This document shows positions 1-64,000 of a stretch of 64,000 nucleotides of DNA, one piece after another. The position numbers and the translations under genes are program-made. Source of the stretch: Candidatus Woesearchaeota archaeon (GTDB lineage: Archaea > Nanobdellota > Nanobdellia > CAYMVK01 > CAYYFB01). The notes beneath the pieces are model-generated. The model made no database searches. It was given only the letters and a program-made list of their open reading frames with translations, and was not told where the DNA came from. Position 1 is the first letter of the stretch. Every line of letters starts with the position of its first letter. The stretch lies in the NCBI GenBank assembly GCA_964471255.1, contig CAYYFB010000001.1, positions 110,798 to 174,797 on the forward strand, written 5' to 3'.

Positions 1-2
1 CT

Positions 3-254
3 AAGGGAGGGTACATTCTAGGGGCTTTACTTTTTGTAATTATTATAGCAATACTTGCTCTTTGGTTTCCAATAGGTACAACTCTTTGGGTAGCTCCTAC
101 AAACGTTAGCGGCGGTGGAGAAAATGCTACTTCCCAAGTACCACCAACTACTGCTGCAGCTCAGGCTGTAATATTTGATCCAAAAGTTCTCTTTACTATT
201 CTGTTTCTTGGTAGTTTCGTTATAATAGCCTATATAATAGGGAAAGGAAAGTGA
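3..254 (+). CDS. 3' end of a membrane protein (partial, start outside window)
   Basis: Open frame from the window edge to TGA at 252-254. Two hydrophobic helices flank a Thr/Pro/Ala-rich linker. Stop overlaps the GTG start of the next gene (GTGA). Confidence 0.35.
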   Translation, partial: KGGYILGALLFVIIIAILALWFPIGTTLWVAPTNVSGGGENATSQVPPTTAAAQAVIFDPKVLFTILFLGSFVIIAYIIGKGK

Positions 255-2158
255 TCTATGAAAAGCTGGTAAAGTTAACAGGAAGATTAGTAGATTTTTC
301 CAAGTATCTCCCTAAAGAGGAACTTAAAAAAATAGACATTATTGTTAGAGAGTGTAATTTATCTGTAAGTTCTAAAGAAATAATAAACTCCTCTATTTTT
401 TTAGTAATGTCCCTTGTAATTGTTGGAATACTCCTATTCATTTTTACATTCTCTCTCCTTCCTTTTATAACCTTCTTCCTTTTGGCCTTTATTTCCTATT
501 TTTACGTTAGAAACTACCCAAGCATGCTTTATGAAAGAATTAAATTGAGAAAAGGTGGAAGTTTGTTATTAGCAACTTTTTTTATTGTTATTTACTTAAG
601 ATTAAACCCAAATCTTGAAAGAGCATTAGAATTTGCTGCGAATAATCTAAAAGGCCTTCTAGGGAAGGAGCTTAAGAGTTTAGTCTGGAAAATAAGAAGT
701 GGTATTTACTCATCAGCATTAGAAGCGTTGGATGAATATGCAGAAAAATGGAAGAATGATTTTCCTGAGTTCTTAGACGCTGTTCGATTAATAGAAGGCT
801 CCCTTTATGAAACTTCTGAAGTTAGAAGAAGTGAAATGTTAGATAGAGCTATAGAAAGGATGCTAGAAGGCAGTTTAGAAAGGGCAAATAGGTTTGCAAT
901 AAGAATGAAACAACCAGTAAATGCTATATATATGCTGGGGATTATTTTACCGATATTGCTTACAGTTCTTACTCCCATGTTTTCAGTATTTGCTGGAGAG
1001 CTTTTTGATGTAAATCTTTTATTTGTTCTTTACAACATTCTTCTTCCATTCATAGTTTTCCTCCTAGCTCAAAAAATCCTTGCTAAGAGACCTATTTTTT
1101 TCTCCAGAAGAATCGAAAGTCACCCACTTTGGCCTAAGGAAGGAAAAATCAGGATTTTTAATAAGGAAGTATCTCTCCATCTTATTTTGCTTCTCACATT
1201 CCTACTTTCTTACCTCCCAATAGCCCTAATTACTACCTTCTTCTTCAAAGGCGAATTATCTACTTTCCCACTATATCTATCCTTCGTTTCTATCTTCCTT
1301 TTTTCTTCGCTATCTTCTTTTTTCTTCTGGAAATATTACAAAGAGAGAAGTAAGGAAATAAAAGAAATTGAAGAGGCCGAAAGAAGTTTCTCTGATATAT
1401 GTTTCCAAATAGGAAACAGATTGACTGAAGGTCTTTCTCCCGAAGCCAGTATTCTCAAAGTAAGCGCGTCTGGAGGAGGAAAGAATAAATTCTTGCAAAG
1501 CATAGCAGAAAAAATAGAGAGAATGGGTTTAGATTTAGAAACAGCATGTTTTCATCCCATTTATGGGGCACTAAGATATTTTAGATCGGATATTCTGTCA
1601 TCGGGAATGAAAATCCTAATAGAAGGGATAAAGAAAAGTTTTAGAGAAGCTGCTATAGCTATGATCAACTTCTCCAGGCATCTTAACAATATGAAGAGAG
1701 TAGAACTAAAAATAGAGGACTTACTCGGAGATACTGTATCAAGCATGAAATTTAACATTATGTTTATAATGCCTCTTCTTTTGGGGATCGTTATAGGATT
1801 AACAGCCCTTATATGTGTTGTTTTATGGAATATTAGAGAACAGGTAACTACAATATTTGAAGGGGTTACTGGAGCGGAACCTGCTTTTGGAGGGGCTTTT
1901 CTCTTCGGTTTTTTAAAAATATATGAGGTTTTTCCTCTAGCATTTTTTCAACTAATAATAGGCACTTATCTTCTCCAGGTAGTTTTCATTTGTGCCTACA
2001 TTATCAACGAAATTCTTCATGGTGGTTCTTTTTACCAATTCTGTAAAGAGATAAGCACCATGCTACTCATTTCGGGATTAGTTTACAGCCTGGTCGGCTT
2101 ATTCTCAGCCTTTGGGTTTGTAGGAATAGGTAAGTTTGCTCTCCAGTTAGTGGGATAA
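251..2158 (+). CDS. FlaJ/TadC-like polytopic membrane protein with two T2SS-F-like domains (archaeal type IV filament platform protein)
   Basis: 635 aa. Two repeats of a cytoplasmic helical domain followed by TM helices (around 'RAIERMLEGSLERANRFAIRMKQPVNAIYMLGIILPIL' and 'ILIEGIKKSFREAAIAMINFSRHLNN..IMFIMPLLLGIVIGL'), as in FlaJ/TadC. Confidence 0.55.
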   Translation: MIYEKLVKLTGRLVDFSKYLPKEELKKIDIIVRECNLSVSSKEIINSSIFLVMSLVIVGILLFIFTFSLLPFITFFLLAFISYFYVRNYPSMLYERIKLRKGGSLLLATFFIVIYLRLNPNLERALEFAANNLKGLLGKELKSLVWKIRSGIYSSALEALDEYAEKWKNDFPEFLDAVRLIEGSLYETSEVRRSEMLDRAIERMLEGSLERANRFAIRMKQPVNAIYMLGIILPILLTVLTPMFSVFAGELFDVNLLFVLYNILLPFIVFLLAQKILAKRPIFFSRRIESHPLWPKEGKIRIFNKEVSLHLILLLTFLLSYLPIALITTFFFKGELSTFPLYLSFVSIFLFSSLSSFFFWKYYKERSKEIKEIEEAERSFSDICFQIGNRLTEGLSPEASILKVSASGGGKNKFLQSIAEKIERMGLDLETACFHPIYGALRYFRSDILSSGMKILIEGIKKSFREAAIAMINFSRHLNNMKRVELKIEDLLGDTVSSMKFNIMFIMPLLLGIVIGLTALICVVLWNIREQVTTIFEGVTGAEPAFGGAFLFGFLKIYEVFPLAFFQLIIGTYLLQVVFICAYIINEILHGGSFYQFCKEISTMLLISGLVYSLVGLFSAFGFVGIGKFALQLVG

Positions 2159-2610
2159 TGAGAGGAAGAATTTTTTCCTCAGTAATTATTTTCATCGGGG
2201 TAAGCTTGCTTATTTTCTCTTTCCTAGCAATATTCAAGAGCTTATTTTATATTGCTGAAATGAAAAAAGGATGTAACTACGATTGTGTATGTGAAGAAGG
2301 AGAAAAGGAAGCTGATTGTCCAGATTGTAGTTACAATTTTTCCGACAAAAACTGTCCAGAGGAAGAAGCAAAATATATAGGAAAACATTTGTGTAGCCAT
2401 ACTTACTGCGGGGAGCTTTGTTCCGAGATATGCACGGAAATATCCGAAAAAGGAAGGTACCTTCCAAAGACTAAAGATGAGGTAGATGAACTAATTAACA
2501 AATTTATTGAATCCAATTGCTCATTTATCATCGACCCCTGCGAGTACTTCAATTGCAGTACTACCCCTTGCATAAAATGTCAAATAACAAATGGAAAAGT
2601 GGTTTGTTAG
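2158..2610 (+). CDS. small Cys-rich secreted/anchored protein (possible class-III signal peptide MRG|RIF..)
   Basis: N-terminal basic residue then a hydrophobic helix, followed by a soluble domain with >20 Cys. Start overlaps the upstream stop. Confidence 0.45.
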   Translation: MRGRIFSSVIIFIGVSLLIFSFLAIFKSLFYIAEMKKGCNYDCVCEEGEKEADCPDCSYNFSDKNCPEEEAKYIGKHLCSHTYCGELCSEICTEISEKGRYLPKTKDEVDELINKFIESNCSFIIDPCEYFNCSTTPCIKCQITNGKVVC

Positions 2611-2622
2611 CTAATGTAAAAT

Positions 2623-2760
2623 ATGGAGAGAAAAACCCTTTGGACTATTATTGAAGTAATTGGAGTGATAGGACTTTTAATAGTTGTCTTCTTCTTTTTT
2701 TCTAGAATGTCACCAAAGTTTTTTATACAAAAGCTAACAATGTGGTGGTTGGGAGAATGA
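2623..2760 (+). CDS. micro-ORF encoding a 45-aa single-TM peptide
   Basis: Translates as MERKTLWTIIEVIGVIGLLIVVFFFFSRM... ATGA overlap with the probable ATG (2757) of the next gene. Below the ORF-track size cutoff. Confidence 0.25.
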   Translation: MERKTLWTIIEVIGVIGLLIVVFFFFSRMSPKFFIQKLTMWWLGE

Positions 2761-4109
2761 ATGTTTATCTGCTTGTAATAACCGCTATCGGGGTAGCAGC
2801 ATTGTTGATTTTGCTCCTTGTTTGGAAACCAATTTCAAAAGTGATGATCGAAACTGGTGCTTTTGTCTATCTTTCGCTTGAAGGGGCAAAGAGAGGCCTA
2901 GAGACCCTAGTAACTATGGCGATAAATTTCCTGAATACAGCCATGCTAGCGTATGGGATATATGCAGGAATTATTATAGCTTACACTGCTGCCAAAGCTT
3001 CCAAGTTTGGCCCCTGGGGAACGGTTATAGCTACGGTATTGTGCTCAATGCTTCTTGGGGGTTTTTACTTTGGAGTTATAGCCCCAGTAAAGGAAGAACT
3101 TCTCCATAAGTTTCTTTCTTTTTTTGAAAAGTTAGAGGAGATTGTAAATCCGTTACAGTATTGGCCATATCACCATGTCCACATTCTGTTCCCGACTGAA
3201 GAGGAAAAATTTAAAAGTTACATTAGATCAATTTTTATATCTTACTTTTTCTCCAAAAAATATTTCCCAAAGGGCCTGGTAGCTCATTTTACGATAGAAA
3301 ATGCCACATGCGGGGAGGTTAAAGCATTAATTAATGAAACTTTTATTAAAACGATTTATGACCAAGGCTTTCTTATAATACTTGATGATTGCACATCTCC
3401 ACAGCGGGTAAATCTATCTATAAAAGTAAAATCCACTAACTATATAGGAAATTTGGAAGTAACAGACACTAAAGCCATTAACACTGCAAAAAGAGAATAC
3501 AAGCAATCCTATGGAGAGGAACCCAGCTCTATTAAATGCTATGCTACAACTCTCTTAAATAAGATCGTGTTTGGAGAGAGTAATGTTACTGATTTAAGTA
3601 ACCAGCTCTCGCTTCCGGTTCAAAAGGAAACCCCTATTGAAATAATCGGAATTTTTTGTGAGGGGGAAGATTCTCAAGGAAATACAAGATTTGTAGCGAT
3701 AAATAAACCTGTAATATGCAATACTGAAACTTGCGATCATATTATGAATTCCATCATGGGCCTGCATCCTCTATTACGTGGTTATTTAACAATATCTGTA
3801 GCTCCCTGCCTTATCGATTGTATACCACTCCCTGCCTTGAAGTATGATTTGTACCAACAACTGGAAGCATCTGGAGCTCTGGGTTACAAAGAATTTAACT
3901 TTGAAACAACCCAGAACAATATCAGGAGGGAATATTATATAAAAATCCTCCAAAACATCTCTCTAGATGGAAAGGTTTATCATGTACTCCTACCGGACCA
4001 CCTAAATAGAACTATTCACTTACATGCCCAAAATACAAAGTACGTTATATTGCTTAACTATTTTCAAACGAAAAGGAGAATTTTGATAATTGAAATAAAA
4101 GAAATATGA
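2742..4109 (+). CDS. hypothetical membrane-anchored protein (N-terminal TM helices, Cys-containing ectodomain)
   Basis: 455-aa ORF. Real start probably the ATG at 2757 (MNVYLLVITAIGVAALLILLLVW). Operonic with its neighbours. Confidence 0.5.
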   Translation: MVVGRMNVYLLVITAIGVAALLILLLVWKPISKVMIETGAFVYLSLEGAKRGLETLVTMAINFLNTAMLAYGIYAGIIIAYTAAKASKFGPWGTVIATVLCSMLLGGFYFGVIAPVKEELLHKFLSFFEKLEEIVNPLQYWPYHHVHILFPTEEEKFKSYIRSIFISYFFSKKYFPKGLVAHFTIENATCGEVKALINETFIKTIYDQGFLIILDDCTSPQRVNLSIKVKSTNYIGNLEVTDTKAINTAKREYKQSYGEEPSSIKCYATTLLNKIVFGESNVTDLSNQLSLPVQKETPIEIIGIFCEGEDSQGNTRFVAINKPVICNTETCDHIMNSIMGLHPLLRGYLTISVAPCLIDCIPLPALKYDLYQQLEASGALGYKEFNFETTQNNIRREYYIKILQNISLDGKVYHVLLPDHLNRTIHLHAQNTKYVILLNYFQTKRRILIIEIKEI

Positions 4110-5626
4110 AAGTTTTGGAAGATGTAGTCCTATTTATTGTTATCAGCATTATTTTTGGAGCTCTTATAGCAATCTTATTTAATGTGGCTTTCAGAGCTGC
4201 TGCAGGTAGGAGGATTAAAGAGACCACAAATTTTATAGTATTAACTATTAGAGGATGGCTTGCTTCTGCAGTAAGTTGGCTTTATCAATGGGCCTATGTA
4301 ATTGCAAATATCGCCGACTATATCTATGATACCGCCCTTGGTTGGGGGAAAGGAAAAGCCGCTACTTCGGCAGCAGAAGAAATAGCGGAAAAAGAAGCCG
4401 AAGAGATAAGCGAGGAACTCTTTGCTACAACAAAAAGATGGGCTACTAGGCATTATTCACAACTTTTAAGCAAAGAATTAGATGAGCCTATTAAAAAATT
4501 AAGTGATGATATTGTAGAAACAATCTCAACAAAGGCCACCATAAGTGGAGAGATAGCAGAAAAGATAGGCGGGGAAGTTAAAGATGCTGTAAGGAAAACT
4601 GCCGACGAGATCAGCGAAGAGGCAATGACTCATGCTTTGGCTTGTGTTGAAGCTGAACTCCCTCCTACAATGAGATTCCTCCCTGGAGAGTATATAGGCT
4701 CAATTGTTTATGGTTATTTAAGGCAAAGCATCCCATTCTACATAAAGAAGGCTTTACTAGAGAAACATACTCGTAGACTTGTTTTCAGGTATATTCTTTA
4801 CTTCTATCTCTCCAAACTTGTTACAGACACTTTAAGAAGAACATCGATAATGCTAGCTGGAGGAGAAGTTCCCTTCTTAGGATACGCATTCGAAACAGGC
4901 CTCTTAATTTCTGGCCTTTTCTTGGGAAACCCGTTCTCAACTTTAGTTGATATAATGTTCCCTAAGATATTCTCTGTTCTCGATCATTTTTATTCACCAA
5001 TTTTTGTCATTATTCCTGAGGAAGCTAATCTTACACTTTCCTATTCAGATTATATATTAAAATGCTGGAACATGTATGGGAAGGGAAAAAAGGATATCAA
5101 TTACTTTAGAAATAACCCATTTTTATGTTATTACGGATTTTACGCTGGCAGACAAAAAATTTCTCTTAAAGATGTTATGGATTTCATCTGCAAAGTAAAA
5201 AATGAAACACCCAGAGTAGAGTTTTGTGTTAGGGAGTGCAATGCTGATCTAAGCTCATGCAGTGATTGGTCCTGTACTACAGTTGATTGCAAAAGCTATG
5301 CAGGCATAGATATGGATCTAAGCGGGCATAATGTAACTTTTAAATGGGTAGATAAAGAATTAGATCCTAGTAATCCGACCATTTTAAAGAGGTGGTTATA
5401 TACTAACCTTTTCTATGTTTCTTTTGCAGAATGCATTGAATGGGAGCCTTCCACAATATTTGCTTTGGAAACTGATTTCCATCCCACGGAAGTTCTTGGT
5501 AATATCCCAGCTGCCCTTTTAACAGGATTTGCTTTTCCCAAAGCCTATTGCTCTGAAAAGGATAAAATTATATTTTCAGTAACAAAACTCGAAGTTAACA
5601 TCTTTATTATCAATGTAACACATTAG
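4106..5626 (+). CDS. hypothetical membrane-anchored protein with acidic coiled region and Cys-rich C-terminal domain
   Basis: 506-aa ORF. N-terminal TM. Start overlaps the upstream stop (ATGA). Confidence 0.5.
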   Translation: MKVLEDVVLFIVISIIFGALIAILFNVAFRAAAGRRIKETTNFIVLTIRGWLASAVSWLYQWAYVIANIADYIYDTALGWGKGKAATSAAEEIAEKEAEEISEELFATTKRWATRHYSQLLSKELDEPIKKLSDDIVETISTKATISGEIAEKIGGEVKDAVRKTADEISEEAMTHALACVEAELPPTMRFLPGEYIGSIVYGYLRQSIPFYIKKALLEKHTRRLVFRYILYFYLSKLVTDTLRRTSIMLAGGEVPFLGYAFETGLLISGLFLGNPFSTLVDIMFPKIFSVLDHFYSPIFVIIPEEANLTLSYSDYILKCWNMYGKGKKDINYFRNNPFLCYYGFYAGRQKISLKDVMDFICKVKNETPRVEFCVRECNADLSSCSDWSCTTVDCKSYAGIDMDLSGHNVTFKWVDKELDPSNPTILKRWLYTNLFYVSFAECIEWEPSTIFALETDFHPTEVLGNIPAALLTGFAFPKAYCSEKDKIIFSVTKLEVNIFIINVTH

Positions 5627-5630
5627 AAAC

Positions 5631-5771
5631 ATGGAAACCCAAGTTCTTGTTTTTATTGTGATAGTTGTCCTTTCAGTCTCCGCTTTAGTTCTCTATCTTT
5701 TTGTCCTAAAGGGTGTTAGAATCCAAGGAACTAAATTAGTTAGCCTATTAGAAGGCATCTTCACTCAATAA
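5631..5771 (+). CDS. micro-ORF, 46-aa single-TM peptide
   Basis: Translates as METQVLVFIVIVVLSVSALVLYLFVLKG... Lies inside the operon between larger genes. Confidence 0.25.
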   Translation: METQVLVFIVIVVLSVSALVLYLFVLKGVRIQGTKLVSLLEGIFTQ

Positions 5772-5773
5772 AT

Positions 5774-5902
5774 ATGGGTATTAGGTTTGTCATTGGGATT
5801 GTGCTGGCAGCCCTTCTTATTGCTATAGGGCTCTATGTAATCAATATAGCTTTAAGGAAAGCTAAGGAAGTAGAAAAGAGAATTGAAGCTGAGACAGGAT
5901 GA
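5774..5902 (+). CDS. micro-ORF, 42-aa single-TM peptide
   Basis: Translates as MGIRFVIGIVLAALLIAIGLYVINIALRKAKEVEKRIEAETG. Stop overlaps the ATG at 5899 (ATGA). Confidence 0.25.
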   Translation: MGIRFVIGIVLAALLIAIGLYVINIALRKAKEVEKRIEAETG

Positions 5903-6567
5903 GAGGGATATTAGAAACAGTATTAAATATTATCTTTATTTTACTACTATCTGCTATAGGTTTTGTTAAGATTGCTGGATTAGTTGGCCAAATTTCAAAG
6001 GCAAAAGAAAGAGTAAAACTTATGAGTGTAACATTGGCTTTGGATAGAGGAGATGAATTAATAGAAATCCCCAAGAACACAATCATTCTGTTTATTAATA
6101 TAACCGAGAAAAATAGCACAGAAATTATAAAGTCTATAAATAGAGCATGTGGTGTAAATAACTATTGTATTTGCTCTCTAAGATTTGAAGATATTTCAAT
6201 AGATCCTACAAAAGGATCTTCAACTCTTATGTTTAGGACCAAATATTCTTTAGATGGCCAACCTTTCTACATTGAGTATCCTATGGATAATGACCCTTTT
6301 TTCTCTTGGGAAACATTTCCTTTTATTTTAACAAAGGAAGATGAACTAGTAATTGCAAATCCGCTCACATTCGACCTTTTAAATCTCAATAGTATGTTTT
6401 ACTGTAAAAGGACCGAAAAGAAATTTAAATTATTCGGAGGGGATTACATACGAGGAATAGCCAATTTAAAGGAGAATAATGTCTTACTTGTGCTCAATAA
6501 AACAGAAAGTGGTAATCTTGTACAGCTCTTTGTAATAGAAAGAAGAGGGGTGCCTGGAGAGGCATGA
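5899..6567 (+). CDS. pilin-like protein (class-III signal MRG|ILETV..)
   Basis: 222 aa. Basic residue plus Gly, then a ~20-residue hydrophobic segment, then a soluble domain. Confidence 0.45.
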   Translation: MRGILETVLNIIFILLLSAIGFVKIAGLVGQISKAKERVKLMSVTLALDRGDELIEIPKNTIILFINITEKNSTEIIKSINRACGVNNYCICSLRFEDISIDPTKGSSTLMFRTKYSLDGQPFYIEYPMDNDPFFSWETFPFILTKEDELVIANPLTFDLLNLNSMFYCKRTEKKFKLFGGDYIRGIANLKENNVLLVLNKTESGNLVQLFVIERRGVPGEA

Positions 6568-6689
6568 CAATAAAATTCTTAATCTCAATTCTTCTTGGAA
6601 TTGTTATACTTTCGATTTGCATTCACTTACTTATTTCTATAGGGTTAAAAGGGATTGGTTTACTAAAAGAATTGGGAAGTGAAGGATGA
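6564..6689 (+). CDS. micro-ORF, 41-aa single-TM peptide
   Basis: Translates as MTIKFLISILLGIVILSICIHLLISIGLKG... ATGA overlaps at both ends. Confidence 0.25.
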   Translation: MTIKFLISILLGIVILSICIHLLISIGLKGIGLLKELGSEG

Positions 6690-7312
6690 TTTCCGAAGTC
6701 TTTGGAACTATAATGGAGACCATACTTGCCTCATTAACTCTTATTGGGCTAATCAGTGTTGGGGTCTTTTTTCTTCTTCCAAAGAAAATGGGGGAAATCA
6801 ACCCCCTATACAAATGTATTGCTGAATCTGCAGATTCTTATTTTGCATCTTCTGACTATAAAAGTATATCAAGCCTCTCTCCCGGTGAGCTTGTTGTTAT
6901 TATTAGAAAAGGGGAGCTCCTTGACAATGATGCCTATAATATTTTAATAGATATTGGTATAACGCCCTTCCAGCTAGCTTCCTGTATGGAAGAAGGGTGC
7001 GTCCTGAGATTTATAATCAATAACAAGAGGGCATATTCGTGCCTCTTTTCTTATGCGTACCTACAAAGAAGTTATAAAGGGACTTTTAGGACTAAAACAG
7101 TAGGTTTCTTTAACTCTACTGACTTTTTAGAATGTTTTTCTACATATCTCCCTTTAGTCACCGAAATAAAAATCTGTCCCTCTCCAGATTGTCCATACAC
7201 ACCCACGAATCCTTTAAGACTGGAAGGAAAGAAATTAGTAGGAATTTTCTCAAATTCAACGCTCCAACTTGAATTTAAAAGATATATAACTGGAGAGGTG
7301 ACAATAAAATGA
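6686..7312 (+). CDS. hypothetical N-terminally anchored protein
   Basis: 208 aa. N-terminal TM. Cys-containing. Translationally coupled to neighbours. Confidence 0.45.
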   Translation: MISEVFGTIMETILASLTLIGLISVGVFFLLPKKMGEINPLYKCIAESADSYFASSDYKSISSLSPGELVVIIRKGELLDNDAYNILIDIGITPFQLASCMEEGCVLRFIINNKRAYSCLFSYAYLQRSYKGTFRTKTVGFFNSTDFLECFSTYLPLVTEIKICPSPDCPYTPTNPLRLEGKKLVGIFSNSTLQLEFKRYITGEVTIK

Positions 7313-8052
7313 AAATAATTCCAATCATAATTGTAATCTTTGCTGCTTTATTGTTATTCTCCCTTTTCACGTTTAAAATAACCAAAATATTGGCTATTTT
7401 GACAATAAATATAAACAAAATGACATTAAGAGACACCATCTCCCTTATGAACACATATTCTGCATTCTCACTAGCAGATTTCTCCTTCTTTGGAGAATGG
7501 GAATCTCCCTATAGTAATGAATTAAGTGCTAGTGTAGATACACTGGAAATAAACTATACTGTAGGGCAGTCCAATATAACGACGGATTTGATGGTAACTC
7601 ATACTCTTTTCGCTCAGCCTTCTGGATGGCCAGGTTTTGAGGTAAAAATACCAAAAAAAGGAATTTCAGGTACAGGTTTTGGAAGTGATCTTTGGAAAGC
7701 TCGTCCTTATATGTTTAAAAAAGCTCCTCTTCTGAAAGGAGGAGCTATTAAAAGGGTAGAATTAGGATCGCCTGGCTCGAATAAAGTGATAGAGTATTTT
7801 TTCTTAGTATGTCTTAGAGGTTGGTCATACCGAGAACTACCTTTTGGAAGTAAGATTCAGATCTCCAAAATTTCCGACAACATTCTGGAAGTAAATGACG
7901 TTCCTTACCCTGTAGGTGAAAGCGGGTGTTTGGTGGGGAGTGTCAACAAATGTTCTCGAGAGAGAATAACAAATCAAATAATTTATAGAACACATACAGA
8001 ATTGATTGGAAATAAAGAGATTACTTTTATTGATATAGAGTGCAAATCATGA
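7309..8052 (+). CDS. hypothetical N-terminally anchored protein
   Basis: 247 aa. N-terminal signal/TM MKIIPIIIVIFAALLLFSLF. Confidence 0.45.
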   Translation: MKIIPIIIVIFAALLLFSLFTFKITKILAILTININKMTLRDTISLMNTYSAFSLADFSFFGEWESPYSNELSASVDTLEINYTVGQSNITTDLMVTHTLFAQPSGWPGFEVKIPKKGISGTGFGSDLWKARPYMFKKAPLLKGGAIKRVELGSPGSNKVIEYFFLVCLRGWSYRELPFGSKIQISKISDNILEVNDVPYPVGESGCLVGSVNKCSRERITNQIIYRTHTELIGNKEITFIDIECKS

Positions 8053-8789
8053 AAGCAGGCATACCTGTTTCTCAAATACTCCTTCTCTTGATTTTTGTCT
8101 CTGCTATTTCAATCATGATGCTCATCCCTATTAAATTTCTCTTCACAAAGGGAATCAAATTCAGAACGAAACTCTCAACAGAAACAGCTGGAGATCTTGT
8201 CCTACTTTCCATTCTTATGGATCCAAAGGGTTGGGTAATTTCTGAAGAGAGTTTTGGAAAGCTTTTCAATGCAAGAGTTTATCATGGCATTCTCGATTTA
8301 AAAAAAGTCATTGCAGATTGCTGGTACTATAATTCAAGTACTAACGCTATTAGCTGCTCTTGGGGGAAAGCAAATTATTTTTATATTTCTCCTACAGGAG
8401 ATAAAGTTATTTACCCTTTTATCGTAGGCGGAAAGATAACAAATGTCACTCTTAATCTCAGTGAAGAACTTCAAGAAATAACAAATGACGGCAACGGTTT
8501 TATTGCAAGGATACTCCCTTATAACGAGAGCATAGAGAACACAGGCACCTGTTTTGAAATTTTTTTATATGATCTTTCTCTAGTAAGATATTACATGATT
8601 AACAGCATCTCTCCAATTTCTCCAGAGGAGTTTATTATAGCCAATTTTACTTGGTTAAGAGGAACTGGAAATGTTTCAGACCTTTGTAAAATCCCGAAAT
8701 ATAAAAGAACCGTGGTGATCGCCGCTACGGATGGTAAAGGCCATTATTTGCTTTCCCTATTAGGTGTCAATGCGTATGCTAAAGAATAA
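8040..8789 (+). CDS. pilin-like protein (possible class-III signal MKAG|IPVSQILLLLIFV)
   Basis: 249 aa. N-terminal hydrophobic segment after KAG. Soluble domain with N-glycosylation-like sequons. Confidence 0.4.
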   Translation: MQIMKAGIPVSQILLLLIFVSAISIMMLIPIKFLFTKGIKFRTKLSTETAGDLVLLSILMDPKGWVISEESFGKLFNARVYHGILDLKKVIADCWYYNSSTNAISCSWGKANYFYISPTGDKVIYPFIVGGKITNVTLNLSEELQEITNDGNGFIARILPYNESIENTGTCFEIFLYDLSLVRYYMINSISPISPEEFIIANFTWLRGTGNVSDLCKIPKYKRTVVIAATDGKGHYLLSLLGVNAYAKE

Positions 8790-9231
8790 GAGGGGTGTGC
8801 TTACTTTTTTTGATCCTATCTTAATATCCTTTATCATCCTTATCTATGGAATTGGAATATATTTCGCACTTAAAGAGGAAATGAAAGCAGTAATAGTAAC
8901 AAGATACGAATTATCAAGAGAAATTCAAGAAATGTCTATAAGAAGCGTATCTCAAATTGATTATATACGCCCAATCTCTCTGAAGGATGAAGAACATATA
9001 ATCGAAAAGATATTTAAACTTAATTATACAACATACCCCGAAAGTTTTCTTGAAAGATATTATAAAGAATTATCCGACGTTAGAAGGATGTGTAATACGC
9101 CTCTTTACTCATCTAGACCTTTTTGTCAATACCTTAACTCTTTCATCTCTTCTGGTGTGCAGAAAGGGTATTCTCAAGGCAAATGCGTTCCTCAATATGG
9201 TGCATTTAAAGGAGTTATTTGTTTGAAATAA
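8764..9231 (+). CDS. pilin-like protein (KNKRG|VLTFFDPILISFIILIY)
   Basis: 155 aa. Charged n-region, then Gly, then a hydrophobic helix, typical of a class-III signal peptide. Confidence 0.4.
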   Translation: MSMRMLKNKRGVLTFFDPILISFIILIYGIGIYFALKEEMKAVIVTRYELSREIQEMSIRSVSQIDYIRPISLKDEEHIIEKIFKLNYTTYPESFLERYYKELSDVRRMCNTPLYSSRPFCQYLNSFISSGVQKGYSQGKCVPQYGAFKGVICLK

Positions 9232-9232
9232 T

Positions 9233-10324
9233 GTGAGAGGTATTGTCGTCTCAATTATCATTGGAATACTCGCCTTCCTGATTTTAGTAATAACCTTCCT
9301 GACCGCCAAACATCGTGCTAAGGTCACCATTTCTGCTGAGAAGGGGCCATATGTTGATGTTGTAAAAATTTCTACTCTAGAAGACTATTATAGAAACCCC
9401 TTAGACCAAGAAAGAAGCTATGCTCTGGAACGAGCCTTATACTATGTTGGTTCATTCGGTGGCTGGTATAATACTTCTGGAGCGGTTCCAAATCTTACTA
9501 ATCCTTGGTCCTTTCTCCCGGAACCCCTTCTATTTATATGGAGAAAAAAAGGAACTTTATTTATTCCATCTCTAAAGAATGTTTCCCACTCCATGGAGAC
9601 TTTTCTACTAGGATACTATAGCTACGCTAACCTAAAGAGGATGGATCCTAGCGTATACATGCAGATCTACCCTATAACACTTATCCGACCCGAACTCTTA
9701 GAAATATATCCAAAAGTCAACCTAGGAAATGAAACAAAGGTCGTTTGGCTAGGAAGAAGCTTACGTCTTAAGGCGAGAATAGGGGAAAGTTATGGTTATG
9801 TAGAATTTTATCCTATGATAACAGCAAGATCCAGAGCATCAGTAATAGCTCTTTATAATTTTGGATCAAATCTTACGAAAGATATTTCTCCTTTTCAACA
9901 GAGATTCGAAAGCAGTCTTGAAGAGCTGGGTGGGGTTAATGTGCTTGTGCCATTACTTATTCATAACAAAGGAGATTATGTAGAAAAAAAACCAAAATAT
10001 GACTGGATGACTGCCCTTATGGTATACAATCAGAAATTCCTTAGAGAAGAACTAGGAATACAGGACATCTATTCTTTTTTGGATTCTATAGGATGCAGTA
10101 GTGAGTTTCATGGTCAGAAGTATTATAGATGTAACTCCTCAGAGATTCCGGCCTGTGATGAGAGCAAGTGCAAAGAAATCGCGTGGAAAGTACTGAAATA
10201 TCTCTATTACAGGGCTTTTGATGAATCATCCTATTCATTTTCTTCACCAAGCGAAAATAGGTTCTTTAGAACAATTCCTATCGAGTTAAACACTACAGTT
10301 AAAGTATGGAAAGAGGTACCCTAA
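9233..10324 (+). CDS. pilin-like protein (MRG|IVVSIIIGILAFLILV) with large ectodomain
   Basis: 363 aa. Class-III-like N-terminus. Confidence 0.45.
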   Translation: MRGIVVSIIIGILAFLILVITFLTAKHRAKVTISAEKGPYVDVVKISTLEDYYRNPLDQERSYALERALYYVGSFGGWYNTSGAVPNLTNPWSFLPEPLLFIWRKKGTLFIPSLKNVSHSMETFLLGYYSYANLKRMDPSVYMQIYPITLIRPELLEIYPKVNLGNETKVVWLGRSLRLKARIGESYGYVEFYPMITARSRASVIALYNFGSNLTKDISPFQQRFESSLEELGGVNVLVPLLIHNKGDYVEKKPKYDWMTALMVYNQKFLREELGIQDIYSFLDSIGCSSEFHGQKYYRCNSSEIPACDESKCKEIAWKVLKYLYYRAFDESSYSFSSPSENRFFRTIPIELNTTVKVWKEVP

Positions 10325-13300
10325 TGAAAACTTTAAAAGATTCTCTGAAAATATTGTCGCTTTTATGTTTTTTCTTTATGTTTTCAGAAACGAAACTACT
10401 ATTTTCACAAGAATGTTCTTGTCTACAGGATTACTGTATAGAGAATGGGACAGCAGCTCAATTCGAAATGCCTCCGGCTTATGTCTATAATGTTTTCAAT
10501 GAGACGTCTCTATTTAATATTTCCATTGGAGGGTACCTTGTTTTTAATGACTCAAACAACTATGTAATAGGAGGAGTTATAGACCAAAATATCCCCCCAA
10601 TGAACAAAACCCCGGTGATTTATCAATCAACATCTGATTTCTTGATAAACTACACCTGTATTATTAATTGGAGCAAAATTTACGAGAAAAGTTGCGATGA
10701 ATTGGGATTAACTTCTCATAAGTGCGTTTGTGGAGATGAGGGAAATGAGTATATCCGCTCCAGGGTTTGTGTGTTGGGCTCGGCCATATACACTTGTAAC
10801 AGCAACCCCAAAGATATTGCCTGCGAGGAAGGAGAAAGTCCTTATTCCCACTGTGTCTATAGTGGAGAGCTTTATGAGAATAACTCTGTCATTGAGATCA
10901 ATTACTCACTTAAAAGAACCGTCTCTCTGGGAACCTCCCCTCTACCTTTCGAATATATGTATGCTACAGAAGATACTCCAATTTATAGAGGAAATTACTC
11001 TATTTTTGAAAGAGGTGGGGTAATATACGTTAATTACAGTGAAGAAAGAAAAATTCCAATAATTTGCCATAATGGAATCTGGTACGGAACATGCGGTAAT
11101 AACATCTGTGAAGATTGGGAAAATCCAGGAAATTGCCCTGAAGATTGTTGTAAAAATTGCCGCTTTGTAAGGACAGGAGAGTTAACTCAGTACTGTATTG
11201 GTTATGGAGGATGTCAAATGCCTCCAGAGTGTCTTTATAAAGATATTGTGTGTCTATCCAAAATACTAGCAGTGCATTTGGATGATGTCATATATGAAGA
11301 AAAGAAAAGATATCTTTTTGCTTGCTCTTCCAGAACACTAATTAATTGTAGTGAAAGTATTGCAGAAAAGGTTGTTGAATATTTCTTCCAATCTAGTCCC
11401 TATACAGGGACTATCAAAGAAAGTGTTATTAAGGTTTTTAAGGGTTTATCCAAGGGAGTATGTGAAGATAATGCTGGATGTATACTAGATGAATGGAGAG
11501 ATCCTGATTTGATGAAAGAAGTTTGTGAGGAAGACTTCCTTGCTGATTGGATAGAACAATCTTATACTCCCCTTACTAATTATTCGCAATGGAGGGAGCA
11601 CAAAAGTTTTCCATTTAACTTTGCAAGAGAAGTAAACGTTACTTTAAATTCCCATGAGCCTATTTATGATGTTGTCATTAGCTTTTCATTTAATAGCAAG
11701 GAATTAATATCCAAAGGAAAAATGCGGAATGACTGCGGGGATATTAGGATAGTCGATGATAGTTTCAATTATCTTCCTTACTATATTGATCAAAATACCT
11801 GTAATACAACCAATACCATCGTGTATGTTAAGGTTCCTATCCTAAAGCCAGGGAGCAATCACTTATGGTTACTTTATGGTAATCCCTCAATAACATCGGC
11901 TAGTAACCCTTCAGCTGTCTTTATGTTCTTTCAGGATTTTGAAGATGAACAAGAGTCGAAGCAGCAATTAACTTTCTACAGATGGGCGGGAGATGCTTCT
12001 AAAGAATGTGTTATTTCTGGAGGGTACCTCTATCTTGCAACCAACTCTGGAGAGGGTGGATGTATTGCATTTTTAAAGGAGAATATAAATCCTGCTAACA
12101 AAATAATTAGTTTTTCATTTAAACAAGAAACTACAAAAGAGTCGCAACCTATAGTTGCTCTCTTCCTTGATAAAGAAGAGGAAAAATATAAAAACTTAGG
12201 TTATTGCTCCGCGGAATTCAGTGGGGCTGGGATGGCTTGTCCCAATCCTTCTTCTTCCCTATCAGAATGTCAATACGTGAGGGGATATGGAATTGGAGCT
12301 GGAGAAACCATCTATCTCTTTCTCCCTCCAAACATGACTATAGGAAACTTAAAGGTAGAATTTGTTCCTCATCATATAGAAAAAAATCAATGGCATGAAC
12401 TAATTGCAAAAACGTGGAGAAATAGGTTTGAAGTTTACTTAGATGGAGAGTTGGTTTTGAAAGTAACCGGAATAAAGTGGTTTGGCCTAAGAAAAATTGC
12501 CATAGGAGGATCAAAAATAGAAGAAGGGAAAATACTGATAGATAATATTAAGATAGAAAAAAACATTGGAGCAAATATTAGCACAACTTTGGGAAGTGAA
12601 ATAGCTCTCAATCCTCTTTTCTCGATAGGTGCAAATGAAGGGGTGTTTCTAAACTCCTCAGAAAGCTCTGTAGGAAGTTCATATCTTTTCTATACAATAC
12701 CTTCCGAGCTAATAAAAAAGGGAAAAGTTGACATAAAATGGAAGTTGATCTGTTCTGGAATGTGCAAAGGAATCAAGGCAGAAGCCTATATCATTAAAGA
12801 AGTCCTTAATAGAAAGAATGATGGTTCTTTTCCAGAAAAAAGTGATCTTCCCTATGGAAAGGTCAAGCTTGGTTCTTTCCCTACTTATTCTGTTGGAAAA
12901 GAAGTGGTCTCCTCCTTTTTTGTACCTTTAGAAAGCTATCCAACCTACATTACTTTGCTCGTCGCATTAGAAGACAAAAATCCAAAAGAAGGTGCAGCGC
13001 TTTTGATAGATTTTATTAAAGTAAGGAATTACATAACCACGTTTTTAATGAATTTCACAAAAGCGCAAGTTGTACTAGAGAGATCAGGTACTGTCGGAGA
13101 TTATGGCAAGGTCAGATTTAAAGCAATATCAAAAAAAGAATTTTGCTGTGGGGATGATTTTGGTGAATTCTCTCTAATTGAGAGATATATGGACTATTTC
13201 GGCCCTTTATCTTCACAAAGGAAAGTTTGTTCCTCATCTCCTTTCTTCTGTATTATAACTTTAGAGGATGGATTAAATCTTATATACCCAGAAGGTTCAA

Positions 13301-13740
13301 GAATAAAAATAAAAGCAAATACAAACTCTTCAGACTGCAACATCTCGAAAGTTTTCGAACTTGCAAAACTTGTGTTGATAAATTCTAGCTACTATGAGGA
13401 ACTGAATGACACATATACAAGATGCCAAGGAACGGTAAACTACACTGTATATGACTATGAAAGCAATAAAGAATATGATTTAAAGGATGAAATTACAGTA
13501 AGAGTGGGTGGAGAGAGTTACACGTCTGATCTTTTCTCTTCTTTGTTTTTCCCAGGCAATTACACATGTAATGATGGGGTTTGGATCAATGAAGAAATTA
13601 ACGTAACAACTCTACAACTCCCCATTAAGTTCTCGTTTGGGATCCTAGAATGGTTTAATATCTCGAATCCAGGTGAATTTACTGAGGAATATTACAAAAA
13701 ATTTATATATAGAAGTGAAGAAGTCAAAAGGTGGACTTAA
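10306..13740 (+). CDS. giant Cys-rich secreted protein, candidate adhesin/tip protein of the locus
   Basis: 1144 aa. Signal peptide (MKTLKDSLKILSLLCFFFMFSETKLLFSQ). >60 Cys concentrated in the N-terminal half. Many N-x-S/T sequons. No catalytic motif recognised. Confidence 0.55.
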   Translation: MERGTLMKTLKDSLKILSLLCFFFMFSETKLLFSQECSCLQDYCIENGTAAQFEMPPAYVYNVFNETSLFNISIGGYLVFNDSNNYVIGGVIDQNIPPMNKTPVIYQSTSDFLINYTCIINWSKIYEKSCDELGLTSHKCVCGDEGNEYIRSRVCVLGSAIYTCNSNPKDIACEEGESPYSHCVYSGELYENNSVIEINYSLKRTVSLGTSPLPFEYMYATEDTPIYRGNYSIFERGGVIYVNYSEERKIPIICHNGIWYGTCGNNICEDWENPGNCPEDCCKNCRFVRTGELTQYCIGYGGCQMPPECLYKDIVCLSKILAVHLDDVIYEEKKRYLFACSSRTLINCSESIAEKVVEYFFQSSPYTGTIKESVIKVFKGLSKGVCEDNAGCILDEWRDPDLMKEVCEEDFLADWIEQSYTPLTNYSQWREHKSFPFNFAREVNVTLNSHEPIYDVVISFSFNSKELISKGKMRNDCGDIRIVDDSFNYLPYYIDQNTCNTTNTIVYVKVPILKPGSNHLWLLYGNPSITSASNPSAVFMFFQDFEDEQESKQQLTFYRWAGDASKECVISGGYLYLATNSGEGGCIAFLKENINPANKIISFSFKQETTKESQPIVALFLDKEEEKYKNLGYCSAEFSGAGMACPNPSSSLSECQYVRGYGIGAGETIYLFLPPNMTIGNLKVEFVPHHIEKNQWHELIAKTWRNRFEVYLDGELVLKVTGIKWFGLRKIAIGGSKIEEGKILIDNIKIEKNIGANISTTLGSEIALNPLFSIGANEGVFLNSSESSVGSSYLFYTIPSELIKKGKVDIKWKLICSGMCKGIKAEAYIIKEVLNRKNDGSFPEKSDLPYGKVKLGSFPTYSVGKEVVSSFFVPLESYPTYITLLVALEDKNPKEGAALLIDFIKVRNYITTFLMNFTKAQVVLERSGTVGDYGKVRFKAISKKEFCCGDDFGEFSLIERYMDYFGPLSSQRKVCSSSPFFCIITLEDGLNLIYPEGSRIKIKANTNSSDCNISKVFELAKLVLINSSYYEELNDTYTRCQGTVNYTVYDYESNKEYDLKDEITVRVGGESYTSDLFSSLFFPGNYTCNDGVWINEEINVTTLQLPIKFSFGILEWFNISNPGEFTEEYYKKFIYRSEEVKRWT

Positions 13741-14909
13741 AATACTATTTGTCCCTTTAATACCTTTTTTTGAATTTCTAGAAACACTTCTATATCTAAC
13801 ATCTCATTTAAAACTTTCTTCATTCTTTCTACAGAGTATTCCCTAGAGTAAACAAAGATATTTACCGCTAATGGATCAGTAATTTGCCTTCCTATTTGAG
13901 ACACGAGTATAACTTCGTTCTTGTATCCGTACTCATGAAAGATCCTCTTTGAGATTTCTAGAGCCAGTAGGTTATATATCTTTCCCACATGTGAGTAAGC
14001 ATTCTTGCCTGCTATGGCTTCTATAGAAGTAGGACGCAAAGGAGCAATTATTCCGTTACTTCTGTTCCCTCTCCCCACACAACCATCGTCGCCACATTCT
14101 GCAGAAGTTCCTGTAACAGTAAGATACAAAAGATCTTTATTAGGATCATCAGCAGTATTTATAAATACATTAAATTCATATCCGTACTTTTTTAGGACCT
14201 TACTCCATAATATTTCTTCAATTTTCCTTTTTTTCTCTAAATAGTCCTCTTTTGAAGAGACAAACTTGTCAACAAATGCACAAGCAATTATAAGAGTAAC
14301 ATTCGTCCCATTTCTTATCCCTAAAACCTTTATATCTTCTCCTATAAAGGGGAATTTATTTTTTATTTCTTCTGAGTTAAGAATATTCTCAGATTTTAGA
14401 ACAATTTCTTCTAAGGGCGTGTGGGGATAAAATCCTACCCCTATACTAGTATCATTTGCTTTTGGAATTTCTCCCATCTCATACATTCCAACAAGGTCTA
14501 CAGAGCCCCGTTTTAAATCAAGCTCTAATTTTACATTCTCGCCAAGTTCTAAGAATCTGTAATTCTTTTCAAGAGTTTCTTTAATCTCTTCCCTAATTAT
14601 TTCCTCCCAAGGGATCTCTTTGCTGTCTACAACTAAAGTAGCCCTACCCCCAATTATTACTCTAATTGGTTCGAGAATTTCGCCGCCTCCAAATTGTGGA
14701 GATGATCTTCCCGCAATAAGTAGGCCCTTATCGACGTTATGATGCAATATTCTTCCAAAGTTCTCTATGTAATATCTACTGAGCGCCCTACTTGTAGCTT
14801 CAGCTATATAATCACAAATAGTATCTGGATGCCCTTTCCCTTTCCTCTCTACAACTTCAAACTCTAACCTTGCGGGCCAAATCTTTTTGGGAATGATAGA
14901 TATTTTCAT
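13737..14909 (-). CDS. mat: archaeal-type S-adenosylmethionine synthetase
   Basis: 390 aa. N-terminal 'VERKGKGHPDTICDYIAEATSRAL' and the overall archaeal MAT architecture. Confidence 0.85.
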   Translation of the reverse strand: MKISIIPKKIWPARLEFEVVERKGKGHPDTICDYIAEATSRALSRYYIENFGRILHHNVDKGLLIAGRSSPQFGGGEILEPIRVIIGGRATLVVDSKEIPWEEIIREEIKETLEKNYRFLELGENVKLELDLKRGSVDLVGMYEMGEIPKANDTSIGVGFYPHTPLEEIVLKSENILNSEEIKNKFPFIGEDIKVLGIRNGTNVTLIIACAFVDKFVSSKEDYLEKKRKIEEILWSKVLKKYGYEFNVFINTADDPNKDLLYLTVTGTSAECGDDGCVGRGNRSNGIIAPLRPTSIEAIAGKNAYSHVGKIYNLLALEISKRIFHEYGYKNEVILVSQIGRQITDPLAVNIFVYSREYSVERMKKVLNEMLDIEVFLEIQKKVLKGQIVF

Positions 14910-14967
14910 AAAAAATATGTATCTTACCAGAATACAAAAATAGATAATTTAAGATGAAACTAATATT

Positions 14968-16500
14968 TTGCCTTTCTTTCAAGAAATTAGAGTGGTATCG
15001 AAACACCTCATGGAAAAGGCAAAAAAATTAGGAATCTTGCTTTCCCCAGATTTTCCTGCGATCTCTCCTGAAGAACTAGAAAATCTCTTTAATTTTGTTA
15101 AGAAAAAAAAGAGAGATATCCTAGTTCTTACAAAACAGGATTATTTGGATTATAAGAAACGTAAAAAAGAAGAACTGAGAGAAAAAGAAGAGATCTCACA
15201 AATTCCTCTCCAAAAACGAGAAGTCGTTATCATAAGAAGCAGAAAGGAACATTTGTTCTCAAAGGAACATGAAGCAGAAGTTAAAGTATTAAAATCTTTT
15301 AAAATTAAAGGAAAGAAAAGGAAATTTGACGATTTTCTTTATATGTTTCTGGATAGATATGAAAAAGCCAAAAAAATTTTTAGCGGAAGACTTTCTCCAA
15401 TTCAGATTTCTTTAGCAAAAAGATTGGAAGGAAGAGAGGTTGATGTAGTAGGGATCGTTTCAAAAAGAAGGGAAGTGAAAAAAGGCCTAATAATCGAATT
15501 GGAAGATCCTACCGGAACCATTAGGGCCTTCATTCCTAAAGAAAATTCAAAAATAAATTATATAATAAGGGACATTGCTCTGGGGGTTAAGGGAAAAATA
15601 AAGAGAGGAACAATATTTGCTGACGAAATTTTTTTCCCTGACATCCCAACCAAACAACTCAAGCCACTTGAAGATGATGTTTGGGCATGCTTTATAGGAG
15701 ATTTTCATTTCGGATCACGATTTTTAGATAAAAAGCTAATAAAAATTTTTCTTGATATCCTAAAAGGAAGAAAAGGGACCTCAAAAATAAGGGAACTCAT
15801 AGCCAAAACGAAATATTTTATAATATTAGGAGATATTGTTGATGGAGTTGGAATTTATCCTGAACAGAAGAAAGAATTAGAAATTACTGATGTTTTTAAA
15901 CAATATGAACTTGCCGCAAATTTTCTCGAAGAATTTCCCGAAGATAAATTCTTTATAATAATACCAGGAAACCATGATGCCGTTCCTAATTTAGAACCCC
16001 AACCTCCTTTGGGTAATGGGTTTTCAAAACCGTTGAAGGAAAAGATTGGTGATCGTGCTGTATTTCTTTCAAACCCAGCGTATTTTTATCTGAACCCATC
16101 AGATGGGGGTGGGAGGTTAGTGCTGGCTTATCATGGGTACTCAATTGATCGTATAATTTCTGAGGTACCGATGTTTCGAGGAGGAAAAGAGTACCGTGAA
16201 GCTTGGAAGGTTCTTAAGTATTTATTGCAAGTGAGACATCTGGCCCCAAAGTACGGATCCACTCTCCAAGTTCCGGATAAAACTGATTACCTCTTTATAA
16301 ACCCTATTCCGGATGTTCTATGTACAGCGCATATCCATTACCTGAGTGTCGGCATTTACAAAGGTGTTAGGCTTATTTCTACATCATGTTTCCAGGCACC
16401 TACCCCTTTTCAATATATGCTAGGACACAATCCAAAACCGGGTTTACTTCCCTTTCTCCATTTAAGAGACGGAAGTATGAAAATTGTTCAACTTGTTTGA
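14968..16500 (+). CDS. DNA polymerase II (PolD) small subunit DP1
   Basis: Calcineurin-like phosphoesterase motifs 'FIGDFHFGS', 'IILGDIVDG', 'IIPGNHD', 'YHGYS', 'CTAHIHY' after an OB-like region. Real start may be the ATG at 15010 (MEKAKKLG). Confidence 0.7.
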   Translation: MPFFQEIRVVSKHLMEKAKKLGILLSPDFPAISPEELENLFNFVKKKKRDILVLTKQDYLDYKKRKKEELREKEEISQIPLQKREVVIIRSRKEHLFSKEHEAEVKVLKSFKIKGKKRKFDDFLYMFLDRYEKAKKIFSGRLSPIQISLAKRLEGREVDVVGIVSKRREVKKGLIIELEDPTGTIRAFIPKENSKINYIIRDIALGVKGKIKRGTIFADEIFFPDIPTKQLKPLEDDVWACFIGDFHFGSRFLDKKLIKIFLDILKGRKGTSKIRELIAKTKYFIILGDIVDGVGIYPEQKKELEITDVFKQYELAANFLEEFPEDKFFIIIPGNHDAVPNLEPQPPLGNGFSKPLKEKIGDRAVFLSNPAYFYLNPSDGGGRLVLAYHGYSIDRIISEVPMFRGGKEYREAWKVLKYLLQVRHLAPKYGSTLQVPDKTDYLFINPIPDVLCTAHIHYLSVGIYKGVRLISTSCFQAPTPFQYMLGHNPKPGLLPFLHLRDGSMKIVQLV

Positions 16501-16506
16501 TTTATT

Positions 16507-16989
16507 TCACTTTAAAAAAGAAATGTAAAAATAGACGCTCGGGAGGTATATAAAAAACAGCAGAATGAAAGGAAATAAACCTATTAAAATTCCAGTAAAA
16601 ATGTCATCATACTCCCGTAGGATATTCGAAACTAGGAGGATTATAAAGACAGAAATAGAAAGAATTATTAGAAATGATTTTTTTAGAGCTAAGAATATTA
16701 GGGGCCAGCAGCACGTAATAATAAATTTAGTAAGGGTTTGCAGGTTATAGTGTTCTTTTAAGAATATGTAATATACTATCGAAAAAAAGAGAGATATAAC
16801 AAGTAAGAACAGAAAGAAACCAATAAATATGGAGGCTGCTATCAAAGGTATTCTATCTTGGGCAAAGGATAGTAAACTAGCTATAAATGCTAGGAATAAG
16901 AGATAAATACCACAATCAGAAAAAGAGGCATACTCACAATTCTGAAGAATACGGGAAGGTCTAAAAAGGAGTTTCAATATAGAGAACAT
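16507..16989 (-). CDS. hypothetical polytopic membrane protein
   Basis: 160 aa with four predicted TM helices. Confidence 0.4.
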   Translation of the reverse strand: MFSILKLLFRPSRILQNCEYASFSDCGIYLLFLAFIASLLSFAQDRIPLIAASIFIGFFLFLLVISLFFSIVYYIFLKEHYNLQTLTKFIITCCWPLIFLALKKSFLIILSISVFIILLVSNILREYDDIFTGILIGLFPFILLFFIYLPSVYFYISFLK

Positions 16990-17025
16990 ACCTTCATAAT
17001 GTCTAAAGTTTATTTGAATTTTTAT

Positions 17026-17127
17026 GGGGCCGTAGCCTAGTGGTAGGGCGTCGGGCTCCAGAAGAATCTGGAGCGCTGATAAGCTGAAGAAACCCGAAGG
17101 TCCGGGGTTCGAATCCCCGCGGCCCCA
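17026..17127 (+). tRNA. tRNA-Trp(CCA) with ~30-nt intron in the anticodon loop
   Basis: Acceptor GGGGCCG/CGGCCCC. Anticodon stem TCGGG/CCCGA. Loop CUCCAG[intron AAGAAUCUGGAGCGCUGAUAAGCUGAAGAA]A. T-arm GGTTCGAATCC. Confidence 0.85.
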
Positions 17128-17191
17128 TTACTACATATAAGTAGTTAAAAATGTTTAACTCATCTCATATATTCCTATTCTATTTTCTTAT

Positions 17192-18841
17192 ATGGCGGAA
17201 AGGAGAGTTGCACATACAATGCCTGTACTTATCCTTCCTGAAGGGTATACAAGAACGGTAGGAAGAGATGCGCAGAGAATGAATATTTTAGCGGCAAAAA
17301 TTGTAGCAGAGGCGGTAAGAACAACTTTAGGACCAAAAGGGATGGACAAAATGCTAGTAGACTCATTGGGCGATGTGGTGATAACCAATGATGGAGCGAC
17401 GATTTTAGATGAGATGGAAATAGAACATCCGGCAGCAAAGATGATGGTAGAAATTGCAAAGACACAAGAAAAAGAAGTAGGAGATGGGACAACAACCGCG
17501 GTGGTCCTTGCCGGTGAACTCCTCAAGAATGCAGAAGACCTTTTAGAAAAAGATGTACATCCAGCAGTGATTTGCAAAGGATATAGACTTGCTATGGAGG
17601 AAGCACTTAGGATATTAGATGAGATAGGCAAGCCGATAGACCCCAACAATAAAGATGTCCTAGTCGACATAGCTATGACAGTGATGCGGGGGAAGGCTAC
17701 CCCTCAAGAGACTGAACTTAAAGAGCTAGCAAAAATTGCTGTAGATGCTATATTTACAGTAAAAGAGGAAAGAAATGGAAAAATATATGTTGATATAGAC
17801 AATATTAAGCTTGAAAAAAGAGTTGGTGGTTCGGTAGGTGATACAGAATTAATAAAGGGTGTGGTATTGGATAAAGAAAGAGTCCACCCGGGCATGCCCA
17901 CATTAGTAAAAAATGCTAAGATAGCTCTCCTCAATTGCCCTTTAGAAGTAAAAGAACCCGAAGTAGATGCAAGAATACAGATAACCTCCCCAGAACAAAT
18001 GGAAGCATTTCTGGAGCAGGAAGAAAAGATGATAAAAAAGATGGTAGAAAAGCTAAAAGAAGTAGGAGCGAACGTAGTTATTTGTCAAAAAGGAATTGAT
18101 GAGATAGCACAGCATTATTTAGCTAAAGCAGGAATATTTGCCGTCAGAAGGGTTAAGAAATCTGATATGGAAAAATTAGCCAGAGCAACTGGAGGGCGTA
18201 TAGTTACTTCAGTAGAAGATCTTTCCCCAGAAGATCTAGGTTATGCTGAGATTGTAGAAGAAAGAAAAATTGCTGGAGAATCCATGACATTTGTAAGAGG
18301 TTGTAGGAATCCAAAGTCGGTCACAATTCTAATAAGAGGGGGATCTGATCACGTGGTTGATGAAGCAGAAAGAGCTATGGAAGATGTCCTAGGGGCCCTT
18401 GCTAGTTTATTAAAAGATCCAAAAATCGTCGGTGGTGGTGGAGCCGTGGAAGTTGAGTTGGCAAGGAGATTAGAAAAATTTGCAGATAAGTTCCCAGGTA
18501 GAGAACAGCTAGCTATAAAAATGTTCGCAAAATCTTTAGAGACAATTCCTATGGCAATAGCTGAGAATGCCGGTTTAGATCCTATAGATTTTCTGGCAGA
18601 ATTAAAGGCAAGACATGAAAGAGGGGAGATATGGGCAGGGATAGATGTTTTTGAAGAAAAAGTAGTTGATGCCATAGAAAACAAAATAATAGAATCTATC
18701 AGCGTGAAAAAACAAGCTATAAAAAGCGCCACAGAAATGGCGATAATGATACTTAGAATAGATGACGTAATAGCAGCTGGGAAATTAAAGAAAGAAGAAG
18801 AGAAACCGGGTCTAGGAGAAGAAGAAACAGAAACCGACTAA
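17192..18841 (+). CDS. ths: thermosome subunit (group II chaperonin)
   Basis: 549 aa. '[11 protein letters not shown]', 'ITNDGATIL', '[16 protein letters not shown]', 'VGGGGAVE', and a C-terminal charged tail. Confidence 0.95.
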
Positions 18842-18927
18842 TTGTTGCTTTTCTCTTTCTTAGTTCTTATTTTGTTGTTTAAACTCCTTTCTCGATTTTA
18901 AAAGAGCAAACTTAAATAGACTTTTAC

Positions 18928-21900
18928 TTGTCTAAAAAAGGGATTATGATGGCTATCTTCCAGGGGGTATGTCCAAATTGCCATGGTGAAATCAGTGATG
19001 GAAGGCTCAAAATTAGAAACCCTTGTTGTAGATGTCTTTCTAAAGAGATTATTAAAAAAGATTTGATAGAGAATATAAAGGAAATTTATTTTGCCTTGAA
19101 AAAAGAGGGAAAGGTACTAGATTATGAAAAGATTTATAAAGAATTCATTTTGTTGGATGAGTTTGAGAGGTTCTTCGAAAGCTGTGTTAATAATAAGTTA
19201 TGGAGTGTTCAGAGAAACTGGGCATTTAGAGTATTAAGGGGAGAAAGTTTTGCTATAGTTTCCCCCACAGGAACTGGAAAAACAACTTTAGCAGCCGCTT
19301 TATCTGTCTTCTTAGCAAGAAAGTTTGAAAAAACAATCTATTTTATAGTACCCACAACCACTCTGGTTAGACAGGTCGCTTCTTTAATAGAAAAATTTGG
19401 GTTATTTCCTCTCTATTATTACTCTGGAATGAGGAAAAAAGAAAAAGACGCTTTTCAGGAGAGGCTCCTTAAAAATTCTTTCGAAATTCTTATTACCACT
19501 TCACAATTTCTTTCTAGAAACTTCGATATTCTAAAAGGAATTCATTTCGATATCATCTTTGTAGATGACATAGATGCTCTTCTGAGAACTTCCAAAAACA
19601 TTGATAGAGTGTTGCAACTTATTGGCTTCTCGCAAGAGGATATTTCTTTAGCCATGGAAGTTATTAAGAGTAAAAGAAAGCTCCTTAGAGCAAAAAAAGG
19701 AGAAATTCTTAATATTCTTAAGGAAATAAAAGAAATAAAAAGAAAATTGGAAAAAAAAGAGAAGAAAGGGCAAATAATCCTAATGTCAGCTACAGCAAGG
19801 CCGAGGGGCACCCGCCCAAAACTTTTTAGGGAACTGCTTAACTTCCAAATTGGAGAAAGTGCTACTGGAATGAGAAATATTGTAGATGCTTACTTTGTAA
19901 CGGAGGATTTAGATAAAGCTCTCCTTGAAGTTATTAAAAAGTTAGGTAATGGGGGCCTTATTTTTGTAGCAAGAGACTTTGGAGAAGAGAAATGTAAACA
20001 ATTAAAAACATATCTTAACCAACACGGGATAAAGGCAGATACTCTCCTTGCGGGAGAAAAACTAGATAAAATTGACCTTTTCAGAGAAGGAGAAATAGAT
20101 ATTTTAATAGGCTCTGCCCACTTTTACGGAGTCCTAGTGCGAGGGTTAGATCTCCCAGAGAGGGTTAGATACACTGTTTTTTATGAAATCCCACGTTTTA
20201 AGCTTAAAATAGAAGAAGCACTACTTAATCCTTTCTTTTTCTTGTATTTTACTGATGAGATCCTAAAGATCAAAGAGGAGAAGGAACTAAGAGAAATAGC
20301 CTCTAATATTGAAAAATTCCTCACCAGCGTTTCGCCCAATGCTATAAGAATGCTTGTTAGAGAGTTGAAGTCAAATATTCCGGAAAAGTTTACGGAGATC
20401 ATAAAAAAGATAAAAAGGGGAAAAGAAATTATTCAAAATCTTCTTTCAGATCCCGAAGTAAAGAAAGGACTTAAGGAAGCAAAATCGTTTATTTTTTCTC
20501 CCCCAGTAGTTGTTTTTCCTGATGTTAATACCTATATCCAAGCCTCAGGAAGGTGCTCTCGCCTCTATGCTGGGGGGCTGACTAAGGGCCTAAGCATCAT
20601 CCTGACTACTAATGAAAAAAACATCAAACTTCTAGAGAGAAGACTTAGATGGAAGTACGATATAATTTTCAGAAAACTGAAAGAACTTAAGCTCTCTGAA
20701 ATCCTGGAAGAGATAGACAAAGATAGGAAAAAAGTGAAGATGATAAAAGAAGGAAAATTGAAAAGTGAAAGAAAAGATCCTGTGAAAACTATTCTCTTAG
20801 TTGTTGAGTCTCCAACAAAAGCGAGAACCATTGCCAATTTCTTTGGCAAACCTTGTGTCCGCATCAGAAATGGATTGAGAATATATGAAACATCGACCGG
20901 GGACATGGTGATCAATATAGTAGCCACCAAAGGCCATCTCTTTGACCTTATTACTAATCAATATTTCCACGGAGTAAAAAGAATTAACAATCTTTGGATA
21001 CCTATCTACGCAACTATAAGAACTTGTAAAAAATGCGGAGAACAATTTGTAGGCCTTTTGAAATGTCCTAGATGCGGTTCGGAAACCTACTCAGATGCAT
21101 GGGAAAGGATAAAGACGATTCAAGAAATAGCAAAAGAGGTTGATCTTGTGTTAATTGGGACCGATGCTGATGCTGAAGGAGAAAAAATAGGATGGGATAT
21201 TGCCTGCGCTATCGCTCCATTCTCTAGAGAAATAAAAAGGGTAGAATTTCATGAGATAACCGAGCGGGCCATACTTTCAGCACTGAGAAATCCGAGGGAT
21301 ATAAATTTAAAATTAGTTGAAGCCCAAATTGTTAGAAGAATAGAAGATAGGTGGATAGGATTTGAATTAAGCGAAGAGGTGCAAAGGGAAAAAGTAGGAT
21401 ACTCCGCGGGAAGGGTCCAAACCCCCGTTTTAAAATGGATTATTGAGAGATACAAAGAAAGGAAAAATAATATGCGGTTTTATCTTGATATAGAAATACC
21501 TATTGGATTAAAGATAGAATTTGAGCTTCCATCTAAGATAAAAGATAAGGAAGATGCGGAGTCTTTTGCTGACCAAATAGAGGAAATAGAAGTCGAAAAA
21601 ATAAAGGAATGGGAAGAAATCTTGAACCCTCTTCCACCATTCGAAACAAATACATTAATTAGTGAGGCATCAAGAAGTTTAGGATGGGATTCAAAAACCA
21701 CAATGAGAATCGCTCAAGATTTGTTTGAACTTGGTTTTATAACTTACCATAGAACAGATTCCATACGAGTCGCTCCAGAAGGGATAGGAATCGCAAAATA
21801 CTTTATCAAGGATAAGTTTGGAGAAACGTACTTTAAAGGGAGATCCTGGGGAACTGGAGGAGCACATGAATGCATACGGCCCACTCGTGGATTAGAACCT

Positions 21901-22524
21901 AAAGAAATTATCAGAATGATTGGAGAAGGTCTTCTTCCGAGATTAACAAAGAAACATATTCGATTATATTCTCTAATCTTTTGGAGATTTATAGCTTCCC
22001 AAATGATTCCTTGTAAGGTGTTGTACGGAGAATTTAAAATTAGGGCAGGTCCTCTTCAAAAAATAGTAAGGTTTCCTATTAAAATCTTAGATGAAGGGTG
22101 GCTTAGGGCCACTCCAGTAATAAGTCCAGTACCGGTTGTGGAAGGGAAAGTTACTATCTTAAGAAAACGGATTAGGAAGGATTCCCCCATTTCTCTTTAT
22201 ACAGATGGGACATTAGTACAAGAAATGAAGAAAAGAGGGATAGGAAGACCTTCCACCTACGCTACTATTCTCTCCAAGCTTAAACAAAGGTACTATGTTA
22301 TTGACAAACACTACCTTATTCCAACCTCCACCGGGGAGAAACTTGTCAAGTATCTTTATGAAAAATATCCAAAGCTTGTTGATGAAAAAAGGACAAGAGA
22401 GCTTGAGGAAAAGATGAGAAAAATTGAAGAAGGTAAAATCAATTATCAGGACGTTTTGAATGAACTTTATGAAGAACTAAGAAGCCTCGGTCTTTTCTCT
22501 CAATTTAGAGAGAGCTCTTCTTAA
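18928..22524 (+). CDS. rgy: reverse gyrase (helicase-like domain fused to type IA topoisomerase)
   Basis: 1198 aa. N-terminal Zn finger CPNCHGE..CCRC. Walker A 'SPTGTGKTT'. 'FVDDID'. Helicase motif VI 'QASGRCSR'. TOPRIM 'VVESPTKARTIANFFG'. Topo-IA active-site 'ITYHRTDS'. Internal Zn ribbon CKKCG..CPRCG. Confidence 0.95.
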   Translation: MSKKGIMMAIFQGVCPNCHGEISDGRLKIRNPCCRCLSKEIIKKDLIENIKEIYFALKKEGKVLDYEKIYKEFILLDEFERFFESCVNNKLWSVQRNWAFRVLRGESFAIVSPTGTGKTTLAAALSVFLARKFEKTIYFIVPTTTLVRQVASLIEKFGLFPLYYYSGMRKKEKDAFQERLLKNSFEILITTSQFLSRNFDILKGIHFDIIFVDDIDALLRTSKNIDRVLQLIGFSQEDISLAMEVIKSKRKLLRAKKGEILNILKEIKEIKRKLEKKEKKGQIILMSATARPRGTRPKLFRELLNFQIGESATGMRNIVDAYFVTEDLDKALLEVIKKLGNGGLIFVARDFGEEKCKQLKTYLNQHGIKADTLLAGEKLDKIDLFREGEIDILIGSAHFYGVLVRGLDLPERVRYTVFYEIPRFKLKIEEALLNPFFFLYFTDEILKIKEEKELREIASNIEKFLTSVSPNAIRMLVRELKSNIPEKFTEIIKKIKRGKEIIQNLLSDPEVKKGLKEAKSFIFSPPVVVFPDVNTYIQASGRCSRLYAGGLTKGLSIILTTNEKNIKLLERRLRWKYDIIFRKLKELKLSEILEEIDKDRKKVKMIKEGKLKSERKDPVKTILLVVESPTKARTIANFFGKPCVRIRNGLRIYETSTGDMVINIVATKGHLFDLITNQYFHGVKRINNLWIPIYATIRTCKKCGEQFVGLLKCPRCGSETYSDAWERIKTIQEIAKEVDLVLIGTDADAEGEKIGWDIACAIAPFSREIKRVEFHEITERAILSALRNPRDINLKLVEAQIVRRIEDRWIGFELSEEVQREKVGYSAGRVQTPVLKWIIERYKERKNNMRFYLDIEIPIGLKIEFELPSKIKDKEDAESFADQIEEIEVEKIKEWEEILNPLPPFETNTLISEASRSLGWDSKTTMRIAQDLFELGFITYHRTDSIRVAPEGIGIAKYFIKDKFGETYFKGRSWGTGGAHECIRPTRGLEPKEIIRMIGEGLLPRLTKKHIRLYSLIFWRFIASQMIPCKVLYGEFKIRAGPLQKIVRFPIKILDEGWLRATPVISPVPVVEGKVTILRKRIRKDSPISLYTDGTLVQEMKKRGIGRPSTYATILSKLKQRYYVIDKHYLIPTSTGEKLVKYLYEKYPKLVDEKRTRELEEKMRKIEEGKINYQDVLNELYEELRSLGLFSQFRESSS

Positions 22525-23034
22525 AACCCTTCTTACCTTTCCCCTGCTCTTTAAAGATCCAAAAAGCCTAAGAGCAGTCTTCCTTATGCTTCCTGTTTTA
22601 GCTAATTCTAAAAGAATTCTTTTTTCTTCTGGGGACAATCCCCCCAACTTCAGTGCTTCGCTAGCTATTTCGTTTATTTTTCTATTTCCATACCAATATT
22701 CGTAAAACTCTTTGTTAATCCACTTTTCAATCTCAAATTTTATTACCAAGACTTTATCCTCCTCAGAAAACTTTCTTTTATAAAATTTTCTTAAAAGTTC
22801 CAGTAATTCATTCTTGGATTTTATACCATCTTTTTCCAATTCTTGTTTTGTGATTTCCTTTATCTTTTTAACACAGACGTCTTTTATTCTGGCTATTCCT
22901 ATTATTTTTCTTCCACAATCTATTCTTACTTTCTCACCAACTTTGAATTTTTCCTTTGGAGGTCTTATAGTAAGTTCTTTTTTTCTATTTAATATGCTGT
23001 CCAAAAACTTTCTTTTTATTCTAAGAACTTTCAT
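22477..23034 (-). CDS. ASCH/PUA-like domain protein with basic C-terminal tail
   Basis: 185 aa. The N-terminal ~100 aa resemble an ASCH beta-barrel ('ELTIRPP..KVGEKVRI'). Lys/Arg-rich C-terminus. Convergent 48-nt overlap with the rgy 3' end. Confidence 0.45.
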   Translation of the reverse strand: MKVLRIKRKFLDSILNRKKELTIRPPKEKFKVGEKVRIDCGRKIIGIARIKDVCVKKIKEITKQELEKDGIKSKNELLELLRKFYKRKFSEEDKVLVIKFEIEKWINKEFYEYWYGNRKINEIASEALKLGGLSPEEKRILLELAKTGSIRKTALRLFGSLKSRGKVRRVLRRALSKLREKTEAS

Positions 23035-23156
23035 ATCTACAAGGTTAAATAGAAAGTTCTAGAAATTTATTTTCGTTGTTCTGAAGATCTGAGAATAAGG
23101 AAAATCTCCATTATATTTTTATTCCCTAAATGCTCTTCCTACAAAAGATTTAGAAC

Positions 23157-23231
23157 TGCCCCCGCCGGGATTTGAACCCGGGTCTCGGGCTCGAAAGGCC
23201 CGTATCCTAGTCCTGGCTAGACGACGGGGGC
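23157..23231 (-). tRNA. tRNA-Glu(UUC)
   Basis: Reverse complement reads GCCCCCG UC GUCU..; anticodon stem CGGGC/GCCCG with loop CUUUCGA; T-arm CCGGGTTCAAATCCCGG; acceptor CGGGGGC. Confidence 0.85.
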
Positions 23232-23262
23232 ACATTATTATTTCTTCCCGAGACATCATAAA

Positions 23263-23727
23263 ATGTTAGATAATGCTTTAATAATCATGGTAGAGGATTA
23301 TGAAATTTTTGTGGCACCAGAAGTGAGAAAGGTTAAGAAGGCTATTAAGGAAATTTCAAAAGATATTTCTGACCTTAAGGAGAGTGTAGAATCCAGTATA
23401 TCAAAATTTATCGATGCTATTGGCTCTCTTAAATCGGAGGTCGAGAAAATGTCTACTGTTTCACTAAATCTCATAGCAAAGATGACCGAATTGATGATAA
23501 AAATCACCGACTTAACCAAAGAAACAAAAGAGTTAGTTGAAATCATAAAGATAGCCGGAGAGGAAACTACAAAGCCATCTGAAGTCGGGATAAAGGAGGG
23601 AATAAGTAAAGAAATCCTAGAAGAAATATCCGCTCTAAAAAAAGAAATAGAGGAGATTAAAGAAAAACTCAAAGAAAAAAGCTTTTCTGATAAACGACCA
23701 GTTGTCCTGCCTAAGATAGTAAAATGA
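23263..23727 (+). CDS. coiled-coil protein at head of pilus operon
   Basis: 154 aa. Heptad-rich, acidic. No TM. Operonic with the pilin gene at 23724. Confidence 0.45.
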   Translation: MLDNALIIMVEDYEIFVAPEVRKVKKAIKEISKDISDLKESVESSISKFIDAIGSLKSEVEKMSTVSLNLIAKMTELMIKITDLTKETKELVEIIKIAGEETTKPSEVGIKEGISKEILEEISALKKEIEEIKEKLKEKSFSDKRPVVLPKIVK

Positions 23728-24167
23728 AAGGAATATCCCCTATTGTATCTACTGTTCTTCTTATATTAGTTACTCTTGTTATTTCAACTCTTTTCTTTCT
23801 TTGGTACAGCAGCTTTGAGAAGAAAATAAGATCCGAAATAGAAAGAAGAGCTGAAGAAGAAGTCGGAAGATTTGCTTACAAAATAAGCGTAGAGACCGTT
23901 TTCTGTAATACCTCTTCTAAGGAAGTAAAAATATTTATTAGAAATGTAGGGGAAAAAGAAATACCTACAGGTCAGGCTTATGTTTATATCTATGATGAAA
24001 ACATGCAATTATTGTATTCATCTCCGGAAGATTTTGAAGAGTTGCCTCCAGACAATGTTAGGGTTCTGAATATTACCTGGAATGGTTTAGCTCCTAATAG
24101 TCATTATTATGTTAAAGTCACCGTTCCGAAGTATCCCGAAGGGGATGTAGGAGATTGTGAAACATGA
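23724..24167 (+). CDS. archaeal type IV pilin/flagellin-like protein (class-III signal peptide)
   Basis: Starts 'MKG|ISPIVSTVLLILVTLVISTLFF', the archaeal pilin N-terminal domain pattern (K/R-G then I-S-P-V/I..). Confidence 0.7.
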   Translation: MKGISPIVSTVLLILVTLVISTLFFLWYSSFEKKIRSEIERRAEEEVGRFAYKISVETVFCNTSSKEVKIFIRNVGEKEIPTGQAYVYIYDENMQLLYSSPEDFEELPPDNVRVLNITWNGLAPNSHYYVKVTVPKYPEGDVGDCET

Positions 24168-25045
24168 GCCCCCTTCTCCAAAAGGTCCTTCTTACTTTAT
24201 TAGTCTCTTTGGTAGCATTTTCAACATACTTCTGGGCTTCCCCACTAGTCAAAAAGAATGTTGAAAAAGGGGAAATTGGCACTTGTGTCTCTCTGCTGGA
24301 GAGCCTAGGTAAAAAAATATTACTTATAGGTTTGACTGGAGGAAAAACCGACTTGGACATCTATTTGCCAGGGGAGCTATTCATCAAAAAAGACTACATT
24401 GAGCTAAGAATAAAATCTAAATTTCCCCTTATTTCGCAAGCTAATTTTCTTCCAATAAACTCTTATTTCATGCCGTATGAGAGGAAGAAAAATGTCTATC
24501 TGCCTGATCTTGTGAGAAATTGTTCGCAGGTAAACTGTACTTGGTGTTTAAAGTATAATTGTGATATAAAAGAAGTTAAGATAGGAAATTATACAAATAT
24601 AACAAAATTTGCGATTTTTTGGATTTATGATAAATACTCATCCGTTTGCTTTACCAACGATTCCTTTGAAGATAATTATCTTAATATCGATGCAGACTAT
24701 TGTTTTTTCGAAGGAGAAAAATACAAAAACAAAAAAATTTTCCTAATTGATGAAGGAGGGGATTATTTTATAACTGAAGGAAATTTGGTTAAAACAAAAG
24801 TGGACGATCCCGGAGAAAGGGTCATTGTGGTAGGGAAAAGCATCGGAGGAAAAAAATATATAACAATATTCAGATTGTACATACTTAACTTTGTTGATGA
24901 GCTTGGAAGAGAAGAGGAAATATTCATAATATGCCCAAAGAACTGCTGGAAAACCTCTGGTGCTCATGAGATGGAAATCGCGTTTATTAATTCAACAACC
25001 AATGGTTCACATATAAGGAAATTTATATCTATTCATTTCAAATAA
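24164..25045 (+). CDS. N-terminally anchored Cys-containing protein of pilus operon
   Basis: 293 aa. N-terminal TM. Between the pilin and the ATPase. Confidence 0.45.
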   Translation: MSPLLQKVLLTLLVSLVAFSTYFWASPLVKKNVEKGEIGTCVSLLESLGKKILLIGLTGGKTDLDIYLPGELFIKKDYIELRIKSKFPLISQANFLPINSYFMPYERKKNVYLPDLVRNCSQVNCTWCLKYNCDIKEVKIGNYTNITKFAIFWIYDKYSSVCFTNDSFEDNYLNIDADYCFFEGEKYKNKKIFLIDEGGDYFITEGNLVKTKVDDPGERVIVVGKSIGGKKYITIFRLYILNFVDELGREEEIFIICPKNCWKTSGAHEMEIAFINSTTNGSHIRKFISIHFK

Positions 25046-25047
25046 TT

Positions 25048-26832
25048 GTGGATATAAGAAAGTTATTAGAAAAAATTAGAGAAGCAAGAAGGAGAAAAAT
25101 TTTGGAGAAATATTTTGGCAAGGTGATTGAAGAAAGAGAAAAGGAAATAAAGGCAAAAAAGCCCTCTATTATTTCTGCCCCACAAGTAATAATAGAAGGG
25201 ATGCCAGTAACTTCCAAAGCCCCTGCAAAAATTGGGGGGCCCATTATTTTTACCTATAAGCCTTTGGAGTTACCCGAAGAAGAGATAATTGAAAAAGAAA
25301 TAAGATCTCTTATCTTACCTAGAGAGGTTACTAAGGAGTTACAAAGGGTTCACGAAAGGAAACCTCTCATCTATATAGAATTTGAAGGAAAAAGGAAGGC
25401 CATGGCTTTTTGCGAAATAAAATGGGATAAAGAAATGCAATCGTTGATTTATCGTGTTATAGAACCAAAACTAGATGAAAAAGAAAAAAAGGCACTAGAA
25501 GAGATAAAAAATTATATTGAAGAAAAGTTAGATATAGATTTCACAGCAATAAAGAATGTAGAAGAGGCTTTTGAATACATTAAAGAGAAATTCAGAGAAG
25601 GAGTAAAGAAGATAGGGTTAAAATTCAATGAAGAGCAAAAATTTAAACTTTTATATTACCTATACAGAGATCTCATAGGCCTCGAAAAAATAGAGCCCTT
25701 GATGCGGGATCCTGATATTGAAGATATTTCTTGTGGTGGTGTCGGGTTACCAATATTTATTTACCATAGAAACCCACTTTACGGTGAAATGCCAACTAAT
25801 ATTGTTTTCACTTCTGCTGAAGAATTAGACAATTTCATTATAAAACTTGCTCAAAGGTGTGGAAGGAGTATCTCAGTCGCTAAGCCGCTTCTTGACGGAA
25901 GTTTGCCTGACGGCTCTAGAGTTCAATGTACTTTAGGGACAGATATAGCTAGAAGAGGGAGTAACTTTACTATAAGGAAGTTCTTCAGAAGGATACTCAT
26001 TCCAACAGATCTTATTTCTAATAATACTTTAAATGAAATACTTTTTTCCTATCTTTGGCTGCTAGTTGAAGCAAAAATGAACATTTTAATCGCTGGACCT
26101 ACAGCTTCCGGAAAAACAACGCTCCTAAATTGTCTTTGCCTTTTTATTCGTCCTGAGATGAAGATAGTTTCTATCGAAGACACGGCAGAGATAAGGCTAC
26201 CACACCCTAATTGGGTCCCTCATGTAAGTAGAGAGGCTTTTGGCCCGCATGGATATGGAAAGGTAACCTTATTTGACTTACTGAAAGCCTCTCTACGTCA
26301 GAGACCAGATTATATAATAGTAGGAGAAGTGAGGGGTAGGGAAGCCTATGTTATGTTCCAAGCCATGGCAATTGGACATGCATGTATGGGCACCATCCAT
26401 GCAGAGGACTTGGATACTATTATCTCCAGATTGACAACCCCACCCATTAACTTGCCAAAGTCCTTGCTAGCAAACCTTGACGCTGTCGTTTTCTTGACAG
26501 CAACAAAAATAAGAGGAAAGTTCAGCAGAAGAGTTAGCAATATAACTGAAATAACCGGATTTGATCCAAGAAGAAACAGGGTTCTTAGGAAAATATCATT
26601 TAAATGGATCCCAGCAGAAGATAAATTTCAAAGCCAGGGGAGCGAGATTTTAGAAAAAGCAGGAAAGAGATTGGGGCTAGAATCCACCGAACTCGTAGAA
26701 GAGCTCAGAAGACGGGCGCTTTTACTTAAATGGCTAACGGAAAAGGGTATTAGGGATTATAAAGAGTTTTGGCGGTATATTGGTCTTTATTACTATAACC
26801 CTGAAGAATTATCAAAAATTATGAGAAAATGA
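25048..26832 (+). CDS. FlaI/TadA(CpaF)/VirB11-family secretion ATPase
   Basis: Walker A 'LIAGPTASGKTTLLN'. Asp box 'IVSIEDTAEI'. Walker B 'DYIIVGEVRG'. His box 'GHACMGTIHA'. ~230-aa N-terminal extension. Confidence 0.85.
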   Translation: MDIRKLLEKIREARRRKILEKYFGKVIEEREKEIKAKKPSIISAPQVIIEGMPVTSKAPAKIGGPIIFTYKPLELPEEEIIEKEIRSLILPREVTKELQRVHERKPLIYIEFEGKRKAMAFCEIKWDKEMQSLIYRVIEPKLDEKEKKALEEIKNYIEEKLDIDFTAIKNVEEAFEYIKEKFREGVKKIGLKFNEEQKFKLLYYLYRDLIGLEKIEPLMRDPDIEDISCGGVGLPIFIYHRNPLYGEMPTNIVFTSAEELDNFIIKLAQRCGRSISVAKPLLDGSLPDGSRVQCTLGTDIARRGSNFTIRKFFRRILIPTDLISNNTLNEILFSYLWLLVEAKMNILIAGPTASGKTTLLNCLCLFIRPEMKIVSIEDTAEIRLPHPNWVPHVSREAFGPHGYGKVTLFDLLKASLRQRPDYIIVGEVRGREAYVMFQAMAIGHACMGTIHAEDLDTIISRLTTPPINLPKSLLANLDAVVFLTATKIRGKFSRRVSNITEITGFDPRRNRVLRKISFKWIPAEDKFQSQGSEILEKAGKRLGLESTELVEELRRRALLLKWLTEKGIRDYKEFWRYIGLYYYNPEELSKIMRK

Positions 26833-26833
26833 T

Positions 26834-27691
26834 ATGATATCAGGAATTTCTTGGAGAATAGGTAAAGTTCTTTCAAAAAAATTTCCAGAAGTGAGAAGCT
26901 ACCTAAAAATTGCTGGGATAAAAAAGACTAGTGAGGAATATCTAGGGCAATGGTTTCTTATTTCAGTATTTTTATCAATAGCTACGGGCCCACCACTAAT
27001 TGTACTCATGGATTTGCTGCAAAAAGTTTTTCCTAGTAAATATCTTTTTATTTTAATATTAACCATTCCACCTATCGTTTTCTTTTCTGTCTTTCTATTT
27101 TCCCTTTTTTATCCAAAATTTAAGGCTGAAGAGAGAAGACACAGGCTGGAAAATGTTCTCCCATTTGCCTGCTGTTACATGGCATGTATTGCTTCCTCAG
27201 GTGTTCCTCCTTACATGATGTTTAAATTCATGGCAAAAATGAAAGAATTCGGTGAGGTTTCTAAGGAATGCCAAAGTATAGAGAGAAATATGGAAATATT
27301 TGGATATACATTCTCAGAGGCTCTTTCTTTGGCTATGAGATATTCGCCGTCACCCAAATGGAAAGAACTCCTCTCAGGGATCCTCTCTACTTCTACCGGA
27401 GGGGGAGATATAACTTCTTTCTTACTAGAAGCTTCGAAGAAGTATAGCGAAGAGATGAAAAGAAAAATAAAAGACTTTTCGCATCTTGTCTCGATTCTTC
27501 TTGAAATTTATATCACAATAGTAATTACTGGGACGATAATGAGTAATATAATGATTTTACTTATGGGAGTAATGGGAGGACTTTCCAATATTCTGCTTTG
27601 GATTCAATATGCTCTTACTTTCTTCTTAGTTCCTGTCGCAACCTTCTTACTAATTTTATTTATTAGGGCAGCCTCTCCCGTAAAGATATGA
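26834..27691 (+). CDS. TadB-like T2SS-F-domain membrane protein
   Basis: 285 aa. Cytoplasmic helical T2SSF-like domain ('SEALSLAMRYSPSPKWKELLSGI..GGGDITSFL') followed by TM helices. Confidence 0.6.
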   Translation: MISGISWRIGKVLSKKFPEVRSYLKIAGIKKTSEEYLGQWFLISVFLSIATGPPLIVLMDLLQKVFPSKYLFILILTIPPIVFFSVFLFSLFYPKFKAEERRHRLENVLPFACCYMACIASSGVPPYMMFKFMAKMKEFGEVSKECQSIERNMEIFGYTFSEALSLAMRYSPSPKWKELLSGILSTSTGGGDITSFLLEASKKYSEEMKRKIKDFSHLVSILLEIYITIVITGTIMSNIMILLMGVMGGLSNILLWIQYALTFFLVPVATFLLILFIRAASPVKI

Positions 27692-28761
27692 GATATGGAT
27701 GGTTTAGCATCCTATTACTTTTGCTCGGATTTTTCCTATTTTTTTCATTAATTAGGAAGGAAGAAATTTTCAAGGCAATTTATTCACTCGCTCTGTCCAT
27801 AATTCTTTCTATAGCTATTTTTTTCATTGATTTCTATTTTTATATTTCTCAAATCAAGAAAATGGAGGAAATGTTCCCTGAATTTCTGTCTTCTCTTTCC
27901 AGTGCTCTGAAATCAGGAATGACAATAACACAGGCTTTTAAACATACTTCAGGTCTTAAACTTGGTCCCCTTACTCCTCTAATAAAAAAGGCATTTTACA
28001 AATTAAGTTGGGGGATACCCTTTCCTAAAGTGATAAAGGATCTTCAAAAGAGCATACCATCAAAAGAAATAAAAAATGCTTTGTCAGTAATTCGGGAGTC
28101 TTATTACATCGGTGGGGAACTTGTAAAGACCCTCGATACTCTTTCAGATTCTCTCAGAAGAATAAGAGAAATAAAAAAAGACATTCAAACAACCCTTGGA
28201 GAGCATTTAAAGGTTATATACACTATAAACTTCCTTTTTATGGTCATCTTAATCGTAATGTACAATGTACTGATCCCTCTCCAAATTTATGGAGTTGAAG
28301 GCACTGAAGAATTTGGATTAACTTTAAGAATAAATGTCGAGAAATACAAATTGAGTTTTCTAGCTTTTGGGATCGTAGTGGGGGCATGTTCTGGAGTACT
28401 GGCCGGGACAATTGTAGGGGAAAAAATCACGGAAGGATTAAAGCATGCCTTAATATTGGTATGTATTAATACTATACTCCTGTCTTTTTTAATAGTAAGA
28501 AAGTCTATTATCTTTGAGATTAATTTTCCACCAGAGATAGAAGTAGGAAGAGTCTATAAGATAGAAGGAACCCTACTCATTGAAGGAGAGCCTTGCTCTG
28601 GAAGATTTATAATAGAGGAGTGGAATAAATCAGGAATTATCTCCAACGGCAAGTTTTTCTTTTCTATAAAATTTTTAGAAAAAGGAAAGAAAGAAGCAAC
28701 ATTCGTCGCAATATGTGGGAAAGAAAGGGTAAAAAGAAAAATAAATATAGAGGTGAAGTAA
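27688..28761 (+). CDS. TadC-like T2SS-F-domain membrane protein with C-terminal beta-rich extension
   Basis: 357 aa. 'ALKSGMTITQAFKHTSG..' T2SSF-like domain plus TM helices. Extra ~100-aa soluble C-terminus. Confidence 0.6.
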   Translation: MRYGWFSILLLLLGFFLFFSLIRKEEIFKAIYSLALSIILSIAIFFIDFYFYISQIKKMEEMFPEFLSSLSSALKSGMTITQAFKHTSGLKLGPLTPLIKKAFYKLSWGIPFPKVIKDLQKSIPSKEIKNALSVIRESYYIGGELVKTLDTLSDSLRRIREIKKDIQTTLGEHLKVIYTINFLFMVILIVMYNVLIPLQIYGVEGTEEFGLTLRINVEKYKLSFLAFGIVVGACSGVLAGTIVGEKITEGLKHALILVCINTILLSFLIVRKSIIFEINFPPEIEVGRVYKIEGTLLIEGEPCSGRFIIEEWNKSGIISNGKFFFSIKFLEKGKKEATFVAICGKERVKRKINIEVK

Positions 28762-28825
28762 GCTGACCCCGGCAAGATATATTTCCTACCTTTACTTCTT
28801 TTCTCTCCTCCTATTTTCAATCTAT

Positions 28826-29317
28826 TTGATATTTAATGAAATGAGATCTCCAAGGTATAGCCACAAATTACCCCTTTGCCTTGAGAGAGTTCCATGGTTA
28901 ATCTTTTCGACTTATTATGATGACAAATTAGCGAACTCATCTTTAATTATTTTTAGAAGATTAGGAAAAATTTGTATTATCAATCAAAACACCTCCGTCA
29001 ATTTGAGTTTAATAACTGACTGCAAAAATTTCACTCTACAGGGAACAGAAGCTAGTGATAAAATCGAAGTCACTGAGGAGGATAGGCTTTTTGGGGAGAA
29101 TCTTACTTATTTAAAAATATTTCTGAGAAGCGAAAATCCTAATGATAGAGATCAAGTATGCTTTGTTTGTCAATCTCCTTTTTTTATTAGAATAAAGCAT
29201 ACAAATAAATCCTATTGTGTTGGCAACTTCTGTCCTTCCAAATGCCCTGGTAAGCTTTCTATGAGAGAATACTTTGAAACATATAGGGGGATGCTTATAA
29301 AGGTAAGGGAAGTATGA
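28826..29317 (+). CDS. hypothetical Cys-containing protein
   Basis: 163 aa. No recognisable motif. Operonic. Confidence 0.35.
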   Translation: MIFNEMRSPRYSHKLPLCLERVPWLIFSTYYDDKLANSSLIIFRRLGKICIINQNTSVNLSLITDCKNFTLQGTEASDKIEVTEEDRLFGENLTYLKIFLRSENPNDRDQVCFVCQSPFFIRIKHTNKSYCVGNFCPSKCPGKLSMREYFETYRGMLIKVREV

Positions 29318-30234
29318 AAGGCTTCTATATTTATCTAGAGCTGGCTCTTTGTGTGTTTTTAATTTTTTTGACTTATCTGCATATTCAGGCAAGAATTCCA
29401 AAAATTGAAATAAAGGAAGAGGCCTGTCCTTACTACAAGTATTATGCCCTTCTAAAATCCTTAAGACCTTTCTTAGTTGAATACATAGACTCTGGTAAGC
29501 TTTACTTAATCGACGATTTACTGGAGGGGGCATTGGACAAAGAGGTTTCAGTTGATATTCTGATATACACACCAGTGAGAGTTACCAATTATTTCAATGA
29601 AACAAAAAATTGTGTACTAGGAATAGTATACAATTTTTGCAATGGAACTAACTTCAATACCATTAGAATTGAAAAAGAAGGAGCATTAAGGACAATGATA
29701 AGAAAAAACTGGAGAAAAAAGATTATAAAAATAAACGCCAGCAAAGGCTGCTTCAAATTAGATTTGTCTTTCCCAGCAGGCATGAACACTTCCTGCCTTC
29801 GAGTTTTCTGGAAAGGCTACCCTCTGAAAATAGGATATAATGGCTCTTTATTGGTCTGTTCACCAGTAAATTTGACTAATGATATCATAGACATATACTA
29901 TTGTCTTGGGTATACTGTGGCCCAACCGCAGTTGACAAATATAACAGCCAATGAATCTGCCACTTGGGGTGAAATATCCGACACTGAAGCCGATATTGGG
30001 GAAGCATATTTCTTAGCATCTATCCCTCCCGGCCCTAATTTATTCTATCTTGTATATGGAATTGGAAATCTCCCTCTGTTTTCAAACTATTCCCTCAAAG
30101 TTAACTGTAGTATGCCAATATATGTTCCAGAGTACTCCTGTAAAGCAGAAAGAGGTAAGATAATAGAAGGAAAAAGGTTTTCAATTGCTGTTCCTTTCTC
30201 AAAGGGTGTGGCCGTTCTTTATATAACCATATAG
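29314..30234 (+). CDS. pilin-like secreted protein (MKG|FYIYLELALCVFLIFL)
   Basis: 306 aa. Class-III-like N-terminus. Cys- and N-x-S/T-rich ectodomain. Confidence 0.45.
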   Translation: MKGFYIYLELALCVFLIFLTYLHIQARIPKIEIKEEACPYYKYYALLKSLRPFLVEYIDSGKLYLIDDLLEGALDKEVSVDILIYTPVRVTNYFNETKNCVLGIVYNFCNGTNFNTIRIEKEGALRTMIRKNWRKKIIKINASKGCFKLDLSFPAGMNTSCLRVFWKGYPLKIGYNGSLLVCSPVNLTNDIIDIYYCLGYTVAQPQLTNITANESATWGEISDTEADIGEAYFLASIPPGPNLFYLVYGIGNLPLFSNYSLKVNCSMPIYVPEYSCKAERGKIIEGKRFSIAVPFSKGVAVLYITI

Positions 30235-30236
30235 TG

Positions 30237-30354
30237 TCGGCGGCTTGAGGATTTCCCACCCCATCTCGGGGCAGTACTCTCCCCAACGCGGGCAGGCTTA
30301 ACTTCCGAGTTCGGTATGGGATCGGGTGTTTCCCTGCCCGCTATGGCCGCCGAC
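30237..30354 (-). rRNA. rrf: 5S rRNA (solitary)
   Basis: Reverse complement reads GTCGGCGGCCATAGCGGGCAGGGAAACACCCGATCCCATACCGAACTCGGAAGTTAAGCCTGCCCGCGTTGGGGAGAGTACTGCCCCGAGATGGGGTGGGAAATCCTCAAGCCGCCGAC, an archaeal 5S consensus. Confidence 0.9.
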
Positions 30355-30397
30355 AAAGATATAACAACTGAGCACTCTTAAATGCTTTACACTCAAT

Positions 30398-31579
30398 ATG
30401 GGAATAGAATCTAAGGAAAGCATATTTAAAAAGATAGGAATACTTATTCCCCCTTATCTAAAGATAGGGGGAAAAATTAAGGCCGCTCCAGAAGATTTCA
30501 TAGTTAGGGAAGTTATAAATGGAAAAATACTGAACGAAAAAGCGAATCTTTTTTCTTTATTTCTAAATAAATTATTGCTTTCGTGCTCCAGAAAAAAGAG
30601 ATTTCTTTGGTTTACTCTCGTAAAAAGAGATATCGGAACTTTGGAGGTAGCTGGGCTGCTCCAGAAAAGAGGGATAAAAAAGGTTTGGTTTTGTGGCCTT
30701 AAAGACAAAAAGGCCGTTGTTGCTCAGAAACTTTGTATTTATTCAAAAGATAAAAATAAGCTTTTCAAAATAAAATCAAAAAAATTCTTTTTTAAAGACT
30801 TTGAATATAAGGATAAAAGAGTCCGGCTTGGAAGTAATGACGGAAATTATTTTATTATAAGGATAAGGGATGTTTCTGCCCTGGAGCAGGCAGATAAAAT
30901 AGATCAAATTAAAGATAGAATTCCGAATTTCTTTGGACCCCAAAGGTTTGGATCGATAAAATTGAACAACCATTTGATTGGGAAAGCCATAATTAAAAGG
31001 GAGTGGGAAAGGGCTTGTTTTGAAATTTTAAGATCTGGAGTGCGAGGGATAGATGAAAAACTAAGAAAAAAATGGGGGGACTGGAGCGGGATAAGAGAAA
31101 TTATTCCCAAGTTTAGAAGAGGCGCTCCAGAATGGTTATTAATAAATAATCTTTGTTCCGGCTCCAGTTTTGAAGATGCTGTGCTCCAGCTTCCTAAAGA
31201 ATTCTTAAGACTATGGATAGATGCCTATCAGTCCTATCTCTTTAATTTAACCTTATCTGAGATTATAAAAAGGAATATTGAAGCAAAAAGGGTACCTTTA
31301 GTTGCTTACAATTTAAAATTGGAAAAATGGGGAGAAATAGGGAAAATAATAAGTCAGATTATGAAAAGGGAATCCCTTAGTCTCTTGGATTTAAAGATAA
31401 GGAAAAAATTAAGACCAAAGGTAAGGTTAAGAAAGGTTTATATGGGAATAGAAGATCTAAAAATAAAAAGAGAAAAAAGGGACCTAATTTTGGAATTCTT
31501 TCTGGAGCGGGGCTCATATGCTACTGTTTTTTTATATTTCGTTGGAGTCCCTCCAGAGCATTTAGCCTATAACTTTTAA
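30398..31579 (+). CDS. truD: tRNA pseudouridine synthase TruD/Pus7 family
   Basis: 'AAPEDFIVREV' N-terminal motif. Catalytic 'GLKDKKAV'. 'NFFGPQRFG' motif. Confidence 0.7.
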   Translation: MGIESKESIFKKIGILIPPYLKIGGKIKAAPEDFIVREVINGKILNEKANLFSLFLNKLLLSCSRKKRFLWFTLVKRDIGTLEVAGLLQKRGIKKVWFCGLKDKKAVVAQKLCIYSKDKNKLFKIKSKKFFFKDFEYKDKRVRLGSNDGNYFIIRIRDVSALEQADKIDQIKDRIPNFFGPQRFGSIKLNNHLIGKAIIKREWERACFEILRSGVRGIDEKLRKKWGDWSGIREIIPKFRRGAPEWLLINNLCSGSSFEDAVLQLPKEFLRLWIDAYQSYLFNLTLSEIIKRNIEAKRVPLVAYNLKLEKWGEIGKIISQIMKRESLSLLDLKIRKKLRPKVRLRKVYMGIEDLKIKREKRDLILEFFLERGSYATVFLYFVGVPPEHLAYNF

Positions 31580-31617
31580 AGATTAAAGAGGAACTACCAC
31601 TTACTTAACCATTATGC

Positions 31618-31691
31618 GGGCCCGTAGTTTAGCTTGGTAGAACACCGGCCTTGGGAGCCGGAGGTCCGGGGTTCGAATCCCCGCGGGCCCA
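31618..31691 (+). tRNA. tRNA-Pro(UGG)
   Basis: GGGCCCG acceptor. Anticodon stem CCGGC/GCCGG with loop CUUGGGA. T-arm CGGGGTTCGAATCCCCG. Confidence 0.85.
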
Positions 31692-31835
31692 GGGAGTTAA
31701 AGCCAAAACCCCTTTCAAAGTGCATGTTTACGTATTTAAACACAACTAGAGTCTGAAAAAACCATAATTTACAGTTTAACGTTCTCAATTAACGATAATG
31801 GATTATATTAATGCTCGTAATTTCCATCTTCAATT

Positions 31836-32723
31836 ATGGGTGTCGGTGAAAAAGTTTTTAAAGTTCTAAAAAGAGTTGGAGAAGCAACAAGAAAGGCTGT
31901 TGATAAGATAAAGAAGGAACTTGCTTATCAAAATGAGATTTCAAAGACAAAACGTGCCCTTCTCGAAAGATTTAATTTAAAACAACTAAGACAGATCGCT
32001 AAAGAAGAAGGGCTTCCTCTTTCTTATGAAGACCCTTTTACTGGTGAAAAGATAAGATACTCAACAAAAGGGAGCATAGTTGGATTGCTTATGAAGAATC
32101 TAAGGCTTGATGATGTTACCTATTATGCCCAAAAATTTAAAGTGAAGTATATTGACCTCCTAAATTATCTCGAAAGGAGAAAAAAGGAGATATTTGGAGA
32201 AGAAGCCGTTCACGTCGAAGAAAAATTACGAGAAGCACCGCCTATGAAAGGTCTAAAAAGACATCGAAGAAAGAAAAAAGACAAGCTTTTTGAAAAAATT
32301 GTTAGAATTCTTAAGAAATTTGATGATACAGAAAAGCTTAGAGATGAAGATGACTTGCGAACACGATTGAAAAATCGATTGATAGGAAAACTTGGAAAAA
32401 AAGCCACCATTATTGAAAATTACTCCTTAAAAAAGATAAACCGAAAAATAGATCTTGTAATTGAGCAAGACAATAAATTGGTAGCTGTAGAATTAAAAAT
32501 AGCGAAGAGCGGCCAATATCTGTCTTATCTATCCTGGGAGGTTGAAACAGTAAGAGAGAACCTAACAAAGAATGTTATAGCCCTCATTATTGACATAGGG
32601 AAAAACATCGATTTAGATTACTTTAAAAAATCAATAGAGAAGAAAGGAGCTAGAGTTATAATATTAAAAGGTTCTTTGAGGAAATCTAAGAGGAGGAAAA
32701 GAGTTGCTATTATTAAAATATAA
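31836..32723 (+). CDS. Lys-rich hypothetical protein with C-terminal PD-(D/E)xK-like motif
   Basis: 295 aa. '..IDLVIEQDNKLVAVELK..' resembles a restriction-endonuclease-fold D..E.K core. Basic N-terminal half. Confidence 0.35.
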   Translation: MGVGEKVFKVLKRVGEATRKAVDKIKKELAYQNEISKTKRALLERFNLKQLRQIAKEEGLPLSYEDPFTGEKIRYSTKGSIVGLLMKNLRLDDVTYYAQKFKVKYIDLLNYLERRKKEIFGEEAVHVEEKLREAPPMKGLKRHRRKKKDKLFEKIVRILKKFDDTEKLRDEDDLRTRLKNRLIGKLGKKATIIENYSLKKINRKIDLVIEQDNKLVAVELKIAKSGQYLSYLSWEVETVRENLTKNVIALIIDIGKNIDLDYFKKSIEKKGARVIILKGSLRKSKRRKRVAIIKI

Positions 32724-32886
32724 CGAATAATATGAATAGTTGCTTTAGATTGCAAGTAAGAAATTAACTAAGAAATTAGCTCCAAGCCAATTCTTCCGAT
32801 CAGAGTACATCATTAAAAATTTCGTAGAAAAATAAGGGCTCCTCAAAAATAGACTGCACGATTGAATACACAAAGTTCTTAAATTC

Positions 32887-33180
32887 TTAGATCAGACTTA
32901 CCCTCTCAACCTCCACAGAACTTATTCCCTCAACTTTTAACTTTTCTTCTTCTTTTTCACTCCAACCCAACTCCTCCTCTCTGGCAATAATCATTTTTAT
33001 TGCATAAATCCCAAAAGCTATTGGTTCTTCCTTTATCTGGATTACTTCAGCATTTATTTCTCTACATGCATCCTTTAGTCTTTCCTTTATCTCCTCTAGG
33101 TCAGCATTAGGCTCTGCAGTTGTAAGTCTTAACCAGATACCCACTTTCCCCATACTATAACTAAGCAATAAATTTACCAA
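32887..33180 (-). CDS. translation elongation factor aEF-1 beta
   Basis: '..ADLEEIKERLKDA..EEPIAFGIYAIKMIIAREEELGWSEKEEEKLKVEGISSVEV' matches the archaeal EF-1beta fold. Likely start is MGKV at 33153. Confidence 0.7.
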   Translation of the reverse strand: MVNLLLSYSMGKVGIWLRLTTAEPNADLEEIKERLKDACREINAEVIQIKEEPIAFGIYAIKMIIAREEELGWSEKEEEKLKVEGISSVEVERVSLI

Positions 33181-33742
33181 GCCTAACTAGGACAAAAACA
33201 ATTAGACTTGCTGAGGCCATTTTAATTCCGAATAGGAGCCAATTTTCCCTTGAAATTCTCCCAAGATATGCACCAAGGATGAAAAGCAAAATGGTCCCAA
33301 AAATATAAGATACTATCAATAAAAAAATTGGCTTAGTTTGAAAAAGAAAGAAAGAAAAGAGAGGAATAACACAAATAATTGAAAAGAGAAGAGGTGAAAA
33401 TCCATCTACTATTCCTGCTGTTATAGAGGCGTATTTTAACCTTTCCTCAAGCTTAGTATTTGAAAGGTTTGTAAACAATGCCCTTTCAAGTTCTTTTAAT
33501 TCTCTTTTTCTCTCAGCGAGCTCCACGAGAACAGCTCCCCAAAATCCAGAGATCCCCATGGCCACTCCAGCTGAAAACACAGTAAAAATTATATTTGGAA
33601 TGTTTTCTGATCTAGATAAGATTGCAGCTAGCAAGATTCCCAAAGTAGTGAGGATACCATCGAATCCATTCATTACAAAATATCTCCTTAAAATTGGAGA
33701 CTCCTTTATAGTTTTAAAGTACAGTGCTATTTTTTTAATCAT
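33161..33742 (-). CDS. VIT1/CCC1-family membrane protein
   Basis: 193 aa. 'GFDGILTTLGILLAAIL', a central coiled linker, then C-terminal TM helices. Confidence 0.45.
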   Translation of the reverse strand: MIKKIALYFKTIKESPILRRYFVMNGFDGILTTLGILLAAILSRSENIPNIIFTVFSAGVAMGISGFWGAVLVELAERKRELKELERALFTNLSNTKLEERLKYASITAGIVDGFSPLLFSIICVIPLFSFFLFQTKPIFLLIVSYIFGTILLFILGAYLGRISRENWLLFGIKMASASLIVFVLVRLGKFIA

Positions 33743-33990
33743 TTTGTTACTGTAACTCCATCAATTGATCTTATTATACCTCCTAACTTTCTAATCTTTT
33801 CTTCTATTTTATTTAAATCCAAATTGTTTCCTTTTATTCTAAGTTTTGCTGTTTCAATTTTTATATCCATCTCAACAACTTCTATTTTTACTTCCTCAAC
33901 CCCATCGATTTCTGTAAGTACTTTCGCAAACTCGATGATATTGGGGGTATGAGGTTTTGCAATATCAAGTAGTATCTCACTTACACTCAA
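33739..33990 (-). CDS. small conserved archaeal protein (DUF211-like)
   Basis: 83 aa. 'LLDIAKPHTPNIIEFAKVLTEIDGVEEVKIEVVEMDIKIE..' pattern. Translationally coupled to the VIT1-like gene. Confidence 0.4.
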   Translation of the reverse strand: MSVSEILLDIAKPHTPNIIEFAKVLTEIDGVEEVKIEVVEMDIKIETAKLRIKGNNLDLNKIEEKIRKLGGIIRSIDGVTVTK

Positions 33991-34072
33991 GGCGATCCAC
34001 GGAGAGAATAGATTAACCCTTGTTTAAGAATTTTTCTATTCCTTAAGAAAGTGTATTGGGAAAAATAAAAAT

Positions 34073-35122
34073 ATGAAAATAGGAATGATGTCAGCTTGGA
34101 ATACAGATTCTGGAGTATCAATCCATGCTGAGCTTATTGGAAGGGAATGGATTAAAGATGGGCATACCCTTTTCGTGTTTTCTCACATAAAAGAGGATTT
34201 CCACGGAGATGGGTTTACTAGAAAGAAAGATGAAGAATTTGTAATTAGGTGTTTTGGTAAACCTCATGTAACAAACTTCTTTGATCCAAGACCAATTTTA
34301 AAGAACAAATATGATGTTTTTATTGTTCAAGACCTGCGCCAGATCCCTTATTTGAAGCTTGCCCATATACTCCCCATTTTAAAAAGAAAGTCAAAAATAA
34401 CTGCCCATATTGTCCATGAGAATCATTTACCAGAAGAAAGTTGGTTTTACATGCATGATTGGGACTTAGTAATCTATTTTGATAAAAGACAAGCATTTCT
34501 TAAAGAAATCTATGAAGACAAGGCTCATTATATCCCCTTTCCTTGTGCACCTTTGCGAAATATAGACAAAGAAGAGGCTAGAGAAGAATTAAAACTACCA
34601 AAAGAGAAAAAGATATTCCTAATTTTTGCCCAGAGAGGATATAAACCCTATTTTCCGGAAATACCTGACAAGATAAAGAAAGATCTTATCTTTATCTTGT
34701 TAATAAGGAAAGGAATGCTAGGTGAACTGGTCGAAAGTTATTCTAAATCTCCTCATATACTTATTAGAGAAGAGGAAACTCTAAGTTGGGAAAGATTAGA
34801 TTTGTATGCTGGAGCAAGCGATGGAATTGTATTGCATAAATTTAAAAGTAGAGGCTACGCGCTAATTTCAACAACAGCAGCCCAACTAATTGGAGCACAA
34901 CGACCAATCTTAGTTCCAAAACACTCTGACTTCTTCAATTTCTTTAAGGGAGGCGTCCTAGAGTATGGAGATTATACTGAATTGGGAATTTGGCTATCAA
35001 AAATAGTGGAAGATGATGAAGAAGTTAGGCAAACATTAAGAAGAGCAAGAAAAATTGTAGAGAAAAATTCCTCTGAAAAAATAGCCAAAGAATATATAAA
35101 CCTGTTTGAAAAGTTTCTATAA
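34073..35122 (+). CDS. putative glycosyltransferase (GT4-like)
   Basis: 349 aa. N-terminal 'KIGMMSAWNTDSGVSIHAE'. C-terminal '..GYALISTTAAQLIGAQRPILVP' resembles the GT-B E..G..EAma.G.Pv region. Confidence 0.35.
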   Translation: MKIGMMSAWNTDSGVSIHAELIGREWIKDGHTLFVFSHIKEDFHGDGFTRKKDEEFVIRCFGKPHVTNFFDPRPILKNKYDVFIVQDLRQIPYLKLAHILPILKRKSKITAHIVHENHLPEESWFYMHDWDLVIYFDKRQAFLKEIYEDKAHYIPFPCAPLRNIDKEEAREELKLPKEKKIFLIFAQRGYKPYFPEIPDKIKKDLIFILLIRKGMLGELVESYSKSPHILIREEETLSWERLDLYAGASDGIVLHKFKSRGYALISTTAAQLIGAQRPILVPKHSDFFNFFKGGVLEYGDYTELGIWLSKIVEDDEEVRQTLRRARKIVEKNSSEKIAKEYINLFEKFL

Positions 35123-35173
35123 TAAATGGCTATAGAGAAGCGGCAAAAATTTTCTTTGGGTTAGCAGTTTTCC

Positions 35174-35245
35174 TGCGGCCGCCGGGATTCGAACCCGGGA
35201 CCTCTGGCTTGGGAGGCCAGCGTCCTACCACTAGACTACGGCCGC
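35174..35245 (-). tRNA. tRNA-Gly(CCC)
   Basis: Reverse complement reads GCGGCCG UA GUCU AGUGGUAGGAC G CUGGC CUCCCAA GCCAG .. CCCGGGTTCGAATCCCGG CGGCCGC. Confidence 0.85.
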
Positions 35246-36015
35246 ATAAATACTTCTTGTATAAACCCAAGATTTAGATCTAATAGATAAATTAAAAAGG
35301 CCAAAAGCAATGAAGGTATAAAAGGCATCCCCCATTTTATTTTGATTTTGTTTTTTATTCCAAAACTTTTAATTTTTTTCACCTCTAAGAGAGTTAAGCT
35401 CCTCCCTGGATTCTTAAAGACTATTTTATTACCTATTTTTATATCTTCTACAAGTATGTCCCCCTCTTGCAATTCCTCTGGAAGAATTTCTCTAACTTCT
35501 ACCAGCTTATCTTTATAAGGAAAGATTGAAAAATAGAGGGAAATCAAGAAAAGCAAAAAAGACAGCCTAATTGAATGAGTTAAGAAGGTTATAAGAGAAA
35601 AAAAGAGTAGAATAAAAGGAAAAAGATATAACGGTAACTTAATCCCCTTTTTAAGAAGAAGAAAAAAAGCATATGCCAAACAACAAACTGATAGGGAGAA
35701 AAAAAGAGATATACAAAACTCTGGAGCCGCTCCAGTAATGAAAAAAATAGACGATGATATTACTAAATCCCCATCTGCTATTACTCCCTTTAAAAAGAGA
35801 AGAGAAAGAAAAGAGAGGATTAGTATCGTTCTAATTATCTCCTGGAAGCCTTTTAATGAAATTAAAAAGATGGCGCCAGAATATAGAAGGAAAACATAGG
35901 CAAGATAGGAATTTATACTCCTGTCTCTCAGATCTGTATACGAAAAGTAGGAAAGAAAAAGCAAAGGAAGAATCTTCTCTAATAAAATACTAGCAGAAGG
36001 AAAACTAAGGAACAT
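35236..36015 (-). CDS. class-III signal (prepilin/preflagellin) peptidase, A24 family, with C-terminal soluble extension
   Basis: First catalytic Asp in 'SYTDLRDRSI' after TM1. Second in 'GVIADGDLV'. ~6 TM helices. Last 3 codons plus the stop overlap the tRNA-Gly 5' end. Confidence 0.55.
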   Translation of the reverse strand: MFLSFPSASILLEKILPLLFLSYFSYTDLRDRSINSYLAYVFLLYSGAIFLISLKGFQEIIRTILILSFLSLLFLKGVIADGDLVISSSIFFITGAAPEFCISLFFSLSVCCLAYAFFLLLKKGIKLPLYLFPFILLFFSLITFLTHSIRLSFLLFLISLYFSIFPYKDKLVEVREILPEELQEGDILVEDIKIGNKIVFKNPGRSLTLLEVKKIKSFGIKNKIKIKWGMPFIPSLLLAFLIYLLDLNLGFIQEVFMRP

Positions 36016-36236
36016 AGAAAACTCAACCCGACTATTATCCAGAGAAATCTTGGATCATTAGCAAAACCAAAGGGAAAAGGCCCTATAAAGCCTCCAATGC
36101 CATAATATATTTTAGATTGCATTTTTCCCCGCTCCAGAAGAGGCCAAAGAATTAGTGTTAAAATACCTGTTACAATAAGAAGCGCTCCTATAAGAATGAA
36201 GAAAGAAGCTATTCTAATAATACTCTCCATATTCAA
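35979..36236 (-). CDS. small hypothetical membrane protein
   Basis: 85 aa, two TM helices. Confidence 0.3.
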   Translation of the reverse strand: MNMESIIRIASFFILIGALLIVTGILTLILWPLLERGKMQSKIYYGIGGFIGPFPFGFANDPRFLWIIVGLSFLCSLVFLLLVFY

Positions 36237-36792
36237 TGAATTCTTCTTTTATAACTTTTCTCTTTAGGAAATACCCAAACAATACTCCCACAGCAAACCC
36301 AGAGAGATGGGCTATATGTCCAATCTTAGATCCTGGAAACAATAATAAAAGAGTAAGTTCCAGCAGAAAGAAAAAAATACCTGCTGTTCTCATTGTCATT
36401 GGAACAAACCATACAAGAACTATCATATATGGATTCAAAATGGTGGCTATTCCACAAAGAGCAAAGGCAAACCCTGAAGATCCTATTCCCTCCTGTTTAG
36501 GATACATAAGACCAAAAGCGAGGTTTGCTATAACCACTGACGTAACAAAAAGGAGCAAATAGTTTCTTTTCCCTATTTCACTCTCTATCAAAGAACCAAG
36601 GCTCCATATTACTATAGTATTAAAAAGTAGATGAGCGACTGAAGCATGCAAGAAAGCATTTGTTATCCAAACCCACGGATATTTAATGCTTTTATAAAAT
36701 GAAAAGGAAAAATATTCTAACTTCTCTGGAAAAAACAATTCCAAAAGGAAAGAGAGAAACATTAGTGATATTAGTGCTTCTGTTATTCTCAT
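36214..36792 (-). CDS. rhomboid-family intramembrane serine protease
   Basis: 'ASVAHLLFNTIVIWSLG', catalytic 'GSSGFAFALCG' and 'HIAHLSGFAVG'. Confidence 0.8.
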   Translation of the reverse strand: MRITEALISLMFLSFLLELFFPEKLEYFSFSFYKSIKYPWVWITNAFLHASVAHLLFNTIVIWSLGSLIESEIGKRNYLLLFVTSVVIANLAFGLMYPKQEGIGSSGFAFALCGIATILNPYMIVLVWFVPMTMRTAGIFFFLLELTLLLLFPGSKIGHIAHLSGFAVGVLFGYFLKRKVIKEEFIEYGEYY

Positions 36793-36851
36793 AAAGTAAA
36801 AAGTTCTGCCACTAATATAGTCTTAATCTAGACCCTTTACCAAGGATATTT

Positions 36852-37286
36852 ATGAGAGGAGTCTCTCCAGTTGTTGCAACCATCCTCCTACTAGTAATGG
36901 TAGTAGCAATTACCGCTGGTGTATTCTATTTCTTTAGGACAGTAGTAGGAACAGCTGCTGGTAAAGGGACCGTCGCAACTACAACAGCGATAACTCAGGC
37001 CGAAGTACAGGCAAATGTAAGAATCGTAAATTGGTTTGAGGATACTGCTTCCGGAAATCTCTCCCTTGAAATCCTTAATAATTTAGATAAAACCATAACC
37101 ATCAAGAGAGTAACTGTTGACGGCTCTACAAAGACTCTCACCACGGACAATACCATCAACTCGGGAGATGTTAAAGCAATTATTACAAATTACAAGTACA
37201 CAGATGTAAAAAAAGGAGAAACAAAAGTTGTGATCTATCTTACTTATGACAATAAGCTCTATGCTGTAGAATCAATCCTCGGTTAA
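36852..37286 (+). CDS. archaeal type IV pilin/flagellin-like protein
   Basis: 'MRG|VSPVVATILLLVMVVAITAGVFYFF' class-III signal. Thr-rich beta domain. Confidence 0.75.
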   Translation: MRGVSPVVATILLLVMVVAITAGVFYFFRTVVGTAAGKGTVATTTAITQAEVQANVRIVNWFEDTASGNLSLEILNNLDKTITIKRVTVDGSTKTLTTDNTINSGDVKAIITNYKYTDVKKGETKVVIYLTYDNKLYAVESILG

Positions 37287-37502
37287 TGAAATAGCCCCAA
37301 CAGGGCAGGCCTCGATAGCTTTTTTTACATTGTCTTTTTTTTCTTCTTCAATCTCCTCCACTTTTACCTCTGATTTCCCTTCTTTTATTTCAAAAACCTC
37401 TGGTACTAAACTAGCACAAAGACCACATCCAATACATTTTTCCTTATCTACATATACCTTAGCCATAGGGTAGATATCCCTATGGAAATTAAGTTTGTTC
37501 AT
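37272..37502 (-). CDS. 4Fe-4S ferredoxin (single cluster)
   Basis: 'CIGCGLCASLVPEVF...ACPVGAI'. Probable start MAKV at 37466. Confidence 0.7.
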   Translation of the reverse strand: MNKLNFHRDIYPMAKVYVDKEKCIGCGLCASLVPEVFEIKEGKSEVKVEEIEEEKKDNVKKAIEACPVGAISLTED

Positions 37503-38672
37503 TTAGCAGACACTCACCTTGGAAGGAGGAATTTTAAATTAAGAGAGCGGGAAGAAGATTTTTATAAGGCTTTTGATAACGCTATTGAAAAAATTATAAA
37601 AGAAAAACCAGATTTTGTAATTCACTCAGGAGATTTGTTTGAAAAAGCTTCACCACCCATCTCAAGCATACTGGTAGCCATGGAGGGATTGAAAAAACTT
37701 AAAGAAAATAATATCCCTCTGTATATAATTCCAGGAAATCATGATTTGTTTCTAAACGAAAGTTTCATTTCGGTTCTTCATACTATTGGTCTATTGATAA
37801 ATCTTACCGCTCCAGAATACTTCCTCAAAGTCGGTGAAAGGTATATAGTTAAAGGAGTTCAGGAAGGAAACTGTGCTATTTTAGGAGTACCTGGAAGGAG
37901 AAGCAGAATAAAAGAATTGTATAATAATCTGATAATAAAGGCCGAAGGAAAAATAAAAATTTTTGTCTTTCATCATATTCTAAAAGAGGTAAATGCGGTT
38001 TCTGGAGATATTCCACTAGAATGGTTACCAAAAGGCATGGATTATTATGCCGGCGGTCATTGGCATTTCCCTTATGAAAATTACAAGTATAGGGTGTTTT
38101 ATCCAGGTTCTTTAGAATATTATGATGTCACTGAAATGAGAGAACCTCACCAAAAAGGTTTTTTCTCCGTTTCCCTTAGTGAAGATCATCTTAAAGTAAA
38201 ATTCATCCCAGTAAAAACTAGGGGAATAAAATATAAAAGAATAATCGTAGATGGCCATTCTCCCGAAGAAATAGAGAAAATTTGCTTAGATTTCTTTAAA
38301 TCTTTGGAAGGATACCAAAATATAGCCATCTTAGAGTTGGAGGGGAGATTAGGAAAAGGATCTAAACGAAACATTAACAAAAGAAAAATTATAGAGTTTG
38401 GTCTCTCTAGAGGATTTCTTCATGTACACATAAATGACTCAAAACTAAAGGACCCCCTACCTTCTAGGAAAATCAGAAAGTTCTCACTACGACCTTTAGA
38501 TGAGCTGGAGCGGGAGTATCTAAAAGAGAGATTTACTGAGGAGGAACTAAAGCTTGCTGAAGAAATATTAAAAACTCTGGGGCAAGAAGTAGGAGGTTTG
38601 GAATTAGAATTCCTAAAAAGAAAACTCATAAAAAGAATAGAAGAAACTTTTTTGTCCAGCGGGCAGAGATAA
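37482..38672 (+). CDS. Mre11/SbcD-like calcineurin-type phosphoesterase (DNA repair nuclease)
   Basis: 'FVHLADTHLG', 'IHSGDLFE', 'IPGNHD', 'FHH', 'GHWH' motifs in Mre11 order. No adjacent Rad50. Confidence 0.6.
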   Translation: MEIKFVHLADTHLGRRNFKLREREEDFYKAFDNAIEKIIKEKPDFVIHSGDLFEKASPPISSILVAMEGLKKLKENNIPLYIIPGNHDLFLNESFISVLHTIGLLINLTAPEYFLKVGERYIVKGVQEGNCAILGVPGRRSRIKELYNNLIIKAEGKIKIFVFHHILKEVNAVSGDIPLEWLPKGMDYYAGGHWHFPYENYKYRVFYPGSLEYYDVTEMREPHQKGFFSVSLSEDHLKVKFIPVKTRGIKYKRIIVDGHSPEEIEKICLDFFKSLEGYQNIAILELEGRLGKGSKRNINKRKIIEFGLSRGFLHVHINDSKLKDPLPSRKIRKFSLRPLDELEREYLKERFTEEELKLAEEILKTLGQEVGGLELEFLKRKLIKRIEETFLSSGQR

Positions 38673-38935
38673 CCCCCCTTCTGTAGGGATTCGTCTAAGC
38701 AGCGTCCGCCTTGCTCCAGTGGGGGCCCCATCTTTCACCCATTCCCTCTATTTCGTCTGTGGGTTATCTCTAGGGAGTTACCTCCCTATTCTCCACTTCA
38801 TTCTCATCAATAGAGGGTGGTCTTCTTTCTGTAGGGGGCCGACCCTTTCGGGTCCCGCCTTTCGGCGGCCACTTCCTTCGGAGGGGGGGTTTCCTCCGCC
38901 CTTAGGCGGTAGCCCCCTCTGCCCGCTGGACAAAA
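38652..38935 (-). ncRNA. rnpB: RNase P RNA (type-A-like, compact)
   Basis: GC-rich island. 16-bp terminal helix (UGUCCAGCGGGCAGAG / CUCUGCCCGCUGGACA). 5' 'GGAGGAAACCCCCCCUCC' (CR-I-like, P4 5' strand). Internal 'ACAGAAAGAAGACCACC', 'GGGUGAAAG', 'CCCCCACUGGAGCAAGGCGG'. 3' 'ACAGAAGGGGGGUUAUC' (CR-V-like, P4 3' strand). Confidence 0.6.
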
Positions 38936-38996
38936 TTTCTGGACCTTTTGGGTAATATAAGCCTTAGGATAAATTATATAAAAAAGATGCTTCTCA

Positions 38997-39004
38997 CTAT
39001 ATAA
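38997..39004 (+). promoter_or_regulatory. TATA box (TATATAAA) ~20-27 nt upstream of ileS start
   Basis: 'cactatataaatgacctgtaaaatatagcATG'. Spacing fits a leaderless archaeal transcript. Confidence 0.35.
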
Positions 39005-39023
39005 ATGACCTGTAAAATATAGC

Positions 39024-41852
39024 ATGAGTGTTGCCCTTAAGAGTAAAATAACCAGAGTTGAAGGAAGAAGAAAGTTTTACCTATTACAGGGCCCCCCTTA
39101 TGTAACAGCTAATCTGCATGTAGGTAATGCAAGAAATTACATATACCAAGATATCTTTGCAAGATATCTTATCTTACGCGGTTACGATCTCTTCTTTATT
39201 CCAGGACTAGACTGCCATGGACTACCTATTGAAGTAAAAGTGGAAAGTATGTTGAAATTTAGGTCAAAGAAAGATATTCTAGAATTTGGAGTAGAAAAGT
39301 TTGTTGAAAAATGCAAGGAATGGGCGCTCCAGAATGGAAAAAAAATTATAGAAATTTGTAGAGAGGGGGGATTACTGCATGGCCTTTTTAATGAAAACGA
39401 GTGGTACTGGACTTTGAAAGATGATTACATCGAGAAAGTATGGTGGGCTTTCAAAAAAATTTGGGAAAAGGGATTAGTTTATAAAGGAGCAAGAGTTTAT
39501 CTTTGGTGCCCCCGTTGTGAAACGGTACTCTCTTCTGGATATGAAACCTCTGAATATAAAGATTTATCTGACTGGTCGATTTATGTGAAATTCCCTGTAA
39601 AGGAGGAAAAAAACACCTACCTTTTAGTCTGGACAACAACTCCCTGGACTTTACCAGCAAATGTCGCTGTAGCTGTTCACCCAGAGGAAAAATATGTGAA
39701 AGTTAGATGTGGGGAGGAACATTACGTCATTGCTGAGAAAAGGCTCTGTATTCTAGAAAAATTAGGAAAAAAATATGAAATAGTAGAAAAATTTAAAGGA
39801 GAAGAACTTAAAGACTTAGAATACCTTCCTGTAATAGATACAGAGGAACAAAGAAAAATAAACCACAGAATTATCCTTTCAATACCTCTTCTGAAGGGGT
39901 GGAGAGGGAGGAAAATTGAGGAAAAGAAGAAAGAATTAGAAGTGGAGGAAATTTATGAGCATTTGGTAAATATTGAGGAAGGAACAGGGCTTGTTCATAT
40001 AGCAACAGCACATGGTGAAGAGGACTTTAAGATTGGGGAGTATTATAAGCTTCCCATTCTAAATGTTGTTGACGTAGATGGAAAAATGGTAAATGCTGGG
40101 AAATATAATGGCCTCTATTATAGAGAAGCTAATGAGAGAATTATAGAGGACCTTGAAAATAAAAATTTCATCTTTTACAAAGAAAGAATAGTTCATAGAT
40201 ATCCAATTTGTTGGAGATGTAAGACACCACTAATTTTTAGACTATCTGAACAATGGTTTGTTGCTATAGAAAAAATCAAAGACAAATTAGTAAAATATGC
40301 GGGAAGAATAAAATTTTACCCCGAATACCGAAAAGAACAATTTATAAATTGGCTGCTTGATGCAAAAGATTGGGTTATTTCACGACAGAGATTTTGGGGA
40401 ATACCTATTCCCATCTGGATTTGCAATAAGTGTGGAAAAGCTATAGCAATAGGATCCAAAGAAGAATTAGAAAAACTTTCTGGCACAAAAGTTAAAGAGT
40501 TGCATATTCCTTGGGTAAACGTTAAAATAAAGTGTGATTGCGGAGGAACAATGGAAAGAATACCTGATGTATTTGATGTTTGGATGGACTCAGCCTGTGC
40601 TCCATTTGCGGCGGTACCTGCTGATGTATGGGAAAAAATAAAGTTTGTTGACTGGATTTGTGAGGCTCAGGACCAAATTAGAGGCTGGTTTTATTCAATG
40701 CACGTAGTAGGTTCCATAGTATTTGACAGAAATGTCTACGAGAGTGTCTTAGTAGGCGGTTGGGTATTAGACTGGGCAGGAAGAAAAATGAGCAAATCCT
40801 TAGGAAATGTGATCTATTGGAAAGATGCTATAAATAAAATTGGAAAAGAGGCCATAAGATTCTATGTAGCTTATTCTTCCCCTCCATCCCAGCAAATGAA
40901 TTTCAACCTAGAAGAAGGGAAAAAGGTATTCACACAATTTTCAAATGTTTATAGAAATGTAGTTAGATTCTATGTTGATTACTCCAGAAGGGAGTCTTCA
41001 TTAAGAACAGAAAAGCGTCTATTAGAAGACTCCATCATAGAGAACCTTTTTGAGAAACTGAAAAAGGAAATAACAGAATATCTAGAAAATTGTGAATTTG
41101 ATAAATACGCTAGGAGATTGAGGGATTTTATACTCGAAGATTTGAGCAGATTTTATATCAAGGTAATTAGAGAGAGAATAAAGAAAGGAGACATATCGCC
41201 CCTGAAAATTTTGGGAAATATTCTAAAAGAGCTGGTAATTTTAACTTATCCTCTTTGTCCAGAGCTAAGTGATGAATTATCATCCAAGCTCGAAATTGGA
41301 AACATAATTGAAAAAGAATGGCCTTCCTATAAGAGGTTCGATGGTTCTATAATAGAAGCATATGAAAAAATAAAAGAAATTTCTTCAGCCATTCTATCTG
41401 CAAGGGAAAAACTAGGAATACGCTGGAGATGGCCACTAAAAGAAGTGAGTTTTGATGAGAAGATACAAAAAGAAATAGGAGAACAAGGAATGGAATTAAT
41501 ATGCAGATTCTGTAATATTGAAAAATTTTCAATAGGAGTTAATGATGGGTATTTAAGGGTAGAAACATCATTCGGGTGTGTATATGTTTCTAAAGAGTTT
41601 AGTAAAGAACTAGCCATTATATCTGAGTTCTGTAGAGGGGTTCAATCCCTTAGAAAAGAGCTATCTCTGAAGGTATTTGAAAAAGCTAATCTAATAGTAG
41701 AATGTGATGATGAATTTTATTCTTTAATTAAGAAATACGACACATACATAAAGGAAAGATGCAATCTCCAAGAAATTAAGAGAGGCTCAGGGAAAAAAAG
41801 GCTTAAATTGCCCTTAATAGAGAAGGAAATAGGAATATGGATAGAGAAATAA
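39024..41852 (+). CDS. ileS: isoleucyl-tRNA synthetase
   Basis: 'GLDCHGLPIE', 'WTTTPWTLPAN', editing-domain region, Zn knuckles 'WCPRCETVL' and 'CWRCKTPL', 'KMSKSLGNV'. The HIGH motif reads HVGN. Confidence 0.85.
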   Translation: MSVALKSKITRVEGRRKFYLLQGPPYVTANLHVGNARNYIYQDIFARYLILRGYDLFFIPGLDCHGLPIEVKVESMLKFRSKKDILEFGVEKFVEKCKEWALQNGKKIIEICREGGLLHGLFNENEWYWTLKDDYIEKVWWAFKKIWEKGLVYKGARVYLWCPRCETVLSSGYETSEYKDLSDWSIYVKFPVKEEKNTYLLVWTTTPWTLPANVAVAVHPEEKYVKVRCGEEHYVIAEKRLCILEKLGKKYEIVEKFKGEELKDLEYLPVIDTEEQRKINHRIILSIPLLKGWRGRKIEEKKKELEVEEIYEHLVNIEEGTGLVHIATAHGEEDFKIGEYYKLPILNVVDVDGKMVNAGKYNGLYYREANERIIEDLENKNFIFYKERIVHRYPICWRCKTPLIFRLSEQWFVAIEKIKDKLVKYAGRIKFYPEYRKEQFINWLLDAKDWVISRQRFWGIPIPIWICNKCGKAIAIGSKEELEKLSGTKVKELHIPWVNVKIKCDCGGTMERIPDVFDVWMDSACAPFAAVPADVWEKIKFVDWICEAQDQIRGWFYSMHVVGSIVFDRNVYESVLVGGWVLDWAGRKMSKSLGNVIYWKDAINKIGKEAIRFYVAYSSPPSQQMNFNLEEGKKVFTQFSNVYRNVVRFYVDYSRRESSLRTEKRLLEDSIIENLFEKLKKEITEYLENCEFDKYARRLRDFILEDLSRFYIKVIRERIKKGDISPLKILGNILKELVILTYPLCPELSDELSSKLEIGNIIEKEWPSYKRFDGSIIEAYEKIKEISSAILSAREKLGIRWRWPLKEVSFDEKIQKEIGEQGMELICRFCNIEKFSIGVNDGYLRVETSFGCVYVSKEFSKELAIISEFCRGVQSLRKELSLKVFEKANLIVECDDEFYSLIKKYDTYIKERCNLQEIKRGSGKKRLKLPLIEKEIGIWIEK

Positions 41853-42271
41853 CTGAAAACTATATCACTTTCATTTCTCTTTTCCCTTTCTTCTTATCAG
41901 TAGGATCTTTTCTCTCTGCTATTTTCTATTATATATCTAACTCTCAAGAGCTTGTTGCTTTACTTGGAGCTTATAGTCTTATTTGTATTTTCTTTGCTTT
42001 TATAAACTGTATGAATATTTCCTATGCTTTAAGGGTCCTCTTTAATAAAAAAAGAAACTTCTGGAAGGATTTTGTTCTGATACTAATTTCTTTAGGCTTA
42101 TACATACCCTTCTACCTTCTAGCGCTTTCCGAAATAATAGGAAAAATAAGGAAGCTTTTGGTATACTTTTCCTTTTTCTTCCCCTTTCCCTGCTTTTTTC
42201 TCTGGTGTTATTTCTTTTATAGAACACATGGGATATCACAAGTAAGCACTCATAAGCCCTTCAGCCAATAA
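41837..42271 (+). CDS. hypothetical membrane protein
   Basis: 144 aa, 4 TM helices. Confidence 0.35.
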   Translation: MDREITENYITFISLFPFFLSVGSFLSAIFYYISNSQELVALLGAYSLICIFFAFINCMNISYALRVLFNKKRNFWKDFVLILISLGLYIPFYLLALSEIIGKIRKLLVYFSFFFPFPCFFLWCYFFYRTHGISQVSTHKPFSQ

Positions 42272-42278
42272 TAAAATT

Positions 42279-42785
42279 ATGAGACTCTTCAAGGTATTTA
42301 CTAACCCTGGAAAAGTTTTTGATGAAGTCAAAAAGGAAAGAATTTCAGTAACAATTTTTAACTATGCTTTTGGAATTTTTGTATTAACTTCTCTGCTTGC
42401 AATTGGTGTATTTTTGTCTAAAGGGGTAATTATTAAGGCTTTTGTATATTATGTTCTTCTGTTTACATTCTCATTGTTATTGCCGGCTCTTTCTCTCATC
42501 CTATCTGCACTTATCTACCTTTTCAGTGGGGAATACTCCCTTGAGAAGGGCCTTAAAACCGTTATTTATTCATTTGCTCCTTTCTACTTGTTAGGATGGT
42601 GCATTTTTTTAAGTAAGTTTTGTTCAAGCGTTTTCTATTCGATAATATTTACTTGGACTTTTATTCTTACTGTGATAGGTATTGAAAAAATATTTGGGAT
42701 TGGAAGATACGAATCTGCGGTATGCACGACGGTGTTTTATCACATTATAATGATAGTTGTATTGATTTCATTCTTAAGCGTTTAA
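42279..42785 (+). CDS. Yip1-domain-like membrane protein
   Basis: 168 aa. 'FTNPGKVFDEVKKERISVT' N-terminus followed by 5 TM helices. Confidence 0.35.
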   Translation: MRLFKVFTNPGKVFDEVKKERISVTIFNYAFGIFVLTSLLAIGVFLSKGVIIKAFVYYVLLFTFSLLLPALSLILSALIYLFSGEYSLEKGLKTVIYSFAPFYLLGWCIFLSKFCSSVFYSIIFTWTFILTVIGIEKIFGIGRYESAVCTTVFYHIIMIVVLISFLSV

Positions 42786-43366
42786 AAAGAGCTTACCCCA
42801 GCATTAAATTCCTTGCAAAGGGGTGGCGGTCTTGGGTATTTGAAGTTAACGGGAAAGTTATAAAGGTCTGCAAAAGAAAGGATGTGTTTAATCGGGAATT
42901 AAAAAATTTAATAACTCTCCAAAGATTTCCTTTTGTCCCAAAGATTTACGGTTACATTAAAAGCATGAATGCTATTATAATGGAAAAAATTAAGGGAGAA
43001 TCTTTAGAAAACTTCTTATTGAAAGAGAAGGACCAAAAAAGAATAAGGATGGTAGTTAGAGAATGCCTCTTAATATCACTTTGTTTGGATTGGATAAATT
43101 TTTTCTCTCCAGAATTTAATAAACCCTACAAACACCTTATTGTCACAAAAAAAGGTGTGAAACTGATAGATTTTGAGCGTTTTCGCAAGAGCAGGAGATC
43201 AAATTTTACTCAGCTTATCTCTTACTTTTTTTTTAATAAAAAAATTTCTTCTGTAATAAAAAAAGCCTTTTCTATTAAAAGAGACATTAAAAGAGAGTTG
43301 CTCCTGTTTTGCAAGGAATACAAAAGAAAAAGGGAAAGTAATGTTATTTCTTCCTTTTTATTTTAA
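42722..43366 (+). CDS. small protein-kinase-like (Bud32/RIO/APH-fold) protein
   Basis: 214 aa. 'WRSWVFEVNGKVIKVCKRKD' beta-hairpin/Lys region and 'KLIDFERF' (DFG-like). Catalytic loop not canonical. Confidence 0.3.
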   Translation: MHDGVLSHYNDSCIDFILKRLKRAYPSIKFLAKGWRSWVFEVNGKVIKVCKRKDVFNRELKNLITLQRFPFVPKIYGYIKSMNAIIMEKIKGESLENFLLKEKDQKRIRMVVRECLLISLCLDWINFFSPEFNKPYKHLIVTKKGVKLIDFERFRKSRRSNFTQLISYFFFNKKISSVIKKAFSIKRDIKRELLLFCKEYKRKRESNVISSFLF

Positions 43367-43814
43367 TTATAACCATATCTCCAAGCGTTCTTTTATGTTC
43401 ATTTTCTTCTCCTTTTTTTATATTAGATATTTCTCCTTTCTCTTCAATTGTCATTACTAACGATTCCCCAACTATTTTTTCCAATTTCTTTGCTGTAGGG
43501 ATATCTATTTCTATGTCCCCTCGTGATATTTTTCTAAGAAGGGTTTCTTTTATTCCCCATTTTGAAGCAATATCTTTCATTTTTAATCCTTTTTTAAGTT
43601 CCTTTTCTAAACACCTTCTCACGGCAACATACCAGCGTGGTTTTAAGACAAGCTCTTCTTTTTCTTCTTTACTCTTTCTTATTTCAGTTTTCTTTTTTAT
43701 CTCTGGGATGATCTTGCCCAATTTTGCACACTCTTCGCAGACCTCTAACAGTACTCCTTCAATGTACACTTTTCTTAGCTTGTCAGTCTCTTTCCCGCAG
43801 ATTTCGCAAATCAA
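43344..43814 (-). CDS. archaeal multiprotein-bridging-factor-1-like transcription regulator (Zn ribbon + HTH)
   Basis: 'CEICGKE..YIEGVLLEVCEECAKLG' Zn ribbon. XRE-type HTH 'MKDIASKWGIKETLLRKISRGDIEIDIPTAKKLEKIVG'. Confidence 0.65.
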   Translation of the reverse strand: MICEICGKETDKLRKVYIEGVLLEVCEECAKLGKIIPEIKKKTEIRKSKEEKEELVLKPRWYVAVRRCLEKELKKGLKMKDIASKWGIKETLLRKISRGDIEIDIPTAKKLEKIVGESLVMTIEEKGEISNIKKGEENEHKRTLGDMVIIKIKRKK

Positions 43815-44137
43815 ATAAGGTCCTCCTCAGAGATAATAACAAAATCTCCAATTGAAATTACAGAGTAAAAAGGTATCAGAATATCCCCATTTTCATCTCT
43901 TTCTAACTCCAAGCTTTTAGCGTATTTAGAAGCCTCTCCCACTACTAAATATACTATTTCCCCACTTTTTGGATCAAAAAGCAAATCTTGTACAGTCCCA
44001 AAATATTTCCCTGTCTTACTTACTATTTTCTTTCCTTTAAGTTCGTTTCCTGTTATCCTTCCCTCTTCCATGATGGTCCCATCAGCTAGTATACCAATAA
44101 TATTATACAAGTCATGAGATTTAAAAAAACTAACCAC
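43811..44137 (-). CDS. PRC-barrel domain protein
   Basis: 108 aa. '..GKKIVSKTGKYFGTVQDLLFDPKSGEIVYLVV..'. Confidence 0.5.
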   Translation of the reverse strand: MVSFFKSHDLYNIIGILADGTIMEEGRITGNELKGKKIVSKTGKYFGTVQDLLFDPKSGEIVYLVVGEASKYAKSLELERDENGDILIPFYSVISIGDFVIISEEDLI

Positions 44138-44739
44138 ACACTGATGCAGGAAGCCTCAAACAGGAGGGAGCCAAAAGCCATCGCTAGCATTATAATCCAA
44201 ACAATTGGTTTATTAAGAAAAAGATAACTCCCTTCAAATGAGAAAAAGGGGATGAGCTGAAAGAATGAAAAGAGGAGCAAAACAGGATACATTTCTTTCC
44301 ACAAAAAGTAAAAAAGAAAAAGAAGGGAGAAAGATAATAGCAAAACAAATACCACAACCTTGCCTCTTTCCTTTTCCACTTTCAGCTTGTCCTTTCCTTT
44401 TTGGAAACCAATTCTAACATAGAGTCTCCCACCTATCGGAATTTTTATTTGTCCGTTAGAAAGCCAAGCTATCAGAGCCAGGATAATAGGAAGAGCTCCC
44501 TTTATTTTTGATATACCTCCCCTCCCTTTGAGAGAGAGGGGAATATAATCTACTTCATCCCAAAAACAAGCCCAAGCATAGAAATTTGCTAAGGTTATTC
44601 TAAAAAGCAGAAAAGAGAAGAAAAATAAAAATATTTGTAGGTATTTTGTGATATTTATTGCAAAATTTTCTATAGAAAAAATAAAGGCTAAAATAAAAGA
44701 TGCTAAAAGTTGATTGGTAATTACTTTTCTCTTTAACAT
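44086..44739 (-). CDS. hypothetical polytopic membrane protein
   Basis: 217 aa, hydrophobic. Confidence 0.35.
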   Translation of the reverse strand: MLKRKVITNQLLASFILAFIFSIENFAINITKYLQIFLFFFSFLLFRITLANFYAWACFWDEVDYIPLSLKGRGGISKIKGALPIILALIAWLSNGQIKIPIGGRLYVRIGFQKGKDKLKVEKERGKVVVFVLLLSFSLLFLFYFLWKEMYPVLLLFSFFQLIPFFSFEGSYLFLNKPIVWIIMLAMAFGSLLFEASCISVWLVFLNLMTCIILLVY

Positions 44740-45395
44740 ACTTCATTCATAATTTCTACACTTTTCAAGTAACATTTATTCTCCCTCATTATCAAATATC
44801 CACAAACTTTTAGATATTCAGTTAAGCAGCGCTCTTGGGAGTAGAATACGATACAGTTCTTCCCACATAATAGATATTTATACCATATTTCTCCACCTAT
44901 TCTTTTTGTAGAAACCTTTAATAATTTTCCTTCTATACAAACAAGGCTTTTGTTCAACTCAGGATGAAGAAATACCTCATCTACCCAAAGAAAGCTTTTT
45001 TTCAGGAAAAAAATAGAAATTGACACTAACATCACAGAGATGAAAAGGTATTTGTTATTAAAAGACAACTCCAATCTTTGCGAAAGAAGAAGCAAAATAA
45101 CAGCTATTAGAAGATGAACGTGTACTATAAAAGTTTTCGAGAAGTAATAAAACGGTGCACAACAATTTTCAGGGAAGGTGGCGAGGAAAAAATTCACAAA
45201 GAGATAAAAAAGATTAAATAATGTATCGTTGTCTCTAGTAACCACTCCTACTATGAGAGAAAATGGGAGGAAATACAGAAGGTACTTTCTGGGCAACAAG
45301 AGAAATAAAAAGGATATCAAAAAAAGAACCTCAGGGTCTTTTTTAAAGCATTTTTTACAAAAGATATAGAAGGATATAACAGAGAGTACTCTCAT
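44733..45395 (-). CDS. hypothetical polytopic membrane protein
   Basis: 220 aa, hydrophobic. Overlaps its neighbour. Confidence 0.35.
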   Translation of the reverse strand: MRVLSVISFYIFCKKCFKKDPEVLFLISFLFLLLPRKYLLYFLPFSLIVGVVTRDNDTLFNLFYLFVNFFLATFPENCCAPFYYFSKTFIVHVHLLIAVILLLLSQRLELSFNNKYLFISVMLVSISIFFLKKSFLWVDEVFLHPELNKSLVCIEGKLLKVSTKRIGGEIWYKYLLCGKNCIVFYSQERCLTEYLKVCGYLIMRENKCYLKSVEIMNEVC

Positions 45396-45855
45396 GAAAA
45401 AATTTGTTATCGATACTTCTTACCTGCTCCGCATGAAAAAACATTTGAATGGGGAAATTTATTTGCCGCCTGAAGTTCTGGAAGAAATAAAGAGCACTCC
45501 AGCTAAGTTAAAGTTATCTTCAATTGATTATTCTATAAAAAAACCTTCAATTCAATATGTAAAGAAAATAAAAGAGACTTCAACAAAACTAGGAGCTATA
45601 CTTTCAAAAGCTGATATTGCTGCCTTGGCTCTTGCCCTTGAGCTGAATGCTGTCCTTCTTACTAATGACTTTACAATGCAAAATATTGCGAAATTTCTTG
45701 GGATAAAATATACAGGTAACAAAACAATAAAGAAAATTATTCGCTGGGTTTTCATCTGCCCTATATGTGGAAAAGAATACCACTCACCTGGGGAATGTGA
45801 AAGGTGTGGGGTCAAGTTGGAGCGCAGAGTAAGCCACCATAAAAATCAAAAATGA
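45394..45855 (+). CDS. Nob1-like PIN-domain endonuclease with C-terminal Zn ribbon
   Basis: 'KFVIDTSYLL', '..ADIAALALALELNAVLLTNDF' PIN core. 'CPICGKEY..CERCG' ribbon. Confidence 0.55.
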   Translation: MKKFVIDTSYLLRMKKHLNGEIYLPPEVLEEIKSTPAKLKLSSIDYSIKKPSIQYVKKIKETSTKLGAILSKADIAALALALELNAVLLTNDFTMQNIAKFLGIKYTGNKTIKKIIRWVFICPICGKEYHSPGECERCGVKLERRVSHHKNQK

Positions 45856-45864
45856 ATACTAAAT

Positions 45865-46137
45865 GTGGGACTAGAAGTAACTCGAATTAAATTACTAGAC
45901 TGCATAAAAATAAGGGCGGCACATAAGAGATTTGATGTGGGAGTTATGGTTGTCCTTAAAGATGACAAAGTAGAGGATGTTAGGATACTTGGAATTTGTA
46001 TTTTTCCTGGTATACCTACAAATACTAGAGAACCCAGAAATGAAGAAGAAAAAAGGGCTCTTGATATGTTGGCAAAAATAAGAAAAAAGGAAAAAATACT
46101 TTCTTTACTAGGAAAGGAAATAACTTTAAAAGACTAG
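45865..46137 (+). CDS. hypothetical protein
   Basis: 90-aa ORF co-directional with Nob1. No motif recognised. Confidence 0.3.
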   Translation: MGLEVTRIKLLDCIKIRAAHKRFDVGVMVVLKDDKVEDVRILGICIFPGIPTNTREPRNEEEKRALDMLAKIRKKEKILSLLGKEITLKD

Positions 46138-46809
46138 GGTCCCATTAAAGGAGGCAGATTTAAGGATATTTTTTATCTGAGCAAAGTTTTCCCTACCAAT
46201 TACATAGAATTTAATACCATATTTTCGGGCCAATTTTAGGGCAGTAGGAGAAATTGGGAAAGACACTCCAGGCTCGCTGAATTTGATCATCCCCAGGAGT
46301 CTTTCTATTCTTATTTTTTTGAAAGGCTTAGCATCCGGATATTTCTTTGGATCTTTATCAAATATGCCCTCCACATCAGTTACTTTTATTATACCACTTA
46401 CCCTCATTTTCCTTGCCAAAAGAACAGCGTCCCAGTCGGTAGTGTGTCCAGGTTTGCTCCCACAAAAAACTACAATCGGATATTTCTTTTTTGGAAAGTT
46501 TTCAAAACATGTGTAAATCTTAGGAGGTTTTGGTGGAGGGAGGAGCGAGAGAAAAATTAAGGCGTTAAGACGAGTATACATTACACCTATTCTATCCAGT
46601 TCTTCCTTTTTTACACCCTCTTTGTTTAACACCCTCATTATTCTTTTTATGTACTTGCCTCCACCTGTAACAACGAAGAAAGTATAATTTACGGATAGCC
46701 TTAATAGAGTCTGTATCATCTGCTTCACTAAGTTAATATTATACCTTCCGGTCTCGGAGACAAAAACAGAGCCCCCTATTCGTATGACAACATTTTGATG
46801 CTTTCTCAT
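46126..46809 (-). CDS. pyrH: uridylate (UMP) kinase, archaeal type
   Basis: Amino-acid-kinase fold. 'VVIRIGGSV', 'FVVTGGG', 'GSKPGHTTDWDAVLLA'. 227 aa. Confidence 0.6.
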   Translation of the reverse strand: MRKHQNVVIRIGGSVFVSETGRYNINLVKQMIQTLLRLSVNYTFFVVTGGGKYIKRIMRVLNKEGVKKEELDRIGVMYTRLNALIFLSLLPPPKPPKIYTCFENFPKKKYPIVVFCGSKPGHTTDWDAVLLARKMRVSGIIKVTDVEGIFDKDPKKYPDAKPFKKIRIERLLGMIKFSEPGVSFPISPTALKLARKYGIKFYVIGRENFAQIKNILKSASFNGTLVF

Positions 46810-47546
46810 TTAAATACTCTAGAAATTTTCCCAAGAAATCCTTCCTTCAGAAAGTTTTTATCTATTCCCACTAACTTACCTGCTATTTTCCTTAGTTCAA
46901 TAGCAGCTGGTGCTGTGTTGTCATAGATAAGGAGAGGTATTCCCAGATTAAGAGCCTCCTTAACTGCTGGGTCTTCCACAATTTCGCCTAAGATCCTTGT
47001 TTTAAGTATTCTCAAAATTTTGCTTTTTGAGATCTCATAATCTTTTCTTTCAACTCTATTTATGACGATTCCAGGCACGATTTTACCCATTTTTTCTAAC
47101 TTTCGAAGTAATCTTGAAGCGTCTAGGACAGAAAAAAGAGAGGGAGTAAGTATCGGGATTACTTCGTCGCATGATTCTAGAATAGTTAAAGTATCCTCAC
47201 CCAAACCTGCCGGAGTATCAACAATAGTAATTTCTCCCAACTTCCTTAGCAGATGAATTGATTTAGCAACATCTTGGGAGGAAACTTTCTTTTTAAGCGA
47301 CATAGGCAAAAATTTAAATCCATACTTATGAGTTATTAGATATCTTCTTCTTATCTTGCTTAAGAAAGATGAAATGTCCGTCTTAAACTTCGGACCAAGA
47401 AGAATAGTGAGATGGGGGGAATATATGTTGCCATCCACTAAAATTACCCTCCTATTATAGTCCCCGGCCAGAGAAATTGCCAAATTAAGTGCAACTGTCG
47501 TTTTTCCTACCCCTCCCTTTCCCGAGGATATAGCTATTACTCTCAT
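46806..47546 (-). CDS. MinD/ParA/Mrp-family P-loop ATPase
   Basis: Deviant Walker A 'SGKGGVGKTT'. 'ILVDGN'. 246 aa. Confidence 0.8.
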   Translation of the reverse strand: MRVIAISSGKGGVGKTTVALNLAISLAGDYNRRVILVDGNIYSPHLTILLGPKFKTDISSFLSKIRRRYLITHKYGFKFLPMSLKKKVSSQDVAKSIHLLRKLGEITIVDTPAGLGEDTLTILESCDEVIPILTPSLFSVLDASRLLRKLEKMGKIVPGIVINRVERKDYEISKSKILRILKTRILGEIVEDPAVKEALNLGIPLLIYDNTAPAAIELRKIAGKLVGIDKNFLKEGFLGKISRVFK

Positions 47547-47593
47547 ACTTTTTTGGTATTTACTACTCCTAAAGGATTTCTCTTTAATAAAGC

Positions 47594-48820
47594 TTATAAA
47601 AGAAGGGACCTTCTTGAAATAATACCCACAACTATTGTTTCATTTAAGTACTCCACTCCTCCTCCTAATGAAGAGTATTCTCCGTAAGTATAGAAACCCA
47701 CAATAGGAACATCTCCAATAACTTCCTTTACAGCTTCTATTTCTTTCTTGCACTTATTCTCTCCAAAAATTGCCATTCTGGCAGCACAATCTGGGATAAT
47801 AGCTAATCCTATGTCCTCTGGATTAGGTTCTCCAATACTTTCTAAGGCTTGTCTTGCAGCCGATTTTGCTGCGTCGATCATCTTTCCTTCATCTGTCGAC
47901 ATTATTCTAACAACATGCCCCATAGGCACGTCCCCCGAACAAATAATACTCCCATCTTCTAAGGCTCTTATTGGATGTCTTAGTCTATATCTTCCATGAA
48001 TATCAATTATCCCCAAGGGATAAACTAAAGCTGCCTTTCCTAAAGGTTCTTTCACAAGCTTTTCTGCTATTTTTTCACCAAGAACCTCTGAATATACCTC
48101 TACTGCTGGTTTTCCATCGAGCTCTAAAAGTTTGTTTCCTTGACTTTTTGTAACAACAAACGGAGGGGATATAGGAGTCCAACCATGTCCAACCCCTACT
48201 CCTACCGGGAGTTTAGTATCCAAAATACAGCCAACAGCTCCATCCGAATGCAGTTTCCACTTATCAAATACCCACGTTTTTTCAAATTTGAGATCGTCTC
48301 CAGCCGATCCTCCAAATACTAGCGGGTACCCCCTTATGACTTCTCTAACCCCCCTTGCAAATTCCGATCCGCTTCCTCCAATTCCGCAGACTAGAAAAAG
48401 AAACGCATGGAAAGCTAATAATAATGTTCTTCCACTTTCTCGTCTAATATAATATCCTAGTGTCTTTACTCCAGATTCCTTTATCAAGTTTTCTGTTAGA
48501 CTACGCCCCAGATACTCATAATCTGGACACCTTCCCTCGCTCGTTGTAAAGAATCTAATGTAATCGGTTGAAATTAAAGCCAAAGAAACAGTTCCGAACT
48601 TTGGTTCGTTTAGAATTTCACCAGCAGTACTACAACCAATTATATCACAATCTAAAGCTGATTTAAGACCTTTCCACACCTGTTTTATATCATAACTTCC
48701 AGAAACAAAAACGAGAGCTATATCTGGTTTTCTGACGTCTTCTAGAGCTTCTTCAGCCGCTTCTTTGCCAGCCACAAAAGGGTCTTTTTCTCTACTAAAA
48801 GCAAGGGAGACATTTATCAT
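47594..48820 (-). CDS. FIST-domain protein (FIST_N + FIST_C)
   Basis: 408 aa. '..PDIALVFVSGSYD..IIGCSTAGEI..' pattern. Confidence 0.5.
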   Translation of the reverse strand: MINVSLAFSREKDPFVAGKEAAEEALEDVRKPDIALVFVSGSYDIKQVWKGLKSALDCDIIGCSTAGEILNEPKFGTVSLALISTDYIRFFTTSEGRCPDYEYLGRSLTENLIKESGVKTLGYYIRRESGRTLLLAFHAFLFLVCGIGGSGSEFARGVREVIRGYPLVFGGSAGDDLKFEKTWVFDKWKLHSDGAVGCILDTKLPVGVGVGHGWTPISPPFVVTKSQGNKLLELDGKPAVEVYSEVLGEKIAEKLVKEPLGKAALVYPLGIIDIHGRYRLRHPIRALEDGSIICSGDVPMGHVVRIMSTDEGKMIDAAKSAARQALESIGEPNPEDIGLAIIPDCAARMAIFGENKCKKEIEAVKEVIGDVPIVGFYTYGEYSSLGGGVEYLNETIVVGIISRRSLLL

Positions 48821-48884
48821 TCTAAATAGCAGTCTTTATTTATCTAAATAACTTCTTTTTATACAGCCTAGGGGGTAATACCAT

Positions 48885-49355
48885 ATGAAACTACTTAAGA
48901 AAAAAGAAATCCTCCGTCTTTTGAGGGAGAAAACTCTCTCAATAGAACCATTTGAGTCTTCTTTTCTGGAAAAGCTAGGATACAACATTAGAATTGGGGA
49001 CACTGTAATGGTTTGGGATAGATATTCCCTTGACTTCGTTGACTTTGATAAAAATATGAAAAGATATGTAGAAAAATTCAAACTCAAGAAGAATATCTAC
49101 TTCCCTCTCCACAGCAATGAAACAGTAATTGTTAAAAGCCTAGAAAGTATAAGATTACCGGAGGATGTTTTGGGTATTCTACATACAAAAGCTAAGAGGC
49201 CATTGTACGGACTAATTGTCCATACAAGCGGGGGAATAATTCATCCAGGTTGGTCAGGGAACTTATTGCTCCCGATCACTAATATAGGAAATATTACTAT
49301 AAGGCTTACCAAAGGGGACCCTATAGCGTTTGTAACCTTCTGGAAGCTGGATTAA
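48885..49355 (+). CDS. dcd: dCTP deaminase / dUTPase-superfamily protein
   Basis: '..GYNIRIGD..', 'IHPGWSGNLLLPITNIGNITIRLTKGDPIA'. Confidence 0.65.
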   Translation: MKLLKKKEILRLLREKTLSIEPFESSFLEKLGYNIRIGDTVMVWDRYSLDFVDFDKNMKRYVEKFKLKKNIYFPLHSNETVIVKSLESIRLPEDVLGILHTKAKRPLYGLIVHTSGGIIHPGWSGNLLLPITNIGNITIRLTKGDPIAFVTFWKLD

Positions 49356-50431
49356 AGATACCATAAAAGAGTGGGTATAAGAATAGAACCTGAAAGCACA
49401 AAAAGCGGCGTTTCTGAGTAAAAAGCGGCAAATGCTAGAAGAAGACATGCTAACATGACGCCAATACCTTCAACCCCAGAGTAAACATAAATAATAACAA
49501 CATTAATCAAGAGCAAAATAAACTTGACCCTTTCCACTGAACTTATTCTTAGAAATGGGAGCAAAATCAGAAGAAAGGTACAACATATTAGAAAGGAAAA
49601 AGTTGAGACAAGGAGGAACGAAAAAATGTAAGATTTATCCACTCCTTGTAAAATTTTTAAGTAACCTTCTCTAGGCTTATCAAGGAAGTACCATGAAAAT
49701 AAAGATACTAAAGGCTGGATAAAATTAATACCGCCAAGCACTGCTCCAAGATTAGCCTTAAAGAAGACTCTAGACAATAAAGCAGAATGGACAGGAGTTA
49801 TTCCTGGCAAGGAGGCGAGAAAAATTGAAGCTAATATGATCTTTGGTAAATCATAAGGACACATTTTGTTAATTTCTTCTTTCCTCGCAGTTTTTCTAAA
49901 TAAAAGACTCGGAATCCCAAAAAATCCTGAAAGCATTGGAAGAAAAGGCTCATTACAGAGCCCAAGGTTTAAAATTATCACCCCATATATCCCTGAGGTT
50001 ATGAAAAACAGCAAAGAATAAAAGAAATTTTCTTGGAGAGTTAAAACAATCGTTATCCCAAATAAAATAATAAAAACAGATTTTGGAAGATATTCTAAAT
50101 ACTTCAGAAAAGAAAAGATAGGAAAAAGAAGAATACAGCAAACAAAAGAAAATAAGCCACCAAGAACAATCTCTTTAAGAGACGCTCTATCTAGAGAAAA
50201 GTATCCAAAGTTTCTGTATCCGGCTATACTTACCAAAAATGCTTGTGAAAAGTTAAATCCTATCCCTACCGAAAGTAGAAATATACTTGTCTTAATTTTA
50301 TCAGCAATATGAATATTCTTAAAGAGATTCGGATGTAGACCAGGCATAAAACCAGAAAATACCCCAAATAGACTACCCAACAAAGTTAACCAGAGAAAAG
50401 ATAGTTCCATTCTCAATTTTACCACAAACAA
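49352..50431 (-). CDS. polytopic membrane protein (TctA/DUF112-like?)
   Basis: 359 aa, ~10 TM helices. 'FSGFMPGLHPN' N-terminal motif. Confidence 0.3.
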   Translation of the reverse strand: MFVVKLRMELSFLWLTLLGSLFGVFSGFMPGLHPNLFKNIHIADKIKTSIFLLSVGIGFNFSQAFLVSIAGYRNFGYFSLDRASLKEIVLGGLFSFVCCILLFPIFSFLKYLEYLPKSVFIILFGITIVLTLQENFFYSLLFFITSGIYGVIILNLGLCNEPFLPMLSGFFGIPSLLFRKTARKEEINKMCPYDLPKIILASIFLASLPGITPVHSALLSRVFFKANLGAVLGGINFIQPLVSLFSWYFLDKPREGYLKILQGVDKSYIFSFLLVSTFSFLICCTFLLILLPFLRISSVERVKFILLLINVVIIYVYSGVEGIGVMLACLLLAFAAFYSETPLFVLSGSILIPTLLWYL

Positions 50432-50617
50432 TCACCCTACCAAATAGGCATTTTCTAGAGATTATTTCTACATTAGTACGATTTTCAACTTGTCCTGTCA
50501 TGATGCAAATTCTATCACTTGCAAAGAGGATTCTACTTATAGTAACTTCTCTGCATAAGGAATTCCTTTTTAATAAGAAAATCATCAATAAAATAGCAAA
50601 AGATGTTACATACAAAA

Positions 50618-51463
50618 TTACAAGCTTTTTTTCTCTATTTTTAGATCTACGCATACTCTTACCTTAGAAGGAGAAATATCTCCACATTTTTTTACGTTTA
50701 TAACTTCTAGAGAAATAGAATAGATTTCGGAAAGGTAAGTAACAAAACTTTTTACTTCTTCCTCATAGTCTTCTTTTTTAACAAACTTATAAACGTGAGC
50801 AAACGCCTTTTCTTTCGAGGCAAGAACGACACTTTCGAAAAGCTTTTCTGGAGCGCTGGGATAATCAAGAATACATCTATCAGCAATGTTCTTTAAATTA
50901 AGCTCTTTAATAACTTCTCTACAATCCCCTAAAAAAGGAAAGATGACCTCCTGAAGTTTATTTAACTTTATATTTTCAACCAGATATCTAAAAGCCAGAG
51001 GATTTTTATCAATAGCATATATTCTCTTGGGTTTTGCGTGTTTTGCTATCACAAGAGAAAAAGATCCAATTCCTGCACAAAGATCTATAATTATTTCCCC
51101 AGGAGCAACCTTTCTTGCAATCCTAAGTCTTTCCTGGGATAGTCTAGGAGAGAAGTATACTTTTTTCACATTAAGTTTCATTTTTACTCCAGACTCTTTG
51201 TGGATTGTTTCATCAATCTCTTCCCCAGCAATTAATTCATAAGATCTTAGTCTAAATTCCCCTTTGACTTCACTGGCTCTTTTATAGACGCATTTCACAT
51301 TCCTATGGATCTTGAGAATAGCTTTTCCTATTTCCTCTTTATATTCTTCTAACTCTTCTGGTATTTCTACTATTGCTATCTCCCCAATAATATCAAAGCT
51401 TGTTGGAATATATCTTGTTTTTTCTCTAGGTATTACATTTTTTAGAACATCTTTTATTCTCAT
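50618..51463 (-). CDS. Trm5/Taw2 (Met-10+)-family SAM-dependent tRNA methyltransferase
   Basis: 'IIDLCAGIGSFSLVIAKHA', 'YAIDKNPLAFRYLVENIKLN', 'ILDYPSAPEKL'. Confidence 0.6.
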   Translation of the reverse strand: MRIKDVLKNVIPREKTRYIPTSFDIIGEIAIVEIPEELEEYKEEIGKAILKIHRNVKCVYKRASEVKGEFRLRSYELIAGEEIDETIHKESGVKMKLNVKKVYFSPRLSQERLRIARKVAPGEIIIDLCAGIGSFSLVIAKHAKPKRIYAIDKNPLAFRYLVENIKLNKLQEVIFPFLGDCREVIKELNLKNIADRCILDYPSAPEKLFESVVLASKEKAFAHVYKFVKKEDYEEEVKSFVTYLSEIYSISLEVINVKKCGDISPSKVRVCVDLKIEKKSL

Positions 51464-52039
51464 TCACTCTTTTTCTTTTAAATACCGTTTAAGATAAAGA
51501 TATCCAAAAATCCCAATGATCATGGCCACTCCAGCTGAACATCCCCAGACTAGGATTTCAACAATCCTAATTAGTATAGTAGCTTCAGGAATTCCTATTT
51601 CTTTGAGAATTATTCCTCCCAAGAAGAGGTAAACAACAGCCGAGATAGGGAGATAAAGGATATGCCCATAGGGTACCTGTTTAATGCTCTCCCCTGCTCG
51701 TCTGAGGATAATAATCCCTAAATATAAAACGAAAAGGATTCTAAGCAGGTTTGGAAAGAATGCTAGGACTGAAATTAGGAAATTTGACAAAACTGAAAGA
51801 TTAAGTAATTTGAACCCCTCAGAAAAGAGGAATATCGCTATAGATAAAGAAATGATTGTCGATAAAATGTATCTAAGCTTTACTCCAGCAATATCCTTTG
51901 GCAGGGAATGTTTTTCTAGAAATTCATCAACCTTTTTTCTTCTCCAGATTAAGGAAAAAACGTCTCCTGCTACTTTTCCTGCTGAAATTCCTAACAGAAA
52001 GAGGAGCATTGCATAAAGGATATTTTCTAACATATTCAA
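51464..52039 (-). CDS. hypothetical membrane protein
   Basis: 191 aa, 5-6 TM helices. Confidence 0.35.
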   Translation of the reverse strand: MNMLENILYAMLLFLLGISAGKVAGDVFSLIWRRKKVDEFLEKHSLPKDIAGVKLRYILSTIISLSIAIFLFSEGFKLLNLSVLSNFLISVLAFFPNLLRILFVLYLGIIILRRAGESIKQVPYGHILYLPISAVVYLFLGGIILKEIGIPEATILIRIVEILVWGCSAGVAMIIGIFGYLYLKRYLKEKE

Positions 52040-52066
52040 AGAACAGTTTATATGACATAAAAATAT

Positions 52067-52138
<72 letters not shown>

Positions 52139-52330
52139 GAAGAAATGCCCCTTTGGCTGTTTTTATAACAACATTATTTTATGATGCCATTTGCTGAGCA
52201 GATTAAGGACGGAATCGGAATGACGTTGTTTTGCAACAAGATAAAGTCCTTGAAGTGCAAGCCTTCAAGCCTATTCTGACATTATTGAGAATTTTATAAA
52301 AAACTTAAGTGCCGGGAATTAGTTTTTTCT

Positions 52331-52534
52331 ATGCAAGTAACCATTTCTATCTCCGAACTAAAAAAGATAATAAGGGAAGTGATAAGGGAAGAGCTTGAAA
52401 GATTTAAAGTAGAATTGATTCCAGAAGAAGAGCCAGAACCTGAAGATCTTGAGGCTTTAAAGATAGCCACAGAACAATACAAAGAAGGAAAGTATGTGAC
52501 ATGGGAAGAATTGGAGAAAGAACTTTCGAAATAA
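52331..52534 (+). CDS. putative antitoxin of RelE-type toxin-antitoxin pair
   Basis: 67 aa, acidic. 3' end overlaps the start of the RelE-like frame. Confidence 0.45.
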   Translation: MQVTISISELKKIIREVIREELERFKVELIPEEEPEPEDLEALKIATEQYKEGKYVTWEELEKELSK

Positions 52535-52794
52535 TTATTCCAAAGGGCGTTAAGAGGAAAATTATTAAGCTTCCAGAAGAGTATAGAAATCCTTTAGGGG
52601 AAATATTTAGAACCTTAAGGGAGAATCCTATACCTACCAGCAAATAGGATGTTAAGAAGTTAAAGGGCCTTAAAAATTGCTTTAGGATTAGAAAAGGTAA
52701 GATGAGAATTGTTTATAAAGTTTTGGAAAAAGAAAGGAAAATTCTAATTGCTAGGGTTGGTATGAGGGAGAAAGTATACAAAAAGTTATTATAA
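52501..52794 (+). pseudogene. RelE/ParE-family toxin gene interrupted by in-frame TAG (52645-52647)
   Basis: Translates as MGRIGERTFEIIIPKGVKRKIIKLPEEYRNPLGEIFRTLRENPIPTSK*DVKKLKGLKNCFRIRKGKMRIVYKVLEKERKILIARVGMREKVYKKLL. The C-terminal half is the classic RelE core. Confidence 0.5.
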
Positions 52795-52961
52795 TATTCA
52801 AGTGAACTAGAATTATAAAGGATTTTCTCTTTAATTTTCCTTACTCAATAGAATAGAAATTTTCTATACCCCAGATGAGCTAAATAGGCCTCCTGATAAA
52901 GAAAGACAGTTGTTTTTCTACACTACATTCTGACCATTCATCTGGTAACCAGGAAATATTA

Positions 52962-52990
52962 CTCCTAAGACCTGACGAACAGGAGGTCCC
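52962..52990 (+). repeat. degenerate direct copy of tRNA-Val 3' half (att-like remnant)
   Basis: 'ctgacgaacaggaggtccc-agttcgaatc' versus tRNA-Val 'ttgacgagcgggaggtccccggttcgaatc'. ~28/32 identity, same orientation, ~830 nt downstream of the gene. Confidence 0.5.
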
Positions 52991-53437
52991 AGTTCGAATC
53001 TAAATGGGAATTATTCTTAATTTTAATGTTCTCAATTCCAGAGAAACCAAATTATTTAGACATTTTATTGCTAACTGTTAATTAGGTCATAAAACGGTGG
53101 CCTTCCTAATTACAAAAATATTGAGAGAAATCAATCCTCAGTAGTGAAGAGAAAGGTCCAAATTATTGATTACTGTTAACACACTAGAGCAAAAAAGAAT
53201 CTTAAGTATATCTGAGGAATTTAATCTATTTTCTAGAGCGCTCCAGAAAAATTCTCAAACTTGTTTATCTTTATTAAAAAAGATTTAGCATTAATTTTCC
53301 CAATTCCCCAAATAGTCTTGATTGCTTACTTATATTTCTCCCTTTGCTTCCTTCTCAGTCTTTTTCTCTCCCTTATTCTCTTTTTGATAGTTTTCCATCT
53401 ACATCTAAACTTATTGACCGTCTTTTTCCACCTTCGG

Positions 53438-54175
53438 CTACTCCTTTTCAACTATCCACCTCCATCCTATTGCTGATATATAAAGAGCTAGCCTAAGGGT
53501 TATAAAGTTTACGTCGAAATCCAGATTTATCTCAGTAATGTCCATTGAGAGTGGCTTTGTTCTGCTTAGAGCATCAATAAGAAGCTTTGGATTTAGCCCA
53601 AATGGTTCCCTAAAATAGGTTCCTGGAGCGAAAGCTGGGTCTAAAACATCAATATCTATGCTTAAATAGAAATCTTTTCTTGGAATAAAGGAACTTATAT
53701 CATCAGAACTCTCTATTTCATTGCATAGTAAAAAGTTTATCCCTTTCTCTTTGATGAAATTCATTTCGTGTGGTGCAAAATTCCTTATTCCCACTAAATA
53801 TACCTTCTCTGGATTTACTAATCTTTCCTCAATAAGAAGCCTTAACCAATCTTCATTAGTGGGGAATTTTGTAGAGAACTCTAAATCTGGATGAGCGTCA
53901 AAAATTACTAGAGGTTTTCCTTTAAAGTTCTGGTAGAGAAAAAAAGAAACAGAATGATCCCCTCCAATAGCTACAAATGGTTTTTCTAAATTCAAAAGCT
54001 TAGAATAGAATTCTCTTATATTTTCTCCTTCTTCTTTTGATATCACCCTAATCTTTGTGCTAATTAAATCAATAAAATAGATCTTCTCTAATTCTTTTTT
54101 TAATTTTCCAGATATTTTATATCCTTTCCTATATCTTAGGTTTCCAATTCCTTCATCTATTACTATTAAGTGCAT
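53438..54175 (-). CDS. arginase/agmatinase-family ureohydrolase
   Basis: 'GGDHSVSF', 'FDAHPD', 'SIDIDVLDPAFAPGT'. 245 aa, short. Confidence 0.7.
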   Translation of the reverse strand: MHLIVIDEGIGNLRYRKGYKISGKLKKELEKIYFIDLISTKIRVISKEEGENIREFYSKLLNLEKPFVAIGGDHSVSFFLYQNFKGKPLVIFDAHPDLEFSTKFPTNEDWLRLLIEERLVNPEKVYLVGIRNFAPHEMNFIKEKGINFLLCNEIESSDDISSFIPRKDFYLSIDIDVLDPAFAPGTYFREPFGLNPKLLIDALSRTKPLSMDITEINLDFDVNFITLRLALYISAIGWRWIVEKE

Positions 54176-54299
54176 GCAAGGAGTTGGTTAGAAGAAATCT
54201 AATGAATTATGTAGCTACCAGTGGGTGAATCAGAAAATCCTGGTTAGAATTCTGGAGCGGCATGGAAGTATCTAAATCTATAGATATGGATTTCCTTTT

Positions 54300-54539
54300 A
54301 TGGCAAAGAGAAAGACTGTAATACCAATGGCTGCTGTTGAGAGACTTATAAGGAATGCAGCAAAGAAATATGGAATAGTAAGAGTTTCTGGAAAGGCAGT
54401 AGCAAAGACAGTAGATACTTTAGAAACTCTGGTAAAAAGATTGGCTGAAGAGGCTTCCAGGCTTGCTGCTCACGCTGGAAGAGTAACAGTAACAAAAGAA
54501 GATATTGACATGGCTAAGGGAAGTATAAGGACCCTATAG
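54300..54539 (+). CDS. archaeal histone (HMf-like fold) with short N-terminal basic tail
   Basis: 'IPMAAVERLIRNA..VRVSGKAVAKTVDTLETLVKRLAEEASRLAAHAGRVTVTKEDIDMA' histone fold. 'MAKRKTV' tail. Confidence 0.75.
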   Translation: MAKRKTVIPMAAVERLIRNAAKKYGIVRVSGKAVAKTVDTLETLVKRLAEEASRLAAHAGRVTVTKEDIDMAKGSIRTL

Positions 54540-54740
54540 CTTTTTTGCTTATTTATTTTATTATATTTGTGATGAGACCTTCCCAGTCTGAAGTCTGATG
54601 ATTCGAGCTACCTCACTGATCTAAACCCCTTCAATAGAAAGCTTGTAGAGTTTCTGGTAAATTTTCTAAAAAGACATGTAAGAATAAATCAGAGGTATGT
54701 TCCTTTTGTTTTAATTTGAGTATTAATTACTTTCTAGACT

Positions 54741-55070
54741 TTACTGATATTCCATCCAAGTATATCCACATTTAACACATTTGAATATCCTTGTAGCCGG
54801 CTCATCAGCAGCTCTTGTTTGCTCTAGAGTGAAATATGCTTTATTATATCCACATTTGGGACACTGGACTTCAGTTATGGGGAGCATTTCATTTTCAAAT
54901 GATTCTAGTTCAACAATTCCTCTCCTTTTCTTTGTATGCTCCACAGTAATAAGAGGGTTCCCTTCTTTTTCATAAGTTTCTCCACATTTAGAACAAACCA
55001 ACTTATCTCCCTTAGGAACAAGAACTCCTCCACACTTCTTGCAGAATAACATAGAGAAAGTCTCCCTCAA
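54741..55070 (-). CDS. tfs: transcription factor S (TFS; RpoM/TFIIS-like)
   Basis: N-terminal Zn ribbon CKKCG..CSKCG. C-terminal ribbon 'CPKCG..QTRAADEPATRIFKCVKCG'. Probable start at M7 (55052). Confidence 0.7.
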   Translation of the reverse strand: MRETFSMLFCKKCGGVLVPKGDKLVCSKCGETYEKEGNPLITVEHTKKRRGIVELESFENEMLPITEVQCPKCGYNKAYFTLEQTRAADEPATRIFKCVKCGYTWMEYQ

Positions 55071-55088
55071 AACTCCTTTATAAATATT

Positions 55089-55856
55089 ATGGAAAAGTTT
55101 AAAAGAGAAAATCGAGAAAAAAACTTTTCAATTAAACTCCTTATTAATAAAGAAAATAAAAAGTATTTCTGGAGCGGCGGAGATTTGCATTTGAATGAAG
55201 GGATTATAAAAGAGGAAAAAATAAAAAGGGCCGCTCCAGGCGACAAGATTTATACTCATCTGGGAAAGGAGTTCTATGTCATTAAGCCTAATTTCATTGA
55301 TTTCTTTGATAAATTGAAAAGAAGAGCCCAAGTTATTTTACCCAAGGATGCTGTCCTAATGATTGCCTATGCTGGGGTTAACCCAGGAGATACAGTAGTA
55401 GAGGGAGGGACTGGCTCGGGATGGCTAACCTTATGGCTTGCAAGAGCTGTTGGGGAAGAAGGCAGGGTAATTTCTTATGATATTAATAAAGAAAATATAG
55501 AAATAGCAAGAGAAAATCTAAAGCTTCTTGGATTAGAAAAAAGAGTGGAATTTGTAATAGGGGATATCACAAAAGAGGGATTTCCGGAATGTAATTCTGT
55601 TTTTCTTGACATTCCAAATAGCTATGAGGTAATTAAATTCTGGAGCAAGGTTGCTCCAGGGGGCTTTATGGTTTTCTACTGCCCTCAGCTTACGCAAGTT
55701 TTGGAAGTAGTAAAGGAAGCTAGGAAAGTAGATAGATTAATACTTGATAAATGCATAGAGGTAACCGAAAGACCTTGGATAATTAAAGATAAAATATTAA
55801 GACCAAAACAATGGCTTGAACACACGGCATTCCTTTTGTTTTTAAGGAGAGTTTAG
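55089..55856 (+). CDS. trmI: tRNA (m1A57/58) methyltransferase TrmI/Gcd14 family
   Basis: 'VVEGGTGSGWLTLWLARAVG..GRVISYDI', 'FVIGDI', 'VFLDIPN'. Confidence 0.65.
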   Translation: MEKFKRENREKNFSIKLLINKENKKYFWSGGDLHLNEGIIKEEKIKRAAPGDKIYTHLGKEFYVIKPNFIDFFDKLKRRAQVILPKDAVLMIAYAGVNPGDTVVEGGTGSGWLTLWLARAVGEEGRVISYDINKENIEIARENLKLLGLEKRVEFVIGDITKEGFPECNSVFLDIPNSYEVIKFWSKVAPGGFMVFYCPQLTQVLEVVKEARKVDRLILDKCIEVTERPWIIKDKILRPKQWLEHTAFLLFLRRV

Positions 55857-55898
55857 CATTTCAACTTTATTTATCATAGATTAAATTTACTTAAATTT

Positions 55899-58436
55899 AT
55901 GAGAAAGATAGTTCTCCCACTTTTACTTCCTTTGCTTTTTGCAGCGTATCCACTAGTTTGGCATCCCTGTGATGATATAGTTTGGAATGTAGGATGTGAT
56001 ATTATAGCAGGAGACATAAAGGCTGTTAGATATTATGACTACAATGATACAAGATATTATATAAAGCCTGCAGGCCTAACCAAGATAAAAGAGCTTGAAG
56101 TCATGGCAAATGCTAATCTAGGTGGGGTCCTTTATGTAGATGCCCAAAATAAAAGAGTTGGAATTAATACTAACACTCCTCAAGAGGCCTTGCATGTAGT
56201 GGGAAATATCCTAGTTCCAGAGAACTATAAAATAAATTTCGGAAATGGTCAAGGCTATATTTATTCCGATGGATCTTATTTTAGAATAGGGTTTGGAAAT
56301 AAGCCTATCTGGATTAATAGCTGGGATGATAATGTTATTATCTACGCAGGAGATAGTCAGTACGTTGTTTTAGGACATTGGAACGCTCCAAATTATATCA
56401 AAATACATACCTGGAAATGGCCCTCGGCCACGGAGCCCCTACAACCTTCTAATCCTTTGGGATTTACTTATGGTTGGTATGATTCGGGGACAGGAACAAC
56501 AAAAACTAGTATTATTTGGCTTAAAGCTTATGCTTTAGATACATCTGGAAAAGGAAAACTGTCTATTGAACATGGAGGAAGTGAACTAGCTTATATAGAT
56601 ACCCAGGGCTGGACAAAATTTAATGGTCCTGTAGGAATAATGGCAAATCCAGGCGCTAGTTATGCTCTCAACATAGGAGGAAGCTTAGGGATAAACGGAA
56701 ATATTGTTCTAAAGGTAGACCAAACAAAAACACCTTACACAGTAGTCATAGGTGGGGGAGGGGGTATTGGTAAGGTAAGAGTTCCAAAGGCTAGGGCATT
56801 CGAGGTTGGAGAAACTCTTTTTGTGAATGATACAAGCGGACAAGTAGGGATCGGAATTGAAAGTCCCAAAGATACATTGCATGTTAAAGGAGGATTAAGA
56901 GTAGAGGCCGGAACTTTTGATATTGTAGCACCCAAATCTCCTCCTTCTGACATAAGAACAGGTTCTGAAGCCGACTCTGGTAGAGTTTGGATACAGTACG
57001 GAGCTGTAAGTGCTGCGCCAAATCTGATACTTGTAGACTATGATGAAGGTCCAGCCATAGTTTTCAGACAAACTGGAACGGGTAATGAAACAAATCCGCA
57101 GTATCAAGCTTACATAGGAATGCATAGCAATTCAAATGATCTCTTCGTAATGGGAGGAAACTTTGGAATTGGAACCAGTAGCCCACAATATAAACTTCAT
57201 GTCCAAGGAGATGTTTACTCCAGTGGGTATTTGAGAACAGATACTGGAATTTGCATAGGAAATGACTGCAAAGCCAGTTGGGGAGAAGTTGCATCAGAAG
57301 GTGGATGGGTAGATATGGATGGTATAGTAAAGTTAGCTAATGCAAGTGACAGTGTAAATGCTACAACTCTGTGGATAGACAATACAAATGGAAGAGTTGG
57401 AATAGGAACGTACTCTCCATCAGCAAAGCTCACAATTGCTGCTGCTGATTATACTGGAGCAATTCATATAGTTAGTGATACTGGGGAAAAGAGATTCTCT
57501 CTATTGCCAAGATCTGATGGAGGATGGGAGATGTTTGATTATTACGGCGGGAACTGGAATGAAGGGATAGTCCAGAGAGGGGGGAGTGTAGGAATAGGAG
57601 TTGTACCCTCCTATAAATTAGATGTATATTCCCCCAGTGGAGGAGTAATAGTAGGAAGATTTAGAGTAGGAACAGAGGCAGGATCTTGGATCCGCTTTGA
57701 GAATACCGAAGGAAGATGGGACGTAGGAATGAACGGCCTAGAGAGATTTTCCATATATAATCCAGACACTGGTAAGCAGGCATTGGTTATCGACCCTTCA
57801 GGAAATGTGGGAATAGGGACCATAGACCCAACAGAGAAGTTAGATGCAAGGGGAAACATTCAATTCGGTGCAGGTTCCTATTGGCAATTAGACGAAGGTA
57901 GTTGGACCGGAAGCGGACATTCTGATCAGGCAAACATTATGTATGAAGGCCCTAACCCAGTCTCTACCTTTGGATTTCATGGACAGGGTCCAAAAGAGGT
58001 AAATGTGATTATAGATGGAAGATTAGGAGTAGGGTATGCCTCTGAAGTGAAAGATTTGCCCTATGGATCGGCTATTTTCGCAGGTAAAATCGGTGTCCAT
58101 GTTACTAATCCAGCAACCCGGCTTCATGTAAACGGTAGCGTTAGACTAGAAAATGGCAACATAATTCAGTGGACAAGTGCTGACGGCACCACTTACTGGA
58201 ATGTACTAAGCGTCGATTCTTCGGATGACGTTAACCTGAACACTGGAGGAGGGCATGATATCAAATTCACTGAGGCAGGGAACGTAAGAATGATAATAAA
58301 AGGATCAACAGACAGAGTAGGGATTGGCACGGAAGATCCAGAGAAAAAATTGGATGTAAGAGGAGATTTTCAGGTTATTTCTGGAGGAGGATCTTTCAAA
58401 GTGGATAGTAGTGGAAATATTATAGCAGAAATCTAG
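55899..58436 (+). CDS. large secreted repeat protein with tail-fibre-like 'GIGT..P..KLHV/LDV' repeats
   Basis: 845 aa. Signal peptide. ≥9 copies of '(R/N)VGIGTxxPxxKLxVxG'. Gly/Thr/Ser-rich beta-type composition. Confidence 0.6.
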   Translation: MRKIVLPLLLPLLFAAYPLVWHPCDDIVWNVGCDIIAGDIKAVRYYDYNDTRYYIKPAGLTKIKELEVMANANLGGVLYVDAQNKRVGINTNTPQEALHVVGNILVPENYKINFGNGQGYIYSDGSYFRIGFGNKPIWINSWDDNVIIYAGDSQYVVLGHWNAPNYIKIHTWKWPSATEPLQPSNPLGFTYGWYDSGTGTTKTSIIWLKAYALDTSGKGKLSIEHGGSELAYIDTQGWTKFNGPVGIMANPGASYALNIGGSLGINGNIVLKVDQTKTPYTVVIGGGGGIGKVRVPKARAFEVGETLFVNDTSGQVGIGIESPKDTLHVKGGLRVEAGTFDIVAPKSPPSDIRTGSEADSGRVWIQYGAVSAAPNLILVDYDEGPAIVFRQTGTGNETNPQYQAYIGMHSNSNDLFVMGGNFGIGTSSPQYKLHVQGDVYSSGYLRTDTGICIGNDCKASWGEVASEGGWVDMDGIVKLANASDSVNATTLWIDNTNGRVGIGTYSPSAKLTIAAADYTGAIHIVSDTGEKRFSLLPRSDGGWEMFDYYGGNWNEGIVQRGGSVGIGVVPSYKLDVYSPSGGVIVGRFRVGTEAGSWIRFENTEGRWDVGMNGLERFSIYNPDTGKQALVIDPSGNVGIGTIDPTEKLDARGNIQFGAGSYWQLDEGSWTGSGHSDQANIMYEGPNPVSTFGFHGQGPKEVNVIIDGRLGVGYASEVKDLPYGSAIFAGKIGVHVTNPATRLHVNGSVRLENGNIIQWTSADGTTYWNVLSVDSSDDVNLNTGGGHDIKFTEAGNVRMIIKGSTDRVGIGTEDPEKKLDVRGDFQVISGGGSFKVDSSGNIIAEI

Positions 58437-58485
58437 ACCCTTACTTTTTGATTTTCTTTTTTCAATCCTCTTTATAATAGCTATC

Positions 58486-61400
58486 ATGGGTAGAAAGGTA
58501 AGTATAGTTGTTATCTTTTTTCTCTTCTTGCCGGTAGTGTTCCCAGTAGGTAGAAGTTTCATAGTCAGAAACATTTCTAACCCTAATCAAGTATTTTTCA
58601 TAGTAAATGGAACGAAAGGGTACGTAGGAATTGGAACTAATGCGCCAGCCTATCCATTAGACGTAATTGGAACCATTAGAGGAACCGGGTTAATAATAAC
58701 CACAGGACCTGTAACCCTGCCAGATAATTCTATTCTGGATAGATATATCCAAGATTTGAGCTGGGCCAAACTAAGAAATTATCCAACAGGATGTCCAACC
58801 GGCTATGCAGTTCAGATTATAGGAGATACTCTTACATGTACTCCAGTTAACCCTGAAGGGACGATTACCGGGTCTGGAGTGGCCGGTTATATTGCAAAAT
58901 TCAATGGAACCTCAACACTTACAACTTCAGTAATATACGAGAGTGGAGGAAAAATCGGAATAGGGACCACATCCCCAGCTTATGAATTAGATGTCTCTGG
59001 AAGTGCAAGAATAACAGGAGATTTTATATGTACGGATTGTATTACTTTAGGATCTGAGACACAAGGGAATTACGTTGCAAAAATCACTTCTAATGCTCCA
59101 ATTGCTGTTTCTGGAGGGGCTGGAGAAGGAGTAACTAATACAATTTCTCTTAACTATAATACCACAGTCTTCGCTTTGGATCAAAATAACTATCTTACCC
59201 TAAGCACCCCTTATTACACAGGTTCGGTCTATGATTCAAGATTTATCAATGAGGGGCAAAGTGCTGGAGGCGATCTCTCCGGAACTTACCCAAACCCTAA
59301 AGTAATAGCCATACAGGGAAGACCTGTAAGTTCAGCTGCTCCAGCTACTAATCAAGTGTTAATGTGGGACGGAAGCCAATGGAAACCAGCCGATGTTGAT
59401 GCTTCGCCCACCAACGAGCTCCAGAACATCTGGTATACTATCGCTGTTCCAGCAGGAACTAATCCAGAGCCAGATTCAACTCAAGATACTCTTACTCTAA
59501 CTGTAGCAAGTGGCTCTGGATTGACAATTACTGGAGATGCAACAACTGATACTATAACCTTTGGTACGGATTTCTCAGTAATACAAAAAAGAGTTACAGG
59601 AACATGTCCTGCAGGTAGTGCAATCGCTGTTATAAATGAGGATGGGAGCGTATCTTGCCTAGATGTAACAGGAGCCGGTCTTTCGGTCAGTGGTAACACA
59701 ATCAATGTAAATGTGAATACCAACAAAGGATTACAAATAGTAAGCGATGCTTTGGAAGTTAAACTCGGCACAGGTTTAGCCTTTGATGGATCGGGAAATA
59801 TCTATGTAAAATACGGCTCTGCTGCAGGAACTGCGGCAGAGGGTAACAAACAAATAACAATTTCAGCAGGCTCTGGATTAACGGGAGGAGGAACAATAAC
59901 GATAGGAGCTGGAGGAAGCGTAACCATAAGTCATGCCGATACTTCTTCTCAATCTTCTGTGGATAACACAGGAGGAACTGTAATCCAAGATATTACCTTA
60001 GATACTTACGGGCATGTAACGGGAATAAGCTCCGTTAATCTGGATAATAGGTATTACACAAAATCTCAGGCAGATTCGAGGTTTACAAATGTAGACCAAG
60101 ATGAAACAATTTCTGGAAGCTGGACTTTCTTAAATGATGTAACATTCATGAAGAATCTCAGGGTTGCTGGAAATATTACCTACGTAAATATGCAAACATT
60201 AAACGTAAATGGTTCCTTAATTCCTCCCGTGGATAATTGGTTCAGCATAGGGAACTCAACTAATAGGTGGAAAAATGCATATTTCGCAGGAACAGTAAAG
60301 GCCTCGGTTTTAAGTGGAGACTTAAGCTGCAGTGGATGCGTTGGTTCAACAGAAATTGCTGATAATTCTATTACTAGCGCTGATATAAGTGATTCAGTAA
60401 AGTATGTTTCTGTTCAAAATTCAGCTGGAACAGAGCAATTTGCGGTCACCGATGGAAAAAAATCCTTACAATTTGCTGTTGGAGGAGGCTTAAGTATAAA
60501 CTTTGACCCAACCAATCACAGGATAACTTATTCACACGCAGATACATCTTCACAAAGTTCAGTCAGTAATAGCGGGGGAAAAGTTATTCAAAGCGTTAGT
60601 TTGGACACTTATGGGCATGTAACAGGTCTAACTTCAACAGATTTAGACAATAGATATTATACAAAATCTGAAGCCGATTCAAGGTTTGTTAATGCGGCTG
60701 GAGATACTATGGGAGGATATTTAAATTTCAATATTGTTAAATCTGGTAACTCTGCAGGAATAAGGTGGAGCGGACTAAGTGATGAGTACAAAATCTATGT
60801 AAGAGAAACGGCAGGGAGCGAGGATACAGATCTTGTAATTGAATATGCAGACAACGCAAACCAGGACAACATTGTCTTCCTGATGAATCCCTACAATACA
60901 TACCCAAAAGAAGTCCTTGTGTTAAGATATAGCGATATAATAGCAAATGCAACTGTAAGGCCCTTGTTAAATAATATAAATAATTTAGGCACCTCTAGCT
61001 ACCAGTGGGCAAATATTTACGGAGTAAATGTTTATCAATCCGGAAATAAGGTTTTAGATACAGCCACAACTTTTACTGACTCAGCATCTAGTGATATAGA
61101 CGTTTCTGGAACTTACAACTCGTTAAATTTGCAAATTAAGACTGGGGCTGTTGGAAGTAGTGAAATAGCTGATGGAAGTATAACAAATGCAGATATAAAT
61201 ATTAACACAAAGTTTGTTTCAGTACAAGATTCTTCAGGAAGCGAGAAATTTCCAGTAACTAATGGGAATAACGCATTAAAATTTGAAGGAAGCGGAAGTG
61301 TTAGCATTAGCTTTGACTCTACAAACCATAAAGTGATAATAACGGGTTCTGGAATTACAGATTGTTCTCAATGTGATTCAAGGTTTGTTAATGCGGCTGG

Positions 61401-62127
61401 AGATACTATGACCGGGGATTTGAACATGCAGGATCATAACATAAAAGATGCTAATAATGTAGAAACAAATGCAATTTATGACCCGGAGGATAGTAGAATA
61501 GAGATCAAAGATACTGCTATAATCTACGATACAGCCACGGGGGATCAGTATGACTACGATGTAAGGATTGGTGGGGATGCAGCAAATGCTTTATATATAG
61601 ATACAGCAGAAGGAGCCGGATTGGTCAATCTAGTAGCTGGAGCTTATTGGGATGGCTCCAAATACGTTTATGGAGGATCTAGAGGGGCTTCTAGAATTGA
61701 GTTGCATGATGGGGAATTTTATTTATATGTTGGAGGGACATCAGGAACTGCAGGGAACGAGGTGAGCTGGAAAGAAGTAATGCGTGGAGAATCAGATGGG
61801 GATGCATATTTCCCATACAGAATTGGAGTTGGGGTTTCACCATCCGAAAAGTTGGAGGTTGCTGGGAATGTAAAGGCAAAAAATCTATATCTGAATCAAG
61901 GCCAAAATGAGGGATCAATTTACAATGTAGATATAATAAAAGGGTATAACGATATAAGATTCAGGTTGGGAACATCTTCCAAATTCTACTTTCAAGATTC
62001 TGCAGGAAATACCAAGGCATGGGTAGATTACAACGGAAATATGTATCTAGCTGGAAATACTATTAATCTTAATGGAGTATATATCAAAAAAGTAGGAAGT
62101 GATATTTACATAAGCGATTCTCCTTAG
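58486..62127 (+). CDS. giant secreted repeat protein (GIGT repeats, duplicated 'SHADTSSQSS..DTYGHVTG..DNRYYTKS.ADSRF' cassettes, 'GDTMTGDL' motif)
   Basis: 1213 aa. Signal peptide. Internal near-duplicate cassettes. Phage-tail-fibre-like short motifs. Confidence 0.6.
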   Translation: MGRKVSIVVIFFLFLPVVFPVGRSFIVRNISNPNQVFFIVNGTKGYVGIGTNAPAYPLDVIGTIRGTGLIITTGPVTLPDNSILDRYIQDLSWAKLRNYPTGCPTGYAVQIIGDTLTCTPVNPEGTITGSGVAGYIAKFNGTSTLTTSVIYESGGKIGIGTTSPAYELDVSGSARITGDFICTDCITLGSETQGNYVAKITSNAPIAVSGGAGEGVTNTISLNYNTTVFALDQNNYLTLSTPYYTGSVYDSRFINEGQSAGGDLSGTYPNPKVIAIQGRPVSSAAPATNQVLMWDGSQWKPADVDASPTNELQNIWYTIAVPAGTNPEPDSTQDTLTLTVASGSGLTITGDATTDTITFGTDFSVIQKRVTGTCPAGSAIAVINEDGSVSCLDVTGAGLSVSGNTINVNVNTNKGLQIVSDALEVKLGTGLAFDGSGNIYVKYGSAAGTAAEGNKQITISAGSGLTGGGTITIGAGGSVTISHADTSSQSSVDNTGGTVIQDITLDTYGHVTGISSVNLDNRYYTKSQADSRFTNVDQDETISGSWTFLNDVTFMKNLRVAGNITYVNMQTLNVNGSLIPPVDNWFSIGNSTNRWKNAYFAGTVKASVLSGDLSCSGCVGSTEIADNSITSADISDSVKYVSVQNSAGTEQFAVTDGKKSLQFAVGGGLSINFDPTNHRITYSHADTSSQSSVSNSGGKVIQSVSLDTYGHVTGLTSTDLDNRYYTKSEADSRFVNAAGDTMGGYLNFNIVKSGNSAGIRWSGLSDEYKIYVRETAGSEDTDLVIEYADNANQDNIVFLMNPYNTYPKEVLVLRYSDIIANATVRPLLNNINNLGTSSYQWANIYGVNVYQSGNKVLDTATTFTDSASSDIDVSGTYNSLNLQIKTGAVGSSEIADGSITNADININTKFVSVQDSSGSEKFPVTNGNNALKFEGSGSVSISFDSTNHKVIITGSGITDCSQCDSRFVNAAGDTMTGDLNMQDHNIKDANNVETNAIYDPEDSRIEIKDTAIIYDTATGDQYDYDVRIGGDAANALYIDTAEGAGLVNLVAGAYWDGSKYVYGGSRGASRIELHDGEFYLYVGGTSGTAGNEVSWKEVMRGESDGDAYFPYRIGVGVSPSEKLEVAGNVKAKNLYLNQGQNEGSIYNVDIIKGYNDIRFRLGTSSKFYFQDSAGNTKAWVDYNGNMYLAGNTINLNGVYIKKVGSDIYISDSP

Positions 62128-62177
62128 TTTCTTTTCTTTCTAAATATTTTTAATACCTTTTTATTTCTTTTATTTCT

Positions 62178-64000
62178 ATGAAAAGACTATACCTAGTTTT
62201 CTTATTGCCTTTCTTAGGCATTGTTTTCTCGGCAGTAGTGCTAAATGCAACTGATAAAGTAGAAATGAAAGTAAGTGGAAACGTGTGGTTTAGAGTAACT
62301 TCAGCAGGAGATTTGGTTGCCCCTGCACTAACAAGTTGCTTATTCCTTTACACAGACAGTAGTGGAACTTTTCATTGTGGAACATATACTCCAGTAAAAA
62401 GCACTGGAAGTGCTGGTTATCTAGCTAAATTTATTGACGCAACGACCATAGGGAACTCCATCATTTATGAAACTGGAGGAAAAATTGGAATAGGGACAAC
62501 CTCACCCTTTTCTAAACTTTTTGTTAGTGGTGGTAAGATCAGAATTCACTCTACTGACAAGGGTGGAGGCCAGCTTCAAATAGGAAATCCAAACGACGAT
62601 GAAGCTAGTCTAGGTTTTTTTACTGATGTTGCAGCTGATTGGAGCTCTTATTCTCACGGATGGGTAATAGGCCCAGATGTATGGGGTATAGGAACCGGAA
62701 AATTTGGAATAGGAAGTTATGGAGGACCATATAATGTTAAGTTAACTATAGAGGAATCGACAGGGAATGTTGGAATAGGAACTACTTCTCCCGCTTATAA
62801 ACTGGATGTCTCAGGAGATGCAAGAGTAACAGGGACATTATATGCAAATACAAGAGTTGTTGTAAATTCAAAATGCATCTCAATACCAGCCAACACTGAA
62901 AAGTGGATAAGGGTAGCTGAATCAACAAGCAACGCGGCTAGACAAGCAGGACTATTTGTCGCTAGATGGAGTGTCGGTGGCCAACATGGGCATGTAATAT
63001 TCTACGCTGGAGCAGACTATGGAGCAGATTATGGGATCAGATTGACCATAATAGGCGCAGATAGATTCGGAGACCAAGGAGTTGATAAAATAAGAATTTT
63101 AGAAAATCGAACCTACGACCCGATGTATTTAGAGTTGTATGTTGATAATAATAATGCTAATTATGCGATGACTGTTTGTGTAGATCAACTATATCGTGGT
63201 TATAATGGCTGGAATTTAATTGACATAACAGACGGAGGTGTCCCAGCTGGCTATACTTCGCATGAAATAGACGCAAACACTGCTTTTGCTGTTAATGAGA
63301 ATAGCAAGATATTTACAGTAGAGGAAAACGGTAATGTAGGAATAGGAACGGCATCTCCAGCTGATAAATTACATGTAAAGGGATGGTTAAGAATAGAAGA
63401 CACAGATACCTCTGATTATGTAAAAATATCTACAGATGGATGGGCACACTTTGTAACAACTAAGAATGTAATAGATTTTCAGCCTCAAAATATAAACTAC
63501 GAAGAGGGTGTGAGAATATATGTTGATGGGAATGGAAAAGGAGCAATAAGGGTTGATGGCGATGCAATATTAGCAGCTGAAGCCGGAAAAGTGGGGATCG
63601 GGACAACTTCCCCAGACTCTAAACTACATATAATAGGTGGGGTTTGTATAGAATCTAGCGATTCTGGTTGTTCTCAATCTGCTGGAAACTTAAAAGTTAG
63701 TGGAACCGCTACTGTAGGTGATTTAAGTTGTAGTAACTGTGTTGCACTAGGTTCAGAGACTTCTGGTGTCTTGCCTCTAGCTGAGGGTGGAACAGGATCA
63801 AGCTTGAGTGATCCTAATGACGATAGAATATTATTTTGGGATGATTCAGCTAGCAAAGTAACCTGGCTAGATGTAGGAGGTGGTTTGGCTATTAGTGGAA
63901 CTACAATATCGCACGCAGACACTTCCTCTCAATCTTCAGTAGACAATTCTGGAGGAACTGTGATTCAAGATATCACTTTGGACACTTATGGGCATGTAAC
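62178..64000 (+). CDS. third giant secreted repeat protein (partial; continues past window end)
   Basis: ATG at 62178 (MKRLYLVFLLPFLGIVFSAVVLNA). Frame open to the window end. Shares GIGT repeats and the SHADTSSQSS cassette with the 58486 gene. Confidence 0.55.
   Translation, partial: MKRLYLVFLLPFLGIVFSAVVLNATDKVEMKVSGNVWFRVTSAGDLVAPALTSCLFLYTDSSGTFHCGTYTPVKSTGSAGYLAKFIDATTIGNSIIYETGGKIGIGTTSPFSKLFVSGGKIRIHSTDKGGGQLQIGNPNDDEASLGFFTDVAADWSSYSHGWVIGPDVWGIGTGKFGIGSYGGPYNVKLTIEESTGNVGIGTTSPAYKLDVSGDARVTGTLYANTRVVVNSKCISIPANTEKWIRVAESTSNAARQAGLFVARWSVGGQHGHVIFYAGADYGADYGIRLTIIGADRFGDQGVDKIRILENRTYDPMYLELYVDNNNANYAMTVCVDQLYRGYNGWNLIDITDGGVPAGYTSHEIDANTAFAVNENSKIFTVEENGNVGIGTASPADKLHVKGWLRIEDTDTSDYVKISTDGWAHFVTTKNVIDFQPQNINYEEGVRIYVDGNGKGAIRVDGDAILAAEAGKVGIGTTSPDSKLHIIGGVCIESSDSGCSQSAGNLKVSGTATVGDLSCSNCVALGSETSGVLPLAEGGTGSSLSDPNDDRILFWDDSASKVTWLDVGGGLAISGTTISHADTSSQSSVDNSGGTVIQDITLDTYGHV

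Follow-up and report, generated by a model that had tools for sequence, protein, structure and literature searches.

The operon that opens a 64,000-nucleotide stretch of contig CAYYFB010000001.1 from a Candidatus Woesearchaeota archaeon (hereafter, the window) is read here, with moderate confidence, as encoding those components of a type IV filament machine that lie in the membrane and at the surface of a thermophilic DPANN archaeon of the Nanoarchaeota/Woesearchaeota type; together with its widespread parent cluster, it probably builds an adhesive surface filament. To our knowledge, every DPANN archaeon in culture needs contact with a host cell, and the means of attachment are largely unknown; the operon and its parent cluster offer a specific candidate for such an attachment machine, whose parts can be listed: a platform that is conserved, a family of accessory membrane proteins, tip proteins that evolve fast, and a giant adhesin. 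The derivation from type IV filaments that had been proposed in an earlier note on this DNA is supported by a genuine platform protein, pilin-like N-termini, and a terminal, secreted, adhesin-like giant. The accompanying claim of a distinct, undescribed system is supported only in part: the subunits are orphans and the structure is not an archaellum, but the platform family occurs at 580 or more DPANN loci, and the plan, in which the gene for a platform is joined by those for a large DUF2341 protein and for no fewer than five minor-pilin-like products, has already been published for clade-1/Epd pili (PMC4858521); the operon is better described as a divergent, fast-evolving form of a known type IV pilus-like cluster. 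No new principle is revealed, because the architecture follows the known type IV filament plan. The divergence of pilin-like subunits to orphan status, judged against 1.84 billion representative proteins, while gene order persists, is nevertheless a warning for homology-based censuses of archaeal pili.

Operon layout and the platform protein

Between positions 251 and 13740, on the + strand, fifteen tightly coupled genes overlap by 1-26 nt or are spaced by 12 nt or less, with ATGA-type 4-nt overlaps at 4106, 5899, 6564, 6686, and 7309. The open reading frames lie where the earlier note had placed them, and its thirteen-plus co-directional, coupled genes were borne out; its gene count, however, was too low. 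Every apparent gap is occupied by a small ORF that had been missed, each encoding a micro-protein with one transmembrane (TM) helix: s1 (2623-2760, 45 aa), s2 (5631-5771, 46 aa), s3 (5774-5902, 42 aa), and s4 (6564-6689, 41 aa). Furthermore, the operon starts 5' of the window, where three co-directional genes for polytopic membrane proteins (467, 241, and 192 aa) precede g1, the first complete gene of the window, bringing the total to 18 genes over ~16.2 kb. The last of the three stops at window position 253, its final 83 codons (g0, 1-253, + strand, read in frame 3) falling within the window and its full gene lying at 11874-12452 of the upstream sequence (L083). The operon is thus confirmed as real and as larger than had been stated. 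The four micro-proteins are kept by position in the only related genome, represented by loci L002 and L084: a 52-aa single-TM ORF stands for s1 in L002, where s2 and s3 also have counterparts (s3 begins MG/I and its counterpart MG/W), and s4 has a clear counterpart at 46-189 of L084.

The product of g1 (251-2158) is a 635-aa platform protein of the T2SS-F/PilC/FlaJ-TadC superfamily, from a divergent, DPANN-wide family, and provides the operon with the polytopic, T2SS-F-bearing platform of a type IV filament system. Its match to Pfam T2SSF (E 8.4e-7; 29.4 bits, above the cut-off of 25.2 bits) spans only aa 114-242; the second half aligns with the other T2SSF protein of the window at an hhalign probability of only 83%, so that the former description of a double T2SS-F protein is plausible, though weakly shown. 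The HMM of the DPANN platform family (c0) recognizes g1 with an E-value of 9e-161, every invariant residue of that family is retained, and g1, ~90 aa shorter than the DPANN cluster platforms (~720 aa), is by sequence their ortholog. The three upstream proteins were shown to be lineage versions of the accessory family (c4) that accompanies this platform; the 192-aa protein matches c4 with an hhalign probability of 95% and an HMM E-value of 2.8e-7, and the 467-aa protein matches the c4 HMM with an E-value of 3e-11.

The g1 family is found at no fewer than 580 loci in DPANN genomes, its context having been counted on 80 fetched loci. A T2SSE ATPase of ~760 aa lies nearby in 64 of these, the c4 family in 42, an A24 peptidase in 25, and at least three class-III-like genes in 46. 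This cluster, which carries no name, occurs in Woesearchaeota, Pacearchaeota, and Nanoarchaeota, and combines the ATPase and the ~720-aa platform with tandem polytopic c4 genes, many 'KKG' pilin-like genes, and the A24 peptidase.

Anchored products and the terminal giant

All 14 products encoded downstream of g1 carry an N-terminal hydrophobic segment, as had been claimed, but two of them are not simply anchored: g3 (2742-4109; 455 aa, or 450 aa if translation starts at the ATG at 2757) has at least two hydrophobic segments and a C-terminal ectodomain with cysteines, and g4 (4106-5626; 506 aa) has an N-terminal TM helix, an acidic helical region, more hydrophobic segments, and a Cys-rich C-terminal domain. 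Both look polytopic; g6 (6686-7312; 208 aa, 7 Cys) and g7 (7309-8052; 247 aa) are bitopic. The five class-III-like N-termini named earlier, of the form [KR][GA]/hydrophobic, were all recovered at the level of the motif, in g2 (2158-2610; 150 aa, MRG/RIFSS, with the putative cut after G, and an ectodomain with 16 Cys), g5 (5899-6567; 222 aa, MRG/ILETV), g8 (8040-8789; 249 aa, or 246 aa from the ATG at 8049, MKAG/IPVSQ), g9 (8764-9231; 155 aa, NKRG/VLTFFD), and g10 (9233-10324; 363 aa, MRG/IVVSIII); in all five a TM helix follows, and g5, g9, and g10 are classed as pilin-like proteins. The 3-residue leaders of these products, M[KR]G or KRG, are the same as those of the pilins of this genome that match the archaeal pilin N-terminal model TIGR02537. 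Of the 66 other ORFs of the window, about 5 have the motif: three are a canonical pilin or a gene of a second pilus locus, and two are probable false positives (one match falls within the platform gene at 27688, the other in an ORF of 79 aa at 52404).

Comparison with the related genome shows that the set and order of g2-g11 are conserved while the sequences evolve fast. Synteny from g0 to g11, micro-proteins included, holds across L002 and L084, with 49% identity for the platform and 19-40% for the other products, including 40% for g2 and 27% for g4 (both in L002), 30% for g5, and 29% for g8. In Nanoarchaeota, FlaJ/TadC homologues and surface proteins anchored at the N-terminus have been described as diverging rapidly (PMC6142677). 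The [KR]G motif is kept in both genomes only for g9, whose relative carries GRRG/FVNVFE, and for g10, whose four C-terminal cysteines are also conserved; the processing of g2, g5, and g8 is therefore uncertain, the g2 ortholog being devoid of the RG motif. Such starts are present in the relatives of other genes, namely g3 (MRG/MLST, in L002), g6 (MKG/TVD, in L084), and g7 (MRG/VQI, in L084). The best class III candidate of the operon is g10, which has one relative only (40% identity) among 1.84 billion representative proteins. In Pfam and NCBIfam searches, g2-g10 matched neither TIGR02537 nor any pilin family, and neither sequence-profile nor profile-profile comparisons related them significantly to the DPANN pilin-like clusters (c5-c10, c17, c20), the sole link being a non-significant match of g4 to the c7 HMM (E ~0.003). 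The products g2-g10 are orphans restricted to this lineage.

The ectodomains had been described as uniformly Cys-rich, with many N-glycosylation sequons. The latter are indeed enriched 3.3-fold (15.8 versus 4.8 per 1000 aa), in keeping with surface exposure, but the cysteine content was overstated: it reaches 10.7% in g2, 3.8% in g11, and 3.4% in g6, whereas the other products, at 1.1-2.6%, are to be set against a background of 1.3%; pooled over the products, it is 2.8%. The stated lack of catalytic motifs agrees with searches of Pfam, NCBIfam, and PHROGs, which detected no catalytic family in the operon products.

The operon ends with g11 (10306-13740; 1144 aa, or 1138 aa from a start at 10324), which, in support of its earlier description as a signal-peptide-bearing, adhesin-like giant, has a Sec-like signal peptide, no membrane anchor, 44 Cys, 27 sequons, and a match to Pfam DUF2341 (E 1e-19). 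A central DUF2341/LamG-like module is flanked by Cys-rich N- and C-terminal modules, and the protein is a mosaic when compared to two consecutive genes of L084, the first encoding a 708-aa DUF2341 protein and the second an 897-aa Cys-rich protein homologous to both terminal modules. Only five relatives were found in the database, and none of the 80 mesophilic DPANN loci has a DUF2341 giant. DUF2341 proteins have been proposed as PilY1-like tip adhesins of Epd/clade-1 archaeal pili (PMC4858521), and the DUF2341 gene of the Methanococcus maripaludis epd locus was recovered repeatedly in a screen for transformation-defective mutants (PMC10133366). By analogy, g11 is a candidate PilY1-like tip adhesin.

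Proposed assembly in trans and alternative readings

A T2SS-E ATPase was detected neither in the operon, nor within 12 kb upstream, nor as far as the convergent downstream gene; the FlaI-type ATPase that had been suggested just upstream of the window is not there, its place being taken by the polytopic membrane genes. A FlaI-like ATPase, an A24-type peptidase, and two canonical pilins are instead encoded 10-23 kb downstream of the operon. The only T2SS-E ATPase of the window (25048-26832, + strand; Pfam T2SSE E 2e-34, plus PilB3_C; NCBIfam FlaI 420 bits; DPANN c1 ATPase HMM E 1.2e-34) lies 11 kb past the operon end, in a second pilus locus (23263-30234), beside a split platform (26834-27691 and 27688-28761) with T2SSF in both halves. 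The candidate class III signal peptidase (35236-36015, - strand) matches the DPANN c13 (Peptidase_A24) HMM (E 3e-13; phmmer E 1e-9) and, in Pfam, weakly matches Arc_PepC_II; the A24 peptidase of a type IV filament system is thus present in trans, outside the operon. Both canonical pilins, at 23724-24167 and at 36852-37286 (+ strand; MRG/VSPVVATILLL, a possible major subunit), score above the cut-off of the NCBIfam model TIGR02537 (arch_flag_Nterm).

In the assembly that we propose, the peptidase encoded 21 kb away would cut after [KR]G in g9 and g10 as a minimum, and perhaps also in g2, g5, and g8, and the cleaved proteins would be pulled from the membrane on the platform, powered in trans by a T2SS-E ATPase, which could be the FlaI-like enzyme at 25048 or another encoded elsewhere in the genome. 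The pilin-like products would form the priming or tip complex of a pilus on which the secreted, anchorless g11 may ride as an adhesin, a step with parallels in the fimU-pilVWX-pilY1 arrangement of bacteria and in the model published for Epd/clade-1 pili. As for the filament body, its subunits may be the two canonical pilins (23724 and 36852) or a small operon product. The likely role would be attachment to a host cell or surface, and disulfide-rich, heavily glycosylated ectodomains would fit a hot extracellular environment.

Several observations are counted against this main reading. The operon has no ATPase in cis and the only one in the window adjoins its own platform pair; [KR]G is conserved in g9 and g10 only, g2-g10 match no pilin family, and g3 and g4 look polytopic; finally, no major pilin can be named, and the predicted structure of one pilin candidate has a pLDDT of 39.7.

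The size of most products (150-506 aa), large for filament subunits, and the lack of a small canonical major pilin in the operon would also suit a bindosome- or pseudopilus-like display, in which no extended pilus forms and a short, cell-bound structure presents large Cys-rich glycoproteins that would recognize host surfaces or capture substrates. An archaeal type IV filament machinery that displays binding proteins with class III signals has been described, in the form of the Bas system (bioRxiv 10.64898/2026.04.22.720090), and the window ATPase scores 234 bits to BasE. However, Pfam and NCBIfam reveal no substrate-binding or enzyme domain in any product, and a series of pilin-like genes followed by an anchorless adhesin is a better match to minor-pilin/PilY1 operons; this display is considered unlikely.

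Still less probable is a use of the same machine chiefly as a competence pilus, by which a genome-reduced symbiont would take up environmental or host DNA. In the M. maripaludis screen mentioned above, the genes disrupted by transposons included those of the epd pilus, the DUF2341 gene of the locus, and one for an M50 peptidase (PMC10133366); an M50-like gene, which the DPANN cluster has as a conserved neighbour, lies at 44086-44739 of the window. Nevertheless, no ComEC, DprA, or DNA-binding domain was detected in the operon with Pfam or NCBIfam, and a giant Cys-rich glycoprotein suits adhesion better, although the two roles are not exclusive.

A similarly low probability is given to the operon making no working filament, its products being ordinary signal-anchored envelope proteins co-transcribed with a platform-like membrane protein that would have lost its ATPase partner and possibly acts as a scaffold or transporter. 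The missing ATPase in cis, the poor conservation of most class III motifs, and the lack of pilin-family homology are in keeping with this idea. Against it stand the retention in g1 of all residues invariant in its family, which has a linked ATPase at 64 of 80 loci, and the gene order and content kept between two genomes at only 19-49% identity, which points to selection; in addition, 4 of 14 products have exactly the M[KR]G leaders of bona fide pilins, and an origin of these by chance is unlikely, since outside pilus loci the motif was seen only in the two probable false positives. A variant archaellum, or motility organelle, is effectively refuted, since the faint match of g5 to an NCBIfam archaeal flagellin model (E 0.07) is far below cut-off, no operon product exceeds the Pfam or NCBIfam cut-offs for ArlB, ArlH, ArlF/G, ArlCDE, or ArlX, in agreement with the earlier note, and the g1 family has no match to ArlJ, whereas the other platform pair of the window does.

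Comparison with known filament systems

The adhesive type IV filament favoured here shares with the archaellum (arl/fla) the platform, ATPase, and peptidase superfamily common to both, and differs from it in an operon without archaellins, ArlH, ArlF/G, or ArlCDE/X. Neither AapA/B or UpsA/B pilins nor AapX or UpsX were found in the operon, the NCBIfam UpsA, UpsB, and UpsF models matching only the other locus of the window and the solo pilin. In bacteria, the type IVa fimU-pilVWX-pilY1 operon, which is cited in PMC4858521, joins minor-pilin genes to that of an adhesin; here, likewise, the genes for several pilin-like proteins precede that of a large secreted one, which has a Sec signal but lacks a pilin N-terminus. 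However, no sequence homology exists beyond a DUF2341 connection asserted in published work, the envelope is that of an archaeal cell, and the platform is encoded within the operon.

The clade-1 pili, or system 1 (Epd of M. maripaludis and loci of Thermococcales and Methanobacteriales), are similar in multi-gene complexity, with at least five minor-pilin-like genes bearing class III signals (here at motif level only) and large DUF2341 proteins. In M. maripaludis, too, neither the ATPase nor the platform is linked to the pilin locus (PMC10133366). The definition of system 1, however, requires a platform encoded by two separate, TadC-like genes, whereas g1 is a single, fused gene (635 aa) and the split pair belongs to the other locus; Pfam and NCBIfam detected no clade-1 ATPase, EppA-type peptidase, or FleN/MinD ATPase in the operon, and no homology of its pilin-like products to Epd families. 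It is of note that the split-platform locus of the window resembles system 1 or 4A more than the operon does.

The DPANN cluster itself shares the orthologous c0 platform, the adjoining tandem c4-family polytopic genes, and the ensuing run of anchored, class-III-like genes, and homologues of its A24 peptidase and T2SS-E ATPase lie in the same genomic region. In contrast to the cluster, the platform here has neither the c1 ATPase nor the peptidase nor the c2/c3 cytoplasmic genes next to it, g2-g10 show no detectable homology to its pilin-like families, four micro-proteins are interleaved, and a DUF2341 giant is present. The platform has no NCBIfam match, most members have no Pfam match, and the 'KKG/x..E' leaders are unlike those of canonical archaeal pilins; for these reasons we tentatively raise the possibility, short of an even chance, that the platform/ATPase/c4 cluster is a distinct, unclassified branch of archaeal type IV filament systems, of which the window operon would be a thermophile-specific, ATPase-uncoupled offshoot, its subunits replaced by lineage-private, disulfide-rich glycoproteins and a mosaic DUF2341 adhesin, forming a rapidly evolving host-recognition organelle that sets host range.

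Extent and setting of the operon

ORF calling in the window reveals eleven plus-strand ORFs of 150-1144 aa between 251 and 13740: a 635-aa platform protein (g1, 251-2158), nine downstream products (g2-g10, 2158-10324), and a 1144-aa giant protein (g11, 10306-13740). Every apparent gap is filled by a small plus-strand ORF (2623-2760, 5631-5771, 5774-5902, and 6564-6689), each encoding a micro-protein of 41-46 aa with one hydrophobic helix; two of these four ORFs are also present in a separate ENA gene call of the same contig. Adjacent genes overlap by 1-26 nt or are spaced by 12 nt or less, which makes translational coupling plausible. Window bases 1-253 correspond, in frame 3, to the 3' end of a membrane-protein gene, and a JGI contig (L083) identical to the window over bases 1-40 carries three co-directional polytopic membrane genes (467, 241, and 192 aa) immediately upstream of g1; the operon therefore starts before the window. 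Together, the eleven ORFs, the four small ORFs, and the three upstream genes form a unit of 18 genes and ~16.2 kb, so that the "thirteen-plus" co-directional genes of an earlier note on this DNA were correctly described in terms of direction and undercounted. At its 3' limit, the operon converges on an S-adenosylmethionine synthetase gene (13737-14909). The only other copy of the region, an ENA contig (L001/L082), terminates within g1, and neither g1 nor P0001, a database entry 100% identical to it, returned a record when looked up by exact sequence.

Beyond the three upstream genes, L083 carries a divergent block that encodes a 130-aa TM protein, a 306-aa AAA+ ATPase with a C-terminal winged-helix (MarR/TrmB-like) domain (L083 8414-9334, minus strand), and a GTPase. 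The 306-aa protein is found at the same position in the sole related genome (contig L002, 1043-1966, minus strand), with 51% identity, and may be a regulator of the operon. Base composition is uniform between the operon and the remaining window, with no foreign-island signature, and a PHROGs search matched no viral family; a mobile or viral element was rejected, as no signal supported it.

Neighboring genes in the window include an unsplit reverse gyrase of 1198 aa (18928-22524, plus strand), a thermosome subunit (17192-18841, plus strand), and the PolD small subunit, which point to an archaeon that is probably a thermophile; the first two are indicative of thermophily or hyperthermophily in this DPANN organism, whose GC content is low (35%). 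The window also harbors genes for RNase P RNA (38659-38926) and 5S rRNA (30235-30354), both on the minus strand, as well as a 102-nt plus-strand tRNA (17026-17127), found by Rfam and not by ARAGORN, which probably is an intron-containing archaeal tRNA. Three consecutive large plus-strand ORFs (55899-58436, 845 aa; 58486-62127, 1213 aa; 62154-64000, >615 aa), with signal-peptide-like N-termini and low Cys, may encode S-layer or other envelope proteins.

The platform protein and a DPANN-wide cluster

The platform protein g1 scores above the Pfam T2SSF gathering threshold over residues 114-242 only (E 8.4e-7), and, with an hhalign probability of 83%, its C-terminal half can be aligned to the T2SSF protein encoded elsewhere in the window. 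The double T2SS-F platform proposed previously is thus backed by Pfam in its first part, and by this hhalign match only in its second. No NCBIfam model matched g1, and a PDB sequence search with the platform profile gave nothing significant. These matches place g1, as a divergent member, among the platform proteins of the type IV filament superfamily, and it is orthologous to the platform of a cluster found across DPANN archaea, whose family HMM it matches with an E of 9e-161. Its homologues include a close group of four (49-53% identity) and a distant group of about 80 DPANN proteins of ~720 aa (26-33% identity), from Woesearchaeota, Pacearchaeota, Nanoarchaeota, and Micrarchaeota.

At least 580 platform-family loci were identified across genomes representing individual species, and the best 80 of them were subjected to ORF clustering. 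The platform is accompanied by a ~760-aa protein in 64 of these 80 loci (Pfam T2SSE E 4.7e-17), by a Peptidase_A24 protein in 25, and by two or three tandem copies of a ~180-aa polytopic membrane protein, family c4, in 42; two small cytoplasmic proteins (c2 and c3) are also companions of the platform. Furthermore, these loci carry strings of proteins in which an N-terminal '..NKKG' precedes a hydrophobic helix, and in many of them an acidic residue comes shortly after the Gly. When class III leaders are called with a relaxed rule, 23% of the genes across the 80 loci score positive, and 46 loci have at least three positives. The cluster is a genuine type IV filament cluster, conserved among DPANN archaea. 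A literature search found no paper specific to it, only general statements that DPANN or Nanoarchaeota encode type IV pili. In some mesophilic loci (L021, 3824-8647; L069, 3541-8754), very large proteins (1607-1737 aa, family c88), each preceded by a ~630-aa protein (c48), adjoin the platform gene; a DUF2341 search of these c88 and c48 proteins found none, and they may represent local adhesin equivalents.

The operon itself is a derived member of this unnamed cluster. Two of the proteins encoded upstream (467 and 192 aa) match c4 (hhalign 95%; HMM E 3e-11 and 2.8e-7), and conserved DPANN neighbors have counterparts between 33 and 44 kb of the window, all on the minus strand: family c16 (32887-33186), the PRC-barrel family c11 (43811-44137), and the M50-like family c9 (44086-44739), which flank the pilus cluster in mesophilic DPANN. 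The window is thus a loosened version of the conserved neighborhood.

Neither the operon nor the 12 kb preceding it encodes a T2SS-E ATPase, so that the FlaI-type ATPase for which the earlier note proposed to check immediately upstream of the window is not there. The sole T2SS-E ATPase in the window (25048-26832) is matched by the DPANN ATPase-cluster HMM (E 1.2e-34), scores 420 bits with the FlaI model, and has a PilB3_C domain. It belongs to a second, canonical type IV pilus locus (23263-30234, plus strand) that encodes a coiled-coil protein, a pilin (23724) starting MKG/ISPIV (the slash marking the predicted cleavage site), a 293-aa protein, this ATPase, two separate T2SS-F proteins (285 and 357 aa), and lastly a 163-aa protein and a 306-aa protein that starts MKG/FYIY; in its split platform, this locus is similar to system 1 or 4A loci described in the literature. 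A solo canonical pilin gene (36852-37286, plus strand; MRG/VSPVV) lies near that of an A24-type prepilin peptidase candidate (35236-36015, minus strand), matched by the DPANN A24 cluster HMM with an E of 3e-13, and both canonical pilins pass TIGR02537. About 10 nt at the 3' end of the peptidase ORF are shared with a tRNA-Gly gene (35173-35246, minus strand).

Downstream products and the giant protein

Searches of Pfam, NCBIfam, and PHROGs matched no family to g2-g10, and their comparison with every conserved DPANN cluster and with one another (by phmmer, HMM-versus-sequence, and profile-profile methods) detected only TM-helix similarity, so that neither paralogy nor homology to the mesophilic pilin-like genes is indicated. 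Apart from itself, g10 has a single relative, at 40% identity, in a set of 1.84 billion representative proteins. Collinear orthologues of g2-g11 are found in one metagenome-assembled genome (GCA_964622145.1, contigs L002 and L084), where each of the four micro-proteins likewise has a counterpart at the equivalent position; the platforms are 49% identical, g2 and g10 share 39-40% with their orthologues, and the remaining products 19-30%. The operon subunits thus show extreme turnover, and the same pattern of conserved order and fast sequence divergence has been described for FlaJ/TadC homologues and N-terminally anchored surface proteins in a Nanoarchaeota population study (PMC6142677).

As previously noted, an N-terminal hydrophobic helix is present on every downstream product; g3 and g4 have additional hydrophobic segments. 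Class III-like leaders directly precede the helix in g2, g5, and g10 (MRG), g9 (NKRG), and g8 (MKAG), and are the same three-residue leaders as those of the two pilins that pass TIGR02537 in this genome. About 5 of the 66 ORFs outside the operon also have the motif; three are pilus-related (23724, 29314, and 36852), and two look like false positives. In the related genome it is carried by g3, g6, g7, g9, and g10, so that, of the five class III N-termini originally proposed, all have the motif here and only g9 and g10 have it in both genomes. The strict FlaFind pattern is presumably fitted by g10 alone. In terms of their N-termini, g9 and g10 are good class III candidates, g2, g5, and g8 are possible ones, and the remaining products may be unprocessed bitopic or polytopic partners. 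An AF2 model of g10 from a two-sequence alignment was unusable (pLDDT 39.7).

N-glycosylation sequons reach 3.3x background density in the ectodomains, in agreement with the abundance reported earlier, and pooled Cys is 2.8% versus a 1.3% background; the Cys-rich character ascribed to all ectodomains holds for g2, g6, and g11 only. Four Cys are present in each of g5, g7, g8, g9, and g10, which would be consistent with a pair of disulfide bonds in each protein and with a location at the surface.

The giant protein g11 carries a Sec-type signal peptide and lacks a membrane anchor; it contains 44 Cys and 27 sequons, and residues 476-550 form a DUF2341 domain. Databases contain five relatives, and a PDB sequence search gave nothing significant. 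Its N-terminal (37-419) and C-terminal (947-1143) parts match an 897-aa protein of the related genome, and its center matches a second protein of that genome, of 708 aa and with DUF2341, whose gene immediately precedes that of the 897-aa protein; g11 is thus a mosaic. A DUF2341 protein is absent from all 80 mesophilic DPANN loci. The motif CCGDDxGE occurs twice in g11, twice in its relative P0085, and also in a 776-aa secreted Cys-rich protein (L083 4611-6941, minus strand) located ~5-7.6 kb upstream of the window, which suggests a Cys-rich module shared by several surface proteins of the lineage.

A proposed pilus-like machine and its alternatives

The reading that we favor, with somewhat better than even confidence, is that the operon encodes a type IV pilus-like machine with a minor-pilin/adhesin module. 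The peptidase at 35236-36015 would trim at least g9 and g10, and g1 would load the trimmed subunits into a priming or tip complex, helped by c4-family proteins and perhaps by g3, g4, and the micro-proteins. Assembly would be powered by a T2SS-E ATPase from another locus, the anchorless g11 would be carried at the tip as an adhesin, and the shaft could possibly be made of canonical pilins. Of this model, the identity of the platform, its family context, the synteny, the motifs, and the DUF2341 domain are shown by the sequence comparisons; cleavage, the formation of a filament, the partner ATPase, the position of g11 at the tip, and attachment to a host are inferred. In clade-1 pilus loci (Methanococci and Thermococci), large DUF2341 proteins occur with at least five minor pilins and have been proposed by Makarova, Koonin, and Albers to be PilY1-like tip adhesins (PMC4858521). 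In M. maripaludis, epdJKL, which encode the platform pair and the ATPase, are located away from the epd locus (PMC10133366); these reports provide precedents for an adhesin role of g11 and for an ATPase in trans, respectively.

A non-filamentous display complex is an alternative that we consider unlikely. Lower still is the likelihood that the same machine serves in DNA uptake, a role touched upon by a transformation-defect screen in M. maripaludis, where the epd-locus DUF2341 gene was found repeatedly to carry insertions and others fell in an M50 peptidase gene (PMC10133366). Equally improbable is a non-functional remnant or a set of ordinary envelope proteins. An archaellum is scarcely conceivable and was rejected, its defining parts being missing, as the earlier note had claimed. 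Membership of Epd/system 1 was also rejected, the platform being a single fused gene and not a pair.

The pilus-like machine would make the operon a concrete candidate attachment organelle, potentially for host attachment, in a thermophilic DPANN archaeon. The earlier view that nothing similar is known is weakened by the DPANN-wide cluster and by the published clade-1 model. That the whole DPANN cluster represents an unclassified branch of archaeal type IV filaments is a tentative suggestion that we consider doubtful. Unlike that cluster, the operon has neither an adjacent ATPase nor the cluster's pilin families; like it, the operon has an orthologous platform and c4 matches upstream, with A24 and T2SS-E ATPase homologues in the window. 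By its platform, and by the candidate peptidase provided in trans, it qualifies as a type IV filament (TFF) system.

Follow-up and report, generated by a model that had tools for sequence, protein, structure and literature searches.

Words that are hyper-abundant throughout a genome are rare, and DUS, USS, Chi and HIP1 have each revealed a DNA uptake, recombination or chromosome mechanism. DUS and USS are spread rather evenly along genomes. Both the DUS of Neisseriaceae (GCCGTCTGAA and a 12-mer form) and the USS of Pasteurellaceae (AAGTGCGGT core) are short asymmetric words of 9-12 bp that occur in tens- to hundreds-fold excess, equally on the two strands and in coding as well as non-coding DNA. 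They prefer a few frames that give easy peptides and leave an imprint on the proteome, show neither flank conservation nor a strand or transcription bias, form hairpin-forming inverted pairs at gene ends, are lineage-specific and are accompanied by many one-off variants. Uptake sequences lying within terminator hairpins have been described (PMC1852404). The HIP1 word of cyanobacteria (GCGATCGC) is GC-rich, contains CpG and is hyper-abundant (15-300 fold) within and between genes (PMC4390886, PMC5861425); its 8 bp read as a perfect palindrome, linked to cognate methyltransferases, and neither a peptide nor an RNA function explains it. What HIP1 does is debated, with methylation/repair, chromosome structure and transformation as the proposals (PMC4390886, PMC5861425).

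The 10-11 bp word TTCTGGAGCG(G) resembles DUS and USS in most of these traits; it offers two examples of terminator-like hairpins from inverted copies, and it lacks their even spread. It differs from them in its archaeal host, in a density about half of theirs (0.45 per kb, that is ~1 copy per 2.2 kb or ~450 sites per Mb, over 102.7 kb), in being clustered, and in having no related dialect in the distant relatives available. With HIP1 it shares the GC-rich, CpG-containing composition, the hyper-abundance within and between genes and the failure of peptide or RNA function to explain it, whereas TTCTGGAGCG has 10-11 bp, lacks the symmetry of HIP1 and gives a palindrome only at two intergenic places, where copies overlap as inverted dimers. 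Our literature searches on the word itself and on archaeal uptake sequences found nothing, and a hyper-abundant word of this kind seems to be undescribed in archaea.

We searched the 64-kb window (the whole stretch of DNA analyzed, 64,000 nt) for exact matches to the 8-mer CTGGAGCG/CGCTCCAG and identified 20 sites, 10 per strand (Table 1). The preliminary description had counted about 19; all 19 that it listed match real sites to within 10 nt, while the minus-strand copy at 30484 was overlooked. Its GC content of ~33% was an underestimate, the measured value for the window being 36.0%. The number of sites expected was 0.45 in 100 dinucleotide shuffles (maximum 3) and 0.95 under an order-3 Markov model (z=19.5), in which CTGGAGCG ranked first among the 8-mers of the window. 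For the longer forms, 12 copies of TTCTGGAGCG were found where 0.15 were expected and 7 copies of TTCTGGAGCGG where 0.05 were expected. Within ORFs, the 17 sites observed compared with 0.83 under synonymous-codon resampling and 0.55 under codon permutation (maximum 4 in 500 runs of each), and the claimed over-representation thus survived both the order-3 and the codon-aware nulls and proved larger than first described. The enrichment was replicated in an additional 38.7 kb of the same genome beyond the window, which contained 26 further 8-mer sites. In the total of 102.7 kb (~103 kb) read, 46 sites were found against 1.55 expected (order-3 Markov model), and TTCTGGAGCG occurred 26 times against 0.24, so that the excess of TTCTGGAGCG(G) over chance is ~30-100 fold, on both strands and inside genes. 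As a check for assembly artefacts we compared three assemblies, probably from the same source sample, and these were identical across their overlaps. The consensus of the sites was T-T-C-T-G-G-A-G-C-G-(G>C>A), an asymmetric pattern of 10-11 bp, and their information content was near zero outside 11 positions.

Table 1. Sites of the 8-mer and associated palindromic or paired structures in the window
Feature	Position	Strand	Location	Reading or remark
taCTGGAGCGg (CTGGAGCG site)	1869..1876	+	ORF 251-2158	T-G-A
Full TTCTGGAGCGG	9477..9484	+	ORF 9233-10324	S-G-A
CTGGAGCGG	10756..10763	-	antisense in DUF2341 surface-protein ORF 10306-13740	R-S-R
tRNA-Trp intron site	17068..17075	+	tRNA 17026-17127	not an independent member
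TTCTGGAGCGa	21771..21778	-	antisense in reverse gyrase gene 18928-22524	A-P-E
Full TTCTGGAGCGG	30484..30491	-	TruD 30398-31579	A-A-P-E
CTGGAGCGG	31081..31088	+	TruD	D-W-S-G; convergent inverted pair with 31123, 42 nt
TTCTGGAGCGc	31123..31130	-	TruD	G-A-P-E
Full TTCTGGAGCGG	31502..31509	+	TruD	L-E-R, rare CGG codon
taCTGGAGCGG	35728..35735	-	membrane ORF 35236-35015..36015 (possible prepilin peptidase, weak match)	
Palindrome CTGGAGC-C-GCTCCAG (7+1+7)	35721-35735			includes the 35728..35735 site
Full TTCTGGAGCGG	36130..36137	-	small membrane ORF 35979-36236	L-E-R
Full TTCTGGAGCGG	37808..37815	-	antisense in Mre11-like metallophosphoesterase gene 37482-38672	A-P-E
CTGGAGCGG	38505..38512	+	Mre11-like metallophosphoesterase gene 37482-38672	L-E-R
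TTCTGGAGCGc	39325..39332	-	near start of class I aminoacyl-tRNA synthetase gene 39024-41852	A-L-Q
TTCTGGAGCGc	50848..50855	+	TYW2/Trm5-like methyltransferase gene 50618-51463 (minus strand)	A-P-E
Overlapping inverted dimer ATTTTCTaGAGCGCTCCAGAAAAA	53227..53250		intergenic	contains exact site 53239-53246(-); one mismatch relative to a perfect 24-bp palindrome elsewhere in the genome; 9-10 bp hairpin with U/A-run flanks
tcCTGGAGCGa	53623..53630	+	arginase-family gene 53438-54175 (minus strand)	A-P-G
Full TTCTGGAGCGG	54252..54259	+	intergenic, ~40 nt upstream of histone gene 54300-54539	
Full TTCTGGAGCGG	55169..55176	+	GCD14-like tRNA methyltransferase gene 55089-55856	F-W-S-G
Convergent inverted pair	55169/55232		GCD14-like gene	63 nt apart
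gcCTGGAGCGG	55232..55239	-	GCD14-like tRNA methyltransferase gene 55089-55856	A-A-P-G

The word has been forced on the sequence at the level of DNA: it brings in rare codons and, where a protein tolerates them, altered amino acids. Intact ORFs contain 39 of the 46 sites (85%), in three different frames, and coding sites are about equally sense and antisense to transcription; the remaining 7 are non-coding, including the intergenic copies reported earlier, which were confirmed at 53239 and 54252. In the window, 7 of the 9 antisense coding sites read xxC-GCT-CCA-GAA/GGx (A-P-E/G), and the sense sites read x-G-A (3), L-E-R (3) or W-S-G (2). The statement that the word occupies all reading frames was therefore accurate in that every frame is used, but the use is uneven, with A-P-E, L-E-R and x-G-A as the three favored frames. 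At least six frame/orientation classes occur, and the rare codons CGG and GCG appear; L-E-R is spelled CTG-GAG-CGG although CGG accounts for only 30 of 921 Arg codons. A protein motif or codon-usage effect was rejected on the basis of the codon-aware nulls and these frame classes. We also compared TruD with its homologues. At 30484 the word overlaps PEDF at its invariant P-E, with A-A in place of the two variable residues just before it, and the copy at 31502 reads L-E-R where the homologues have L-x-K. The copies in TruD as a whole overlap conserved residues (PE, W, L..G) and force lineage-specific replacements on the variable columns. Mixed frames, codon-aware nulls and TruD thus agree with the original view of a DNA-level signal rather than a protein motif. 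One copy is explained otherwise: the site reported inside the tRNA-Trp intron is real, but the intron segment UCUGGAGC pairs with the anticodon-loop sequence GCUCCAGA (CUCCAGA), which dictates eight bases of the site, and this copy is therefore not independent evidence.

The word is also lineage-specific. No site was found in the nearest syntenic relatives (L113 and L119; 19.2 kb) or in the relatives nearest by TruD (L082-L084; 43.8 kb), and 80 other loci showed no enrichment of the word. A contig profile search with TruD alone gave no matches, and an alignment-based search returned only distant TruD loci, again with no enrichment. The relatives compared are distant (37-53% protein identity; 51-53% for enolase and ProRS), with no close relative in the databases searched, and at this distance no 'dialect' of the word was seen in them. 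Another word, AGCTTGGA, occurred 10 times against 1.0 expected in the two nearest relatives, an excess that falls inside the span seen for the top words of control loci. The best protein matches are divided between Nanoarchaeota/DPANN and Thermoproteota MAGs, and the DPANN label is therefore tentative.

Such an enrichment, together with the rewritten proteins, implies a strong sequence-specific DNA process in an uncultured thermophilic lineage. Our best guess, to which we assign a probability of about 0.3, is that the word is a putative DUS/USS-like tag of self DNA that spread via biased uptake and recombination. A surface or pilus-associated receptor would favor word-bearing DNA, so that import and recombination of conspecific fragments would be more frequent. 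New copies arising by mutation could then spread through the uptake bias (molecular drive) where protein function tolerates them, CpG transitions would steadily erode existing copies, and the intergenic inverted pairs might also serve as gene-end hairpins. The window encodes type IV filament assembly genes (a PilB-like ATPase and two PilC-like proteins) and pilin-like N-termini (MKGISPIV... and MRGVSPVVATILL...), and RadA and Mre11/HerA-like genes are present. Pilin-like candidates are encoded at 23724-24167 and 36852-37286 and also include the small membrane proteins at 2.1-10.3 kb. Annotation of 103 kb, which is part of the genome, showed no homologue of ComEC, DprA or ComEA. The clustering with its site-free housekeeping stretches, the lower density, the absence of a dialect in the distant relatives and the lack of a published archaeal uptake sequence in our searches speak against uptake. 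It also counts against uptake that such archaea may use type IV filaments for attachment alone and that any drive or selection on DNA other than uptake would produce all the sequence features listed as well. The fuller proposal is that a thermophilic, possibly symbiotic (DPANN-like) archaeon tags its own DNA with TTCTGGAGCG(G) and preferentially imports and recombines tagged DNA via its type IV filament machinery, making this the first archaeal DNA uptake/self-recognition sequence; we regard this as putative and rather doubtful. If selective uptake were true, species-specific transformation would extend to archaea and would provide a genetics handle for an uncultivated group.

Another candidate that we take seriously, although we consider it unlikely, is a binding site for an abundant sequence-specific chromosomal protein involved in nucleoid organization, segregation or domain structure. 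Selection would then keep clusters of sites, and dimers would bind at the intergenic palindromes. The sites are indeed significantly clustered (variance/mean 1.75-2.3), two intergenic overlapping inverted dimers and the 7+1+7 palindrome at 35721-35735 fit such a protein, and HIP1 offers the precedent of a selected hyper-abundant word for which a role in chromosome structure was proposed (PMC5861425). Against this, most copies are single, asymmetric and inside genes, the spacing of paired copies varies (overlapping, 27, 34, 42 and 63 nt) and a candidate protein was not found. So many sites per Mb in coding DNA, paid for with amino acid changes and rare codons, would also be unusual for known nucleoid-protein sites. 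Clustering bears in addition on the earlier remark that the word is sparse in the two surface-protein regions. These regions do contain only 3 sites against 12.5 expected (nominal P=0.0015), but the sparseness is not specific to them, since the sites are clustered overall and an ordinary housekeeping stretch of 11.4 kb (39.4-50.8 kb) has zero sites. The suggestion that the surface regions are compositionally foreign was unsupported, as the GC content is ordinary in the first (35.8%) and somewhat higher in the second (39.9%).

Less probable, in our judgment, is that biased repair linked to methylation, resembling very-short-patch repair, creates and maintains the word. A methyltransferase would mark the CG in CTGGAGCG, and a mismatch-specific repair enzyme would convert near-cognate sites. 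One-off variants of the word are frequent, most of all at its edges and at the CpG, and the most enriched are the CpG-transition neighbors CTGGAGTG (8 vs 1.7 expected) and CTGGAGCA (14 vs 3.1), a sign of special mutation dynamics at the CpG of the word. The CpG within the word, in a genome strongly depleted of CpG (observed/expected 0.46), and these enriched neighbors favor biased repair, as do an HhH-GPD glycosylase and a dU endonuclease encoded nearby. However, a repair drive should deplete T-containing neighbors, as very-short-patch repair does in E. coli, and here they are enriched. TG and CA are not in genome-wide excess (0.88 and 0.86), an asymmetric 11-bp specificity exceeds typical methyltransferase sites in length, and the genes annotated in 103 kb included only RNA/tRNA methyltransferase families and no DNA methyltransferase. 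A methylation-repair model of this type was proposed for HIP sequences by Elhai (PMC4390886). If the word is a binding or a repair signal, an unknown sequence-specific protein would be implied.

We consider it very unlikely that the word acts at the RNA level as a block for terminator or regulatory hairpins, with the coding copies as by-products. The two intergenic dimers, which share 22-24 bp, do form terminator-like 10-bp hairpins with flanking U/A runs, one of them lying 7 nt past a stop codon, and base-pairing is possible between the closely spaced, convergently inverted copies at 31081/31123 and at 55169/55232. Only these two dimer hairpins are available, too few for statistics, and the hairpin z-scores are modest (-1 to -2.9). 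An RNA signal would follow transcription, whereas most copies are single, inside genes and equally sense and antisense.

The orientation data have already largely refuted a polar recombination or translocation signal (Chi or KOPS) read in one orientation by a repair nuclease or translocase, which we now think highly improbable; the Chi-like hotspot raised in the preliminary description is accordingly disfavored. The density of the word (~1 per 2-3 kb) and its 8-bp-class length do resemble Chi, and it ends in AGCGG, the Chi sequence of Bacillus subtilis. Chi and KOPS are likewise over-represented words of the 8-bp class found once per few kb, but in each replichore they strongly favor one strand, and the enzymes that read them (RecBCD/AddAB, FtsK) are bacterial. 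Here the 46 sites were split 20 plus to 26 minus, with both orientations in every 10-kb bin, no switch point in 102.7 kb and P=0.005 under a 75% strand skew. No RecBCD/AddAB homologue was seen in the 103 kb read, and overlapping inverted dimers would be senseless for a polar signal. The footprint or end of a small mobile element (MITE- or REP-like), or a product of repeated insertion, was also suggested earlier and is least credible of all and for the most part refuted: as in REP/BIME and MITE repeats there are many copies, some palindromic and at gene ends, but those repeats are extragenic, 20-150 bp long and have conserved bodies, while here nothing is conserved past 11 bp, most copies lie in intact ORFs in three frames, and 3 of the 4 exact TruD sites align to homologues without an indel, the fourth (31123) adjoining a 2-residue insertion in a divergent stretch.

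Several other recurring sequences were compared with the word. The near-variants noted before were real for the 19-nt identical stretch with CTGGAGTG at ~33558 and 51521 and for TGCTCCAG (at 30584, 30657, 38712 and 55652), but CTGGAGTGGCC is a coding stretch common to two weakly similar membrane proteins and does not clearly belong to the family. GGGCATGTAA and GTACGGAT recur in large surface-protein ORFs, apparently as repeats of coding sequence, and GGTTCGAATCC is the tRNA T-arm; none of the three is a member. Scans of viral contigs gave 0 matches to the palindrome and 3 chance matches to inverted pairs, none of them motif-dense. A metagenome scan for the 18-bp palindrome returned 23 contigs. 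Of these, 22 had at most two further sites each and look like chance matches, three low-GC ones being dissimilar to this genome when checked; the other was another part of the same genome and allowed walking. Contigs of this lineage can be binned very specifically by the word, and one 18-mer query retrieved the correct contig among 241 million records.

An exact search of the 64-kb window for the 8-mer CTGGAGCG or its reverse complement identified 20 sites, ten on each strand. The preliminary description had listed 19 positions, all of which matched real sites within 10 nt; it had overlooked 30484(-) and had put the GC content, which is 36.0%, at ~33%. Shuffling gave an expectation of 0.45, with at most 3 sites in 100 dinucleotide-preserving shuffles of the window. 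Under an order-3 Markov model CTGGAGCG was the top over-represented 8-mer (20 versus 0.95 expected, z=19.5), and longer forms of the word were more extreme, with TTCTGGAGCG found 12 times versus 0.15 expected and TTCTGGAGCGG 7 times versus 0.05. When all protein sequences were held fixed and codons were redrawn from the window's own usage, 0.83 ORF sites were expected versus 17 observed, while within-gene codon permutation gave 0.55; each null peaked at 4 sites over its 500 runs. A repeated protein motif is thus essentially excluded, and the enrichment withstood the Markov and codon-aware nulls that had been proposed as its refutation.

The word recurred in further sequence of the same genome. 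Window 2075-64000 is identical to ENA contig k141_209598, which carried 2 further TTCTGGAGCGA sites in the 8.1 kb past the window end. Prompted by a near-palindrome at window 53231-53248, in which two inverted copies overlap, we scanned a metagenome collection for the perfect palindrome TTCTGGAGCGCTCCAGAA and matched 23 contigs, 22 of which held little besides the palindrome. The low-GC contig Ga0190367_1000345 contained ten further sites in 12 kb. Since its enolase is encoded on one 257.7-kb contig with the window's TruD, it is another part of the same genome; on the ENA contig its place is about 10 kb further on from where the window stops. One further walking step added 9.3 kb. Across the total of 102,682 nt we found 46 sites (20 plus, 26 minus) versus 1.55 expected (z=35.8), and TTCTGGAGCG occurred 26 times versus 0.24.

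Alignment of all sites showed information at eleven positions only, namely T, T, C-T-G-G-A-G-C-G and a last base that is G, less often C or A and never T, with no conserved flanks in 30 bases on either side. Since the information is confined to these positions, the word is bare rather than embedded in a longer repeat. Both CpG-transition neighbours of the 8-mer were in excess (CTGGAGTG, 8 versus 1.7 expected; CTGGAGCA, 14 versus 3.1), the remaining one-base neighbours were all within about 2.7-fold of expectation, and one-off 11-mer versions had their mismatches mostly at positions 2, 10 and 11. The hard core is therefore the hexamer CTGGAG plus the CG, and copies decay mainly via C-to-T at CpG. 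The window and extra sequence are CpG-poor (observed/expected 0.46), and 3% of all CpGs sit within the word. The CpG depletion lacked a matching TG or CA excess (0.88 and 0.86), and GG/CC and AG/CT were in excess.

In the window, 16-17 sites lay in ORFs (8 sense and 9 antisense), 2 were intergenic and 1 was in the tRNA-Trp intron. Every reading frame was used and three were favoured, antisense xxC-GCT-CCA-GAA/GGx (A-P-E or A-P-G) and sense CTG-GAG-CGG (L-E-R) and xCT-GGA-GCG (x-G-A); the same three dominated the extra sequence. The L-E-R copies use CGG, a rare Arg codon (30/921). Alignment of TruD with 25 homologues was indel-free at three of its four exact sites, and site 31123 adjoins a 2-residue insertion in a divergent stretch. 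In part, the TruD words fall on conserved positions (the invariant PEDF residues P-E, a W, and L..G); elsewhere they have imposed lineage-specific replacements in variable columns (EK/KY to AA, KE to SG, K to R). Substitution has thus written the DNA word into proteins. The tRNA-Trp intron site noted earlier is real, but because its UCUGGAGC pairs with anticodon-loop GCUCCAGA in the predicted fold, RNA structure accounts for it and we set it aside.

Sites were clustered (variance/mean 1.75-2.3 in 1-3 kb bins; P 0.002 or less versus uniform placement). The copies in the 141-residue ORF of L110, a part of the extra sequence, encode P-G-A twice and A-P-E three times. This ORF has no family match, its start overlaps the stop of an RsmF-like gene, and the syntenic relative L119 has an unrelated EamA gene in its slot. 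The suggestion that the word is sparse in surface-protein regions held for the giant genes, which are empty, but the property is not theirs alone, as a stretch of ordinary genes is equally empty. Each 10-kb bin contained both orientations, and no switch point was seen; a 75% skew of the Chi kind was rejected (P=0.005), and Chi- or KOPS-like polarity is essentially excluded by these data. A mobile-element footprint is essentially excluded by the lack of conserved flanks and the mostly indel-free TruD sites. Overlapping inverted dimers sharing 22-24 bp, ATTTTCTGGAGCGCTCCAGAAAAT, occurred at two intergenic places, and both fold to 9-10 bp hairpins with flanking U and A runs. Convergent word pairs were found within TruD (42 nt apart) and a GCD14-like gene (63 nt apart).

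Features of the window and the extra sequence
Feature	Position	Remark
TruD, dense patch	30398-31579	four exact and five CpG-variant sites
Dense patch	35.7-39.3 kb	
Dense patch	50.8-55.2 kb	
Dense patch around class II tRNA synthetase, S51 peptidase, CysRS		ten sites in 2.9 kb
Dense patch, 141-residue ORF	L110 18469-18894 (~92.9 kb window-equivalent)	five copies in 426 bp
Site-free ordinary genes	39.4-50.8 kb	11.4 kb
7+1+7 palindrome	35721-35735	
Intergenic inverted dimer	53227-53250	one mismatch
Intergenic inverted dimer	extra sequence, 7 nt past stop codon of S51 peptidase gene	perfect
tRNA-Trp	17026-17127	~30-nt intron; Rfam match 64 bits; absent from ARAGORN output
5S rRNA gene	30235-30354	solitary, apart from any rRNA operon
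Archaeal RNase P RNA	38659-38926	contains CpG-variant CTGGAGCA at 38712
Spurious mechanical ORFs	38420-38731, 38719-38955	overlap RNase P RNA
Type IV filament gene set	2158-13740, 23263-30234, 35236-37286	
Identical 19-nt stretch TTCAGCTGGAGTGGCCATG	33558-33576, 51521-51539	codes S-A-G-V-A-M
ORF-poor region	52140-53440	directly after tRNA-Val
Antitoxin-like ORF	52331-52534	small
RelE-like toxin frame	about 52530-52800	in-frame stop
tRNA-Val 3'-half copy GGAGGTCCCAGTTCGAATCT	about 52981-53000	~20 nt
Three consecutive giant ORFs	55899-64000 (on to about 65297)	845, 1213 and 1039 residues; GC 39.9%; word absent

Genes for reverse gyrase, a thermosome, a histone and the PolD small subunit lie in the window together with archaeal RNase P RNA, so the organism is a thermophilic archaeon. 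The best non-self match of TruD was 40% identical, the first named match being a Nanoarchaeota MAG, and enolase and ProRS were 51-53% identical to the best MAGs, followed by a Thermoproteota/DPANN mix. Because these matches are distant and mixed, the DPANN label is tentative. No close relative was present in the databases searched. The nearest syntenic relatives, L113 and L119 (the latter syntenic around RsmF-ProRS), had zero sites in 19.2 kb versus about 9 expected at this genome's density, and the TruD-nearest relatives L082-L084 had zero in 43.8 kb; none of these loci had a comparable word of its own. The word was not enriched in 80 more distant TruD loci, whose top-word z-scores of mostly 6-10 mark 19.5 and 35.8 as exceptional. 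L113 and L119 (GCA_054036315.1, GCA_964622145.1) contained AGCTTGGA 10 times in 19.2 kb versus about 1.0 expected, usually coded as R-AGCTTGGA-R. The sister lineage could thereby have a weak counterpart of the word, but the excess of AGCTTGGA is within the top-word range of the control loci and may be nothing.

The word is a DNA-level, strand-symmetric, lineage-specific and hyper-abundant signal that spreads by point substitution where proteins tolerate it and decays at CpG. It belongs to the known phenomenon of genome-wide iterated words and to no known family, being unlike HIP in not being a palindrome, unlike Chi in lacking skew and unlike REP/MITE in lacking an element body; we found no literature report of it or of any archaeal equivalent. 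We tentatively propose, at a probability of about 0.3, that biased DNA uptake and recombination would drive its abundance, as for the bacterial uptake sequences DUS and USS. Its length, asymmetry, strand symmetry, frame preferences, proteome imprint, plentiful one-off variants and lineage specificity fit such a process, and the hairpin pairs at gene ends, two in number, may do so as well. The window also carries type IV filament genes (a PilB-like ATPase, two PilC-like proteins, pilin-like N-termini). On the other hand, the sites are clustered, no archaeal precedent was found in the literature and no import channel was seen within 102,682 nt of the genome. Somewhat more doubtful is a binding-site array of a chromosomal protein, which echoes one reading of HIP1 (PMC5861425) and with which clustering and dimer sites agree, although a mostly single, asymmetric and intragenic word would be odd for it. 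Methylation-linked repair drive, Elhai's model for HIP sequences (PMC4390886), is unlikely: the CpG focus fits it, but under this model the T-containing neighbours should be scarce, and they were enriched; no DNA methyltransferase was seen within 102,682 nt. Minor or unknown mechanisms take the remaining probability.

The filament gene set, large and including the PilB-like ATPase and both PilC-like proteins, also encodes two proteins whose N-termini are of the classic archaeal pilin type (MKGISPIV..., MRGVSPVVATILL...), a protein that may be a prepilin peptidase (weak Arc_PepC_II match) and, in a row, about eight small Pfam-negative proteins with N-terminal hydrophobic helices followed by a 1144-residue DUF2341 protein. 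The giant ORFs, probably surface proteins, are almost Pfam-blank and have common internal repeats, such as LDTYGHVT encoded by GGGCATGTAA. The ORF-poor region has the appearance of what is left of an element that had inserted at the tRNA-Val gene. The two membrane proteins bearing TTCAGCTGGAGTGGCCATG are otherwise barely alike (BLASTP E=0.006), and their sharing of it could reflect local gene conversion or convergence.

Follow-up and report, generated by a model that had tools for sequence, protein, structure and literature searches.

What are the three very long genes that close the window (the whole 64,000-nucleotide stretch of archaeal DNA analyzed here), and do they derive from a virus or belong to the cell that carries them? 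We consider it likely that these genes, termed p1 to p3, encode resident, non-viral, exported fiber proteins from the superfamily that includes S74-type phage tail fibers and the mosaic adhesive trimer (MAT) fibers with which the predatory bacterium Bdellovibrio grabs its prey. The genes and their leaders (the latter from a Kyte-Doolittle scan) are as follows.

55899–58436, + strand: p1 fiber gene, intact ORF, 845 aa
55899–55964, + strand: p1 N-terminal hydrophobic leader MRKIVLPLLLPLLFAAYPLVW, signal peptide or signal-anchor
58486–62127, + strand: p2 fiber gene, mosaic, intact ORF, 1213 aa
58486–58557, + strand: p2 N-terminal hydrophobic leader MGRKVSIVVIFFLFLPVVFPVGRS
62178–64000, + strand: p3 fiber gene, first 607 codons, with ATG at 62178 and the frame open up to the window end
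62178–62249, + strand: p3 N-terminal hydrophobic leader MKRLYLVFLLPFLGIVFSAVVLNA

An earlier sequence-only reading had described three consecutive plus-strand genes with leaders, and the three ORFs each carry one hydrophobic leader, which is also the sole membrane-like segment of each protein in the Kyte-Doolittle scan. The full length of p3, 1039 aa, was read from an identical public contig (P0119; L001:10001-13120). Gly accounts for 11-14% and Ser plus Thr for 13-20% of the three proteins. No enzyme domain exceeded the Pfam or NCBIfam threshold in whole proteins or fragments, as expected from the earlier remark that enzyme motifs are lacking, and domain and motif searches of p1, p2, and p3 revealed no Peptidase_S74 chaperone/protease. 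Protein identity among the paralogs is 22-37%, identity across the DNA motifs that they share is just 61-83%, and the two other assemblies carrying the locus match it base for base. These values do not favor the ongoing diversification that had been proposed from the tandem arrangement. Rather, sequence comparison marks p1 to p3 as old, mosaic paralogs.

A recurring VGIGTxxPxxKL motif, read here as a capping loop, is found at the following sites.

56154–58358, + strand: p1 capping-loop span, with 7 copies (VGIG Val at aa 87, 316, 422, 500, 637, 731, and 807; nt 56157, 56844, 57162, 57396, 57807, 58089, and 58317) and a shortened copy starting at aa 563 (nt 57585)
58621–58995, + strand: two clear p2 capping loops (aa 46-60 and 156-170)
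61819–61860, + strand: degenerate p2 capping loop (aa 1112-1125)
62481–63632, + strand: four p3 capping loops within the window (aa 102-116, 197-211, 386-400, and 471-485)

A six-frame scan of the window with the strict motif G[IV]G[TVI]xxP returned 11 copies, none of them outside p1 to p3. The three full proteins hold 13 such copies versus 0.05 expected (2000 shuffles, maximum 2). A relaxed pattern raises the count to 16 over the full proteins (7 in p1, 2 in p2, and 7 in p3, 4 of the last within the window), with the consensus GxVGIGTxSPxxKLHVxG, and the shortened p1 and degenerate p2 copies are additional. Thus, the earlier statement that the proteins are dominated by this repeat holds for p1 and p3 but not for p2. 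Copies are spaced 76-229 aa apart and border modules rather than forming a short tandem repeat. The capping loops of MAT and MyRF fibers, AVGIGTTNPSGILH and RVGINTDRPDEALV, have a 14-residue form (PMC10769870 supplement), and the p1 motif has this same form. Because the Bd2133 loop GNVGIGATAPTAKLEVAG aligns to the p1 motif, and because the motif agrees with the published consensus and loop alignment, we read it as the capping loop of an intertwined trimeric beta-helix of the kind seen in MAT and S74-type fibers.

Relationships to solved fibers extend beyond this loop. In phmmer searches, p1 matches the Bd2133 fiber 8OND (E 2.5e-6) and p3 matches the Bd3182 fiber 8OJN (E 1e-3), and a profile built from p1 and 35 homologs recovers 8OND (8.7e-32), 8OJN (2.4e-16), 8OML (3.4e-14), and 8OL4 (2e-10). 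The link is weak for p2 (profile E 2.9e-5). All three proteins match PHROG tail-fiber families, with E values of 1e-7 to 1e-24. Matched families include 9942 (2.5e-23) and 18345 (6e-12) for p1, and 4277 (2e-8) and 21722 (1e-6) for p2. Searches with tblastn also gave hits inside annotated tail-fiber genes of cultured phages. Hence, the link to phage tail fibers and bacterial adhesins that the sequence-only reading had drawn is supported by PHROG, by tblastn, and by the solved MAT fibers, and the tail-fiber family search that it had recommended gave matches up to 1e-24. The monomer AlphaFold2 models of p1 and p2 are poor (mean pLDDT 51.8 and 44.9), and the beta-helical fiber fold is therefore inferred from sequence homology. 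Both models are all-beta without helices. That of p1 is confident only at the motifs, and it ranks MAT fibers at the top of a Foldseek search but with TM-scores below 0.35. The sole confident part of the p2 model is a small beta-sheet formed by the last ~50 aa (pLDDT about 80, model residues 1140-1189), and a structural search with this model gave no match.

The proteins differ in what lies between and beyond the capping loops. Following its leader, p1 consists of beta-rich modules bordered by 7-8 loops and ends 25 aa past the last one without a separate tip domain. In p2, the leader is followed by two capping-loop modules, then by Cys-loop/CxxC modules, two copies of the HxDTSxQ module, and two AAGDTMxG motifs. 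The features concerned are listed below.

59029–59067, + strand: p2 CxxC-LGSETxG motif CTDCITLGSETQG, GSETxG at aa 189, after CxxC
59893–60120, + strand: p2 HxDTSxQ module, copy 1 (alignment A2 consensus, coverage peak, DNA repeat D2)
60496–60720, + strand: p2 HxDTSxQ module, copy 2 (repeat comparison)
60694–60726, + strand: p2 AAGDTMGGYLN motif (DNA repeat D3)
60823–62124, + strand: p2 C-terminal third (aa 780-1213), poorly conserved, presumed distal end
61393–61425, + strand: p2 AAGDTMTGDLN motif, second copy of AAGDTMxG
62787–63332, + strand: p3 insert domain (aa 204-385), flanked by two capping loops
63729–63767, + strand: p3 CxxC-LGSETxG motif CSNCVALGSETSG, GSETxG at aa 525, after CxxC
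From 63912, + strand: p3 HxDTSxQ module, third copy, cut at the window end

Two motifs previously described as recurrent are indeed present, although GSETxG occurs twice and AAGDTMTGDLN only once plus one variant. The HxDTSxQ module, with the core AGSGLTGGGT...SHADTSSQSSVDNTGGTVIQDITLDTYGHVTG...DNRYYTKS, is the most widely shared module in the family, and its first p2 copy is 76% identical over 37 aa to the tail fiber of Celeribacter phage P12053L. Different proteins match separate segments of p2, at 62-82% identity. Homolog coverage drops from 30-70 to 1-12 in the C-terminal third of p2, pieces of which are reused at other positions in P0090, P0081, and P0082 (HSPs). The p3 insert domain has tblastn relatives (28-29% identity, E 2e-8 to 5e-5) in tail-fiber proteins of Salinibacter, Rossellomorea, and Thermus phages, Podophage Lau218, and the archaeal Halorubrum virus Serpecor1. 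Overall, the pattern of conservation is fiber-like, with shaft modules that recur widely across the family and two termini that have hardly any counterparts.

The closest known counterparts are the MATs of Bdellovibrio bacteriovorus, specifically the non-S74 subgroup (Bd2133 and Bd1334; 8OND and 8OML), whose structures were reported by Caulton et al. 2024 (PMC10769870). Like p1 to p3 as read here, these proteins are chromosomally encoded, exported, and about 1000 aa long, they have a beta-rich shaft with the same capping loop, and they occur as several paralogs per genome with differing C-terminal ends and no S74. There is direct homology and modules are shared (e.g., with Bdellovibrio proteins P0165, P0185, and P0194). 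In contrast, p1 to p3 are archaeal and lack the ~130-aa N-terminal domain present in 21/21 Bdellovibrio MATs and thought to hold the fibers on the cell. No other anchor was found in its place. Moreover, no TNF-like, C-type lectin, or Bd2133-type sandwich tip was detected in p1 to p3, which instead end in a bare helix (p1), a mosaic region (p2), or a Cys-rich domain (p3).

From these comparisons, a working scheme can be proposed. Each gene is probably transcribed alone, given TATA-like AT-rich boxes within 50 nt upstream and oligo-T runs after the stops. The hydrophobic leader would direct export and might then be cleaved, although cleavage sites are not obvious. The N-terminus would stay at the cell, perhaps as an uncleaved signal-anchor. 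Going by the crystallized homologs Bd2133, Bd3182, and Bd1334, three chains would intertwine into a long, modular beta-helical shaft, each module closed by a VGIGTxxPxxKL capping loop. The C-terminal end would point outward and bind a putative ligand, with p2 presenting its poorly conserved mosaic region and small beta-sheet, and p3 combining a phage-fiber-like knob within the shaft with a C-terminal domain of 180 aa and 20 cysteines that lies beyond the window. Adhesion, whether to a host or partner cell or to a surface polymer, would be the most likely role, and attachment to a host cell is plausible by analogy.

Alternatively, instead of recognizing a host or partner, the fibers might serve a general role, binding minerals, polysaccharides, or biofilm matrix, mediating cell-cell aggregation of one species, or coating the cell for protection. 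The superfamily is huge (17,727 cluster representatives at E<=1e-3) and is not confined to predators or symbionts, with named members in Bacteroidota, Hymenobacter, Verrucomicrobiae, Dehalococcoidia, and Ca. Culexarchaeum, and the p3 C-terminus has a weak match to a MopE-type metal-binding motif (E 0.031). However, the sole experimentally studied cellular members, the MATs, serve to recognize and handle another cell, whose surface glycans they bind (PMC10769870), and an array with three differing distal ends is easier to reconcile with a recognition toolkit than with a bulk coat. We regard a general role as unlikely.

It is also conceivable that the genes are captured viral parts, such as the remnant of an integrated archaeal virus or fibers assembled onto a tailocin or contractile injection system in the cytoplasm. 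Clear homology to phage tail-fiber families and genes, Serpecor1 included, and mosaic modules typical of phage fibers speak for such an origin. However, no capsid, portal, terminase, sheath, tube, baseplate, or integrase genes lie within 10 kb on either side. Where downstream viral genes had been suggested as a check, housekeeping genes were found. TFS, histone, and TrmI flank the array on one side, with the GCD14/TrmI-type methyltransferase directly upstream of p1 as the sequence-only reading had stated, and S3Ae, Toprim, RadA, and ribosomal proteins flank it on the other. The 7 largest ORFs in the rest of the window are all cellular, and archaeal markers in the window include archaeal RNase P RNA, reverse gyrase, thermosome, PolD small subunit, and histone. 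Codon usage is native (GC3 of 0.25-0.29 versus 0.28-0.32 for housekeeping genes). All three proteins carry export leaders, which cytoplasmically assembled phage fibers lack. Homologs in archaeal contexts have clear, AxA-type signal peptides, whereas the single Caudoviricetes homolog examined has none. Among IMG/VR viral contigs, no close relatives were found.

Such genes had been called unusual for an archaeal chromosome, which is only half true because relatives, singly or in small groups, reside among housekeeping genes (ThrRS, RadA, LysRS; TFE, CDC48, MCM; L7Ae, Kae1; SRP54, FtsY) on at least three contigs that bear archaeal markers (L005, L007, and L008) and on two more with a cellular context (L003 and L004). 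A viral source thus seems very improbable. Of the two origins first suggested for these genes, a cell-encoded attachment fiber fits the findings, and a captured viral fiber or tailocin conflicts with the missing tail genes, the leaders, and the native GC3. Nor are p1 to p3 ordinary S-layer proteins within an envelope cluster, a contrary case that had also been raised, as they are not S-layer-like and no such cluster follows downstream. A faint End_tail_spike match in p2 (aa 564-601, E 0.086; another faint one occurs in P0080) and a DUF642-like stretch in p2 that falls below threshold (E 3e-5; 24.2 bits versus a 27-bit cut-off) would suit secreted polysaccharide depolymerases resembling endosialidase-type tailspikes. 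This reading is hardly credible, given that the End_tail_spike match spans 38 of the 160 model positions and that no catalytic domain was found in the threshold searches described above.

Long surface adhesins of other types, such as trimeric autotransporter adhesins and the giant SPEARE proteins of Nanohaloarchaeum, are likewise modular, surface-exposed proteins thought to function in attachment. They differ from p1 to p3 in the logic of export and anchoring, as the latter have no beta-barrel anchor, and to our knowledge there is no homology between them. Archaeal members of the MAT/S74 fiber superfamily were not found described in the searchable literature, and p1 to p3 would extend this known and very large superfamily to an archaeal variant.

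S74-type phage fibers (K1F endosialidase stalk and T5 L-shaped fiber pb1; PF13884) share their shaft modules and their capping loop with the archaeal proteins. Many of the nearest homologs of p1 to p3 are cell-encoded proteins named 'tail fiber domain-containing protein' that end in PF13884/S74 with SDxxxK, whereas p1 to p3 combine export leaders and a cellular context with the absence of this chaperone/protease. MyRF is a membrane-bound transcription factor of eukaryotes that also has the capping loop, together with an S74-linked trimeric beta-helix (PMC10769870), and its structure (7DC3) is matched by the p1 family profile through the S74 part contributed by homologs. The p1 stop, 25 aa past the last loop, falls near the S74 self-cleavage point (26-29 aa from the last-loop start in three homologs, by a loose alignment). 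In the proposed scheme, the distal end of p1 would be a bare beta-helix resembling an S74 fiber after self-cleavage.

Three neighbouring genes at the 3′ end of the window, here termed p1, p2, and p3, are best interpreted as encoding three resident, exported, trimeric fibres that would belong, as a non-S74 type, to the superfamily of mosaic adhesive trimers (MATs) and S74 tail fibres. The three products have so far been annotated in databases only as 'hypothetical', and their genes are arranged as follows.

55899-58436, + strand: p1, intact open reading frame of 845 aa
58486-62127, + strand: p2, intact open reading frame of 1213 aa
62178 (ATG) to base 64000, where the frame is still open, + strand: p3, open reading frame cut by the window end

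The full length of p3 is 1039 aa, as seen in an identical public contig (P0119; L001:10001-13120). The spacers of the array (42, 49, and 50 nt) are AT-rich with TATA-like boxes, and oligo-T runs are present 3′ of the p1 and p2 stop codons. Because of these features, we infer that the three genes may be separate transcription units.

The sequence-only reading had described these proteins as dominated by a VGIGT-type repeat, accompanied by GSETxG and AAGDTMTGDLN motifs. The main repeat is real and well above chance. The pattern G[IV]G[TVI]xxP occurs 11 times among all six frames of the window, always within p1-p3, and 13 strict copies are present in the full-length proteins compared with 0.05 expected (2000 shuffles). 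A relaxed pattern recovers 16 copies with the consensus GxVGIGTxSPxxKLHVxG. The remainder of the description fared less well: GSETxG occurs only twice, each time C-terminal to a CxxC, AAGDTMTGDLN occurs once along with one variant, and p2 carries just two clear copies of the main motif plus one degenerate copy. Copies are spaced 76-229 aa apart and therefore represent module borders rather than a tandem short repeat. Internal repeats were mapped via the motif and the DNA repeat, and self-BLAST of the fibre proteins for such repeats returned nothing useful. Gly, Ser, and Thr are abundant in these proteins. No enzyme domain reached threshold when whole proteins and fragments were compared with Pfam and NCBIfam; sub-threshold matches were to DUF642, End_tail_spike, Adeno_shaft, and Cu-binding_MopE.

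MATs are surface fibres of ~1000 aa in which three chains intertwine as a beta-helix, and each helix cleft is closed by a capping loop with the consensus V-G-G/N-small-x-x-P-x-x-x-L that is common to MATs, S74-type phage fibres (K1F, T5), and MyRF (PMC10769870). By its form, the window motif is this same capping loop, examples of which are the loops AVGIGTTNPSGILH and RVGINTDRPDEALV in the supplementary alignment of that paper (PMC10769870). In sequence searches of the PDB, p1 matches the Bdellovibrio fibre Bd2133 (8OND, E 2.5e-6) through an alignment that crosses its GNVGIGATAPTAKLEVAG and VGINTAAPLQKLHV, and p3 matches the fibre Bd3182 (8OJN, E 1e-3). A profile made from p1 and 35 homologues extends these matches to Bd2133 (8.7e-32), Bd3182 (2.4e-16), Bd1334 (3.4e-14), and Bd2439 (2e-10), and its matches to 6F45, 7DC3, and 8JOV involve the S74 region, which comes from the homologues and not from p1. 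The link between p2 and solved fibres is weak (p2-family profile vs 8OND, E 2.9e-5).

Thus p1-p3 share with Bdellovibrio MATs the capping-loop motif in the same form and, weakly for p2, shaft sequence homology. In contrast, all 21 Bdellovibrio MATs possess a beta-rich N-terminal domain of ~130 aa right after the signal peptide (PMC10769870), which p1-p3 lack, and the p2 leader leads directly into a capping-loop module. BLASTP of p1-p3 against three Bdellovibrio members (P0165, P0185, and P0194) produced no alignment that reached their first ~170 residues.

AlphaFold2 predictions were made for monomers only, using p1 with 35 homologues and p2 residues 25-1213 with 37 homologues. Mean pLDDT values were poor (51.8 for p1, 44.9 for p2), and the all-beta models are confident only at capping loops, a few hairpins, and the C-terminal ~50 residues of p2. 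Foldseek comparison of p1 with the PDB gave Bdellovibrio MAT fibres 14 of the top 15 places, with TM-scores <0.35, and the p2 model had no match in the PDB. Poor monomer models are expected for an obligate intertwined trimer, though they are not evidence for one. The fold assignment rests on sequence homology.

A similarity to phage tail fibres, which the sequence-only reading had proposed, is now borne out because both PHROG tail-fibre families and annotated phage tail-fibre genes match. The PHROG families match p1, p2, and p3 (E down to 2.5e-23). Among cultured phages, tblastn recovers annotated tail-fibre genes of Synechococcus phages S-CRES1/2, S-SM2, and S-H1, distal tail fibres of Thermus phages phiFa and MN1, and also Vibrio phages. 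By the same method, an HxDTSxQ module matches a tail-fibre gene of Celeribacter phage P12053L (76% over 37 aa). An insert in p3 (aa 204-385) matches Salinibacter and Rossellomorea phages, Lau218 podophages, and the archaeal Halorubrum virus Serpecor1. Scans of IMG/VR viral contigs with all three proteins found no close relatives.

Unlike S74-type phage tail fibres, p1-p3 have neither the S74 chaperone/protease nor virion structural gene neighbours within 10 kb. PF13884 gives no match in p1-p3 at E<=1, and SDxxxK, present within the last 220 aa of 60 of 194 homologues, occurs near none of the three C-termini. The p1 protein ends 25 aa past its last capping loop. For three homologues, the distance between the beginning of the last loop and the S74 self-cleavage site is 26-29 aa; in this loose alignment, the end of p1 resembles that of an S74 fibre after self-cleavage.

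Database homologues range from 600 to 2000 aa, and many are named 'tail fiber domain-containing protein' and carry a terminal PF13884 (Peptidase_S74). Among the named sources are Bacteroidota, Bdellovibrio, Verrucomicrobiae, Patescibacteria, Dehalococcoidia, one Caudoviricetes record, Nanoarchaeota, and Ca. Culexarchaeum yellowstonense. An exhaustive HMMER search of 1.84 billion cluster representatives yielded 17,727 relatives of p1 at E<=1e-3, 2,842 at 1e-10, and 86 at 1e-30, and the nearest is only 39% identical. Many of these relatives reach giant size (2,000-7,700 aa) and match the p1 module in up to 37 stretches.

The three window proteins are old paralogues; their mutual identity is 22-37%, with one 58-aa piece at 52%, and the DNA motifs common to them are 61-83% identical. 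The p2 protein is a mosaic: individual segments align at 62-82% identity with different proteins, and their positions are not colinear. Shaft modules are common to 30-100 homologues, and the N-terminal 50-75 aa, like the C-terminal regions, are nearly unique, as expected for fibres with conserved shafts and variable ends. The earlier suggestion of ongoing diversification is not supported: both of the other assemblies with this locus have it base for base (exact-protein look-up recovered base-identical copies only), and the window lacks a diversity-generating repeat pair. Neither a diversity-generating retroelement nor recent gene conversion was retained as an explanation, as no near-identical template/variable pair is present in the window and the inter-gene repeats are only 61-83% identical.

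Each of the three proteins has one N-terminal hydrophobic segment and no other membrane-like segments. A class III (pilin-type) signal peptide was rejected, as inspection by eye showed that the hydrophobic stretch is not preceded by a [KR][GA] cleavage motif. Homologues on archaeal or archaeal-like contigs have clear AxA-type signal peptides, and the Caudoviricetes homologue has none. Four close p2 homologues (P0081, P0082, P0085, and P0098) share the mature N-terminus 'Q..QSHPLSQI.PID.NL' right after an AxA-type signal peptide; P0085 is encoded on a contig with cellular context, and P0098 is assigned to Ca. Culexarchaeum. This N-terminus is absent from p1-p3 and could be a lineage-specific anchoring module.

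Given the phage matches, an origin of the locus from a prophage or tailocin must be weighed. The window is archaeal, with archaeal RNase P RNA, 5S rRNA, thermosome, PolD small subunit, and histone. The array is preceded by genes for an arginase-family protein, histone, TFS, and a GCD14/TrmI methyltransferase, and is followed by those for S3Ae, a Toprim protein, RadA, S9, L13, L18e, and L21e. No viral, tail (including sheath, tube, and baseplate), or integrase genes are located within 10 kb on either side, and a Pfam scan of the 7 largest open reading frames elsewhere in the window found all 7 to be cellular. Moreover, GC3 is 0.25-0.29 for the fibre genes vs 0.28-0.32 for housekeeping genes, with the same synonymous codon choice, and the region therefore owes its higher total GC to amino-acid content. 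Because of this housekeeping setting, the lack of viral genes nearby, and the native codon use, a prophage or tailocin origin is unlikely.

The idea that p1-p3 are archaeal S-layer proteins is not supported, given that Pfam and NCBIfam S-layer matches are absent and that N-x-S/T sequons, although a weak test, are at or below expectation (observed/expected 6/6.6 for p1, 8/18.7 for p2, and 3/8.4 for p3); elsewhere in the window, predicted surface proteins (2742-13740, 24164-30234) show a two- to five-fold enrichment. The depletion in p2 and p3 may reflect tight trimer packing.

A 45-nt direct repeat (36793-36837 and 58398-58442; 71% identity, shared end ATCTAGACCCTT) has its second copy across the p1 stop codon and is probably due to chance. 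Genomic relatives were also sought with neighbouring genes. A TrmI scan of metagenomes found relatives only 34% identical that have no fibre genes beside TrmI and are too distant to inform, and the sole match in an S3Ae scan of GTDB was a Woesearchaeota sequence at 29% identity. The thermosome is non-discriminating, being 66-68% identical to its counterparts in Aenigmarchaeota, Thermococcales, and Nanoarchaeota. One further gene is of note.

18928-22524, + strand: reverse gyrase, a single chain with zinc finger, helicase, Toprim, and topoisomerase domains

Because reverse gyrase is a thermophile marker, its presence points to a thermophilic organism. Separately, Rfam identifies a 102-nt tRNA at 17026-17127 (+ strand, 64.4 bits) that was missed by ARAGORN and is probably an intron-containing archaeal tRNA.

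Other contigs that are archaeal or archaeal-like also carry homologues, again surrounded by housekeeping genes.

L003: P0080 and P0085, with family motifs, near SRP54 and FtsY, alongside several other large unannotated proteins
L004: homologue among housekeeping genes of an archaeal or archaeal-like contig
L005: homologue near ThrRS with an archaeal editing domain, RadA, and class I LysRS
L007: homologue near TFE, CDC48, MCM, and Rpr2
L008 (Nanoarchaeota): homologue near L7Ae and Kae1

The GC content of contigs with homologues spans 29% to 55%. RadA is 61% identical between the window and L005 genomes, and a segment of the p2 tip shares 62% identity with the fibre encoded on L005. These near-equal values fit either module exchange or strong constraint.

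If p1-p3 are resident exported fibres, their N-terminal ends would hold them at the cell and three different distal ends would be presented, a scheme in which anchoring, trimerisation, and localisation are all inferred. The C-terminal end of p2 is a poorly conserved mosaic region. That of p3 is a 180-aa domain beyond the window (L001:12578-13117) with 20 cysteines, a DCDGDG...NDCDGQVDE motif, and a weak, below-threshold match to MopE-type metal-binding proteins (Cu-binding_MopE, E 0.031). In Bdellovibrio, MAT fibres are exposed on the cell surface, where one of them binds glycans of the prey (PMC10769870). By analogy, the likely job of p1-p3 would be adhesion to another cell or a surface polymer, with ligands presumed on the same basis. 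It is possible, though we consider it rather doubtful, that the array is an archaeal counterpart of the MATs, serving host recognition through three fibres in a small thermophilic archaeon living on other cells. These fibres would be built of modules exchanged with viruses and distant archaea and would fold without S74. If so, the family would be a direct candidate for a host-specificity determinant in archaeal episymbionts, and fibres of this type would recur in viruses, bacteria, and archaea as a means of grabbing other cells.

Little is known of how small archaea that live as symbionts or parasites recognize and hold their hosts, and the literature searched describes nanotubes, pili, and unidentified 'antennae' (PMC11329633). 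We found no mention of this fibre family in archaea in the searchable literature, and archaea are not mentioned in the main text or text supplement of the MAT paper (PMC10769870). The kind of protein (cell-encoded, phage-fibre-like adhesive trimers) and the motif are already known. What appears to be new is an archaeal, chaperone-less, and differently anchored variant, in a three-gene array with distinct ends. Together with its archaeal relatives, the locus points to the presence in archaea of exported proteins related to phage receptor-binding fibres and to Bdellovibrio prey-binding fibres. The claim is limited by its basis in sequence homology within a very large superfamily. The p1-p3 genes are concrete candidates for attachment and specificity, a natural case of S74-free fibres in a probable thermophile, and an example of fibre modules shared by viruses and cells across domains.

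The window also carries other predicted surface loci. At 251-13740 (+ strand), a T2SSF-like gene is followed by eight genes whose products have a hydrophobic N-terminal segment and then by a DUF2341 protein of 1144 aa with 44 cysteines and 27 N-x-S/T sequons (10.6 expected). The gene content resembles that of a locus for a pilus or surface structure, in which the DUF2341 protein would be a heavily glycosylated surface component. At 25048-28761 (+ strand), a second type IV pilus/secretion-type ATPase (T2SSE, PilB3_C) is followed by two more genes, the last of which (27688-28761) encodes a product with a hydrophobic N-terminal segment.
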